Shown here: piece by piece, positions 1-53,538 of the stretch | How positions within the stretch are numbered: position 1 is the first letter of the stretch | Layout: the number at the start of each line of letters is the position of its first letter | Origin: Corallochytrium limacisporum Hawaii | Lineage: Eukaryota > Protista > Pluriformea | DNA: 53,538 nt | Assembly (NCBI GenBank): GCA_002811645.1 | Contig: PDIP01000106.1 | Location: 1-53,538, forward strand | Direction of reading: 5' to 3' | Position numbers and translations under genes: made by a program | Notes under the pieces: generated by a model | Databases searched by the model: none | What the model saw: only the letters and a program-made list of their open reading frames with translations | Told to the model about the DNA's origin: nothing

Positions 1-2
1 AA

Positions 3-443
3 AGTCTGATCTACAACAACAAACTCACCACCCCTGCTGCCATCAGGAATGTTGCCGAATTGGCCATGAAGGCCATTGGTGCAGACTGGTCTGATGCTTT
101 CCTAAACAGCCTTATCTCACCCAGCGTGGAAGGTTTTGCGCAGTCCGTCGCCGGTAACAATGTCTACATGGAAATGTGGGAGTGTGATCGCTCCATGGTT
201 CCTGCCAACACCTGCAATGAGGCTCTGGCTACCCAGTTCCCCCCATCTCTGACTTGCGAGGTACAACAATCTATGAGCGGTTTCGGCGTGCAGGCTGCTG
301 CGAATGAAGTCCAAAAGACCGGCAGCACTACCGTTCCCGTTGACATTGTGGAACAATTGGAATCTCAGAACTACAAGTTGGAGCCAGTTGGTGGACACAA
401 GAATCGCTGGCGCATTCTCTCCATCGACGAAGCCTCGGAGTAA
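3..443 (+). CDS. 3' end (5'-truncated by window edge) of a paralog of the aerolysin-like protein at 6419-7945
   Basis: The frame is open from base 3 (SLIYNNKLTTPAAIRNVAELAMKAIGADWSDAFLNS...GHKNRWRILSIDEASE*). It aligns without gaps to the last ~141 aa of ORF 6419-7945, at about 70% identity by manual count. Confidence 0.9.
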   Translation, partial: SLIYNNKLTTPAAIRNVAELAMKAIGADWSDAFLNSLISPSVEGFAQSVAGNNVYMEMWECDRSMVPANTCNEALATQFPPSLTCEVQQSMSGFGVQAAANEVQKTGSTTVPVDIVEQLESQNYKLEPVGGHKNRWRILSIDEASE

Positions 444-503
444 GAAAATTACCCCAACACCCTCCATATCTCTGCATAGAACCTGACGGCTGAGCGTAGT
501 CGC

Positions 504-535
504 GGAACCAGCGCAACCAGGAGTTGCGCGGTTCC
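504..535 (+). other. GC-rich stem-loop in the presumed 3' UTR of the first toxin-like paralog
   Basis: GGAACC-A-GCGCAAC / loop CAGGA / GTTGCGC-GGTTCC forms a 13-bp stem with one bulged A, 60 nt after the stop codon. Confidence 0.5.
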
Positions 536-1829
536 CGGCACAAATCACCAGCTGTCTATGTTTTTTAGTTAAGCGCGGCTTTTGTGCGCCAAATAATCCA
601 GCAACAACTTGTACGCACGGACCGTTCGTCACCTTCAATATATACTGCACCTAGTTGGTTTGTCTCAGTGGGAGTCTAATTTTGTCTTAAACAGAGTGTT
701 CGTGTGCGACCGCGGGAAGTGCCGACAAGACCGGGGACTCGACCTCACAGCTTATTTGCTGGCGTCCGGACATTACCACCGCCTCCCTCCGCAGAAGTCG
801 ACTTCGGCTGGTTACTTGGGCGGAGTCCGGACGACGATTTCCATCATTCTCGCCGACTCGCGACGGGGAGACCGCGAAGCTACAGCCCGGTTGGTGGGTG
901 GGGCGGGGGGGTGAAAGGCGCGCCAATGCGGGAACTGCCGAAAGAGGCCGACACGAGAAGATGACCGGATTTCAGGGGACAAGGGGAGCGAGAGGTCAGG
1001 ATGCGTTATCACTTTATCAAGTGACGAAAACGATGGTTGTCCACGAGTTGCCACCACTTTGTGAGTGACGATTTTGTTAACCAATTCGGCTTTGATGCAA
1101 GCAATTCGTGACATCCAAGCACAGGATCTCGACGGTCGGAGTCTCGACTACAGTCTAGTCGTACAAGATTTTGACATTCATGCACGATTCTGCCCTTGCG
1201 ATTACGAACAGCCCAACTGTTCTTCATCGTCATCATCTGTACCAGGAGCCATTGAAGATAACGGAGTTTTTAGTTTTTTGTTGTTTTGTCTGTTCTCATG
1301 ATCAGAGAGCGCTCCCTTGCTCCTTTGCAAGCTGCTAGTCTGCCGCCGTATCCTAGACCGGTCTAAACTTGTCCATGGGACCAAGTCAACCACGGAGTGC
1401 ATGCCACCGGTGAGGAAGAAACTGGGTATTCCCGAGGAAATGTTTTGTTTGGACTTTGTTTGGATAGTCAAAGTGAGAATCGGGCAAACACCTGTCCCAA
1501 CCCGTACCCTGCAACCTTGTTATCAAAACAGGATCTACCCGAGAAGAGGACGAGTGGCGGAGGGGCAATGTTACGTAATCACCAAGTTCTCCTCGAGCTT
1601 GAGGGTTGTGGAAGCGATCGAGTGGTATTCCTGAAACTGTTTTATCAAATCCAAAACTACAAACATAGATCTCTCATGCAGAGATAGGTCAAAAGGGGCA
1701 GGTAACGTTGAAGTGCCAGCGGTAGTGTAATTGGTCTCCATGGCTTCGCAACGGAGCATTCACCGCTCGCATCCTGCATATGGTATCGACCGTCCACCTT
1801 CCCCCTCCCTTCTTCCCCCCCCCCCCCGG

Positions 1830-1996
1830 NNNNNNNNNNNNNNNNNNNNNNNNNNNNNNNNNNNNNNNNNNNNNNNNNNNNNNNNNNNNNNNNNNNNNNN
1901 NNNNNNNNNNNNNNNNNNNNNNNNNNNNNNNNNNNNNNNNNNNNNNNNNNNNNNNNNNNNNNNNNNNNNNNNNNNNNNNNNNNNNNNNNNNNNNNN
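1830..1996. other. Assembly gap (N run)
   Basis: Run of N flanked by poly-C tracts. Confidence 1.
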
Positions 1997-4536
1997 CCCC
2001 CCCCCTCCTTCCCCCCCCCCCCCGGGGCGGGGGGGGCAGGCCCCCGTGCTTCTCTCGTCCACGTTGGAATCGAAGTGGCTGCGCACAAGAGTCGCATTTT
2101 TTCTCTTCGCCCGTAATGACATCGGGAGTCTATTTTATATTCTTATGTTCGCGTGGGGCACCACCACGGGGCACTGAATTCCTTGTGGAACCCCAAGGGA
2201 GAACAAAGAAACCACCAAACAATCTTCCCCCCCCCCCCCGGGGGCCGCCCAGGGGGAGGAGGGGAAGACGAAGGCGGCTACGAGCTTAGGACCGTTGGAA
2301 AGAACAAGGGTGATCAATACGGCGGTGGCTGTTCGTACCAATCAGAAATAACGGCTGCGCAGCATTTGGTCCTTCCCCCCGGTTCCGGGCGAGTAAGAGC
2401 CAGAACGACGGGCCCCGGCCCCCTCTCTCCCCGTGGCGCCCTTGATTGACCTGGTGGCGTCGTGAGTCTATTTCAGATTCCCGACCCGGGGGCCCGGATG
2501 GACTGTCTCAATGTCGAAGGTTGGACTGACTGCACAGGGCAAAGACAATGCAGCGACAAGAGCGTCGCCCAAGTAGGAACCATCGCTCTTCACTGACTTC
2601 TTTATCCTCTTCAATGGTGCCAGAATAGGCCAACTTGTGCAGTTTGCAGTCCCTAGTGAGGCCCGTCTCCCTGCATTGACCATGAATTCCTCCAAAGTTG
2701 AAGCGTAAAGATTTTCCATAGCTCCGGAATATCAAGGTATCGGCTTGTACACAAGTCCCTGTCCATAAAACAACCTTTCTCGAGTTTCCGGCATGAAAGC
2801 CGCATATATCGTTACTTTTCTTGGACGAAATACAACATGTGGCAACATGTGCTCACAGTTCGCACGGAGAAGGGTCGATGACGCTTGTATTTTCCATTGT
2901 GTTTGCATGATCCAGACAGCGATGAGAGCGCAGGTAGAGGATCTCCTCTGAGAAGCAGGAAAGAAAAGTTGGCTCGTGAGATGGATAGCATAGCACTAGA
3001 GAGAGATCGCAAAGCGCAGAGTTTGGATACATGGAGATCATTGTGTTTGGACTTCCTTTGACGAGCAAAGATATGAATGAAGAAAGCATGCTAATCTCTC
3101 AAACGAACAAAACTGTCCTCAAATAGAGTACTAGGATCCCAACGCATTCGAAGACAAGGCCATGCGCACATAACGACAGAGAAATGTCACACTTTGCAAC
3201 CTCGAAAGACCTCATAAAGTTCAATGATTCTACTTCTGTCAAAGGGAGGACGGAACTGTTCAGATAAGGTATTGCTTGCCAAACACCTTTGTAGTTCATG
3301 GTGCTCATGGCTGAACGTTTTCAGCACACAGCCCACCCGCTCAAGTCAAGAAAAGCCATTGGGAGTGCTCTGTGGAAACATTGAATAGGCAGCGCGGGTC
3401 GTTAATTGTCTATCAACTGCATCACCGTCCAATGCTAATGGTCCATGTGTCCCAATCGTAGTTTGTAGTCCTGTCCACGCTTGGTGGTGGATGGCAACGT
3501 CCATGCTACTGTCGGTGTTTTGTGGTACTCAGTCAAAGCTGTCATGAGTTTCGGAGGGAGTCTTGGGTGTTTCATTGAACGAACCACGCTTACTAAAGGG
3601 TAGCGTGTTGCCGTTTATGGGATGTGCTTCTCACCGGTCCATCATATCATTGACTTTACGGTACCCGTTGGTATGCCCAGCTACGCTTGTTGGAGATTGG
3701 ATACGACGTGTGCATCTGCATTCTCTGTAAATGCTCCAGTTCTGGTCAATTTAGGGACAGGCAACAAACAGCGAAATGGTCCCTACAAGAACCGTCAAGA
3801 TGTGGGGCCTTTCCCTGTGAAGAATAGTGCACTCTAGCAGCGCCCCCAGTCCTCGTGCGATTCATAATTACTTCCCGCATATGCTGTGTGTTGAAACGGT
3901 TGCATCACAAAGATAATTGTGAGGCCGGACATGTGTAGGATACGCGACGAGATGGAGACCCACCACTGTGTCCCGTTGAACGTGCATATAGGGTAGTTAC
4001 CTCCCATGCGGCGACGTCCCTCCCCGTTCTCCGTACCTCACCCCTCCGTTTCCCGTACTACTTGCCCCGGCCCCGCCGGTTTCCCAGCACCGCCCCGCGA
4101 TGCGTGCTATTGGTACGTGATCTCCTACTCCGTTGTTGGTCCGGTATCTGCCCACAGCATGGAGGAAAAGAGCCGCAAAGCAGAAGTGGGTTGCCCAATG
4201 AACGCCACACTCACATAATTTACAAAATCATGAATGGAGTGACCAACAGCACTGCCGAGAAATGTTTGTTCCGTAACATTTCGTTTTGTGATGAGCCCAT
4301 TGTGTGTCCTGCGCTCATCGTGCAGTCTACGGTTGTGTAATTTCTCTCATCTTTCTCACTTCTAAAGTGAAACACAGGTATTTCCAAGAAAGCATGGTAT
4401 TTAAGGGATCTGATCGTGAATAGAAGGATAGATCGAAGGATAGGTCCACCCAACCGTCATTCTGTTCGCAGCACCTGCAGAGGAATACAGGTTGAATCAA
4501 GTTTGCCTACGCAGCACAGACACAAAGCGTCGTCCA

Positions 4537-6141
4537 ATGCGTCTCTTTGACATCTTGACATTCATCACTTGTGGTGTAGCCACTGCTCTGGCTGGTGACA
4601 ATGAGGTGAGCACCGCCAACGAGGATGGCTTCATCTGGGTAGTCCCCCAGGCACCGGAACAGATCCACGTCGGTCCCTATGACATCCAGGGCGACAATAA
4701 TAAATACGTCTTCCGGTGGGCGACTGCCCTCCCAAAACAAGTGGTTGATGGATCTGATCCCGTAAATACCTACGCTCCTGTTGTCAATATCTGGCACTAC
4801 GGTGATGTAAGCCACAACGAGGGACTTACATTCGAGGGTCGTAGCTGGCTCTTTCACGACCCTGGTAGTAAACCTGGTCACTTCAATCAGCTTTTCCATG
4901 AGGTGATCGTTGATCTGACCTTGATCGAGAATGGAGACACCCGCTACTATCGGTACATGGTTGGTGACAGACAGTTTGGATACTCCTCCATCATGATGTT
5001 GGAGACCCTGCCCCAGACCTTGCTCAATCATGAGCCCCTGAAGCTCCTCTTGTACGGCGATCTTGGGTGGGAGAACGCCGTGGCTTTGCCCCTGATCGAA
5101 GAACGTATGCGCAATGAACATTTTCACGCCGCCGTTCACATAGGTGACTTTGCTTACGACTTTGATACTGCCAACGGCACCTACGGTGACCATTTTATGC
5201 GCTCTATTCAGTCCATTGCCTCTCGCATGCCCTATTTGGTCACCATGGGTAACCATGAGGCCCCCTATGACTTCTTCCACTACTTGAACCGCTTCACCCA
5301 GCCCTATAGGGCATCCAATTCAACTTCTCCAATGTTCTGGTCGATGGACATGCCCCATGTCCACTTCGTGAGTTTCAGTTCCGAGCTGTACTACTTCACC
5401 AACGAGACGGCGGTCAGAGAACAATGGGAATGGTTGGACGCTGATCTGGCGGCCGTTAACCGCACTGATACACCCTGGGTCATTGTCATGTCTCATCGTC
5501 CCATGTACTGCTTTGCAGATGATAAACCCTGCAATGTGGACACAACCCGACTCTTGTCTGATGGTCTTATTATCGGGAACAACACTGATGGTTCTGTGGA
5601 ACGGAAGTGGGGACTAGAGGAACTAGTGCTCAAGTACGATGTAGATCTATACGTAGCCGGCCATGTGCACAGCTATGAGCGTCACTGGCCGACTCGTCGT
5701 GGCCAGGCAGTGATCACCGACGGAGTCAGTCTGCATGTCTACGAAAATCCTCAGGCACCCGTTCACTGGACTGTGGGAAACGCCGGCAATAAAGGCGGAA
5801 TCAACTTCTTTGAATCGGTAGGCAACTCCACAGCTGTTCAGTACGAGGGCTATGGATACTCTGTGGTGGAAATCACGAGGTCAAAGATACAATTCCGTCT
5901 GTACCAAGCTCCATCCAACGAACTCTTTGACTACTTCACGATTGTCAAGACCTGCAGCGATGACAACCCCTGGACTATTGCTCCCACCGGCGCTCCCTGC
6001 TGGTTTGACAATGACAGGGAGGACTGTGCTAAGTGCATAGACGGAGGCTGTCAGTGTGACAGAGATCGGCCAAATGTCTGCGTACAATGTGGAGATGACG
6101 AGGCGTGCGCAGAAGCTGCACCGTGCGAGAATTTCTTCTGA
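4537..6141 (+). CDS. Secreted purple acid phosphatase (metallophosphoesterase, ACP7/PAP-like) with a C-terminal 10-Cys module
   Basis: ATG at 4537 opens a signal-peptide-like MRLFDILTFITCGVATALAG. The five PAP metal-ligand blocks occur in order: GDLG, GDFAYD, GNHE, VMSHRPMY, GHVHSYER. The N-terminal FN3-like part has HEV...L...YYRYMVG, and the Cys-rich tail starts at ~5953. Confidence 0.93.
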   Translation: MRLFDILTFITCGVATALAGDNEVSTANEDGFIWVVPQAPEQIHVGPYDIQGDNNKYVFRWATALPKQVVDGSDPVNTYAPVVNIWHYGDVSHNEGLTFEGRSWLFHDPGSKPGHFNQLFHEVIVDLTLIENGDTRYYRYMVGDRQFGYSSIMMLETLPQTLLNHEPLKLLLYGDLGWENAVALPLIEERMRNEHFHAAVHIGDFAYDFDTANGTYGDHFMRSIQSIASRMPYLVTMGNHEAPYDFFHYLNRFTQPYRASNSTSPMFWSMDMPHVHFVSFSSELYYFTNETAVREQWEWLDADLAAVNRTDTPWVIVMSHRPMYCFADDKPCNVDTTRLLSDGLIIGNNTDGSVERKWGLEELVLKYDVDLYVAGHVHSYERHWPTRRGQAVITDGVSLHVYENPQAPVHWTVGNAGNKGGINFFESVGNSTAVQYEGYGYSVVEITRSKIQFRLYQAPSNELFDYFTIVKTCSDDNPWTIAPTGAPCWFDNDREDCAKCIDGGCQCDRDRPNVCVQCGDDEACAEAAPCENFF

Positions 6142-6418
6142 ATCGAAATCAGATGAGGGTGCCGCAGATTACGCGATTGAACAATTTGGTGTACCATGAC
6201 TTCATGTCACATGGTGGCCATGAAAATTGACATCGTGAAACAACGTTGATACAAACAATATATTTGAGGACATAGTGTCCCTTTATCCTGCACCGGAACA
6301 TATGAGAAGTGAGGGTGCACATCTTCCGATAATCGTTGGGTGGTAATTCTGTTGTGAAGCATGGTACCCTTCTGTCCTGGCTTAACTGAGTACAGGGCGT
6401 TTGTGGGCGAAAATCGAT

Positions 6419-7945
6419 TTACTTTGCCAGAATGCGCCAGCGGTTCTTGTGGCCACTAACAGGCTCCAACTTGTAGTTCTGAGCTTCAAGCTGATCCACA
6501 ACGGCTTGAGGCGCGGTGTGGCTGTCAGATGTTTGCACAGAGTTTGCGGCTGCCTGGAAGGCCATACCACTCAAGGACTTTTGTGTTTCGCATGTAGCAG
6601 GTGGTGGGAACTTTGCGGCCAATTCCTCATTGCAACTGAGATTAGGGACCTTTGAACGGTCACATTCCCACATCTCCATGAAAATGTTGTTGCCGGCGAT
6701 GGATTCCGCAAAGCCAGCCACGCTAGGAGAGACCAGGCTGTTCAGAAAAGCATCAGACCATTCAGCACCAATGACCTTCATTGCCAGTTCAGCCACATTC
6801 CTGATCGCAGCGGGGGTGGTGAGTTTGTTGTTGTAGAGAAGGTTGGGAATCTGGGAAGCGTTGCCCAGTCTGGGCCGACCGTTGCCCTGGATCCAAGCCT
6901 GGATCCCGGTAAGCTCTGGGTCATACATGATATCACCAGTGAACCAGATGTCAGCTTCAGTCTGATCCGTCCACACGGTTACATTCAGATAACTGTTTCG
7001 ACGCATCAAAGGGGACGCATCGAATGAGACCGTGCGGGACTCGGTTACCGACTGACTGGTTCCTTCAGTGGTGGACTTAGCAGCGGTTCTTTCTAGACCC
7101 ATCGACATTTTCGTAGAGATTTCCAGGCCGACACCGAGGAACTTGGTTGAGGCTTTGGCACCGATCTCAAGTCCCTTAGTTTTTTTGGTACTTTCAGAGT
7201 AAGTTTGGGAAGAGCTAGAGCCGGTTGATTCCGTGATGGTCTCAGAATAGCTGTACTGAGTAGTCACGCACTGATTCAAAGTGTTCGAATAGAAGCCTGT
7301 GTTTGGACTCGTTTGCTTGCTGCGGGTCAGCACCTCCCACACACGTGTCGTAGCGTAGTCAAAAGAAGTCTGGTTCTGATACTGATGATTGAGCGGTGCA
7401 GTCACATTCATGAAAGACGGGAAAGTGACGGCCCACGGTTTAAACCACTTCTCCTGTGCATCCTTGAAACACCGGGCCTCCATTCCTTCATTTGATGGAG
7501 TCAGGTCATGCAGAGCATACCACCACGCGTCCCAGTCAGCAGCATTCTTTTCCGTACGCTCAATCTCGTAGGGTGCCATGAGAATGGGGGCTGTGAGGGC
7601 ATTGAGTTTCCAGAGCAGAGAGTAGAAGGGATCCACGAAACCATTATAGTCAAGTATAGCAAAGTTTCCTGCCTTGTCCTCCATGTAGTCCTCAAAATCG
7701 GTGCCCTGCTGGACAACAATCTTGGCCAGGGGAGTCATGTCCGCGTGACCATGCATAATGTACTCAAACCCCCACTCACCTCTGCCCCACACCGCAGTTC
7801 TTAAGACACCTTCCCAAGCAGTAGTGTTGGCGGTGCTAATCAGGTGGGGACATTCAGCAAAGTTGGCGGGCTGGGCCGCCGGTGCGGATTCGGCAACGGT
7901 GATGCTCACAAGGAACACACAAACGGTGTGTGAGTTTAGCTTCAT
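6419..7945 (-). CDS. Secreted protein with a probable aerolysin/ETX-MTX2-like beta-pore-forming domain
   Basis: 508-aa ORF with a signal-peptide-like N-terminus (MKLNSHTVCVFLVSITVAES). The centre has Ser/Thr-rich strands around an alternating amphipathic hairpin (TKGLEIGAKASTKFLGVGLEISTKMSMGLE), followed by LNVTVW...IWFTGDIMY. The paralog at 3-443 confirms it is coding. The toxin assignment is pattern-based (~0.6). Confidence 0.75.
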   Translation of the reverse strand: MKLNSHTVCVFLVSITVAESAPAAQPANFAECPHLISTANTTAWEGVLRTAVWGRGEWGFEYIMHGHADMTPLAKIVVQQGTDFEDYMEDKAGNFAILDYNGFVDPFYSLLWKLNALTAPILMAPYEIERTEKNAADWDAWWYALHDLTPSNEGMEARCFKDAQEKWFKPWAVTFPSFMNVTAPLNHQYQNQTSFDYATTRVWEVLTRSKQTSPNTGFYSNTLNQCVTTQYSYSETITESTGSSSSQTYSESTKKTKGLEIGAKASTKFLGVGLEISTKMSMGLERTAAKSTTEGTSQSVTESRTVSFDASPLMRRNSYLNVTVWTDQTEADIWFTGDIMYDPELTGIQAWIQGNGRPRLGNASQIPNLLYNNKLTTPAAIRNVAELAMKVIGAEWSDAFLNSLVSPSVAGFAESIAGNNIFMEMWECDRSKVPNLSCNEELAAKFPPPATCETQKSLSGMAFQAAANSVQTSDSHTAPQAVVDQLEAQNYKLEPVSGHKNRWRILAK

Positions 7946-10944
7946 GTTGATCTTGATCTTTTAGCGATATGGAGGCGTTGTCAGATGAAATGATGATTTG
8001 GAACCTGATAGATGCACGTTTCATCCAGAACTGTCAGACGCCTGGTGGTTGTTCGATCTGTGCCCCTCTGATCACTGATCGGGATCGCCTTAAGTACCAG
8101 CGCAGAAGGTCCCATTGAGGTACTGGCACATGTTCGACATTGATAGTCATCCACAGAAGCAGTTCAATGACCCCAAAAGAACCACGACAAGTGAAAAATA
8201 TCCACAGGGATGCTTTTGCTTGGCTTTCCCCTGACAAGTATAGTACCTCGTCAAGCTCTTCGACATCCGCCAATGCAGCCATGGCCTTTCCCCCCCCCCC
8301 TACCCCGACAGCGGGGTCACTGTCGCCGTGTGTCCCCACTTCTGAGAGCGAGTGATGTGCGATCTGTGTGCGCACTAGGCACAGGAGGTGCGCCAGGTGA
8401 CTCATTTCGAGTTACTCCGGACTGAGTGCAACGGAACGAATTTCATTGGAGCTGTTGATAGACTCTATACAACAGGGTACAACAGGCTCCGGGCAGAGGC
8501 TTGAAGACAATTGCTTTGGTGCCCAGAGTCTCCAAGGGCCGTATCTTGATTACCACCTTGGAGTCTTCAGGAAAAGCACATGGACCACGCACGCAGCTGA
8601 CTCACAGGACTCGTGACAATGGGTAAAGTGTTTCTTGGTTGACTTTGTACCCCTCCCGGGGGAACTATCTGGGGAATGCGCAAAAATTCGACAGAGGTGA
8701 GCTAAAGTCCATATCTGTTGCTACACTAGGGTATGAATACAATTTCTCGTTAAGCTCATCTCTACCTCTGCGATGGATGGATGCGCAATGGCGGGTCACT
8801 GAAATTGTGAAAGCCCGGGAAGCACATTGAAATGTTCAATTACGGGCCAAGAAGACTGTTCAGGTGCAAGACTCGCCTCCACATTGACGTACCTTTGTCG
8901 TATCCGTACATGTTTGAAAACGGAGGTATTGATAACTCTTCGCCGATTACGCATGACACTTCCTATCACACAGCTCGCGGACCCTCCGCATACAATACCG
9001 CGGACAGGCCTGTCGCTGGCCTCCCCTTCCCCACCTCCCACTTTCTCCTGCGGCGCCGATCAAGACTGAGATAACAGGGTGCAGAATACTTAGCAGACAC
9101 TTCGAAACTCACAGGTCACCACACTGCGCAGAGGAAAAACCATATCCTTGGGAACACGAGATGTCTGCTTCCGCACCGTTAATTCTGTTACTATTCGTCC
9201 CTGTTTTGGAACTGACGAGAGGTTTCAGCAGGTGCTTGATACTCCATATCACAAAACCTGACACCCAAACAATGAATACACTTCGAAAGATAAAGCTGCA
9301 TGGCAGGGGCTGATGACGACACGATTGTGGGCAGTGAAACAGATGCCGACCCGCGGGCTAACGCTTCGGCGGGTGTTATATTATGCACTGCCATTATGCC
9401 GTCATAAACAAGTGCAATTTTGCATCAAGCGGACAGACGGGATCGGGCCAACAGATGACAACGTCTTCACATTAAGCTTGGCCCTGTATGAGGTTTCGGA
9501 CAGGTCAAAGGGTTGGTATCAAGACTGTGCAGCCCCGATAGACTCATCTCAGCGGGCCTCAGAATATGTGGTGAGAGACCGACACATGACTTCCATTAGG
9601 GGAAGACGTACGATGAAGATCAATTAACATACTGCCAACTTTGCATGTACTTCTTCGTTGCGTTGACTGCTTATCCGCTCCGGCGATACCAAGGATGAGG
9701 CAAAGTCCAAGCACATTGCGTCTTGTCCTTCCCGGGTTCTCCTTTGGTCTTCGGAAATACCACATGCCCGACAACATGTACCGTGATTGCTTGTCCCAGT
9801 GGAACTGTCCACCTCATATCCTGAGGTTGTACCTGGAGCTGCCGTTTGTAGGCCAGCATATCTCTTTTATTTGCGCAATTGAAAATGAAATACGGAGAGC
9901 GGTAGATAGCGCTATAAGAAAGTTCCCATCGAACTGCATGCCCGGATCCCAGGCGGGTCTTGTGCATCTCGCTGCCTGACTGGGTTGTGATTCTCTTATT
10001 ACACGGGCCGGGCCGCTATCTGGCTGCGCAACCCCAGGCCACACTGCGACAAAAAGTAACAGGGTCTCCGCTTTGGTATCAGCAAGCAGGACGTTTTAAG
10101 GTGAAAACTGTGATGTATATTTTTTCCTTCTTCTTATCCCGACGAAGTGACGGACATGTGGTTCGAAGAGGACTTTTTGCGGCCGTTAGCCTTTTCAGTC
10201 CAAGGCCTCGGGAGCTTGGGGGAAGAGATGAGCAGTTCCCTCCGGGGCCCACTTCCTGACAATCCGGCTGTCCAAACAGTCAGGCCCTTTGCAGACGGGA
10301 ACAGAGGTTGCAGCGCCGCCCGTAACTCTTATCTACATGGTGGCCTGAGATGCGGAAGAGACAACGAGGCCGTGCAGGCCAGAGCCGGCACGCGCAACAG
10401 GGTCAAAAGTGAACCCTGAACGGTCTTGGTGGGGCCTACCCTAAACCAATTGAGATCTTTGAGGCCCTGAAGCCACGACCAGCTTCAACTCGCTCACACA
10501 GGGAGCAGGTATATCACAGACCGAAGACGGAGTTCGAGACACACGTCCAAAATTAGGACCAGAGAGCGAGAGAATGACACATACTATTCCCCTGGGAACC
10601 GATTGTTGCTGTTATGAGGACAGGAGTATAATGATGATTAGGTTTCTTTGCTGACGTATGCGGCGGATGTGAAGAAGAGGTAATCTTCAAACGGTTTCGA
10701 TTGCCGAATTGACATACTGCGCATGTACTATTCCATATCGAACTCTATACGGCGCTGTGTTTCAGGACTTCATCCGAAGATCAGGCTAACTGACGAACTG
10801 ATCCAGCTCAAGAGCCTATCTGTGTATTACATCTTGATTTATAGACAAATAAGGGAGTCGACATCTAAAGAACTAACAAAGTTCCAAAATCTAGAGAGAT
10901 TGACAACGATATCGCCAGTTGTGCATGCGTGACGGATCACATCG

Positions 10945-11937
10945 TTATGCCTCTGTGACAGTCATCACAAACTGGTTGTTGCACATGCTAGCAGTCTCAC
11001 AGTCGTTTAGTAGCTTTCCTTCTTCGGGGGTGAGAAGTCCTTCAGTCTTCAGGAAATCCATGAACCGGTCCCACACATTGCGGTCCATGTTCCCGAAAAC
11101 ACCTTCCTTGTCAAAGAAGACAGGTGCCAGAACACCCACGCTCTTCGTACAGAACTCCACAGACTCATTTTGCTTGGGCTTCTGGATTATCTCGAAGATG
11201 GCCTTGCCAGCGGCCGCGTGGTCTGTTGCAGCGGCTTTGTAACCTTTGGCAGTGGTCTGCATAAAGGTTTTGAGAACGGCTGCTTTCTTATCGTCATGGG
11301 CCACTTCCTTCAGGACGGCCAGCACAGGTGAGTAGCAATAGGGTACACCGTAATCAGCCATGCGAAAGATGTTCAGAGGCTCGTTGGTCAGAAGTCCCTC
11401 GTGAGCATCGAAGATCCAGGCAGAGTCATACTTTCCGTCCTGCATAGCTTGCCAAATGGCGAGCTTGTCTGGGCACTCGAACTTTACATCATTGGCCTCC
11501 ACATCACCGCCATCGTTCTTTATCATGCGACGGACAATGAAGTCTTCATAGCGGGCCTTGTAACTTGCATATCTGCGGCCGCAGAGATCCCTTGGCCGCT
11601 CGATTCCACTAGACCTCTTCACCGCAATGCCACTCCGGTCCTCCTGGAGCAAGGCACAAATGGCAACCAAAGGAGCCTGTTTCTTTGAAGGTTCTCGACA
11701 GTTGAAGGAGATGACAGACTCAGATGGACACACCGCGATGTGAATGTCATCCTCACTAGCATTAGAATCGGAAACGGCCTTCGCAGGAGTGACCTTAAAG
11801 TTGTCAGTCTCCGGGTCAATAAAGTCAACGTCCAAACCAGCCTCCTTGTACATGCCCTGAGCCTTAGCTAGGATCATGCCCGCATGATTAGCATTGGGAG
11901 TCCAGTCAAGGTGGACAATAACTCTGTTAACCGTCAT
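10945..11937 (-). CDS. NMT1/THI5-family (ThiY/SsuA-like periplasmic-binding-fold) protein
   Basis: Contains the N-terminal LDWTPNANHAG...A...G.Y...GLDV signature, GIERPRDLCGRRYASY, and DYGVPYCYSPVL. 330 aa with no signal peptide. Confidence 0.88.
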   Translation of the reverse strand: MTVNRVIVHLDWTPNANHAGMILAKAQGMYKEAGLDVDFIDPETDNFKVTPAKAVSDSNASEDDIHIAVCPSESVISFNCREPSKKQAPLVAICALLQEDRSGIAVKRSSGIERPRDLCGRRYASYKARYEDFIVRRMIKNDGGDVEANDVKFECPDKLAIWQAMQDGKYDSAWIFDAHEGLLTNEPLNIFRMADYGVPYCYSPVLAVLKEVAHDDKKAAVLKTFMQTTAKGYKAAATDHAAAGKAIFEIIQKPKQNESVEFCTKSVGVLAPVFFDKEGVFGNMDRNVWDRFMDFLKTEGLLTPEEGKLLNDCETASMCNNQFVMTVTEA

Positions 11938-13086
11938 CCTGGTATATATCGGTGCTTGATCCCATTCCAGTTGCCAAGAACCTGGTACCTCTTTGTAAGA
12001 GCTGAGAATGACCTACGTAGGCAAGGATCAGGACTAAAATACTATGACTGGTGCACCGTAAGACTGTCCTGCTACAGTTGTCATAATTTACCAGGAACGA
12101 CCAGACGCGTTACCTGTGTCCCCATTTCAGACCGCTGAGTCACCGACCCTGACGTCCCTCCACGTTGCACCGGGGGCTCCCCGTTTTCCGGAAAGACCTG
12201 CAGCAAAGAAAACAACAGAAAAAACTCTCTTTGTCCGGGAGTCCGGGTCAGCGCAGTGCATTGAGGGAGGGACCCGCAATCCATGCGTCCGGATGGGATC
12301 TCTGCTGCGGTGGGTAGTCCGAATGGGTACGAAAGGGCAGGGCAAGAAAGAAACAAAGAGGAAAACGAAAAGAAAAAAAAAATATGGAAAAAGCGAGAGG
12401 GAGAGGTGAGAGACAGAAAGAAAGGGAAAGCAAACTCCCGCACCTCTCACACCACAGTACATTCACTACCTGAGTGGCAACAGTACGGTAACACGGATTC
12501 CGCAACAAAAAGGAAAACGGCGAGAGAGCGACACAGAGAGAGAGGGAGAGGAACAGTGACACAAAAGGAAACTTTTTTTGGGGGGGTGGGAGGGGGGTAC
12601 GGGGGCCTAAATAAATACTCCGTAGTTACAGTTTCGTATGGTAGCTAGTTTGGTCGGCCTTTTTTTTAATTGCTTTTTGGGTTTTGGAATGCGAGTGCGG
12701 AATTTTTCCCAGAGCTTCCCGGTGAGGGGCGCCGGAATTCCTGTCACCTAACGTTTCCTTCCTTTTTGGCCCGAGAAAAATTAATGAAACGGGCAAAAGA
12801 AAATTTAAAAAAAAGAAAATTGGAATAAAAAAAGAAAAAAAACAGACAAAGAAGCAGCGTTCTCATTCTCTACTCGGCCGAACAGAGGGCCATTTAGTTT
12901 TACGGATTTCTTTCTTTTTTGTATAGTAAAAAGAGGGAAACAGTTTTGGGTGGGCACCCGCCATCACAGAGCCGCAACCTGGCGGCTTGCTTTCGGCACA
13001 GATTGGCGACACGGATTGAAAAGAGGAATCCAAACCCTTTGTGGCAATCACGGGTGGATGTTCGCCTTGGAGACCAAAGTAGTGAG

Positions 13087-14316
13087 CTACTTCCCTCCAG
13101 GGCACATGGCGTAATTCTGCTCTGAAGCGGGTAGTGGCTTATCAGCCTGCCAGGATGTGGCCTGTGCCTTCATGTAGGGGCCGACTGGTCCAGTTGTTTG
13201 CTGTGTGAATTGGCTGAAGAGCACCTGCATCTTGCCCCTGTCTTCTACGGTACAATTCCCATCTTTTTTGAGTCCGATGCAATTCAAGATATACTGAAAG
13301 TTTTCGTCCGTAGGGCACTCTTCGACTTTCTTAAGGTGGTCATCATAGCAGGTGATGTTCAAAACCTCTGGATCCTCAAATCCGCCAAAGCTGTACTGCC
13401 ACAGAGCCCATGCAAAGTCGCTCGACGCGTCGATTTCGTCCTTAGGCGGGAGCAGGATAACATTCTTTCTGTGGGGCCAGAAAATGGGGCCAACGCCTGT
13501 GAAATCTGTCAGCGCTGCTAGGTCCATGTGGTCTGTATGCAGCTCCTTGGGTATAAACTGGTTGTATTGTGCGCCGGGCTCGTAGTAGCTGGCGTGGCCT
13601 CCCAAGGCAAGGAACACAACGGGGTGTGTGCGCCAAAGGTGACAGTCCTGGCTCCGGCAGTCCATGTAGTTGGTGTAACCGTGGGCTTGAAGACTCACAC
13701 CCACGGGCTCTCTTTCATCGGGACAAACTGCCACTTGCATGTACTCCCAGTCACCCTGGTGGATGCCCACTGTGCAGATACTAACGTACTGCACCGCCTC
13801 TTTGTCGTGTTCAGTAGTGTTGTATACAACACTCTGACCAGTGCATCCATTGTATTCAAAGAAGTAGTAATAGGAGTAGACCCAAAAGCCGGCGTCGTCC
13901 TGGTACACCTGACCGTAAATCGGAGCGGTTAGTAGTTTACCAAAACGAGGGGCGTCTCCACTATAGTCATCACTCGCCTGGACAAGTTGGAAGTCTGAAT
14001 TGGTTCCATTGTTGGGATGGTCCCGGGTTATTTTGAACATTTCCTCATTGGTGGCTCGTTTCGTCGTGTTCTTGCCATCCTGGAAAATCCATGCGTCAGC
14101 CAAGAAATGTTGGACATCAGTGAGATGGTATGGTTCATCTGGGTGCTCAAAAAGAATCGGTGCGTACACCGAAAGTCTCCTCTGGGCCTCCTCCAAGGTC
14201 CATTTGCGTTTGCCGGAACATTCAAAGGGCTTGTTCTCGCCGGAATAAGTCAAGTTGGATGGGATGTATCCAATACCAGCACCGTAATTGTTTGGGGGGC
14301 ACACAGTTGCAGACAT
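13087..14316 (-). CDS. Vps62-related (DUF946 / NPP1-like fold) protein, copy 1
   Basis: Motifs YAPILFEHPDEPY, APIYG, YSYYYFFEYNG, GIHQGDWE, SLQAHG, HPVVFLALGGHASYY, W..W...FG and C-terminal TGPVGP are typical of Vps62-like proteins. A close paralog lies at 17216-18442. Confidence 0.82.
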   Translation of the reverse strand: MSATVCPPNNYGAGIGYIPSNLTYSGENKPFECSGKRKWTLEEAQRRLSVYAPILFEHPDEPYHLTDVQHFLADAWIFQDGKNTTKRATNEEMFKITRDHPNNGTNSDFQLVQASDDYSGDAPRFGKLLTAPIYGQVYQDDAGFWVYSYYYFFEYNGCTGQSVVYNTTEHDKEAVQYVSICTVGIHQGDWEYMQVAVCPDEREPVGVSLQAHGYTNYMDCRSQDCHLWRTHPVVFLALGGHASYYEPGAQYNQFIPKELHTDHMDLAALTDFTGVGPIFWPHRKNVILLPPKDEIDASSDFAWALWQYSFGGFEDPEVLNITCYDDHLKKVEECPTDENFQYILNCIGLKKDGNCTVEDRGKMQVLFSQFTQQTTGPVGPYMKAQATSWQADKPLPASEQNYAMCPGGK

Positions 14317-15289
14317 GCTGATGTGTATACTTTTAGACTGGTGGAGTTCTTATGACACTACTGCTTGGTAGAGAAAAGACACTCGTGTTGTACGTGACTG
14401 CCGATCAGGTTGACCCGAAGGATCCGAATCGCAGGCGACCCCTTAAATACCCTGCAACATCAGGGCTAGCCACTCCATTCCCATATCAGACCTGTGGTCG
14501 ACAGCACATTTTCTGTCTTTACAACGACCACCTTGGTCATATGCAGCTGTGGCAGATTATGTGCCCGGAGGAATCGCATCGGTGTCTCTTGCAACGGCCG
14601 CAGGGGAACAATGGCTGAACGTGGTTTACTTTCAATAGAGGTGCACCTTAACTCATCCGCCGGGGTATCCACATTCCCCAGTTCCATGCACTGACTTTAA
14701 CTTCTTTATCCTCTGTCTTCAGCCGCTGCTCCTCATCCTATGTTATGCTATGGCTCAATACACGCACTGCGCACACTCTTTCGCCGGAACCTCTCCTCCT
14801 CCACCGCTCCCAAGGAGATCGAAGCCCCTTCAGACCGCGACCGCCAGGAAAGGTAAGAAACTGACCCGAGAGAGAAATGTCCGCTTGGGTCGAACACAAA
14901 GACGAGATAACATAACTCAGTCATTAATATCTTCTGTCATCGTACTGATCATACTTCTTACAGACTGGCCATGCAGCTTTGCATGACTGGTCTCTCTGTA
15001 CATCGTCACCCGCTGGCTAGGACCGGCGACCTGACGCAGTTGCCCCCGGGGCCCGAATTTTTCCTTTGCCCCTGTCGACTGACGGGCTGCTGTCGCTAAA
15101 ATTTATCTGTCAAAACCAACGCGCTTGCGTTTTACTAATGCACCGCCCCGCCCCCCCCCCCCCCCCCCCCCCCCCCGGGGGTGCCCGGGGGGGGCCTCCC
15201 TCCCGGGGCAACAACTGCGATGAGGGCGGTGGGGCGGTGGACACACGCAGAGAGCAAGTGTTTAATTCATCACCTCGCCCGCCCACCCA

Positions 15290-15543
15290 NNNNNNNNNNN
15301 NNNNNNNNNNNNNNNNNNNNNNNNNNNNNNNNNNNNNNNNNNNNNNNNNNNNNNNNNNNNNNNNNNNNNNNNNNNNNNNNNNNNNNNNNNNNNNNNNNNN
15401 NNNNNNNNNNNNNNNNNNNNNNNNNNNNNNNNNNNNNNNNNNNNNNNNNNNNNNNNNNNNNNNNNNNNNNNNNNNNNNNNNNNNNNNNNNNNNNNNNNNN
15501 NNNNNNNNNNNNNNNNNNNNNNNNNNNNNNNNNNNNNNNNNNN
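15290..15543. other. Assembly gap (N run)
   Basis: Run of N flanked by C-rich and poly-G tracts. Confidence 1.
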
Positions 15544-17029
15544 GGAGGGAAGGGGGGGGGGGGGGGGGGGGGGGGCAAGTGGCTTTTTTGTTCCAGTTTT
15601 TCTTCTTGGGCACCTCCACCGCACCATTCTGGATATGGCCCATACCAGCATTTTCCGGGTGAGGAACTGGGGACCGCTGAAGTGCCCCAGAACATGCGTT
15701 GTACCTAATGTCTCATGCTTCATACAATTGGTTCTGATAGGCTCTAATTCATCGTCCGTAAGATGATAGTCTTCGTGTAGTACTCTGGCGATTAGTGCAT
15801 CATCACAACCGCACAGAAGGAGAGGGTTTCTTCCATGACGATCAGTCACAGGAGACCTAAGGACAGCACAGGTATGCGGGCTTTCGTTTCTGTGCGAACT
15901 CCTTGCACGGTTAATGGATCTGACATTAAGGACACAAAAGAGTTTGCCACCTACCATAACCACTGGTGTGCGCATTTGTACTCCATTTCACTTTTCTGCC
16001 ACTCTCCTTGGTGCGTCCCGTTTGCGCCGCACTCCCATGGCTCCGAAAGGCCTTCTTCGTCACTCGGCCTCTCCCATTCTCCTTGGCTGATGACGAGGGG
16101 CATATCATCAGACATTATCAACACCAAAGAAAATTATCAAAAACCCGCAGGGTTCCTAAGATTCCGGTCTCTGACCTTCCGGTTTCGATCCCCGATGGGC
16201 GTCTAAACCGGTAAGGAGGGCCCCGATTTCTGGCAATGCCATGAAAAGTATGGAAGCAAAAACAAATTTTCTGTCTCCTACACCTTTGGTGCAAGTAGGC
16301 GATCCTACAGGGCATAAGTAGGAACGAATTCTTCACTTGACCAATGCGAGAGGGAGATCATCCTTGTTCACGACGGAGAAAAGCTGTGGTTTGCACTTTA
16401 ACCAACAGAAACTTTCCCTTTTAGCCTATGTCAAAGATATGGTCTGAACGCACTACTGTAGCGCGCTGTGGTTCATACTCATACCCACAACCGCGCTTAT
16501 GCTCACGATTGCGAAACGGCCATCCGCCTCCGCCGCTGGGCAACTGCTGTAACCTCGGCTCTCCTGCTAAACGTGAAATGCAGTTTGACTCTTCTCTACC
16601 GATTCACTTCGGAGCCGCCCTGGTACCTTCGCGGTCGCGAGCGCGAGCTCCAGAGTTCCCACCATGGCTGAATCTGAATGCTCTTTGTCCAGCCGTGTTT
16701 CTAAGGAGAACCCGGCAGGAAAGCTTTTGGGTTAAGGAATTGGAAGGATTCGTTTGTAAGCAAAACTACCTCCTTACAGCAGGTTGGCTACTTCCCATTA
16801 TGAGCGCGAAAACCGTGCAGAGAAGCCCTCTTGGCGCCTGTCATGGTCGGTTCATACAAAGAGGAAAATGTTGTAGCCCTATCTATTAACGCGTCTTCGT
16901 TGTCTCTTAGCATGTCCTTCAAAACTGCATGCTTTCCAAAGCCTTGATGCCAATCGTAAAGTTGGGGGTGGGGGCCCTAACCCTGACCAGAGGCCAAATT
17001 GCCCGGGAAGGAACGGGGACAGAGAAATC

Positions 17030-20000
17030 TCATTTCTAATCATCTGAAAGAAGGCCCTTTTAGATATACAAGGGGGAAATTGTTATGTTACAAGCCATCA
17101 CATCAGTGGTCGTGAAATTTCTCACAGGGTTCGGCACAGACAGCGGTGACACGGTTCGTAAAGGGGACCCTAAACATTGTAGGTAGGTGTTCGTCGTGGA
17201 GACCGGAGGGATGATCTAATTCTCTCCGGGGCACTCAGCGAAATCCTGCTCTGAACCAACTAGTGGTTTGTCTGCCTGCCAGGATGTGGCCTGTGGCTTC
17301 TCATACGGGCCAACTGGGCCTTCTGTTTGCTCTGTGAAGCTTTGGAATACTAAAAACATTTTCTGCTCATCCTCTGGGGTACAGTTCCCATCTACGAGAC
17401 CGAGGCATGACAAGATATACTGAAAGTTTGCGTCGGTAGGGCACTCTACGGCTCTCACAAGCCACTCGTCGTAGCAAGTGATGTTAAAAATCTCTGGATT
17501 CTCAAATCCGCCCCAGCTCCACTGCCACAGAAGCCATGCGAAGTCGCTCGATCCGTCAATTTCGTCCCTAGGCGGCAGCAAGATGACATTGTTTCTGTGG
17601 GGCCAGAAAACGGGGCCAAAGCCTGTGAAATCTGTTTGCGCGGCTAGGTTCATGTGGTCGGTAAACAGCTCTGGGGGTATAAACTCGTGGTACTGAGCGC
17701 CAGCCTCGTAGAAGCTGGCATGGCCTCCCATGGCAAGGAACACAGTGGGATGTGTGCCCCACATGTTGCAGTACTGGTTGCGGCAGTCCACGAAATTGGT
17801 GAAACCGTGGGCTTGTACACTCAAACCCACGGGCTGTATTTCTTCGGGACAAACTGCCACTTGCATGTACTCCCAGTCACCCTGGTGGATGCCCAGTGTG
17901 CAGATACTAACGTACTGCACCGCCTCTTCTCCATCTTCAGTAGTGTATACAACACTCTGACCAGTGCATCCATTGAATTCAAAGAAATAGTAATAGGAGT
18001 AGACCCAAAAGCCGTCCTCTTCGTACACCTGACCGTAGATCGGAGCTCTCAGTTTTTTATCGCACCCAGGGGCATCTCCACTAAAATCATCACTGGCCTG
18101 GACAAGCTGGAACTTGGAATTGTCATTCTCATCTGGATCAGGGTAGTTGATAAATATGTTGTAAATTTCTTCATTGGTGGCTCGTTTCGTTGTGTTCTTG
18201 CCATCCTGGAAAATCCATGCGTCAGCCAAGAAGTGTTGGACATCAGTCAGATGGTATTGCTCCTCTGGGTGCTCAAAAAGAATCGGTGCGTACATCGAAA
18301 GTCTCCTCTGGGCCTCCTCCAAGGTCCATTTGCGATGGCCGGAACATTCAAAGGGCTTGTTCTCGCCGGAATACGTCAAGGGGGATGGGATGAATCCGAT
18401 ACCAGCACCGACATCGTTTGCGGGGCACACAGTAGCAGACATGTTGATGTTATGCTTGTAAACTAATGGAGTTCTTATGACACTAATGCTTGGTAGAGGA
18501 ATATATGCTTGCGTTGTACATGATTGCTGGTCAGGTTGACATGAAGGATCCGAATCCCAGGCATCCCTTAAATACCGAGCAACGTGATGACGAATCAAAC
18601 TCTTTCCATGTCAGATACACACTTCCGCCTTTACAAAACCAACCTGTGTGCTTAATGCGAGTATAACACACTCCGTGAACCGACTATTGCTACAGCCACA
18701 GTGGAACGATGGCCATAACGATTTTGCTATTTACACAGGATAGTGACCCAAATCATCCACCGGGGCGTCCAGGTTTCCTATTGCCACGCATTGATTTTCT
18801 CCTTCTCCAGTTTCTGTTTGTTCTATCTTCTGCAGCTGCACTACTTATTTTGCTATGGCGCAATACCCGCAATGCGGACACCTTTCCCCAGAACCTCTAC
18901 ACAGTCCAAGGCTCCCAAGGAGATCTACCATCACATTCAAACCACAACGTCCGGGAAAGGTAAGGAATACACCCAGGATAGAAGTTTCTTCTGGAATCGA
19001 ACACAAGACGAGATTTCAGAACCAGTCACTAATGGCTTCTCTTATCATACCGATCATGCTTCTACACACTGGACGAGTTGCTGTGCATGGCCAGTCTCCG
19101 TGTAAAGAGTCACTCCACGGCTTCGCCTTGGAAGTTGATCGAGTACCCTCCCTGCCCGTGGAGATGTGGGGGTTCCCCCTCCCTCCCTCCTGTCGGGTCC
19201 GCTGGCTGCGTTACTAACATTAAGGGACCGGCCTGTGTGCCACTAACACCCTTGCCCGCGCCCTCTCTTAACGGGTCCGGGCAGTCCAGCCACTACTGCG
19301 GCGAAGGGGCTTTGTTGCGGGGAAGGGGGATGGACAAGCACACATGGTGTTTAATATAGTGACCACCGAAAGGGACTTCATGCAGTTGGGGACTGAGATG
19401 ACTGGTGTATCGCCTCTCAATTACCAGTTTCAGCAGTGTTCTACTCCTACAATCCTCTGTGCAAACTCTATCGTCACACACCTAATACATTTTCTTCGCT
19501 GATGTTTCCATCACTCGAATGTTTCACACACACCCCCGCCCCCGGGGGTTTCATTTCCACAGCGACCCCGGAGGGCACAGGTGCGCATTTCGCGGGGTTC
19601 AAACTTCCTTGCGTTGGTCATGGGTCTGGGTTGTTACCAATGTTTGCCACTTAGCAGGAGCATTTTGTGTCCGCGCTGTGTACAATGCTCCTTTGCGGTT
19701 GATGAGCAATTGGCCGTCAACCATCAGTACAAGTACTATCTATTAAAAAGCCGTGGAGTTCCTAAGATTCCGGACTGACTTTCCGGTTTCGATTCCGATG
19801 GCTTCTGACCTTTAGAAAATTCTTGGGGAAAATATTTTCCATCACCTTTAACACTGGACAAGTAGGCAGTCTCTGAAGCCCCCCCCCCTCCCGGGTGGGG
19901 GTGTGTGTTTCGACCGTGCAAAACTATTAAAAGAAAATGTCCTTTGTTTCTTCGGGAATTGTGGGTTTGAGCCCCGTTACTAACAATATGCGGTCGCTGA

Positions 20001-20550
20001 CCTTGGCCGTATATGAATGGAATGGTTCTGAATACACTCTGCGCACTCCGGGTTATAACCGAACCTCTGATTCTCACGTGTGCGAAACGGCCATCCACCG
20101 CAGCCACTGATCATCCATTACAGTACCATCATCCACTGCGGTAACCTTGGCTCCTGCTATAGGTAAGAACCGTACGACTCTTCTCAAATGAATCACTTCG
20201 TGGTGCCGCGGCATCTCCATTTCCGGTCCGCGGTCGCGAAGTTCCATAGCTCCCCGCCACAGCCGAACCTGAACGGCTCCCTTACCCGGCGGCGCTGTTT
20301 TCTATGGGAGAAAGCGATCCCGAGGGAGAGGGGGAAGAAAACAAGGAAAGTTTAAGGAGGGGGGTTGGGTTGGGGGATCGGCCAGGGTTCAGTTAGTACA
20401 AAGAAAACACCACTCCCGTCCATGCCCCAGGGAAGGGGTACAATCCATTAGGAGCGGGAGTGCCGTGGAAGTGGGGAGAGCACGGCTTGCCGAATTGCAA
20501 TGCGTTATCGGTCTTTCCGCTTTCTTCATCACAGCTTCTTTGGCAGCGTA
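17030..20550. repeat. Tandem segmental duplication, unit 2
   Basis: Diverged head-to-tail copy of 12870-16970 (see unit 1). Boundaries are approximate. Confidence 0.8.
17216..18442 (-). CDS. Vps62-related (DUF946 / NPP1-like fold) protein, copy 2
   Basis: Same motifs as copy 1. The start is placed at ATG 18442 (MSATVCP, context acatcaacATG) by alignment with copy 1, rather than at the non-ATG start 18598. Confidence 0.82.
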   Translation of the reverse strand: MSATVCPANDVGAGIGFIPSPLTYSGENKPFECSGHRKWTLEEAQRRLSMYAPILFEHPEEQYHLTDVQHFLADAWIFQDGKNTTKRATNEEIYNIFINYPDPDENDNSKFQLVQASDDFSGDAPGCDKKLRAPIYGQVYEEDGFWVYSYYYFFEFNGCTGQSVVYTTEDGEEAVQYVSICTLGIHQGDWEYMQVAVCPEEIQPVGLSVQAHGFTNFVDCRNQYCNMWGTHPTVFLAMGGHASFYEAGAQYHEFIPPELFTDHMNLAAQTDFTGFGPVFWPHRNNVILLPPRDEIDGSSDFAWLLWQWSWGGFENPEIFNITCYDEWLVRAVECPTDANFQYILSCLGLVDGNCTPEDEQKMFLVFQSFTEQTEGPVGPYEKPQATSWQADKPLVGSEQDFAECPGEN

Positions 20551-20785
20551 ATAACACACACTGACGGGGCTCCGGGCAGGGCGATAATAACTACGATAAT
20601 ACTTTATGACATCAGCCTTCTATCGACACCGATTCGCGTTCTAAGTGGCTCAAGCTGCAAGTGAGTTCCGTGTGAAGGAATACATTCCAATTTTGGACCA
20701 TTTCTATTGCACAGAGGCATATTCTTTATCACAGCTAGCTGAATACGAGACGTAGATGGAGTATCGTTGGACTAATCGGCACCTC

Positions 20786-23347
20786 TCACATTAAATTCGC
20801 AATCGCTGCACAGTTTCCGAACTGGAAAATGTGGTCGTCGCACACCTCGTCAATCAGGTCGCACGGTACGCACACGCGCCCGCCAAGCGGACCAAAAGCA
20901 TCGCCACCGCACTGGCATGAGCCGGGGGTACACTGTCCACACTCCTTGGATGACTGATTCTCCTCACAGCGCGCTCCCGTGTTCGCTAACGTGAACTCGT
21001 TCAGGCACTCGTATGGTTTCCGATTCCGCAGTGGTGGGGATGGAGGAACCCGGGCTGGTTTTCGGTTGCCCACTTCTGCAGTTGGCAGAGTTGCGGATGA
21101 CTCTGGTTGGACTGTCAACGACAGATCGTATGCGGAGCACGGCAAGGGTTTAAGTACCTCAGTATCTCCCATACACTCTCTGAAGTTCCTGTGCTCGACT
21201 TCGCACAAGTCCGTGTCACCACATGGTACGCACACAGCGCCCTCGTGCGGATTTTCTTTACATCCGCATTGACAGGTCCCAGGTGACGCGCACTGAGCGC
21301 ACGACCTGTCGCTCGTATTGAACCAGCAGGCTGCGCCGGTATGGGAAGCTGTATACTCGTTCAGGCATTCCTCAGGATCCTTCGTGGCGGTTGGCTCCTG
21401 CGTTGAACTTGTTGGTACCTCAATGGGCACTTCAGTACCAAACGTCACCGTCCCACTGCCTGGTACACTGATCCACGTGTACCTTCCTTCGTTAGTCACT
21501 GTCGCACTGCTACCTCCCGTCTGCTGAGGTACAGAGTTGAGTCCTTCAAAGGCAATGGAACATTCTCCGTCAGTCGTTATTTCGATGAAGTTCGGCGCCC
21601 CAGTGGATCCGTGGGCACGCTGCACGTAGATGTGTGGATCGCACTCCGCGTATCCAGCGCGAAGGTTGAACAGCTCAGCAATGCGGTCCTGGCCTTCGCT
21701 GATAACCGGGATTGTCATGTACTCGCTGGCCCCGCCAACCACGTACTCGATCCACAGGGACAGGAGCGCATGCTTATCATTTTGGTAATCCTGCTTAATC
21801 ATGTTAGCCTGGTGGAACATATAGGGGTCGTGACGTAAGGCCAGCAGTTGAGCAACATGACGATTAGTCTCAGCCTCCATCAGTTCTTCGATTGTTTCCC
21901 ATGACCAGTACGCCAAATTCTGCTCAAATGTCGCGGCGTCCCAGGCGACCGCCGTGCAGTGTCGAGGTACAATCCAGAGTGCCTTCTTTGCATCGTATCC
22001 ATTAGTTTCATGGTTTACGAAGTAGGGCAGGTAGTTTGCGCGCGTCCAACTGGACCAGCTGTGCACGCTGTCACAGCTGTTAGATATGGCACTTGTCATA
22101 CCAAGTGCTTCCATTGAGACAAAGAGCTCACCGTTGTGCAAACCAGAGTATCCTCCAGTGATGAGGCCTTTAGGCATCCAGTTCTTGTGATCAGCCAAAC
22201 CGAGCACCTCCTCGCCGATCTTGATGTTGTATCCCAGTTCGGCCACACGTATATCGTTAGGGCCTAGCGCACCCATTCTTGCGTGTGTGGTAGTGTGCGA
22301 CATCCACAGGAAGGTGTCCTTCCAGCCGTTATTTTCTCGGAGCTCCGCAGCCAATACACTATGAGGATCAGTGCGTTCCAGCCAGGGCTCCCAGAAAGAA
22401 GAATCCTTCCACCAGTCCTCGTCCCATAAACTGTCATAGAAGTCTTTACGCGTTCCTGCCTCAGAGTAGTCATGTGCTCCACCCTTGTACGAGCCAAAGT
22501 GGGCTGGTAGAGTGCCCTCGAATTTCAGACCGAGACCGTTGAAAGCCATCTCGGGTCTGATCAAGGATCCGTGTTGGGCGTTAAAAGCAGCAAGCCAATC
22601 TACCCACCAATCCATGTCCTGCTTAGTAAGGGCACGATCCGGGGCGTGACCAGGTGGAGCGAAGACATCGTCGACTTGTAGACCAGCTAACATGCGTCGA
22701 TGGCCTTGCAACGGAATATCTGTGCCGGAACCTGCGAGCAGAAATTGAAGGCCAACGTGTTGCAGTGCCAGAGACGCGAGATCATAGTCATTTAACCTGC
22801 TGGCAATGTGTAATGTGTCACCGTCTGCAAATGCAGCCACTCTCCCAGAGCCATCTCTGACGATTGTGGATCCAACAGAGCCGGTCGAGGAGAATACATC
22901 GAGATTGAAATTTCGCCGAGACCACTGGCTACCCCGACGGACAACGTCTTGGAGGAAGTCAGTATTGCCATTGGAAGGGACACTTAGGGAGTCAGAGCTT
23001 GAACGGGTACGGGATGCCGTGCCAAAGACATTGGAGTTCATGACAACATGTCTGACACCAAAATTGGCCTGGTAGTTGCGAATGTTCTCGGAGTCGTTGA
23101 CGGATGCGCCGTCCACTGTGATTATGCAGCTGTACAGTCCGCGGTCTCCATCGCCGAGCGGGACCGTGTCCGGATTGTTGGTTCTGAACACGGTGTATGG
23201 CATTCCCGCTCCAAAGAGGGCCACAAGTCCGTCAGGGTTCGAACCGGAGCTTGGTGCAAACACTGCACACCCCAGTTTTACCGATGGGAGAGTCTGTGCC
23301 ATAGCGGCACATACCAAATACAAAAGGATCAGCTTGATCAACATCAT
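20786..23347 (-). CDS. agd3: Secreted Agd3-like (CE18) polysaccharide deacetylase with two C-terminal 10-Cys modules, copy 1
   Basis: Signal peptide MMLIKLILLYLVCAAMAQ (ATG 23347). YQANFGVRHVV, QVDDVF, MAFNG, WMSHTTTH, SGLHNG, IVPR and LLALRHDPYMFHQAN match the recalled Aspergillus Agd3 motif set. S/T/P linkers lead to two Cys-rich repeats. Confidence 0.88.
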   Translation of the reverse strand: MMLIKLILLYLVCAAMAQTLPSVKLGCAVFAPSSGSNPDGLVALFGAGMPYTVFRTNNPDTVPLGDGDRGLYSCIITVDGASVNDSENIRNYQANFGVRHVVMNSNVFGTASRTRSSSDSLSVPSNGNTDFLQDVVRRGSQWSRRNFNLDVFSSTGSVGSTIVRDGSGRVAAFADGDTLHIASRLNDYDLASLALQHVGLQFLLAGSGTDIPLQGHRRMLAGLQVDDVFAPPGHAPDRALTKQDMDWWVDWLAAFNAQHGSLIRPEMAFNGLGLKFEGTLPAHFGSYKGGAHDYSEAGTRKDFYDSLWDEDWWKDSSFWEPWLERTDPHSVLAAELRENNGWKDTFLWMSHTTTHARMGALGPNDIRVAELGYNIKIGEEVLGLADHKNWMPKGLITGGYSGLHNGELFVSMEALGMTSAISNSCDSVHSWSSWTRANYLPYFVNHETNGYDAKKALWIVPRHCTAVAWDAATFEQNLAYWSWETIEELMEAETNRHVAQLLALRHDPYMFHQANMIKQDYQNDKHALLSLWIEYVVGGASEYMTIPVISEGQDRIAELFNLRAGYAECDPHIYVQRAHGSTGAPNFIEITTDGECSIAFEGLNSVPQQTGGSSATVTNEGRYTWISVPGSGTVTFGTEVPIEVPTSSTQEPTATKDPEECLNEYTASHTGAACWFNTSDRSCAQCASPGTCQCGCKENPHEGAVCVPCGDTDLCEVEHRNFRECMGDTEVLKPLPCSAYDLSLTVQPESSATLPTAEVGNRKPARVPPSPPLRNRKPYECLNEFTLANTGARCEENQSSKECGQCTPGSCQCGGDAFGPLGGRVCVPCDLIDEVCDDHIFQFGNCAAIANLM

Positions 23348-25856
23348 GGCCGACGAACTTAGCAATAAACTTTGACGTGGCGGCACCTGAACAGAATACA
23401 GTTTTCATCACGAATAGATTGAAATGTTAACAATTAAGTAGCTGCCGCCTAGTGGTGGACACCAATGGGTGACAATTGTGATTCGTTCCCCCTTAAGAAA
23501 AGTAGCCGTGCTTGCAAACCGGCGCATTTCGCCTGCATTGACGTTCCTACAGTACGCTATGAGACTCAATGTTATCGGTTGAAACCAACTGAAGGTATAG
23601 ATCGCGCTTTTCTGCACATCATTAGCATCTCCAGCAGCATCTCCGGGGGAATAGTGTTGCAATCGATTTTTTTGTGATTGCCCTCAGATATGGAGAAAAA
23701 AACTGAAACATTCTCGAACTGATTGCTAATATTCAGAATCAATTGAGGTTAATTGGACCTTTTAAAAGGCCATGTCATTACCTAAACACTCCTAAGATGG
23801 ACATGGGGAACCCCATCCTTGTAGATCATGCTACGACCAGTGTGCGTAGATAGTTTGCTCACTCCGACGTGTGTTCCATTCCCCAACCCAACCCCCTTGT
23901 TTCCAGCGACCCCTTCTCCCCCCCTCTCACGGGGAGCCCCTTTTCCCTTCTCCCCGCCCCCTTCTTTCCTCACAAGCCTTTTTGCCCGATGTCAGAGTGC
24001 GTTTATCCACCACTTTTCCTGCCGAAACAGGTCACCTCTCTCCAACCCCCTCCCCCCTTTCAAAGGGGGGAGGCCCTTCTCCTTGCCAGCAAGGGTACTA
24101 CACAAAAACCGCCAAAAAAGGCACCCCAGGGGTCAGGTGCGGGGACAAGGGCTTAGTTGACTGAAGGACTGGACCATTTGGGCGCTCTCACCACGGCCGG
24201 CACCAAGAACGTTTCCGGTGCCTGTCTCTGCTATGAAATTGGGGATAACGAATTCTGGCTCAGAGGCTCTTCGTGTCTGTGTTCACTTGATTTCCATGCT
24301 CTTATTCTGTAGAAGCATGTGCACACAACAGAGGGGTTGCCGCTATTCTCATCCGTGGCGTGCGACCGAATTATTCAAACCCCGGTATAGTTTGAGCATT
24401 CTGTTTCGGTTGCGCACGCCCTAGGAAGACCTACGGGCAATGTGAATAGCAGACCACAAGGGGGCTCGCCGGTGAGATTAGCAGGGTGCTTTGCGAAGGA
24501 ATGAAGTTCCTAAGGGAACCCCCTAAAACATGAGCAGATGCAAGCGGAAAACTGCTAGTGGAGCAGATTGGAGCCGTCACATTCATTCGCTCCCTGCAAC
24601 GCATTGAACTTCCTGGTCCTCCGTCCCACCTCCACCTTCCCCCGTGGAACCATCAAAACTGGTTTCCCGGTTCAATGTCTATCTTTTCCTTTCTTCTTGT
24701 TTTCCCTTTGCCTGTTGGGTTCGCCATGCGGAATACGATCAGATTTCCCATCCGGAGGTCACGGCCCCACACCCCTGTCCACCAAAAAGGGCTGCCCGCT
24801 GACGCTTCCGTTACGGGCAAATGTCGATTCCTAATAGCCCATCTACTGGCCTCTGCCAGCACTCGGCGTGGAACGTGTGCTGTCCAAGGGAAATGTGGCA
24901 TTTGGAGGAACAGAAATAGGGTTCTAATCTTATAGTGGACAAACGTGACAACTTGCACAACTTTTCCCTAAAGTGAAAACATCACGCCTGTTCGTAACCT
25001 AAGCTAACCTAAACCGAATTTTTTTGGACTGTCGTGGATCAACCAGGATCGTTTAGGTTGCACGTCACCTGCATGACCGGGGGACCGAACAAAATACCTT
25101 GGTAGATCGTGCCCATCTATTCATTTAGATCGCGCATCGGTCGCAAACAAACTGACTTTCACTGCCAACTTCAAGTGTCGGCGATTCACAGTGTGCGGTG
25201 CCTTCTTGCTCGCTTTATCGTAGGGTAGTCAGAGATTCAGAATATGTTTTGATATTGAATTTTTTTTAAGAACCGGGTGATATCAGTCCACGGGATCTAT
25301 TGTCGATACGTTATCAAATCCCACTACACTCCTGCAGCCAATTGAACCATCAGACTGGAGGGTTTACTGTGCGGAAAATAGATTGTTGCACGGGAGGCAG
25401 GGAAAGAGACACGCTGATCATCAGGAATGAACGCGATTATAAGGGAACATCGCCGGATCTTCTAAATGGGCCCCCCAGAATTGGACCCCTAGGTCCAGGC
25501 CCTAGGGTGGCAAAAACAAGGACCAGGGGAGGGGGCGGGAGAATGTGCTTAAAATAGACTCCCAGTGCTCCAATCGGGGAATGGGAGATGGTAAGGAGGA
25601 AGGGGGGGGGGGAAGAGGGGAGAATAGTCTGTACGGCGTTGGGGTACTGTTCCCACCTGGTGCTCTCTGGGGCGGAGGGGCGGGAGGAGGCGCATTGAAT
25701 GAACAAGGCATTCGTGGCGCCGCTATCCACAGTTTCTTCCTTTGATTTTCAACGGTAACGAGCAGGGCGACGTCGAGTACAACATATCTGATTCAAAGGG
25801 ATTAAAAATAGATCTGTAGTGTAGTATTTCTATTACGGTGCGCCAAGTTGTCCACT

Positions 25857-28430
25857 TCACTGAATGTTCTCGATACTCCTGCAGGACTGGAAGTGATGGA
25901 CATAGTCGGGGCACAGTTCTTCTCTCCGGTCGCATGGTACACACACCCGACCACTTTGGAGGCTAGGACCATGACCACTGCACTGACATGAGCCGGGAAT
26001 GCACTGTGCACAGTCAGTTGATGACGCATTGTCCTCGCAAAGGGTCCCTGTATTTGCGGTGGTGAAGTCATTCAAGCAAACACCTGGGCTTAGGGTGGGT
26101 GCCGGTCGGTTTGGGGGCGGCCGCATTGGGTACCGGGAGCCAGTTGACGTCGTCGGTTGTGTTGGAGGGGATGTCGGCGAGAGCTCATACGGGGAGTTTT
26201 GCAATGGTTCTTCGTTTTCCACTACTTCTGACCCCTTGCACTTCTGCCATTTCTTGTATTCAGTGGCGCACGCAGCGCTGTCGTTGCATAAAACACACAC
26301 GTGTCCCCACTCCTTCTCGTTCGAATTGCCACATTGACAGCCACCTCTACTGCAGCTCGCACACGACCTATCGGAGGTGTCCCACCAGCACGCCGATCCT
26401 GAATCAGAGAGAGTATACTTGTTCAGGCATCCACCAGTCGGAGTGGTGGGCTTTGCTGTTGACGTAGTCGACGTGCTAGTAGTTGAACTCGTTGGTACAT
26501 GCACGGGCACTTCCGTACCAAACTTTACTGTGCCACCACTGGCCAACTGAATCCATGTGTAGCTTCCTTCCTTGGTCACGTCCGCTTTGTTACCCTCCGT
26601 CTGATTTGGCACCGCGTCAAGGATCTCAAAGGCAATCGAACAAGCCTGCTTAGTTGTGATTTCAATGTAGTTCGGTGACGCAGAGGATCCGTTGGCCCGC
26701 TGTACATAAATCTCCGGATTGCATGACCAGTATCCAGCACGGCGATGAAACAGATCGGAGAGGATGTTCATTCCCACGCTTTCCATGGGAATTGCCAAGA
26801 ACTCGCTCACCGTCCCCAAAACATAGTCGATCCACATCGACGTGAGCGTTAGTGTTTTGCCCTTGTATTCCGTTTGAACCATGTTGGCCTGGTGGAACAT
26901 GTGTGGATCATGCCGCAGTGCCATAATCTTGGGACACTGATAGTCAATCTCGGCTTCCAAGAGTTCCTCGATGGTGTCAAAGGGATAGTAAGAGAGATTC
27001 TTTTTGATTGTGGCCGCATCCCAGCCCATTCGTGTGCACTCTCGGGGCACAACCCAGAGGTTCTTTTCGGTGTTATTGTAGCCATTGTTCTTGAAGTCAA
27101 CAAAATGCGGCTGGTAGTTGTTGCGTGACCAGACGGACCAATTGTCCGTCGATTCGCAGTTGCTGGAGATTGCAGTGTGCATGCCAAGCTTATCCATGGC
27201 AGCGTAAAAGTCGCCGTTCTCCAGGGCAGAGTACATGCCAGTGATAACGCTGTTGCGGCTCCAATTCGGATGATTTGTCAGGTTCAGGACCTCCTCTCCG
27301 ACCGCCATGTTGTACTGCAGTTCGACTTGGCAGTCGCCAGGGCCGATTTCTCCCATGTTTGCATGTGTCATGGTGTGTGACAACCAAAAGAAGCCGTCCT
27401 TCCAACTATCGCTTTCTCGGAGCTCCGCTGCCACCTCGCTTACGGTGCCTGTGCCATTCAACCACGGACTCCAGAAACTGCGGTCGTTCCACCATTCATT
27501 CTTCCACAAGCGAGTGTACATGTTTTTACGGGATCCTGCCGGAGAGTATACGCCGTGCGGACCAAAATCGTAGTGTCCAAAGTACTCTGGATCAGCGGAG
27601 CCGGCAAGGGGCAGGCCGTTAAAACAGATCTCTTGCTTGATAGAAGACCCGTGCTGGTCGTTGAAGTCATCCATCCATTTCAACCACCAATTAAGGTCAT
27701 CCTTAGTAATAATAACATCCTGGGCATTGTCGGGAGGATTAAAGAAATCGTCCACTTGAAGATTAGCCATAACGCGTCGATGGCCCTGCAAAGGAATATC
27801 TGTGCCGGTACCTGTCAACAGAAACTGCAGACCGATGTGTTGCAGCGCTAAGGATGCAAGATCATAGTCAGTGAGCTGGTTGGCGATGTGCAGTGTGTCA
27901 TTGTCAGCGAAAGCAGCCACGGCGCCAGCGCCGTCCGTGACAATCGTCACTGTAGATCCGGATGGCATCTTAGAGAACACGTTTAGCTTAAATTTTCGCT
28001 GAGACCACTGGTTTCCCCGGCGGACTACGCCTTCTAGGAAGTCGGTATCGCCATTTGAAGGGACGCTTAGGGAGTCAGAGCTTGAAGAGGTTCGGGATGC
28101 TGTACCAAAGACGTTAGAGTTCATTACAATGTGTCTGACGCCAAACTCCTCCTGGTAGTTGCGAAGGTTCTGCGAGTCGTGGACGGATGACCCATCAATA
28201 GTGATGAGGCAGCTGTACAGTCCGCGGTCTCCATCGATGAGCTGGACCGTGTCCGGGTTGTCCGTTTTGAACACTGTGTATGGCAAACCGGCCCCCAACG
28301 TGACGATGAGACCTTCAGGGGTTGAATCGGAGGTTGATGAAAACACAGCGCACCCCAACTTGACTGGCGGTAGAGTTTGCGCCAGTACGGCACCGAACAG
28401 GGTCAAAGGGATCAGTTTGATCAAGAACAT
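25857..28430 (-). CDS. agd3: Secreted Agd3-like (CE18) polysaccharide deacetylase with two C-terminal 10-Cys modules, copy 2
   Basis: Signal peptide MFLIKLIPLTLFGAVLAQ; motifs QVDDFF, WLSHTMTH, VVPR, MALRHDPHMFHQAN; same architecture as copy 1. Confidence 0.88.
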   Translation of the reverse strand: MFLIKLIPLTLFGAVLAQTLPPVKLGCAVFSSTSDSTPEGLIVTLGAGLPYTVFKTDNPDTVQLIDGDRGLYSCLITIDGSSVHDSQNLRNYQEEFGVRHIVMNSNVFGTASRTSSSSDSLSVPSNGDTDFLEGVVRRGNQWSQRKFKLNVFSKMPSGSTVTIVTDGAGAVAAFADNDTLHIANQLTDYDLASLALQHIGLQFLLTGTGTDIPLQGHRRVMANLQVDDFFNPPDNAQDVIITKDDLNWWLKWMDDFNDQHGSSIKQEICFNGLPLAGSADPEYFGHYDFGPHGVYSPAGSRKNMYTRLWKNEWWNDRSFWSPWLNGTGTVSEVAAELRESDSWKDGFFWLSHTMTHANMGEIGPGDCQVELQYNMAVGEEVLNLTNHPNWSRNSVITGMYSALENGDFYAAMDKLGMHTAISSNCESTDNWSVWSRNNYQPHFVDFKNNGYNNTEKNLWVVPRECTRMGWDAATIKKNLSYYPFDTIEELLEAEIDYQCPKIMALRHDPHMFHQANMVQTEYKGKTLTLTSMWIDYVLGTVSEFLAIPMESVGMNILSDLFHRRAGYWSCNPEIYVQRANGSSASPNYIEITTKQACSIAFEILDAVPNQTEGNKADVTKEGSYTWIQLASGGTVKFGTEVPVHVPTSSTTSTSTTSTAKPTTPTGGCLNKYTLSDSGSACWWDTSDRSCASCSRGGCQCGNSNEKEWGHVCVLCNDSAACATEYKKWQKCKGSEVVENEEPLQNSPYELSPTSPPTQPTTSTGSRYPMRPPPNRPAPTLSPGVCLNDFTTANTGTLCEDNASSTDCAQCIPGSCQCSGHGPSLQSGRVCVPCDRREELCPDYVHHFQSCRSIENIQ

Positions 28431-28925
28431 GGTGGACGATCTGTGCGATTGATTGCTGGCTACGTCCTGGCTTTAGTGCTAGTTTGCTAGTGTCGCCAAT
28501 TCAATCCACCAGCCGATCACTGCAGAATCCAAACTGACCCTTTAAATAGTTACTGCCTGATGTACGATGTGCCAACGATGGGTACTCCTGCTCGATCCTC
28601 TCCGTCTCTTCACGGCTGGCTCCCAGTGGTGAACCGGTGCGGGAAGGAGGCGGGTTGCAATCATCACCAACCCCCTTCTCCGAAGACAGGTCCCAGGGAA
28701 AGGTACAGGGGAATAGGTCGTGGGCGGAAGATCATCTGCGCACTGGAGCTTACCGGAACGGGCAAGAAAATGAGCCAAAACGATCAATCTCGATGGATTG
28801 CTGTTGATCACAATGCCCAGAGCGGCTACGCTTCTGCAGGTGGTTGGGTATCCCGCCAGGGTTTTTTGGGGATCCGTGTTTCGCCGCTGGTGGCGTGGGG
28901 GACAGCAGCCTCAATTCCTCTCCAC

Positions 28926-28970
28926 AATCGGTGGCAGTCAATTTTCCCTAATCGGTGGCAGTCAATTTTC
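28926..28970. repeat. Perfect 21-bp direct repeat (AATCGGTGGCAGTCAATTTTC x2, period 24)
   Basis: Copies at 28926-28946 and 28950-28970, about 500 bp upstream of agd3-like copy 2. Confidence 0.9.
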
Positions 28971-29038
28971 GTTAAGCACGGTGTGGGCGGGGCGTCGTGC
29001 TCAGCTTGGGTAGGGAGGGAAAGAAAGGGGGAGGGGGG

Positions 29039-29041
<3 letters not shown>

Positions 29042-29074
<33 letters not shown>

Positions 29075-29218
29075 GAGAGAGAGAGAGCGAAAGAGAGAGG
29101 GAGAAAGAGAGAGAGCGAAAGAGAGAGGGAGAGAGAAAGAGAGAGGGAAGAAAGAGAGAGAGCGAAAGAGAGAGGGAGAAAGAGAGAGAGCGAAAGAGAG
29201 AGAGAGAGAGAAAGAGAG
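29042..29218. repeat. (AG)n-rich compound microsatellite with a higher-order GAGAGAGCGAAAGAGAGA unit
   Basis: Near-pure purine tract; the GAGAGAGCGAAAGAGAGA core recurs four times. Confidence 0.95.
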
Positions 29219-30239
29219 GTGGTCGGGCTCGCTATGGTAGCACTTTCGATTTGGGGGTGGAGTCGCGACATTACCGTCTGAAGACTGCTCACGAGAGCCC
29301 GTGCCCAAACTGAGCAAAGCGAGGACCGGAGGAAAGTGTACGGACCCCCCAAAAAAACCCCCCCAACGACAACAAAATTTGAATAAGAAAAAGAGAGTGA
29401 TGGCTCATGTTTTCACCAACAATGGAGCCAGGACGTGAGGGGCAGGCCCTGGCCTTTTCCTGGCGCACACAATGCTGAATGTTGTGCTATGCCATCCGAT
29501 TTGCGGTCGGAGGAGAAGGCGGGCGGGCCGCGGGATAATATCGCGGCGTTCAATACTTAGTACACCGGGATTTTTGTTAGCCCAGGCCTCTGATGTTTGG
29601 CGGTGGTCGCATATACCCGCACATCGAGACCAGCAGCAGGGCCAACATCCGAAACAACCAAGGAACAGGGAGTAAAAAGGAGGTGGTGTAGTCACAACGG
29701 GCCATGCGTGTCAAAGTGATAGATGTACTGTGTACCATGGGGGCAAATTACCGATGGAAGATGAGATTGTGATGAGTTGCACATGACGAAGTCCTGAAAA
29801 GTCTAAATTACTCGGTTCCGAATAAACCTGTCTACTTGTACAGACGCTATGGAAATGACGGGTACCGATGGCTGATACACTCATTCTTGGTCAGTTCGTT
29901 AGGGGATCAAGTGTGGTTCCCTCGGAGCGGATGGCTGGTGGAGCACTGTCTGTGCCGTACGTACCTTGCGCACAATATGGAAACGGGCGCGCAATGAAAA
30001 AAACGAAGGTACGATGGTACAGCTGAGGTCTCAAGGCCTTGCGAAAGGGGGCCGCTATCCTCGGATCGTGGAATTTGTTGTGGTGTGTGATCCGCTGCTA
30101 TGCAGAGAACCATAGAATTAAAAAAAAAACCAATGGTAAGACAAATGGTGGTACAATGGTAACTGAGGTTCGTGTGTAATGTGGTTCAAAATGCTGGGCT
30201 GGCGGAGAGTCCCAGCCTCTTCGCACCAATTGGCACTCT

Positions 30240-32903
30240 TCATACAATATTCAGCAGATAGGCACAATGCTGGAACCCTTCGACGTGGTCCGGGCAGAGG
30301 TCATGAGTAAGATCGCATGGCACACACACACGGCCACCGAGCCCACTAAAACCGACATCATCACACTGGCATGAGTTCGGTTTGCACTGTCCACAATCCA
30401 TTGAGGAAGCATCACCCTCGCAGCGGGCACCTGTGTTAACCGTAGTCCATTCGTTCAGGCACGCGTGCGGTTTTGTTGTTGGTTTCGGGCGACTTGGGGG
30501 CATCCGTGGTGGTTGGCTGTGGCCTGTCTCTGTGTTCGGCACCGAGGTAAACGATGCTGAAGCCGTTGATGACGTTGACAGGGTTGGCATGTGGGACGAC
30601 GGCGACGACACTTGTCTTTCGGTTTCTGCGCCACCTTGCGCCTTGCACTCCAGCCACTTGAGGTATTCCACTTCGCACTCAAGCCCATGGGTGTCGCACT
30701 CCACACACACGCGTCCGAGATGTGGCGCCTTGTCCCAACCACATTGGCAACCTCTGGACTCTTCGCCCTCAGAGCAGGACGCGCACGAGAGGTCATTCGC
30801 GTCCCACCAGCATTCTGCACCTGAATCAGATACCGTCCACTTGTTTTCACACACTGGATCTGGTACTGGTGTGGTCGGTGTCGCCGTCGGGGTGCTAGTT
30901 GTTGTAATTGTAGGACCCTCTACGGGCACTTCCGTGCCGAAGGTCACAGTTCCCTTACTGGACACCTCGATCCACGTGTAGCCCGCCTCGGTGCTTACCT
31001 TTGCATCCTTGCCTGACGTTTGTTCCGGCACAGAGCCAAGAGCCTCGAAAGGAATCGAGCACGGACCTTCCGTCTTGATTTCGATATAGTTCGGCGCTTC
31101 CGAGGACTCATGGGTACGCTGCACATAGATTTTCGGATTGCACTCGGCGTATTCAGCACGAAGGTCGAATAGTTCAGCGATGCGGTCCTGGCCCTCGCTC
31201 ACAATGGGAATGGCCAAGTAATCGCTTACACCCCCAACCACGTATTCGATCCACAGCGACATGAGCGAATGTGTACCCTTCTTATACTTCTGTACGAACA
31301 TATTTGCCTGGTGGAACATGAAGGGATCGTGCCGCAGGGCCATCAATGAGGATCCCGCACGTTCGAGCTCTTCCTCCATCACTCTTTCAGTGGTGTATTC
31401 ATCATTAGGATCGTATTTTTCCAAATTTTGATCCCAAGTGGCAGCGTCCCAGCTGCACGCAGTGCAATGCCGTGGTACAACCCAGATTCGACGCTGAGCA
31501 TCATAACCATTGTGTTCAATGTCAACGTAAAACGGCAGATAGTTCTCGCGGGTCCATGTGCTGAAGTCGTGAGCGGGATGGCAGCTGTCAGATAGCACAC
31601 TGTTCATCCCCAGGTTATCCATTGCAACGTAGAAGTCGCCGGAGAGCAGACCAGAGTACATGCCAGTGATCACGCCATTGGGGCTCCAGTTTGAATGCCC
31701 AGCCAGGTTCAGTACCACCTCCGCGAACCCGATGCTGTACTGAAGTTCAACTTCGCTGTCGGCTGGGCCGATAGCCCCCATGTCTGCATGGGTCATGGTG
31801 TGTGACAACCAGAGGAAGGCATCCCGCCACACTGAATTTTCTCGGATTTCTACGGCGATTGTCGCATAGTCGTCATCGCCCTCTATCCAGTCTTTCCAGA
31901 ATTCAAAATCGTTCCACCAATGGTCCTGCCACAGTTCGGTGTACGTGTCCTCCTTTTCTCCTGCCAAAGAGTAGTCGTACTGCTGTCCAAAGTCATAGTC
32001 ACCAAAGTACATGGGATCGTTGTAGCCCTTGAGGGTGAGACCGAGGCCGTTGAAGCAAAGTTCGGGTCTGATGTTGGATCCGTGCTTCTCATTGAAGTCA
32101 TTCAACCACTCCACCCACCAATGCAAATCTGAAGTACCAATCCTACGGTCCATATTCTCGTACGGCGGAGCAAACAAGTCATCAACTTGTGCACCGGCCA
32201 GGACGCGGCGGTGCCCCTGCAACGGAAGGTTTGCCCCTTGCCCCTTCAGGAGGAACTGCAGGCCAACATGTTGAAGCGCTAACGACGCCAGGTGCCTATC
32301 ATTCAGTGCACTCGCATAGTGGAGCGTATCGCCTTCGGCGAAGGCAACTGTCTTTCCATCGCCATCCACAACAATCTGGACCATGTGTTCACCGAAACTG
32401 GTCTCTTCTGTGTCGAAGAAATCAAGCCGAAACTTTCGCAGAGGCCAGCTGCTACCGCGGCGTACAATGCCGTTGAGGAAGTCGGTGTCACCTTCCAAGG
32501 GAACCTTTACAGTCTCAGAGTTAGTTCTGATCGTGGATAGCGTCCCAAAGTTGTCAGAGTTTAAGATAACGTGCCTGACGCCGAAGTGCTCCTGGTAGTC
32601 GCGAAGGTTCTGTGAATGGCTGACATCCCTGCCGTCGATGGTAATCAGACAGCTGTACAGACCCCGGGATCCATCAGTGAGCTGGACAGTGTCCGGATTG
32701 TCCGTCTCGAAAACTGTGAATGGCAAACCCGCCCCAAAGGCAACAACAAGGCCTTGAGGGTTTGAACCAGACTTTGGTGAGAATACTGCACATCCCAATC
32801 TCACTGGCGGTAGCTGCTCTGCCGTCAAGGCAGTGGCAAGACCCAACAAGATTACTCCGATCAACAACATTTCCAGCGATCGTTGCACTTCCTTCCGAGC
32901 CAT
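30240..32903 (-). CDS. agd3: Secreted Agd3-like (CE18) polysaccharide deacetylase with two C-terminal 10-Cys modules, copy 3
   Basis: Hydrophobic leader MLLIGVILLGLATALTA (alternative ATG at 32870); motifs QVDDLF, WLSHTMTH, VVPR, LMALRHDPFMFHQAN; same architecture as copies 1 and 2. Confidence 0.88.
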   Translation of the reverse strand: MARKEVQRSLEMLLIGVILLGLATALTAEQLPPVRLGCAVFSPKSGSNPQGLVVAFGAGLPFTVFETDNPDTVQLTDGSRGLYSCLITIDGRDVSHSQNLRDYQEHFGVRHVILNSDNFGTLSTIRTNSETVKVPLEGDTDFLNGIVRRGSSWPLRKFRLDFFDTEETSFGEHMVQIVVDGDGKTVAFAEGDTLHYASALNDRHLASLALQHVGLQFLLKGQGANLPLQGHRRVLAGAQVDDLFAPPYENMDRRIGTSDLHWWVEWLNDFNEKHGSNIRPELCFNGLGLTLKGYNDPMYFGDYDFGQQYDYSLAGEKEDTYTELWQDHWWNDFEFWKDWIEGDDDYATIAVEIRENSVWRDAFLWLSHTMTHADMGAIGPADSEVELQYSIGFAEVVLNLAGHSNWSPNGVITGMYSGLLSGDFYVAMDNLGMNSVLSDSCHPAHDFSTWTRENYLPFYVDIEHNGYDAQRRIWVVPRHCTACSWDAATWDQNLEKYDPNDEYTTERVMEEELERAGSSLMALRHDPFMFHQANMFVQKYKKGTHSLMSLWIEYVVGGVSDYLAIPIVSEGQDRIAELFDLRAEYAECNPKIYVQRTHESSEAPNYIEIKTEGPCSIPFEALGSVPEQTSGKDAKVSTEAGYTWIEVSSKGTVTFGTEVPVEGPTITTTSTPTATPTTPVPDPVCENKWTVSDSGAECWWDANDLSCASCSEGEESRGCQCGWDKAPHLGRVCVECDTHGLECEVEYLKWLECKAQGGAETERQVSSPSSHMPTLSTSSTASASFTSVPNTETGHSQPPRMPPSRPKPTTKPHACLNEWTTVNTGARCEGDASSMDCGQCKPNSCQCDDVGFSGLGGRVCVPCDLTHDLCPDHVEGFQHCAYLLNIV

Positions 32904-33391
32904 TCGGTTACTACTTCAGTAACAAAGCAATGGTGAGGTCTGCTATTGTTTCCTATCACTTTCGAGACTGATCCTTCCAATCCAATTCCTCAAATAGCTG
33001 CCAGCAATTGATGGTGATGATGACTGCCACCGATAAAACGGGTCGCCTTTCCCCTCTCCCCTCCCTCTCTCAGCCCGCTCCTCCTTTTCTTTTTGGAAGC
33101 CAGTGCCGCATACATTCACTGTGCATTTTCCTTGATCCGCTGGTCCGACGTTTCCTACCCTTGACCACTCTCCACCGGAACCTGGCCAGGACCCGAAGAA
33201 AACTGGGCCCGAGAATGCCTGCCGGTCGGTTGTCGCGTGTGTACAGATGCTTGGGGCAAGGCACACACGAAGGTCCGTGCTTTGTTTCATGATTTGTCCA
33301 AGGCAAACACCGCTGCTGCAAACAAAGTCAAGGGGGGAGGGGGAGAGCACCTGTGGTGGAAAATATACTGTGAGGGTGTATGGGCGTGTGG

Positions 33392-33404
33392 CTCTCTCTC
33401 CCTC

Positions 33405-33437
<33 letters not shown>
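33392..33437. repeat. (CT)n microsatellite
   Basis: Interrupted CT dinucleotide run about 490 bp upstream of agd3-like copy 3. Confidence 0.95.
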
Positions 33438-36400
33438 GTGTGGCTCTGTCGCTCTCGCTCCCCTTTACTTTGTTCTTTCTTGGTTGGTCCGTTCCGGCTT
33501 GTACACTCCCTTCTCCGCCTCTCTCCCCCTTCCTTCCCTCGGTGACCGGGCTACCCCGCCCCGCCTAACGGGGGGTGGGGGGGGGGTGGTGTGTGTGTGT
33601 GTCGGTGTTGCCCCCTCGACCTAATTTTCCTTAGGCTTTTCACGCCAACGCACCGTTCCGTATCGTCACGCTGTCTTCCAACTACCGCTGGAGAGGGGAA
33701 AAAAAGGAAGGAGGGGTGGACGAGGAGGCCGGGCAAAAAAAAAAGAAAGGGACACACGGGGCACGAGTTCGGTACAATCTCCTGCAATAGGTGAAGATAT
33801 CGCACAATCCGGCGGACCCCGCACGCGCACTAGTGGGAGAGAGTTCAGCGGTGTCATCGCCCTCGGATTGCACTAGGGGCAAGCAGATTATGGACTTTAC
33901 CCCGGGGGCGTGGGGTGAAAAAAACTGTGCATAGATTACACCTGCAGCAGCAGCCAATAATGATGAATGACGAAAGAGATGACAACGGAAGCGCCCCAGA
34001 GCATGCAACAGGGAGCAACATTCGGTCCGAAAACGCCCGGGTATTCATGTGCAGGAACATGGCAGAGCAAGGCGTGGAACCAGGGGAGTAGAAACTCAGT
34101 GTTCCCCGTTTGTTCCCGACTCGGGCACAAGTCAATCGGCACCAGACCGCCGTGTGAGCCAATGGCACACACAATGGTCAGGCTAAGCTGGGCCCGTTCT
34201 CAGAGCACGTAATTCGAGGAACAAGACATGTCGGACCCTGGAAAGAAAAGCAGGCGTGGCCCTCGTTGTCGACAGTGAATACGTTCAATACGGTCACACA
34301 AGGCAGGGAGCCGGCCTCCCAATCACCCACTTTCTGTGATAACGTCTGAGTTTTTCCTAGGGGTTTCCTTGTAGTTTTCATCACGGCGGGGGTGGCGGTG
34401 TGTCCCTCCGCCCCTGATCCCGTCCCTCACTTCGTCTCTACCGCCTTGCCTTCTCTCTTAAACGCGGTAAATTTGGCAGTGGGCAAAAATAGGGAGGGAG
34501 GGAAGCCCCCCGGGGGACGGGGGAGGGGGGAGAAGACCGTCTCAATTTCACATCAGAAATCCAGGCTGCCGGGCGCTGTGCCAATTCTCAGAAACCTCGA
34601 GGGAGGAGGACTGGTCCCAGGCGAGGTGAAGGGGGGGGGGGAGGCCCTTCCGCTCGGGTTTCACCAGTTCCCCATCGTCGAGAGAAAGAAGAGAATGAGA
34701 GGGAGAGAGTGCGCAAGATAGAACACACAAGGGAGAGGAATAGTAGTAGACTGAGAGACCAATGGAAAGTTGGGGAATTGGGAAAGAGAAAGCGAAGGCA
34801 ACCAAAGGACTTCAGGAGAACGAATTACCAGATCTAAATTGTTCTCTCTGTCTGGTAAAAAAGAGTTCAATTTGTGCCGGTTGGTAGTTGCTCCCTATGC
34901 TCTCTATTGCATTTTCCTTGGGCACAATTCTTTGAGGGTTAACGCGCTTGATGATCGCCTGGTCTTCTGCTACCGCCGAGATACCGGACCCTGGCTTTTC
35001 CTCCTCACGCGGTTGCTAATCCACGGCTCGACACTAACTAGGCACTGGCTATACACACAGTTGCAAGAAGAAACCTTCAATGGCGAAGACGTGAATGGGT
35101 CACACAGGCGGCAGCCTACCTGTCTTCGTTCGTCTACTGTGGGGGATGGGAACACAGTCGCACGCGCCTTCTATGCCAGTCGATTCAGAATCTGTCATGC
35201 TTTTGTTTCCTTCTTCAAGAAACTTCATCCACATCATACATCCATCTCACTCTCTCTCTGTGGAAACCAGGGAGTAGAGCAACGCAATACATAATGCGAA
35301 AGAGGGTGTGCACATTCGGATCAGTGGCCTGCGATAAAGCGTTCACCCGGTGAGTTTGCATACACCATTACCATATTATACTATTAAACCTATTCAGCTC
35401 GGATGGTGTAGTGGATTCCTGCTAGGATGCTCCATCAATTGACCGCCGAACATGGTCAGGGAAGAAATCCCTTTCTCCGTTTGGCAACTGCAATGCTCGA
35501 GAAGCTGAAGTAGCTAGGTATACTGTGCAAGGCTGCAACGAGCGAAAACTCGCTTCCACGCGCAGGAGAATCTCTTGCAGTTTGTTTTCTCTAGGTGATC
35601 CCAGTTATCGCAATCTACGACAGCTTGAACACAGATCCCTGTCTGCTCCCACAGATTCTCTATGAAACACAATGAACAGTTTCAACTGGATTCACTCTGC
35701 GTCAAAGTTCTCGGTTGCATGCGTCCTGCTTTTTTCTTCGCTATCTAGAAAAATCGTGCCAGTGCTCTGCCCTAGCTTAGCTGTCCTTCCTCACAATTTC
35801 AGGTCCCGTTTTACGTTTAAATTCTCAGGATTCACGGCATTATCTGTCTCCCAGGCGCCGCTCGTGCAGATAAATCTTGCTCCCTCATTTGTTCAGCTGT
35901 CTTCGACCAATTGCACTCTTGCACTTCCGGGTTCGGTGCGTTCCGTGGTGGTTGCTTGTAGTTTTATGTGGTGCCCCAGGATCCCTCTGTGCTGGGATAT
36001 GTTTCGCCATGGAGAGAGCAGATGGAGATGTCGATGTCCCTCCGTTGACACGCTTGTTGTGAACGCGTGCGTGTCCCTTCTATAGAAATTCATGTCTGTT
36101 GATGTTCTGGACCTAAAAGGGAATCATTATAAGGGTTCATAGTGTATCGGAAATGTTGATCAACGAAACTAATCTGTGGGCAAGGGGCCCTCATCTGATC
36201 GGGCCACCACAGGAGAGGCTATGAAGATGAGATACTGAACGAGGTCTATAGTTGGTATACTCACTATTGCTTAAGTGATTTGCAAGAAAGGTTCCGCTGC
36301 CTGCGGCGAGACACACACGCATATCTCTCTACGCGACATGACTGGTTGGTCACCCAAGGGCAGTATATATGTAAGTCACCGGTGCAAGCCCCGAGAAATG

Positions 36401-38381
36401 CGCGTTGGCGATCTTGACAGAGGAGCAACTGCGAACAAAAAAGGTGTCAGACGGACCACCGCAAGAGAGTTTATTTTATATGCCAAAGAGCTTGACTCTC
36501 GTTGCATGTTCTCTTGTGTTCGCATTTGGCGTCCACTTCACCCCCGGAGGGGCCCTCTCCCTGTTTCCGATAACATAATGAAGCCACACTATTAAGTTTT
36601 GAATACGGAACACGCTACTAAACTTGCAAGGGGGAGATGCAAGTTGCAAATTCAAGACCATCCCTACTACACTCTCTCGTTCCTCGCAGGGTTGATGACC
36701 CTGTTCTGTTGCGTAGAAACCTCGATAGCACAGACTGTCCGTTGCACTGTGCGAATGACTGAAGGAGCTTCTTGGTTTACTGGTATTTTGACCTTGCTTG
36801 AATCCCCCTATGAGTGAAGTGTTATAACGTATCAACCCGATCTGCCAGCCACGCATATCCGGACTGCGATTTTTCTGTACCTCGAGACCGGTTTGTAACT
36901 GCGCTACTGTGAACGTGCAGGACGAGATAGAGAGCGAAGGAGTCTGGACCGGCGCGTCAAGGTGACAATGTTTTGGTTGCTCCTCAATAAGAAAAAATGG
37001 ATGCGGAAGGTGCTCAACGTGCTGCCGTTGCCTGTTCTCTGCAATCTGAAGCGCATCGGAGGAATTCGCGTATGCATTGAGTTACCTGGAAGGCGAGTGT
37101 CATAAACAAACACAAAGGCAACCTCAACTTCTTGCTGGCATCCATACGGACCAGAATGGCTCGAGACACGTACGACTAGGAGGACAGCCGTGTACCAGCA
37201 GCTTGTTCCAGCTCAAAATCTTTGATAGCACCTAGGATGTACATGAGTTAGCCGTTACCGTCATTTCACATGGACGGCGGCCCGTGCTTAGCTAGCACAT
37301 TGTGCATCACACTAAGACGGACTGAAGAAACAAATACTTCTAAACATCGTATTAATTAATTGGCGCATTTTCATTCCGCTCAGTAGTATCCCAAAAGGAA
37401 CATGAGAAATGCACTGCGGGTGAGACAAGCCCATTCCTGCTTTCCGCAAAGACGTTCGACATTCGTTGGCTGTCGTATTGGTCCGTATGAAGCAACATGT
37501 AAGTTTGCAAGGACAGCCGGATCCGCGAGCAAGCGATTATCGTGGTAATTGTGGGGACTTTGGTACGCAGTGCGGAGCATTTAGCCGGCTTGGTGAATTA
37601 TGTCAGTACTGCTCTGTTTTTTCTCATTCTGCTTCCTGTTAGTTTTTTTTTAAGGCTGCTCTATTTATTTTTCCCCAGCTGTCCTTTCAAGCGGTGGAAC
37701 ATGTTCATGCGTCGCGTAACCCACTAGGGTGGCATGTGCATCAGTCAGCACAAGCAAGCTTGAGGCACGCGCGAACCCAATACAACACATACCGTCTCTC
37801 TCAATGTTTTCTGGGGCTTCCTGCTTGTCAGAGGCTTGAAGCACGATTCGTCAGTACTAGAACACATACACACACTCTGTCTGTCTCTCTTCCTTCCACT
37901 GCGATGCATAAGATGGACCTCGCGCAACAAATGAAATGTGTGTGATTCCTCAGTGCTGCTTCCGGGCACGTTTGCTTGCAATCACGTTACTTTTATTGTC
38001 CCCACAGCCAAACCTGACCCCAGTTTACTTTCGCTCTTTGTTCGTGCTTGAGGCGGGCCATGGCTTAACAGCTTGACGGCGGCCAAGCACACACACTTTA
38101 AAAAATTACTTCCCCCCCCCTCACTTTTCCCATTGTGTACGGGAGTCTATTTTCAACCCATTCGCCCTCCTGCCTGGACTGGCTTCTGCTGGGCTCCCTG
38201 ACGGACACAGGGTACGAACTGACAATGGTAGTTTCTTTCACGTAGTTCTCTTTGTGCTAAGAAATATGTATGTAAGTTTGAACATGATCAAGGGAACGTG
38301 GATTCTCTGATGGATTGAGCCTTGTAGCCGGAGTGGAGGGAGGTATGATACAGAGCCAAAAAGGGAAGCCAGTCTTGCTTT

Positions 38382-39404
38382 CTAGTCCTGAGCATCTCCA
38401 ATGCCATCGGCCAAGATCGCAAACGTGGCCTCAGCTTCCGGGAGGTTGGGAGAATCATAGATTTTGCAAATGCGAGTTTCTCCCCGGCCCTTTCGTAGAG
38501 ACAAACGGGTTGTGCTGGCGTGAGCAATGATGTTGCCTCCGATGGGCTTTTTCGGATCGACAGCAAACATGGCGCCCCCGTCCACCTGAGCGACGACTTG
38601 GTTGGTAATGACAACAGCCACCGAAAACTCATCGGCCAAACGCATGAGCATGCGAAGAAATTGAGCCATATGCATCTGCCGAGTGCTCAACTCTCCACGA
38701 CCACTGTAGTCTGTGCGGTACAACGCAGTAGCACTGTCTACAATCAGCAGTCCGAACCGATCCTGTGCCATCAAAGCAGCAGCTTGGATCAGGAGTGACT
38801 TCTGATGGTCACTGTTGTAGGCTCTTGCAGTGCAGACATTCTCCAGGGCCAGCTCAGGGTCAATACCGTAGCGCTCTGCAATGGCCACAAGGCGCTCCGG
38901 GCGAAAGGTACCCTCTGTATCAATGTAGAGGACCTTGGCCGCGAGACCACCTTGTTCAACCGGCAACTGAGACGTCACTGCCAGAGTATGGCAAAGCTGT
39001 GTCTTACCCGTCCGAAATTCTCCAAAAATTTCGGTAATGGAGCAGGTCTCAATACCGCCCTGAAGCAAAGTGTCCAATTCTTTGGATCCCGTGGTGAGGG
39101 ACAGTTGCTCCTGGCGCTTGCTGTGGATCTCAGTGGCTGTGGTGAAGCCCATAGGAATGATTTTTGCAGCCTCAGTGAGAATTTTCTCTGCCTTGGCTTC
39201 ACTAATACCCTTAACAGCCAAAAGATGTTTCTTTGGTACGAAAGCGACGGCGTCGACCGTGTGGAACCCAGCGTCTTGGAGCTTGCGAACGTCAGTTGCA
39301 TTGATGCCACATTGTTCGAGTCTCTCCAAGGGAACGTAATTGAGCGCTTCCTCCTCCAGATACTCCTCCTGGTCCTCGTGGTGTTCCTCATGCATTTCGA
39401 TCAT
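38382..39404 (-). CDS. RAD51: DNA repair recombinase RAD51
   Basis: Contains the HhH N-domain ([10 protein letters not shown]), GFTTATE polymerisation motif, Walker [10 protein letters not shown], Walker [36 protein letters not shown] and CKIYDSP. Start placed at accATG 39404. No introns. Confidence 0.97.
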
Positions 39405-40093
39405 GGTGCAATATGTGTTACATTCCACGCTCACAAAGTTTCTAGTTGATCTTCTCTACGCAAGTATTTTGTGACGTACACTAGGTTTTACCACCTCTTT
39501 ATGTACCCCACGATCTCGATTTCACGACCACTATGTTTTCTTTTTTGGTTTAATTTTCCGTTCTGAGAGTCCGAACCTGCGGCTCAACAACGGCCGCAGT
39601 ACTGATGGAGGCTGGCAAGGATGACCACTCCGGAGCGGCTGTGCAAATGGACGTTGCCAACCCCGCTGTTTGGGTGCGCCTCCCTCCGGGTGTTTTCGCA
39701 GCCTTCCCCCCCCCCTCCCTGCTCCCACTTCCCTTGACCGCTTCGAAATTTTCGCGCACTTTTTGCCGGGGGAGTGCGGCTGTGAGCCTGAGCTCAGGCA
39801 AGAACCAACCCCCTCCCCCTTTTCGTTCCACCCCCCTTTGGAGAGGAGGAGCGCGGGGCAGGAAAAACTGGCCCCTACAGAAAAGAGACCCTTGAGTGCG
39901 CGACCTTTGAAACCCACACTGGGGACGCCACGCGAGCAGAGCCGTGAAGCCGTGGGCGGTCCGTTTGACTGGTAAAGATGAACACGGAAGAATGATGAAT
40001 TGTTGGTTTCTAAGATGGTTTTTTCTGTATTGTTCGATATGAATCTGTGCTTGTATAGGAGCGCATGAAAAATACATATATGGTATCAAGAAT

Positions 40094-41737
40094 TTACATC
40101 TTGGCACCAGCAGCAGGCTTCAGGTTCTGCAGCTTCATGGCGAGGGCCATGTTGCCCTGGATCTTAAGCTTGCCAGCGAAGAAGGCTTTCTGAGCATCGA
40201 GCTTGCCCATCATCAACTGAACAAAGTCATCATCGGACATCTTCATGGTGCAATCGGCAGTGCCGTCACCACGCTTGACGGTTCCTGTGCCGTTCTTGAG
40301 GTCGACCACCCAGATGGCCTCATCGCTGCCCTTCTTCAACTGGAACTTGAAGATGGCACCAGTCTTCTTCACGGTTTCAGCTCCATTGGTCTTGAGCTGG
40401 CCTTCCAGGACCTTGAAGACCTGGGCGGCCTGGAACTTGTCGTGGGCACCAGAGCCAGCAGCGGCAGAAACCTCCTCGGGCGGCATGTTGACGTTGGGGT
40501 CCATGGCGGGGTTGGGGCCGGTGTGCTGCTTGGCCTGGGTCGGGAAACCGTGCTTGTACAGAGTCACCACGGCAGCGCCACCAAGACCCAGGTTGTGCTG
40601 CAGAGCGTACTTGACGTTGGGCACCTGGCGGGGGCCAGCCATGCCGCGGATCTGCCAGCACAGCTCAGCGCACTGCGCCAGACCGGTGGCACCCAAGGGG
40701 TGGCCCTTGGAGATCAAACCACCAGAGGGGTTCACGACGTGCTTGCCACCGTAGGTGTTGGCGCCAGAGTCAATGTACTCAGCAGCACCACCGGGGGGGC
40801 ACAGACCGAGACCTTCGTAGGTGATCAGCTCGTTAGCGCTGAAGCAGTCGTGGAGTTCAACAACCTGAACATCGTTCGGGGTGATGCCAGCCTCAGCGAA
40901 GGCCTTCCTGGCGGCCATGTTGGTCATGTCGTAGCCGGCAAGCTTCATGGAGTCACCGCTCATGGAGCTCTCAGGGTCAGTAGCCATGGCCTGGCCGGCG
41001 ATGAGGATAGCCTGGCCCTGCAGGTTGTGCTTGCGGACGAAGTCCTCGGATGCAAGGACAGCGGCACCGGCACCGTCGGAGGTCGGGCAGCACTGCAGCT
41101 TGGTGAGGATCTTGAAGACGGTAGGGCTCTTCTCAATCTGCTCCAGGGAGTAGTAGTCACGGAACTGAGAGTACGGGTTGTTCATGCTGTGCTTGTGGTT
41201 CTTGTATGCGACCTTGGCAAAGTGGCGTTCGGTGGTGCCGTACTTCTCCATATGGGCAACACCGGCGTTACCGAAGAACTGAGGGGCACCAGGGGCCTTC
41301 ATGTCAAAGCCACGGTTCTCAATCATGTTGTCCATGAACTTTTCCATGGGGCTGGAGCGGTCCTCGTATTTGTTCTTGAGGGATCCGCGCTCCATCTTCT
41401 CGAAACCGAGTGCCAGAGCACAGTCGGCCAGACCACCAGCGACCAGCTGGCGAGCCAGGAACAGAGCAGTGGAGCCGGTGGAGCAGTTGTTGTTTACGTT
41501 GTAGACGGGAACCCCGGTCAGACCCAGCTCGTAGACAGCACGCTGACCGCATGTGGAGTCACCGTAGACGTAGCCGCAGGTCACCTGCTCAATGTCCTTG
41601 TACGACACACCGGCATCCTTGAGGGCCTTGTAGGCAGCCTCCTTACCCATTTGAGGGTAGTCAAAGTTAGCGCGGCGACCAGGTTTCTCGAACTTGGTCA
41701 TACCGACACCAACGACGTAGACGTTGCGACCCGGCAT
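40094..41737 (-). CDS. SCP2: Sterol carrier protein X (SCPx): SCP2-type thiolase fused to an SCP2 lipid-transfer domain, peroxisomal
   Basis: Starts [20 protein letters not shown] (ATG 41737). Has catalytic [23 protein letters not shown] and QHNLGLGG, a C-terminal SCP2 domain (WVVDLKNG...[19 protein letters not shown]) and a PTS1-like AKM terminus. Confidence 0.96.
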
Positions 41738-43328
41738 TGTTGATTTGAAATGTATATTCTTCTGCACAATACAAAAACTCGTCCTAGATGACAAGCGACA
41801 GCTTGAATACGGCAGAGGAAATGCTATACGTACTGAAATCATTTCAAAACAATGAAGTACCTGGTCACCAGTGCTGCAATGCGGCCATTTTCGGCCTCGG
41901 ACAGCACGGACGAACATTCTTGGAAATGCAAAGCGCACGGAGTTTACCTTCTGTGCCACTGGGCTAGCCGTCTACAGCTGTCAAGAATTTTCCTTCCAGA
42001 CAAGGGGCGGGTGACCCTACTTTCATTATTTCCATACATAACACATAGAGTGCCGGGCCTGACTGAACTCGAGTTGTGGCGGGACTGACCCTGGTCATGA
42101 AAAAGTGGGCCTGCTCCCCTCGAAAGCAGTGACACCACGGGTTCAGATGTCATCGAACTGTTCCAAAAAAAGGATCCGACAGCACACAAAGTCCAAAGGA
42201 GAGCGCGTTGCTTACCACAAGTAAGATCCTTAGCGGACTTCGACAGCGCAAAATCTGCGTAACGGGGAGAGGTGGAAGCAAGAGTTAAGTGCATCTAATG
42301 CCCTGGGTGGACAAGCTTTTCCTCGTCACCGACGGATGCTCGCTGGAGGGTGGGTGATGTACTTACCGAGACGGCGGGCGTATCGTCCACAGAGAGGAGC
42401 TTTTAAAAGGGGTGTGCCCCTCATGTCCGCCAATCACTCGCCAAACTAACCGAAGAGGAACACTGCACGAAGAGAATTAAGGTCAGCAGAACTTCCTCTC
42501 AGGTCGAAGTGAAAAAACGGGGGGGCGGAGAGGGGGAGGAGGCAAAGCAAAATAATGGAAGCCAGAATGGAACACAACAGCAAATCACCGAATGCCACCA
42601 CCCTCCCGGAGGCGCTAATGAGGGACCTGCCCCCCCCTGTGGTTCTCTATAGAGAATGTTCCAGGTTCACCCCGTGTTGTCCAAGTTCTACACAGTCTTG
42701 AGCCCCGTCAACGGAGATCTGTGACGGTGACTCTGCACATACCTCCCCGACTATTTCTATTATTGCACTTTGCTACTAAATATATAAATAATTTCAGGAC
42801 AATATTGGTACCTTGGTCCATTTCTTCGTTGATCCGAGGGCTTGGTTGCGTTTTTTGCCGATTCTCTCTCTGCTTGCGCCCAGCCAAGGGTAAACGGCGG
42901 GGTGCTATTTTTAGCCTCCGCCCAGCTTTTGCCCTCCGGCTCGCTGGGGACGGGGGAAGGATTTGGGCTCTGAACCCCCACTGGCCCCCCCTCGATTGCT
43001 ATCTCGCCCGACCCGACCGTCCTTCACTCCCAATGCGATTTTTGCCCGTTTGTGTTGGCCCCATTTTTTCAAATATGCAGCTAGCAGGTATATTAAATTG
43101 GATGTGATCGGTTTTGCGGGGTTGGGGGGGGGGTTATTTTTTTTTTTTTTTGGGGAGAGAAAAGAAAAAGTTGGAAGTTTAGGGTTCGTTGAGTATGGAT
43201 TTGGCGCTTGGGGTTGTGGGGCAGAGGGTTGGGTGGGTCTCCCGTGGGTCTCCCCACGCCCCGTCATTCTTTGCTGTGTGTAGAGCACCACCCCTGTGCG
43301 ATGGAACGACAAGAGGGTAAGGTCGTCA

Positions 43329-46274
43329 TCACTTGGCACTCTTCAATGCCTGGTCAGTAAAGAGACGGAGACCGAGTTCATGGTTGTAGCCATGGATTTC
43401 CTTTACATCGAGTTTGCGCATGAATTCGATCACGGCGGAGGTGACTACTTGACCAGGAACGAGAATGGGGAAGCCAGGGGGATACGGAATGACGAACGTC
43501 GATGCGACAAAAGTCCGCGAAGATGAATCCACCTTATCAAGCTCCTTGGAGCCAATCTCGAAATACTCCGTATTCTCTTCGTTGTAAGACAGATAAAATG
43601 CCTTCCGCAGAATGCCTTCAGATGTCTTCAGGTCAGAATCTCCTCGAAAGGCTGGATGGAAATGACTGAAGTCGGGCAGGGGTGGCAGCTCCTGAGTGAG
43701 CCGATGTACTTTCTTCTTGTGGACCAGTTCCTCGGCATGACTGAACTCCCCAATCGCCACATCCAGCTTGTCTGCAAGATGAGTGAGGGCCTCCAGAAGA
43801 TAGGCACATGCGCTTCGAGACGTGCCAATGGTAGTCATCAAGAGAACGCTGTTGATCGAGGTCTTGTTAACCTGGATTTCAAATTCCTCCATGAGATACT
43901 TGTTCTTGAATGTGTCGCCATCAATGCCGGCGTCTGCTACGCACAGTGTTATGCGGTTGGGGTCAAGGACAAACTCATTATCGCTCCAGCTCTCCCACAT
44001 TTGCTCAAAGTCATAGCACGTGAATGTACGGGAGCCATCAAAGCTGAGGGACGAACGAACGCTGGCGTCTGCGCCTGCGTCACTGCGGTACTCGGCAGGA
44101 ATGAGCTTATCTGGACCGAGTACCTTAAAGTATGGGGAAATACCTTCACTCAGATTGATGTGGTGACGAATTGTGAACGCATGTTCGATCTGCTTCGTTA
44201 CCAAAGCGTAGCCCTCGAGAGCACATTGCCGCCGACCAATATCAAGAGAGGCCAGGATCTGATAATTCGGCGACGTGGAAGTATGAGTGAAATAGGCCTC
44301 AGTGAACATAGGCTCCACAAGGCGACGGAAATCTTCATCGTGGACATGAATCATACTGCCCTGACGCAGCGACGTCAGTGTCTTGTGCGTGCTCTGTGTG
44401 GCATACAATCTGAGACGGACCTCGTCAGGATTCGGGTACAGTCTATTGTTGATGACAAAGTCCTCGTCGTTCAATCCGCCCTCAAGCACGCTCTTGTTCT
44501 CCTCAGCCCACTTGGCATAGTGCTGGCGATATTCCTCGCTCTTAAAAACAATCTTCAGGGTATTAGCCGCACCCATGGCCGTTCGCATGCGGTATACCGG
44601 ATGGAAATAGGCAAAGGCCCACCACGCCTCATCCCAAAGGAAGATCAAGTCTGATTTGATGGCCAGGCATTCCTCTACAACCCGCCTGACATTGTACACG
44701 ATTCCGTCAAATGTGCAGTTAGTCAGGAGCAACAGTTTAACCTTTGAAAGCTTACCGGACTTTTTGTACTCCATCAGAGTTTGCTTGATCAGTTTCAGCG
44801 GAACACCGCCATACATTGCATAGTCGGCAAGCTTGTAGGAGTCGAGGTAGTGCACATGCGCTCCCGAAAGCACAGCACCATAGTGGTGTGACTTGTGACA
44901 GTTGCGGTCTATGAGCACAATATCGCCAGGTTGAAGTAGTCCCTGCACAACGATTTTGTTTGCCGTGCTAGTGCCGTTGGTGACAAAGTACGATCTGTCC
45001 GCACCAAACGTCTTGGCGGCCGCGACTTGAGCGTCTCTGATGGGGCCATGAGGTTCCAGAAGGGAGTCCAAGCCTCCAGATGTGGCCGATGTTTCTGCCA
45101 TGAACAATTCTTTGCCATAGAATTGTAGCATATCCTTAGCCCAATTGGAATGAAGCAGACTGGAGGCTCGGGAGATGGGCAGGGCATGGAATACGCCCGT
45201 CGGCCGCGTGCTGTACTTCTTTACGGCATCAAAGAAGGGTGTGTTGTAATGAGACTGCACACTCTCCATTATGCTATAGTGAAGCTCTTGAAGATCCCCA
45301 TGTGAAAGGTTGTAGTAGATTCTCTTAAAGTGGTTCTTCAACGAGGCCACGACTTCGACGCTCTGACTCGAAAAATGGAACATGCCAATCTCCGGCCGGA
45401 GTCTGTTGAGGTTTTCACTCAGATTCATGATCATATCAAGCCGAGAACCATCGGTAACCGATATTGCTCCGGCCGAGTAGGGAATCTTCAATCCATGCTC
45501 GCTCGACCTACCGAACTTCGAGCCAATGACCACACATTGAATGTTGTAGTTGAGCAAAACGGCATTGATCGCATCTTCGGCGTTTGAAACCATGAGAAAC
45601 TCATATTCAAAGCCGTCTGTAGGAGAGGTTATATCCTCCAAGTTCTCCTTCAGAGCCATCAGCTTTGTGTCGTCCGCGTCGGACACGATCAGGACTTCAA
45701 AGTATGGTCTCGCACTTCCCGAGAAAGAAAAGTTCTCATGCTCGATACGAGTGTCTTGATGGGTAACTATCCAGTTTTTGAACTGTTTGGCGATTGTGTG
45801 CGGATTATAGCTGTAGGTTGTAGCGCCAATGACCTGCACACAATGTGCCTTGTGGCTAATTCTCTGGAATTCATTTGAGTGGTACAGTGTCATCAACTGC
45901 TGCACAAAGTCCAGTCCTGGAAATGTGAAGTAAGCTTCAATCACCAACAGAGACTTAAGCTTTGAGAGGAATGCGATTCTTCCTTCTGCCTTGTCCTCTG
46001 CACTGACATCGTCTTGAAGCTGAAGCTCTGCCAGGGTCTGGATCTCACTCCATGTGTCACCCCTCAAGTGCGAATTACCAAAATGACTTTTGAGAACGAA
46101 ATCATCCACCAGATAGTGCAGTTGGCTTTCCGTCAACTTGCTCCACAAGTCGATCTTCGAACCGGACCGCGACTTCATACTTTTCCGGCTTGGAAGGATA
46201 TTCGAAGATATGGCAACTGGTAAATCTTTAGTTCTTCCCTTCATGAAGAAAAACAGGGCTTGGAAGCATGACAT
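43329..46274 (-). CDS. Fold-type I PLP-dependent Orn/Lys/Arg decarboxylase (bacterial-type, long form)
   Basis: Contains GLDSLLEPHGPI, YFVTNGTSTANKIV, DRNCHKSHHYG, LTNCTFDG, WDEAW, the PLP-lysine motif TQSTHKTL, TSTSPNYQILASLD and C-terminal PYPPGFPILVPGQ. A receiver-like wing region lies upstream. Substrate cannot be determined. Confidence 0.93.
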   Translation of the reverse strand: MSCFQALFFFMKGRTKDLPVAISSNILPSRKSMKSRSGSKIDLWSKLTESQLHYLVDDFVLKSHFGNSHLRGDTWSEIQTLAELQLQDDVSAEDKAEGRIAFLSKLKSLLVIEAYFTFPGLDFVQQLMTLYHSNEFQRISHKAHCVQVIGATTYSYNPHTIAKQFKNWIVTHQDTRIEHENFSFSGSARPYFEVLIVSDADDTKLMALKENLEDITSPTDGFEYEFLMVSNAEDAINAVLLNYNIQCVVIGSKFGRSSEHGLKIPYSAGAISVTDGSRLDMIMNLSENLNRLRPEIGMFHFSSQSVEVVASLKNHFKRIYYNLSHGDLQELHYSIMESVQSHYNTPFFDAVKKYSTRPTGVFHALPISRASSLLHSNWAKDMLQFYGKELFMAETSATSGGLDSLLEPHGPIRDAQVAAAKTFGADRSYFVTNGTSTANKIVVQGLLQPGDIVLIDRNCHKSHHYGAVLSGAHVHYLDSYKLADYAMYGGVPLKLIKQTLMEYKKSGKLSKVKLLLLTNCTFDGIVYNVRRVVEECLAIKSDLIFLWDEAWWAFAYFHPVYRMRTAMGAANTLKIVFKSEEYRQHYAKWAEENKSVLEGGLNDEDFVINNRLYPNPDEVRLRLYATQSTHKTLTSLRQGSMIHVHDEDFRRLVEPMFTEAYFTHTSTSPNYQILASLDIGRRQCALEGYALVTKQIEHAFTIRHHINLSEGISPYFKVLGPDKLIPAEYRSDAGADASVRSSLSFDGSRTFTCYDFEQMWESWSDNEFVLDPNRITLCVADAGIDGDTFKNKYLMEEFEIQVNKTSINSVLLMTTIGTSRSACAYLLEALTHLADKLDVAIGEFSHAEELVHKKKVHRLTQELPPLPDFSHFHPAFRGDSDLKTSEGILRKAFYLSYNEENTEYFEIGSKELDKVDSSSRTFVASTFVIPYPPGFPILVPGQVVTSAVIEFMRKLDVKEIHGYNHELGLRLFTDQALKSAK

Positions 46275-46729
46275 TACTTTGCTGAAAGCATAAGATTAAT
46301 CCTCTCTTGCTTCCTAACAACGGACATCAGCAGGCTTGAAACACCCGGTCAAGGGCAGACGAAGTCATACTCCAGCCCTCGTTGCATGCGCCCGGCCTCT
46401 GTGAGACCCATCCGCCTTGCTGACTCTAGTGCGCGCGGCACATTATATGCCCTGGGTAGAAATACAAACCCCCGCGACAACTCTCACTACCCTCCCGGTG
46501 GTGCGTATCCCTAACGTACAAAGTCCATGGGACTCATCCCCTCCAGATTGCGGGCGGGCGATTGCGTATGGGCCGCGGGTTTGTTTTCCCTTTTGCTAGC
46601 GGACCGGAGGAATTCACGGCATGACTATTCCTGTGAACGGGGGGCTTGTCGGACAGTGAACTGCAGTGCTCGACGCACTTGGTTGGTCAAAGCCCTCAGA
46701 AATCATCACAGATACATCATACCCGCTTG

Positions 46730-48430
46730 CGACAAGATGGTATCTGGATCTATCCGGCGGGTTATGTGTTTTTTTAACTTGTGTAGAGTGCAGCAACTGC
46801 GTGCATTACGAACCCTCGTCGTCTCTCCCTTCGCCCCGGATCGGTTTCAAACCACAGGGTACCTGGGAGCCCATTTTTCGGACGCGACCGAACCTCCCCG
46901 CCCGTCCCTTTCGAATACCAGTGGTACATGAGGTATGAACAAGCGCAAGAAATCATGGTAACGGGAGGGTGAAGGGGGGGGGGAGTGTCAATACCTGCGA
47001 GCCGTTTCCAGTATGCTGGCCAGGTGGTATATCAAATTCGACTTTGGGCGGAGGACTCAGCAGGAGTCCAGTTTGTGTGGTACATAGGCTGCTTGCACAA
47101 CTTCTACCGTCAGGCTTTCTGGCGGCGTATCGGAGAGAGCAGAGCATTCCACAACCACCGCCACCAGCAATTCAGTGCTGCTGATAGGTACATACCGTCC
47201 ACCCTAGTTCATATCTCTGTGGATGATCTTTGATCAATGACCATGCCTAGTAAGCCGTACGGCTGTGTCACAAGTGCGCACCGAGCCCCGGAAATGAAGC
47301 ATCACCAACACCAGCTCTGCTTCAGTTGGGAAACAAGAAATGTGGCACTCACACAAAGAAACCAAATGATGTTCTGTACAATACACGGATTCCTATTGAT
47401 GCTGCAATAACACCGGAACCCAATGCATACAGTTTGTGTAAAGGTGTGTAAGATGGGCCAGAGGGGTAATTCCCGATGCCATCTTGTCACCAAGGTGCTA
47501 CACGGTGATTTGCAATGAGTTTGCGAGAGCTACGGCGACGTGCAGGTGGAGACAGGTATCGGACAAGGAACAGGAAGGGGAAGCTGTGACGCGGACAATA
47601 CACCGAAAGTTGAACTGAGAACCATCGATGGTGCACACTTCATTCCAAGAACCGCTCCTATTCTATGAATATGTGCTCCATAGAACTCACGTTCGAAGTT
47701 ATCTGTCTTCGCAGGCACCTTGACGTCGACCTCCGAGCTCTGGGTAGGCAGCAACACGCGGAGCATCGTCGACGACGCATTGTCACCAGCCAACCTCCCA
47801 AACTACTCAATGTGCCTCAGTCTCGAAGCAAGTCTGGCTCTTTATGTTGACTGTACATGGCTGCCACACCAGTTTGACCATGCGTACTGTTCAAATATGC
47901 AAGAGGAGACAGCTCGATGTGTCTAATGATACCCAGGTGATGGTGACTGATGGGGTGAACGCGCAGAGCAACCCGAAAACTGCACTGCAATGTTATGCGC
48001 CAAAACCAGAACCGCAGGCAAGTTGGCATATCTGTGCATGGTGAGACATGTGCAAGAAAACATTGAGGGTTGCAACGATTGTCGAAGACCCAAGGAGGAT
48101 GAATCCGCCCACGGCTTTCCAATGAGTTGGTTCTTCTGTAGAGATCAAGCAACCCACCACCAAAAGTCTACCTCTGTCACCGTTGGATACACACACACAT
48201 CATTAAGTAAACAGGGCGAAACTAATTGTTAGGAGTTGTCATCCAAATGAACCGCACCCGCGAACTCTACGAAAAGTACCGAATCCGAATAGTCTATTCC
48301 CCGACCGCAACAATTTATTGGTACATTCACTATCTACAGCAGATCGGCCAATGCCACAAGGATTCCCCCCACACCAAGCCTCCGTGATCCCCTCGACGAA
48401 TATCTACCGTACTAATCTCATAAGCCCCAC
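46730..48430 (+). mobile_element. Highly decayed Ty3/gypsy-like retrotransposon pol relic (RT-RNase H-integrase order)
   Basis: Degenerate motifs occur in the expected order, all in one + frame interrupted by stops: YQIRLWAED..F (47030), VHISVDDL (to 47230), KVELRTIDGA (~47606), IVDDALS (47765), MVRHVQENIEGCNDCRRPK (48038), FIGTFTI...ANATRI...PSLR (48314). No LTRs were recognised. Confidence 0.55.
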
Positions 48431-49663
48431 AGGGACCGTGCCGTACATACACGCTGGGGCCCATATCCATATCGAAAACGACGCCACAAGAGAACTGCTA
48501 ATTCATGCGTACGCACATTTTTTCCTCGATTCAGCGTCTGGTATTGGGAAATTTCGTGGCCACGGCTCGCTAGGACTTGCCTCGTAGGGGTGTGTGCTGG
48601 CGGTTGTGATGCTAGGTACCAGTGTTGGCGAAAACTCCTTCCTCCTCCGAAAGTTCGTCGTCTCGGGCGCGCGATCTTGACATGAATACCGCTGAATGAA
48701 GTCCGGGACCAGTGCAAGCCACAGAAAGAGTGAAGAATGGAATGATTACCGTAGGATCGGACGACAGCTGGTGTTTGGATTTACTTTCTGTTTTTCACAA
48801 TGGAATCTGCCCGTGACGCGGTTTGGGGTCATTGATTTCTAGTGCTCCAACTTCTTAGGGTACTATCCGTTATGTTTCTGTATTCGCGGAAGCATTTCGT
48901 CCGATCGTTGCCTGCTCCTCGCGGTTCTTTGTTATCATTGTCCTCGGCAAAGGAATTCACTCAACACCAAAGTCAGTATATGTGAGGAGTGTCAACATGT
49001 TGTTGAAGGGATCTATAGATGAGTTGCTTCCCTTTTGTCGTACCTTTCAGTGCACACAATGGGATTGATCCTTAGGGCAAGAGCAACAAAGGAGGTCCTT
49101 GCTCATCGGGAGTGAGGTGGGGTCATATTACACAACAATCAAGCAGCGAGCGTCATCAGGTGTTGCCGTCGCGTATGTATACAATATTGTATGGGTGGAT
49201 AGTAGATGGGTGGTACCCTTAAGTCAGACTTGTGATCTTTGTATGATGGCCGAATGGCTGGGAGCGAGAAGGGGGGGGTGCCGATCGATGATGGAGGGAA
49301 GAGCGTCACAAGGACCTACTGATTCACAGTCGTTATATGGTGGAAACACAAAGGCAGAGAACCCCAGGCCTTTTGACATATACGATCAAAGAGGATTAGA
49401 AGCTTGACATGCTGGGTAGAAATGGAAAGGTTCAGGTACATCTACATGGTGAGTACTGACAAACATGCAACATGTTTGGAACATGTGCGCCCGCTCTACG
49501 CAGGCACATGGTTTGTATATTCAGTATGCATTGGAAGGAATAGCAGATCACAAGCGGGTATGGTTGCAGATGGGATACGCAGAGCGCCCCGGGGGAAAGG
49601 GGGGGAGGGGGGCCTTCCGTCGATTTACAATGAGAAAGTGGGCGCTATTTTCCACGGGCGGGG

Positions 49664-49876
49664 NNNNNNNNNNNNNNNNNNNNNNNNNNNNNNNNNNNNN
49701 NNNNNNNNNNNNNNNNNNNNNNNNNNNNNNNNNNNNNNNNNNNNNNNNNNNNNNNNNNNNNNNNNNNNNNNNNNNNNNNNNNNNNNNNNNNNNNNNNNNN
49801 NNNNNNNNNNNNNNNNNNNNNNNNNNNNNNNNNNNNNNNNNNNNNNNNNNNNNNNNNNNNNNNNNNNNNNNNNNNN
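49664..49876. other. Assembly gap (N run)
   Basis: Run of N flanked by poly-G. Confidence 1.
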
Positions 49877-51294
49877 GGGGGGGGTGGGCTGCAGCTTCCT
49901 TGCCTTCCCCTCCCACCCCCCTTCCCTCCAGCCCTTCATCGTGGTCCTCTGTCAAAATTGACACTACGAGACCCCTAATTCATGGCCCAGTCATAATCCT
50001 GTGAAATTCCAACCGATACCAGCGATGACCGTTGACACTCATGTCCAACTGTGAGAAAACATAATGAAGATTTACTATAGACAGTGGAACCCCATATTGG
50101 GCCAGTGTGCTACCACTTCTATCCAAAGGTCCGGAGTCCCAAAAATCAGTGGGTTGTCCAGACTCAGAGACTGTCAACGGAGATGGTGTGAACGCAGGGG
50201 TGGAAGTCTCGATCGATTGTGAGGTAAGTATCGCAAGATCCTCACTTTTTTACAGGGGAAAACTGAGTGATATTGCAACTAACGAGGCGCTGCAGTCTCG
50301 TGCGACTCCTGGAATGATCGATTGTGGTTGAGCCGGAACTTCCTCTCTACCCTTCCATTCGTTCCTGTAATTAAGAGATCAGTACTTCCATTATAAATTG
50401 TCGAGGAGCAAACGATGAGAAAGAAGGAGCGGAGCCCGCCTCCACAATTCCTGTGCGGGGCTGCGAGGGGCTTCTGCTGCTGGGTTCCCAATTTGCGTCA
50501 GAAGCCGGAGCCAGATCGAAACAAAACGTAGAGAGAGGGGTGCCTACACGGGGAAACCCGAAGCGGTTGGGGAAGGCCCAGGGCGAGAAGGGAGGGACGA
50601 TCGGTCTGGAGCCACACGCACACACACGCATTGGAGAAAGAGACGGGCAAAAAAAAGAAACTTGTACGGTGAATTATACAGAACAAGTCGCAGGGACTGA
50701 TGGGGAGCGGGGACAACTTACGGCGGAGTGGTACCTTACTCTTGCAGAGTGCGGGAGTATGTTGGTACGTTGGGTACAACAGCAGAGCACACACAACTTC
50801 GCAAGGAGTGTGAGATAGGCGAAAGGGGGAGAGAGACAGAGAGAGGGCCTGTGCAAAGGTTCCGGTGGCTCAAGTGAAGATTTGGTGGCTCACCGTGACC
50901 CTTGTTTCGCTTCGTTGTTCCTGCCAGAGCTGCCACTTCTGTTGCGCCTTGCGCATGTAGGATTGCGACTTCTCTGTTGTGTATGAAAAACATGGTTAAG
51001 GATTTTAACCCGCATATTGATAGGAAACAAATGCTTATCAAAGCGTGTGAGTGAAAGGTACATCAACTCCGTACTGTGGTCAGCAGAGGGTGTATCAGTA
51101 CAATAAGTGAAACTGGCTAACAATATATTTATTTTGTATCAGTGGCCGCAGGGCTCATGTGTTAGTTGTTTCTAACGGTCTGCAAGGAGTCTGTACAATC
51201 GTTGACGTGGGAACCATCAACATCTGGTCTCATAGGAGACTCCAAAGCAAGAGAATTGCTGGAATACGTAACAGTAGAACAGGTTGACACATAG

Positions 51295-52008
51295 ATGCGG
51301 TTACTGAGGCGGCACAGTCCCGGGGTGACCCGTTCATTGAAGCAACCAGCAAGTGATAGCAACCAGGAGCGAGAGCAGGAAGCACCAATGCTGGATAGGG
51401 GGAGTCCTGAGGAGGACCCTTCCAGGCAAGGGCGAGCAAGTTCCGCAACTAGGCGGGATGAGAACAATGAGGCCAATGTACCTAAAGTGTCGGCACCAAG
51501 CCGCCTGCCGGATCTCTTACAGAATATGGCAGAGGAGCACCCTCTTAAAATTCTTGTAGTGGACGACAACCCATTGAACAGACGGCTGACGGGAATGTAC
51601 CTCCAGCAACTTGGATACAACTATGACATGGCTGAAGATGGAGCGAAGGGTATCGAGATGATGAAGAACAGCATGTACGAGCAGGATTATGACGTTGTTC
51701 TCATGGACTTGCACATGCCTGTCATGAATGGTCATGAAGCAACTGCCACCATCCGGCAAATGTATCCCAAGAGCTTACAGCCATCGATCATCGCACTGAC
51801 GGCGTCAGATGACGTCGAGGACACACTGCGATGCCTCAGTCTTGGTTTCCAACACTACATTGCGAAGCCAATTAGCGCCATGGACCTCGCCACTGTGCTT
51901 GTCAAGTGTCAGGCCATCGTCAAGATTTCTAGAGAACTACCGGTGGTAAGCAATGATACTCCAGAGAATGGAGAAGCAAGAAGGCGCGCGCGGAAACACT
52001 CGCTTTGA
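51295..52008 (+). CDS. Response-regulator receiver (REC) domain protein with a disordered N-terminus
   Basis: LKILVVDDNPLN, YDVVLMDLHMPVMNG (phosphoacceptor Asp), IIALTA and YIAKP: all canonical receiver residues are present. The start is uncertain (51295 or later ATGs). Confidence 0.9.
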   Translation: MRLLRRHSPGVTRSLKQPASDSNQEREQEAPMLDRGSPEEDPSRQGRASSATRRDENNEANVPKVSAPSRLPDLLQNMAEEHPLKILVVDDNPLNRRLTGMYLQQLGYNYDMAEDGAKGIEMMKNSMYEQDYDVVLMDLHMPVMNGHEATATIRQMYPKSLQPSIIALTASDDVEDTLRCLSLGFQHYIAKPISAMDLATVLVKCQAIVKISRELPVVSNDTPENGEARRRARKHSL

Positions 52009-53444
52009 GTATGCACGCGCAAAGCAAATTTCATTCATTAACCTCATGGTCATTAACGTCATTGTCATTATCAATTTTACATGCCCCTGGTGGGCCGGAG
52101 GGAATATCCTGGAGTAGGTCTAGCATGGTGAGAGCTGACCATCATGAGAATGCCGCAGGTTGGCCGATCATAACGTGTTGATTTAATCATGCGTGACCTG
52201 CCTCTTCACATAGCAACACCACTGTGCCATATATTCCATGCCTCTCTGTACATAGCACATCATCAGTATTACATAGCATTTAATAAATTTGGTTATATCT
52301 TGAGCTTTCATGTTAGCGGGGGTACCTTTTCCTAATCCAGTTCTGGACAGGCTCTCATCGCACCGTAGTCGGACACAATCACAGATTGTCGCAGACAGTA
52401 CTAAGGCGATCTAGCCAGTCCTACGGTATGTGCCATCTGTTAAGGGTCTCACTGTCCCTCAGAATCGTGCTGTAGCTGTCCAAGATGCTGCCCTTCCCTG
52501 ATCAAGGTCCGGAAACAACCATTCACAACTTGTGAACCGGCGCGTAACTGGATATCCGGATTATTTTGAAATGGCCATCGATCCAGGACTCCCCTTCTCC
52601 CGCGAGCCGCGGGGGGGGGGGAGTCCTTCGCAGGCCAGCGGCTTTTCTTAGATGGGGGGAGAGAGGGTAGGAGGGGACGTAGGTGCACTCTTCAGTTGGT
52701 ACTTAAACTTTCTGGAAAGATCACAAAACACGATCACGCCTCCCCCTCCCCCCCGGGCCCTCCCTGCAGGTTCCCGAGTGGTGCATGCGCGAAAAGCAAA
52801 CTCAAGAGAAAAGGTTCGAGAAACCTTTCAGATGTCGTGCCCGGTGTGAAAGTTATGGTTTAATATACAATACTAAGTGCCTTACGTTGCAACCTCAATG
52901 CTGTGCATCCGTAGGTATATTAAAATTCAAAGATCTGTGCCCGACCGCCCAGAAAAACTTTCCCTCCCTTTCAAGGCCCAGCGCACTCAATCAGCCCACG
53001 GAGCGCCCGAACTAAGCCTTTGTGAAACAAAAAATTAGAATTAAAAAAAGGCAAAACGAAACGGAAAGAACAAAAGGGGCAGCAAAGGAAAAGGGGTGGG
53101 TTATAAAGAAACAAAAAGGGGAAACAAGGGAGAAAATATGAAACAAACGGTTTGTTCTGTGTGCTAGGGCGGGAAAACCCCTTTGGCTCGATCGATTTCT
53201 GGCCTTTTAAGCTGGGGGTGAACTTAGGGAAGGCAGGGCGATCGGGTCGGGTGCCCCCTCCCTCCGGGAAAAAAGTCGGGAGGGGGCGGGGGAACCCAAC
53301 TGGTACTCTGGCCCTTGAATGAAAACAGTACCTGTGTCTCAGCAGGTTCTTCAGCATCATCGCCCGCTCAGCCGCTGCCAGTGTTCTTACCGGGCCGCCG
53401 CCCGTAGAAGGAGAGGCAAACTGGGATGCGACATCGCGAGAGCG

Positions 53445-53537
<93 letters not shown>

Positions 53538-53538
53538 G
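53445..53538. repeat. (AGAC)n tetranucleotide microsatellite running off the window end
   Basis: Perfect AGAC repeat of about 23 units. Confidence 0.99.

Follow-up and report, generated by a model that had tools for sequence, protein, structure and literature searches.

A cysteine-rich module shared by a purple acid phosphatase and three Agd3-like deacetylases of Corallochytrium limacisporum, absent from the domain libraries searched and a candidate for matrix or glycan retention

Why do a purple acid phosphatase and three Agd3-like deacetylases carry the same small cysteine-rich module? The question is raised by a 53,538-nucleotide stretch of Corallochytrium limacisporum Hawaii DNA (contig PDIP01000106.1; hereafter the window), in which a first-pass annotation had located seven copies of a 10-Cys, five-disulfide module and proposed that it binds carbohydrate or anchors its hosts like a dockerin. 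The features are as follows.

4537-6141, plus strand: purple acid phosphatase gene, 534 aa plus stop (translation, Pfam)
5953-6126, plus strand: module copy 1 (phosphatase), 58 aa from first to last Cys, 10 Cys, aromatic CWFD type
15290-15543, no strand: assembly gap (N run), intergenic, outside the feature
20786-23347, minus strand: deacetylase D1, 853 aa plus stop (translation, Pfam)
21173-21367, minus strand: D1 module repeat 1, CWFN type, 11 Cys
20810-21007, minus strand: D1 module repeat 2, acidic CEEN type, 10 Cys
25857-28430, minus strand: deacetylase D2, 857 aa plus stop, identical to database protein P0001
26238-26429, minus strand: D2 module repeat 1, CWWD type
25881-26078, minus strand: D2 module repeat 2, acidic CEDN type
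30240-32903, minus strand: deacetylase D3, 887 aa plus stop
30645-30851, minus strand: D3 module repeat 1, CWWD type, four extra residues ahead of the fifth Cys
30264-30461, minus strand: D3 module repeat 2, acidic CEGD type

A regular expression for the consensus, measured from first to last Cys, matched exactly seven times in the window, where the copies had been placed before, and the four ORFs that hold them were free of stops and each started with a hydrophobic, signal-like leader in translation. Six of the seven copies had 10 Cys (D1 repeat 1 had 11), and all 10 were among the 16 invariant columns of the seven-copy alignment. By profile, the phosphatase was assigned to the purple acid phosphatases (Metallophos, 55.8 bits, cut-off 21.5; Metallophos_C, 25.2 bits, cut-off 23) and D1, D2 and D3 to the CE18/Agd3 deacetylases (Agd3_CE, 136, 100.5 and 131 bits, respectively; gathering cut-off 27.6). 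In the phosphatase, the leader is followed by Metallophos, Metallophos_C and a single C-terminal module with no linker between, while D1 is built of a signal, a CBM87-like N-terminal region, Agd3_CE, a beta-rich region, and then linker, module, linker, module; Ser/Thr/Pro linkers lie upstream of the modules in D1, D2 and D3. The proposed split into two subtypes was recovered, with CWFD/CWFN/CWWD in the phosphatase copy and every first repeat and CEEN/CEDN/CEGD in every second repeat, the second repeats of D1-D3 forming one clade with 100/100 support. The 3' end of D3 with both its modules was also present on a contig of approximately 2.77 kb from two small runs with the same species label that resemble transcriptome assemblies. 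The assembly gap is flanked by Vps62-like ORFs (13087-14316 and 17216-18598, both minus strand) and overlaps no module or host gene; its sole effect is that the physical linkage between the phosphatase and the deacetylase array crosses an N run, and no conclusion rests on that linkage.

The module was not confined to the four genes on which it had been noticed. A profile built from the seven window copies was searched against the C. limacisporum genome and yielded 48 copies in 23 ORFs, 41 of them outside the window set, with E-values down to 2e-20. Since the same profile also retrieved foreign proteins, as described below, the match within the window is not due to chance. Among the 23 ORFs were 9 with Agd3_CE, 4 with GH114, 3 with a PelA-hydrolase-like fold and 2 purple acid phosphatases. 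The PelA-like assignment was based on a model with a pLDDT of 78, for which the best match was the PelA hydrolase domain (5tcb, E 1.5e-12), followed by the GH191 and GH114 alpha-galactosaminidases and Ega3. The idea of a mobile module on unrelated secreted enzymes was thus borne out, as was the expectation that a profile search would uncover many copies on secreted hydrolases without a Pfam match, but the host set is non-random, and CE18, GH114 or PelA-hydrolase-like domains account for 16/23 host ORFs. Conversely, 9/18 CE18 ORFs and 4/6 GH114 ORFs of the genome bear the module. Arrays reach four copies, with low-complexity linkers between them. At the same position, the module-free CE18 and GH114 paralogs have, by eye, either a hydrophobic stretch followed by a basic tail or a short hydrophobic C-terminus, and the closest paralog of D1-D3 is among the module-free proteins with such a tail. 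In two of the GH114 hosts, which appear by eye to be type II membrane proteins, the modules separate the catalytic domain from the membrane segment.

Next to these hosts, no described domain could be assigned to the module itself. Against a Pfam-A copy with models to 2025, the four window proteins matched only Metallophos, Metallophos_C and Agd3_CE, leaving the modules uncovered, and no family covered the modules of the 19 other host ORFs or of 71 proteins from a sequence library. When isolated modules were searched by hmmscan with E up to 10, only FYVE_2 (E 2.9) and CSRNP_N (E 1.8) were returned; hevein/CBM18, CBM14, CBM1, WSC, EGF, ShK, CBM10/fungal dockerin, PSI, TNFR_c6 and furin-like models gave no match at this setting, in agreement with the mismatch suspected earlier from cysteine spacing for the EGF, CBM1, CBM14, hevein/CBM18, WSC, ShK and fungal dockerin families. 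The 48-copy profile had no match among PDB sequences at E up to 10. An AlphaFold model of the phosphatase copy, one of the checks suggested at the outset, was compact, beta-rich and confident (pLDDT 82.7), and Foldseek found nothing significant for it in the PDB (best E 8.2, the top row being a TNFR-family receptor). VIA-align against 48,161 chains gave no Z of 2 or above and the ESM Atlas shape search gave a best TM of 0.44, which is no fold match, though small knots align poorly and the lack of a match does not prove a new fold. In the Foldseek and VIA-align comparisons, no known carbohydrate-binding fold resembled the model. The family is described by no library searched, namely Pfam-A, PDB sequences, PDB folds and ESM-Atlas folds, so the match to a known domain that might have removed its novelty did not appear in any of them.

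The module also occurs outside Corallochytrium. In a library of 1.84 billion representative proteins, the seven-copy profile had only 71 matches, which include mosaic matrix proteins of amphioxus, Ciona and Lingula. The animal copies occur in VWD/EGF, Fz-Ig-trypsin, discoidin and thyroglobulin-repeat mosaics, and the EGF-type Pfam matches of these proteins fall outside the module. A plankton Spherulin4 (Sph3-like) protein carries two degenerate copies, a 64% identical PelA-hydrolase-like protein in a diatom-labelled transcriptome also bears the module, and P0003 consists of five modules and nothing else. A profile-profile comparison of the 48 Corallochytrium copies with 20 animal/plankton copies (probability 99.6%, E 2.6e-24) places the Corallochytrium and animal types in one family at the sequence level, with a shared core motif.

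With its eight cysteines numbered C2 to C9, this core reads N-x-[WYF]-T-x3-[TS]-G-x2-C2-[WY]-[FWY]-D-x4-D-C3-A-x-C4-x2-G-G-C5-Q-C6-G-x5-7-V-C7-V-x-C8-G-x3-5-C9. Among the 48 Corallochytrium copies, the Asn is present in 47/48, the aromatic before the Thr in 48/48 and the Thr in 48/48, and the two residues after C2 are aromatic in 43/48 and 38/48. The module is under selection; identity among paralogs was 48-58% in the modules, 53-63% in the catalytic part and 11-50% in the linkers. Family-wide, the conserved core has eight cysteines, and the 10-Cys form, which does describe six of the seven window copies, is this core plus the terminal cysteines C1 and C10 of the Corallochytrium type, which probably pair to hold the ends of the module together. 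The fifth disulfide is consequently optional and comes in two alternative forms, as the animal copies have another, local extra pair with the pattern GCxC ... CACC. These two animal-type cysteines strictly co-occur, both being present in 34 copies and neither in 58, with no mixed case, and three Corallochytrium copies, all in a GH114 protein on contig C176, also have them. That optional cysteines are gained and lost strictly in pairs indicates disulfides rather than free thiols. It also makes it very improbable that the CxxC ... CxC ... CxxC arrangement forms a Zn(Cys)4 knuckle, an idea to which the classic CxxC pairs C3-A-x-C4 and C7-V-x-C8 and the marginal matches to a FYVE-type zinc finger and a Cys/Ser-rich family (E about 2-3) might lend themselves; these matches come nowhere near a threshold, the number of cysteines is even, and every host has a signal-like leader and is of extracellular type. 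The module is predicted to be an independently folding, extracellular, disulfide-rich domain of approximately 55-65 residues.

What such a domain does can be approached through its hosts. In fungi and bacteria, the CE18, GH114, PelA-hydrolase-like and GH135-like families act on alpha-1,4-GalNAc/GalN exopolysaccharides (galactosaminogalactan, GAG, and Pel), and the module, as traced by sequence, has been shuffled among secreted enzymes with a strong bias to these families, the GH135-like host belonging to another protist. We infer from this context, with a probability of roughly one half, that it is a new matrix- or glycan-binding retention module. With its conserved aromatic patch it would bind a wall or matrix component of its own cell, a polymer rich in GalNAc/GalN being the likeliest candidate, and would thereby retain the enzymes, along with the phosphatase, at the cell surface and in contact with their substrate, a role that falls to the transmembrane or GPI-like tail in the sister paralogs. 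For the acidic second repeats of D1-D3, the preferred target may be the cationic product of deacetylation. The host bias, the swap with membrane anchors and the conserved aromatics lend circumstantial support to a carbohydrate-binding or docking function, and the putative ligand is suggested by the host enzyme families. A GT4 domain was found in two ORFs of 3125 and 3414 aa, giant proteins that are a possible source of the polymer. Some observations sit less easily with glycan binding: polysaccharides are not the substrates of the phosphatase hosts, the CBM87-like region of the Agd3-like hosts leaves no obvious need for a second binding module, the modules between the apparent membrane segment and the catalytic domain in two GH114 hosts would also fit a stalk, and we know of no GAG- or Pel-type polymer in the animal hosts.

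The evidence does not separate glycan binding from protein docking. The module might be a docking or adhesion module, that is, a dockerin-like scaffold or receptor tag or a general ECM interaction domain used for enzyme display, as its tandem position at protein ends behind flexible linkers, its functionally unrelated hosts (phosphatases included), its company of EGF, VWD, Ig, Fz and thyroglobulin type-1 interaction modules in animals and the module-only P0003 would allow. We nevertheless consider this unlikely, since the hosts are skewed to one class of polysaccharide enzymes instead of being spread over the secretome, conserved aromatics at the surface are a feature more typically associated with sugar binding, Pfam shows no similarity to dockerin or CBM10, and neither a candidate receptor nor a cohesin-like repeat protein came to light. 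Less plausible still is the idea that the module binds no ligand and is a rigid element resistant to proteases, which would distance the catalytic domain from the membrane or wall, or stabilise secreted proteins in sea water. Small disulfide-rich repeats are often stalks in animal surface proteins, and both the position of the modules in the two putatively membrane-bound GH114 proteins and the arrays of up to four copies with low-complexity linkers would suit this role. A passive spacer needs no conserved non-cysteine surface residues, however, and the strong conservation of the Asn, the aromatic before the Thr, the Thr, the aromatic pair, the Asp and the Gln, over 48 copies and between protist and animal, counts against it, as do the distinct, conserved acidic subtype of the second repeats and the single copy fused directly to the phosphatase C-terminus, which gains no spacing.

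Known systems resemble the module only in part. CBM87 of the Aspergillus fumigatus CE18 enzyme Agd3 binds galactosaminogalactan and raises activity (PMC7229062). It is likewise an accessory, aromatic-bearing domain on an Agd3-type deacetylase, with the function proposed here for the module, but CBM87 is an N-terminal alpha/beta/alpha domain of approximately 220 residues packed against the catalytic domain, whereas the module, a disulfide knot of 55-65 residues, is C-terminal and in tandem on flexible linkers, additional to the CBM87-like region and unrelated to CBM87 in sequence (Pfam). Hevein/CBM18, CBM14, CBM1 and WSC are also short, cysteine-stabilised and aromatic-displaying, and are attached, singly or as several copies, to glycan-active secreted enzymes via Ser/Thr/Pro linkers, yet differ in cysteine number and spacing. 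Dockerins, the model behind the original anchoring idea, are short terminal tags, often duplicated, on many secreted enzymes of one organism; bacterial type I/II dockerins, however, are Ca-binding, EF-hand-like repeats with no disulfides, fungal (CBM10-like) dockerins have approximately 40 residues and 4-6 Cys, and neither a sequence match (Pfam) nor a cohesin-like partner was found. PSI and TNFR/furin-type repeats are eight-Cys extracellular modules of approximately 50 residues in animal mosaic proteins, and the stretch C-x8-C-x2-C-x4-C-x-C presumably resembles the start of a PSI domain. A PSI, TNFR or furin-like identity was not supported by any Pfam match in the 71 proteins or the isolated modules, and the many solved structures of PSI, TNFR and EGF folds gave no match in Foldseek or VIA-align.

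Whatever its ligand, the family is absent from the searched libraries and, having a confidently predicted model and well-defined sequence rules, can be put to direct use in annotation. If the module binds GalNAc/GalN polymers, it would serve as a compact tool for the adhesive biofilm polymers of Aspergillus and Pseudomonas, galactosaminogalactan and Pel, and would define a new CAZy-type family that binds them. A bolder reading, offered tentatively, is that it founds a carbohydrate-binding family specific for alpha-1,4-GalNAc/GalN polymers, an ancient domain kept in invertebrate ECM proteins that could connect the matrix modules of animals with the wall and biofilm chemistry of protists. The large, GAG-like matrix system that this supposes, with its 18 CE18 genes, at least 10 GH114/PelA-hydrolase-like genes and giant GT4 proteins, might then be a previously unrecognised one. 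In Corallochytrium, a unicellular relative of animals used for studying animal origins, the module marks a coherent set of 23 secreted proteins, which probably remodel an uncharacterised extracellular matrix, and as a domain of amphioxus, Ciona and brachiopod matrix proteins it is either older than animals or common to them and their unicellular relatives.

Four long ORFs in the window run without stops and all open with a hydrophobic signal-like leader. They encode a purple acid phosphatase and three Agd3-like deacetylases (D1, D2 and D3), and the C-terminal 60–200 residues of the four proteins, where the cysteine-rich modules lie, received no Pfam assignment.

Long ORFs of the window and those flanking its assembly gap (domains by Pfam for the module-bearing proteins)
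4537-6141, +, purple acid phosphatase, Metallophos plus Metallophos_C
13087-14316, -, Vps62-family ORF beside the gap
17216-18598, -, Vps62-family ORF beside the gap
20786-23347, -, D1, Agd3_CE (CE18)
25857-28430, -, D2, Agd3_CE (CE18)
30240-32903, -, D3, Agd3_CE (CE18)

A regular expression of the consensus proposed in the first-pass annotation matched exactly seven times, each in the place where a copy had been described, and the aligned copies share 16 invariant columns. The ten cysteines ascribed to every copy were found in six of the seven; in D1 repeat 1 (21173-21367, -) a further, unpaired cysteine (QCGC), seen in no other window copy, brings the count to eleven. Both proposed subtypes, aromatic CW[FW][DN] and acidic CE[EDG][ND], were recovered, and in a tree the acidic second repeats formed one clade on a long stem together with the second repeat of a paralog on contig C31 (support 100/100). 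The assembly gap (15290-15543) lies between the two Vps62-like ORFs, clear of modules and host genes; all that spans it is the connection between the phosphatase and the deacetylase array, on which no conclusion rests. A long G run opens the sequence directly after the gap, which may thus fall in a low-complexity region.

The seven-copy profile was searched in six frames across the 24-Mb assembly and gave 48 matches in 23 ORFs, intronless throughout and requiring no spliced model.

Module-bearing ORFs of the genome by host class
Agd3_CE deacetylases: 9 ORFs, one truncated
GH114: 4 ORFs
Purple acid phosphatases: 2 ORFs
555-residue domain without Pfam match: 3 ORFs (L037:6409-9042, +; L046:1141-3711, -; L047:199-2277, -)
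Paralogs, N-terminus weakly similar to CBM87 (BLASTP E 2e-5; Pfam E 0.017, sub-threshold): 2 ORFs
No assigned family: 3 ORFs

The family of approximately 555 residues, which includes the database proteins P0004, P0108 and P0109 and has metagenomic homologs at 30–37% identity, matched no Pfam model above threshold, and comparing its P0004-like domain with GH114 in hhalign gave 31%. When the domain was folded with 16 homologs (pLDDT 78.4), the best Foldseek match was the PelA hydrolase domain 5tcb (E 1.5e-12, TM by target 0.71), followed by GH191 alpha-galactosaminidases and then GH114 enzymes including Aspergillus Ega3; a beta-rich part lies C-terminal to the hydrolase-like domain. The family is called PelA-hydrolase-like solely on this folding and the Foldseek comparison. 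An alpha-1,4-GalNAc/GalN substrate is established for Agd3, Ega3 and PelA (PMC7229062; PDB titles). With the PelA-like fold counted, at least 16 of the 23 hosts belong to families that act, where studied, on alpha-1,4-GalNAc/GalN polymers. Spherulin4 gave no match in the genome, in a search run without a positive control. Neither the P0002 N-terminal domain nor the C99 protein of 1316 aa was assigned to a family by the searches run, PDB sequence searches among them, and the host domains lacking an assignment matched nothing among PDB sequences. GT4 (Glycos_transf_1) domains at C268:142815-143264 and C181:141083-141592 (both -) each lie inside a giant ORF, of 3414 aa and 3125 aa respectively; these ORFs could be Gtb3/PelF-like exopolysaccharide synthases and are a possible source of polymer.

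CE18 (Agd3_CE) has so far been reported from fungi and bacteria (PMC7229062). The present holozoan genome holds 18 Agd3_CE ORFs, located on contigs C178, C277, C283, C247, C46, C72, C264 and C88 (loci L049-L057) in addition to the module-bearing copies. The module is present on 9 of these 18 and on 4 of the 6 GH114 ORFs. The CE18 paralogs diverge chiefly at the C-terminus, where they carry modules, a transmembrane segment plus tail, an end of GPI-like type, or a tail that is basic or of low complexity. Read by eye, the module-less CE18/GH114 paralogs show three kinds of end: a hydrophobic segment and then a basic tail (four paralogs), a short C-terminal hydrophobic stretch resembling a GPI signal (three), and tails that are basic or of low complexity (the remainder). 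Closest to D1–D3 is the paralog on contig C72, which is 53–63% identical to them in the enzyme part and has its linker in the same position, with a GPI-like end where D1–D3 have two modules. Among D1, D2, D3 and the C31 paralog, identity is 48–58% in the modules, 53–63% in the catalytic part and 11–50% in the linkers. One module-less GH114 ORF (L058, contig C207, 584 aa) contains a long Thr/Glu-rich repeat and, ahead of a beta-rich end, a D-x-D-x-D-G motif, rich in Asp, that looks by eye like the calcium-binding motifs of thrombospondin type 3 repeats.

In the module tree, which is built on a short alignment and has many unresolved forks, tandem copies within one gene are usually mutual nearest relatives and the two phosphatase copies group together (99/99), while one clade (88/83) mixes GH114, PelA-hydrolase-like and CE18 hosts.

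Across the 48 copies, eight cysteines and a threonine are invariant, an asparagine and a glycine are each kept in 47 of 48, and the residue preceding the threonine is aromatic in all; past the second cysteine, the first position is aromatic in 43 copies and the next in 38, and strong conservation extends to D, A, GG, Q, G, V and V. The end cysteines of the ten-cysteine form occur together in 44 copies and are both absent from three, the last copy being cut off by a contig end. Most of the foreign copies parsed lack one or both end cysteines, and in many of them, as in three Corallochytrium copies, a GCxC ... CACC pattern takes their place. The two extra cysteines of this pattern are strictly paired (both in 34 copies, neither in 58, mixed in none), and approximately ten copies have the eight-cysteine core alone. 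From these patterns we infer a core of four disulfides, to which a fifth bridge is added in either of two forms, predicted to join the first and last cysteines in the protist type and the GC/ACC pair in the animal type. The proposal of a five-disulfide, ten-cysteine module would hold for the ten-cysteine form; the conserved core is one of eight cysteines. A zinc-finger reading was dropped in view of this pairwise covariation and of the secretory context.

AlphaFold2 on the 48-copy alignment predicted a compact, mostly beta structure (pLDDT 82.7, pTM 0.65). The best Foldseek match of this model in the PDB had an E of 8, VIA-align against 48,161 chains gave no Z of 2 or more, and a shape search of the ESM Atlas reached a TM of 0.44 at most, to unrelated archaeal proteins; the Atlas search by sequence features yielded no usable match, and the 48-copy profile matched no PDB sequence. 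Small knots align poorly, and the module is therefore termed unassigned rather than a new fold. The Pfam profiles of CBM18, CBM14, CBM1, WSC, EGF, ShK, CBM10, PSI, TNFR and furin-like domains were all unmatched. One stretch of the module looks PSI-like, a resemblance that neither Pfam nor the fold searches supported. The module is unassigned as far as Pfam (the InterPro member compared), the PDB and the ESM Atlas are concerned.

HMMER, run with the seven-copy profile over 1.84 billion representative proteins (E up to 1e-3), returned only 71 matches, at least seven from Corallochytrium itself, and in none was the module covered by a Pfam model. The others are all eukaryotic, comprising marine metatranscriptome and MMETSP records and named animal proteins. 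An uncharacterised Branchiostoma protein reads Fz, three modules, Ig, trypsin; a Ciona savignyi protein, named for its thyroglobulin type-1 repeat only, has a module on either side of it; and VWDE-like proteins of Lingula anatina read D8C, Ig, VWD, EGF, two modules. Further architectures combine discoidin with two modules and a Spherulin4 (Sph3-like) domain with two degenerate ones. P0107, from the MMETSP0150 transcriptome labelled Chaetoceros debilis, carries two N-terminal modules and a PelA-hydrolase-like domain and is 64% identical to a Corallochytrium protein; it may stem from a related contaminant of the culture or be a genuine diatom gene. When 20 copies from animals or plankton were aligned independently, the result matched the 48-copy alignment (probability 99.6%, E 2.6e-24); the Corallochytrium and foreign copies form one family. 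Many small plankton or animal-like metatranscriptome fragments, some with EGF (P0014, P0016, P0022, P0027, P0029, P0035 and others), hold a divergent two-unit variant (CWWD ... DCAxCK ... QCG-x-P-x-H, then GCPGIPN-x-x-YTLST-x-GYPCYWD ... CAWC) in which core cysteine five has been lost and which may represent a sister family.

None of the runs recorded as RNA contains the window stretch. Two small runs with the same species label, probably transcriptome assemblies, were compared (5201 letters). A contig of approximately 2.77 kb in the set from both begins about 65 nt past the D3 stop codon and crosses both modules into the enzyme part, which is weak evidence that D3 is transcribed. Gene-length coverage was confined to the D3 3' end, D2 being covered by cross-matching of the D3 contig only; on D1, D2 and the phosphatase the runs say nothing. 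A separate contig of approximately 1.2 kb touches 29224-29291, in the D2–D3 intergenic region (28000-30000, especially 29027-29223), which shows strong GC skew (0.19) and AT skew (0.14) and in which one stretch was passed over as a repeat in the run comparison.

In kind, the module is rated an appended cysteine-rich extracellular module with a putative binding role. Our main reading, to which we give a probability of about 0.5, is that it binds some constituent of the matrix or wall of the producing cell and retains its hosts there. Among the evidence bearing on function are the bias in host enzymes inside and outside this genome, the conservation of the modules, read as selection, the anchor-like ends that paralogs carry in their place, and the shuffling of copies among host families. 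The main points against the reading are that phosphatases are among the hosts, that some hosts already possess a CBM87-like region, and the animal architectures. These architectures favour a role in protein docking or adhesion, a tentative alternative that we hold to be distinctly less probable; that the module is a passive stalk seems less probable still. A zinc cluster is very improbable given the pairwise covariation of the cysteines in a secretory setting. The literature searches returned no paper tying Corallochytrium to galactosaminogalactan, unrelated papers only for its cell wall and deacetylase, and noise for the module motif strings.

Under matrix binding and retention, the module would act like the CBM87 of Agd3, or hevein and similar small disulfide-rich binding modules; it belongs to none of these families. 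The ligand would probably be a GalNAc/GalN-rich polymer, contacted through the aromatic patch; more speculatively, from three residues, the acidic second repeats could favour the cationic deacetylated product. Such retention would keep the deacetylases and hydrolases concentrated where their substrate is, and would park the phosphatase at the cell surface.
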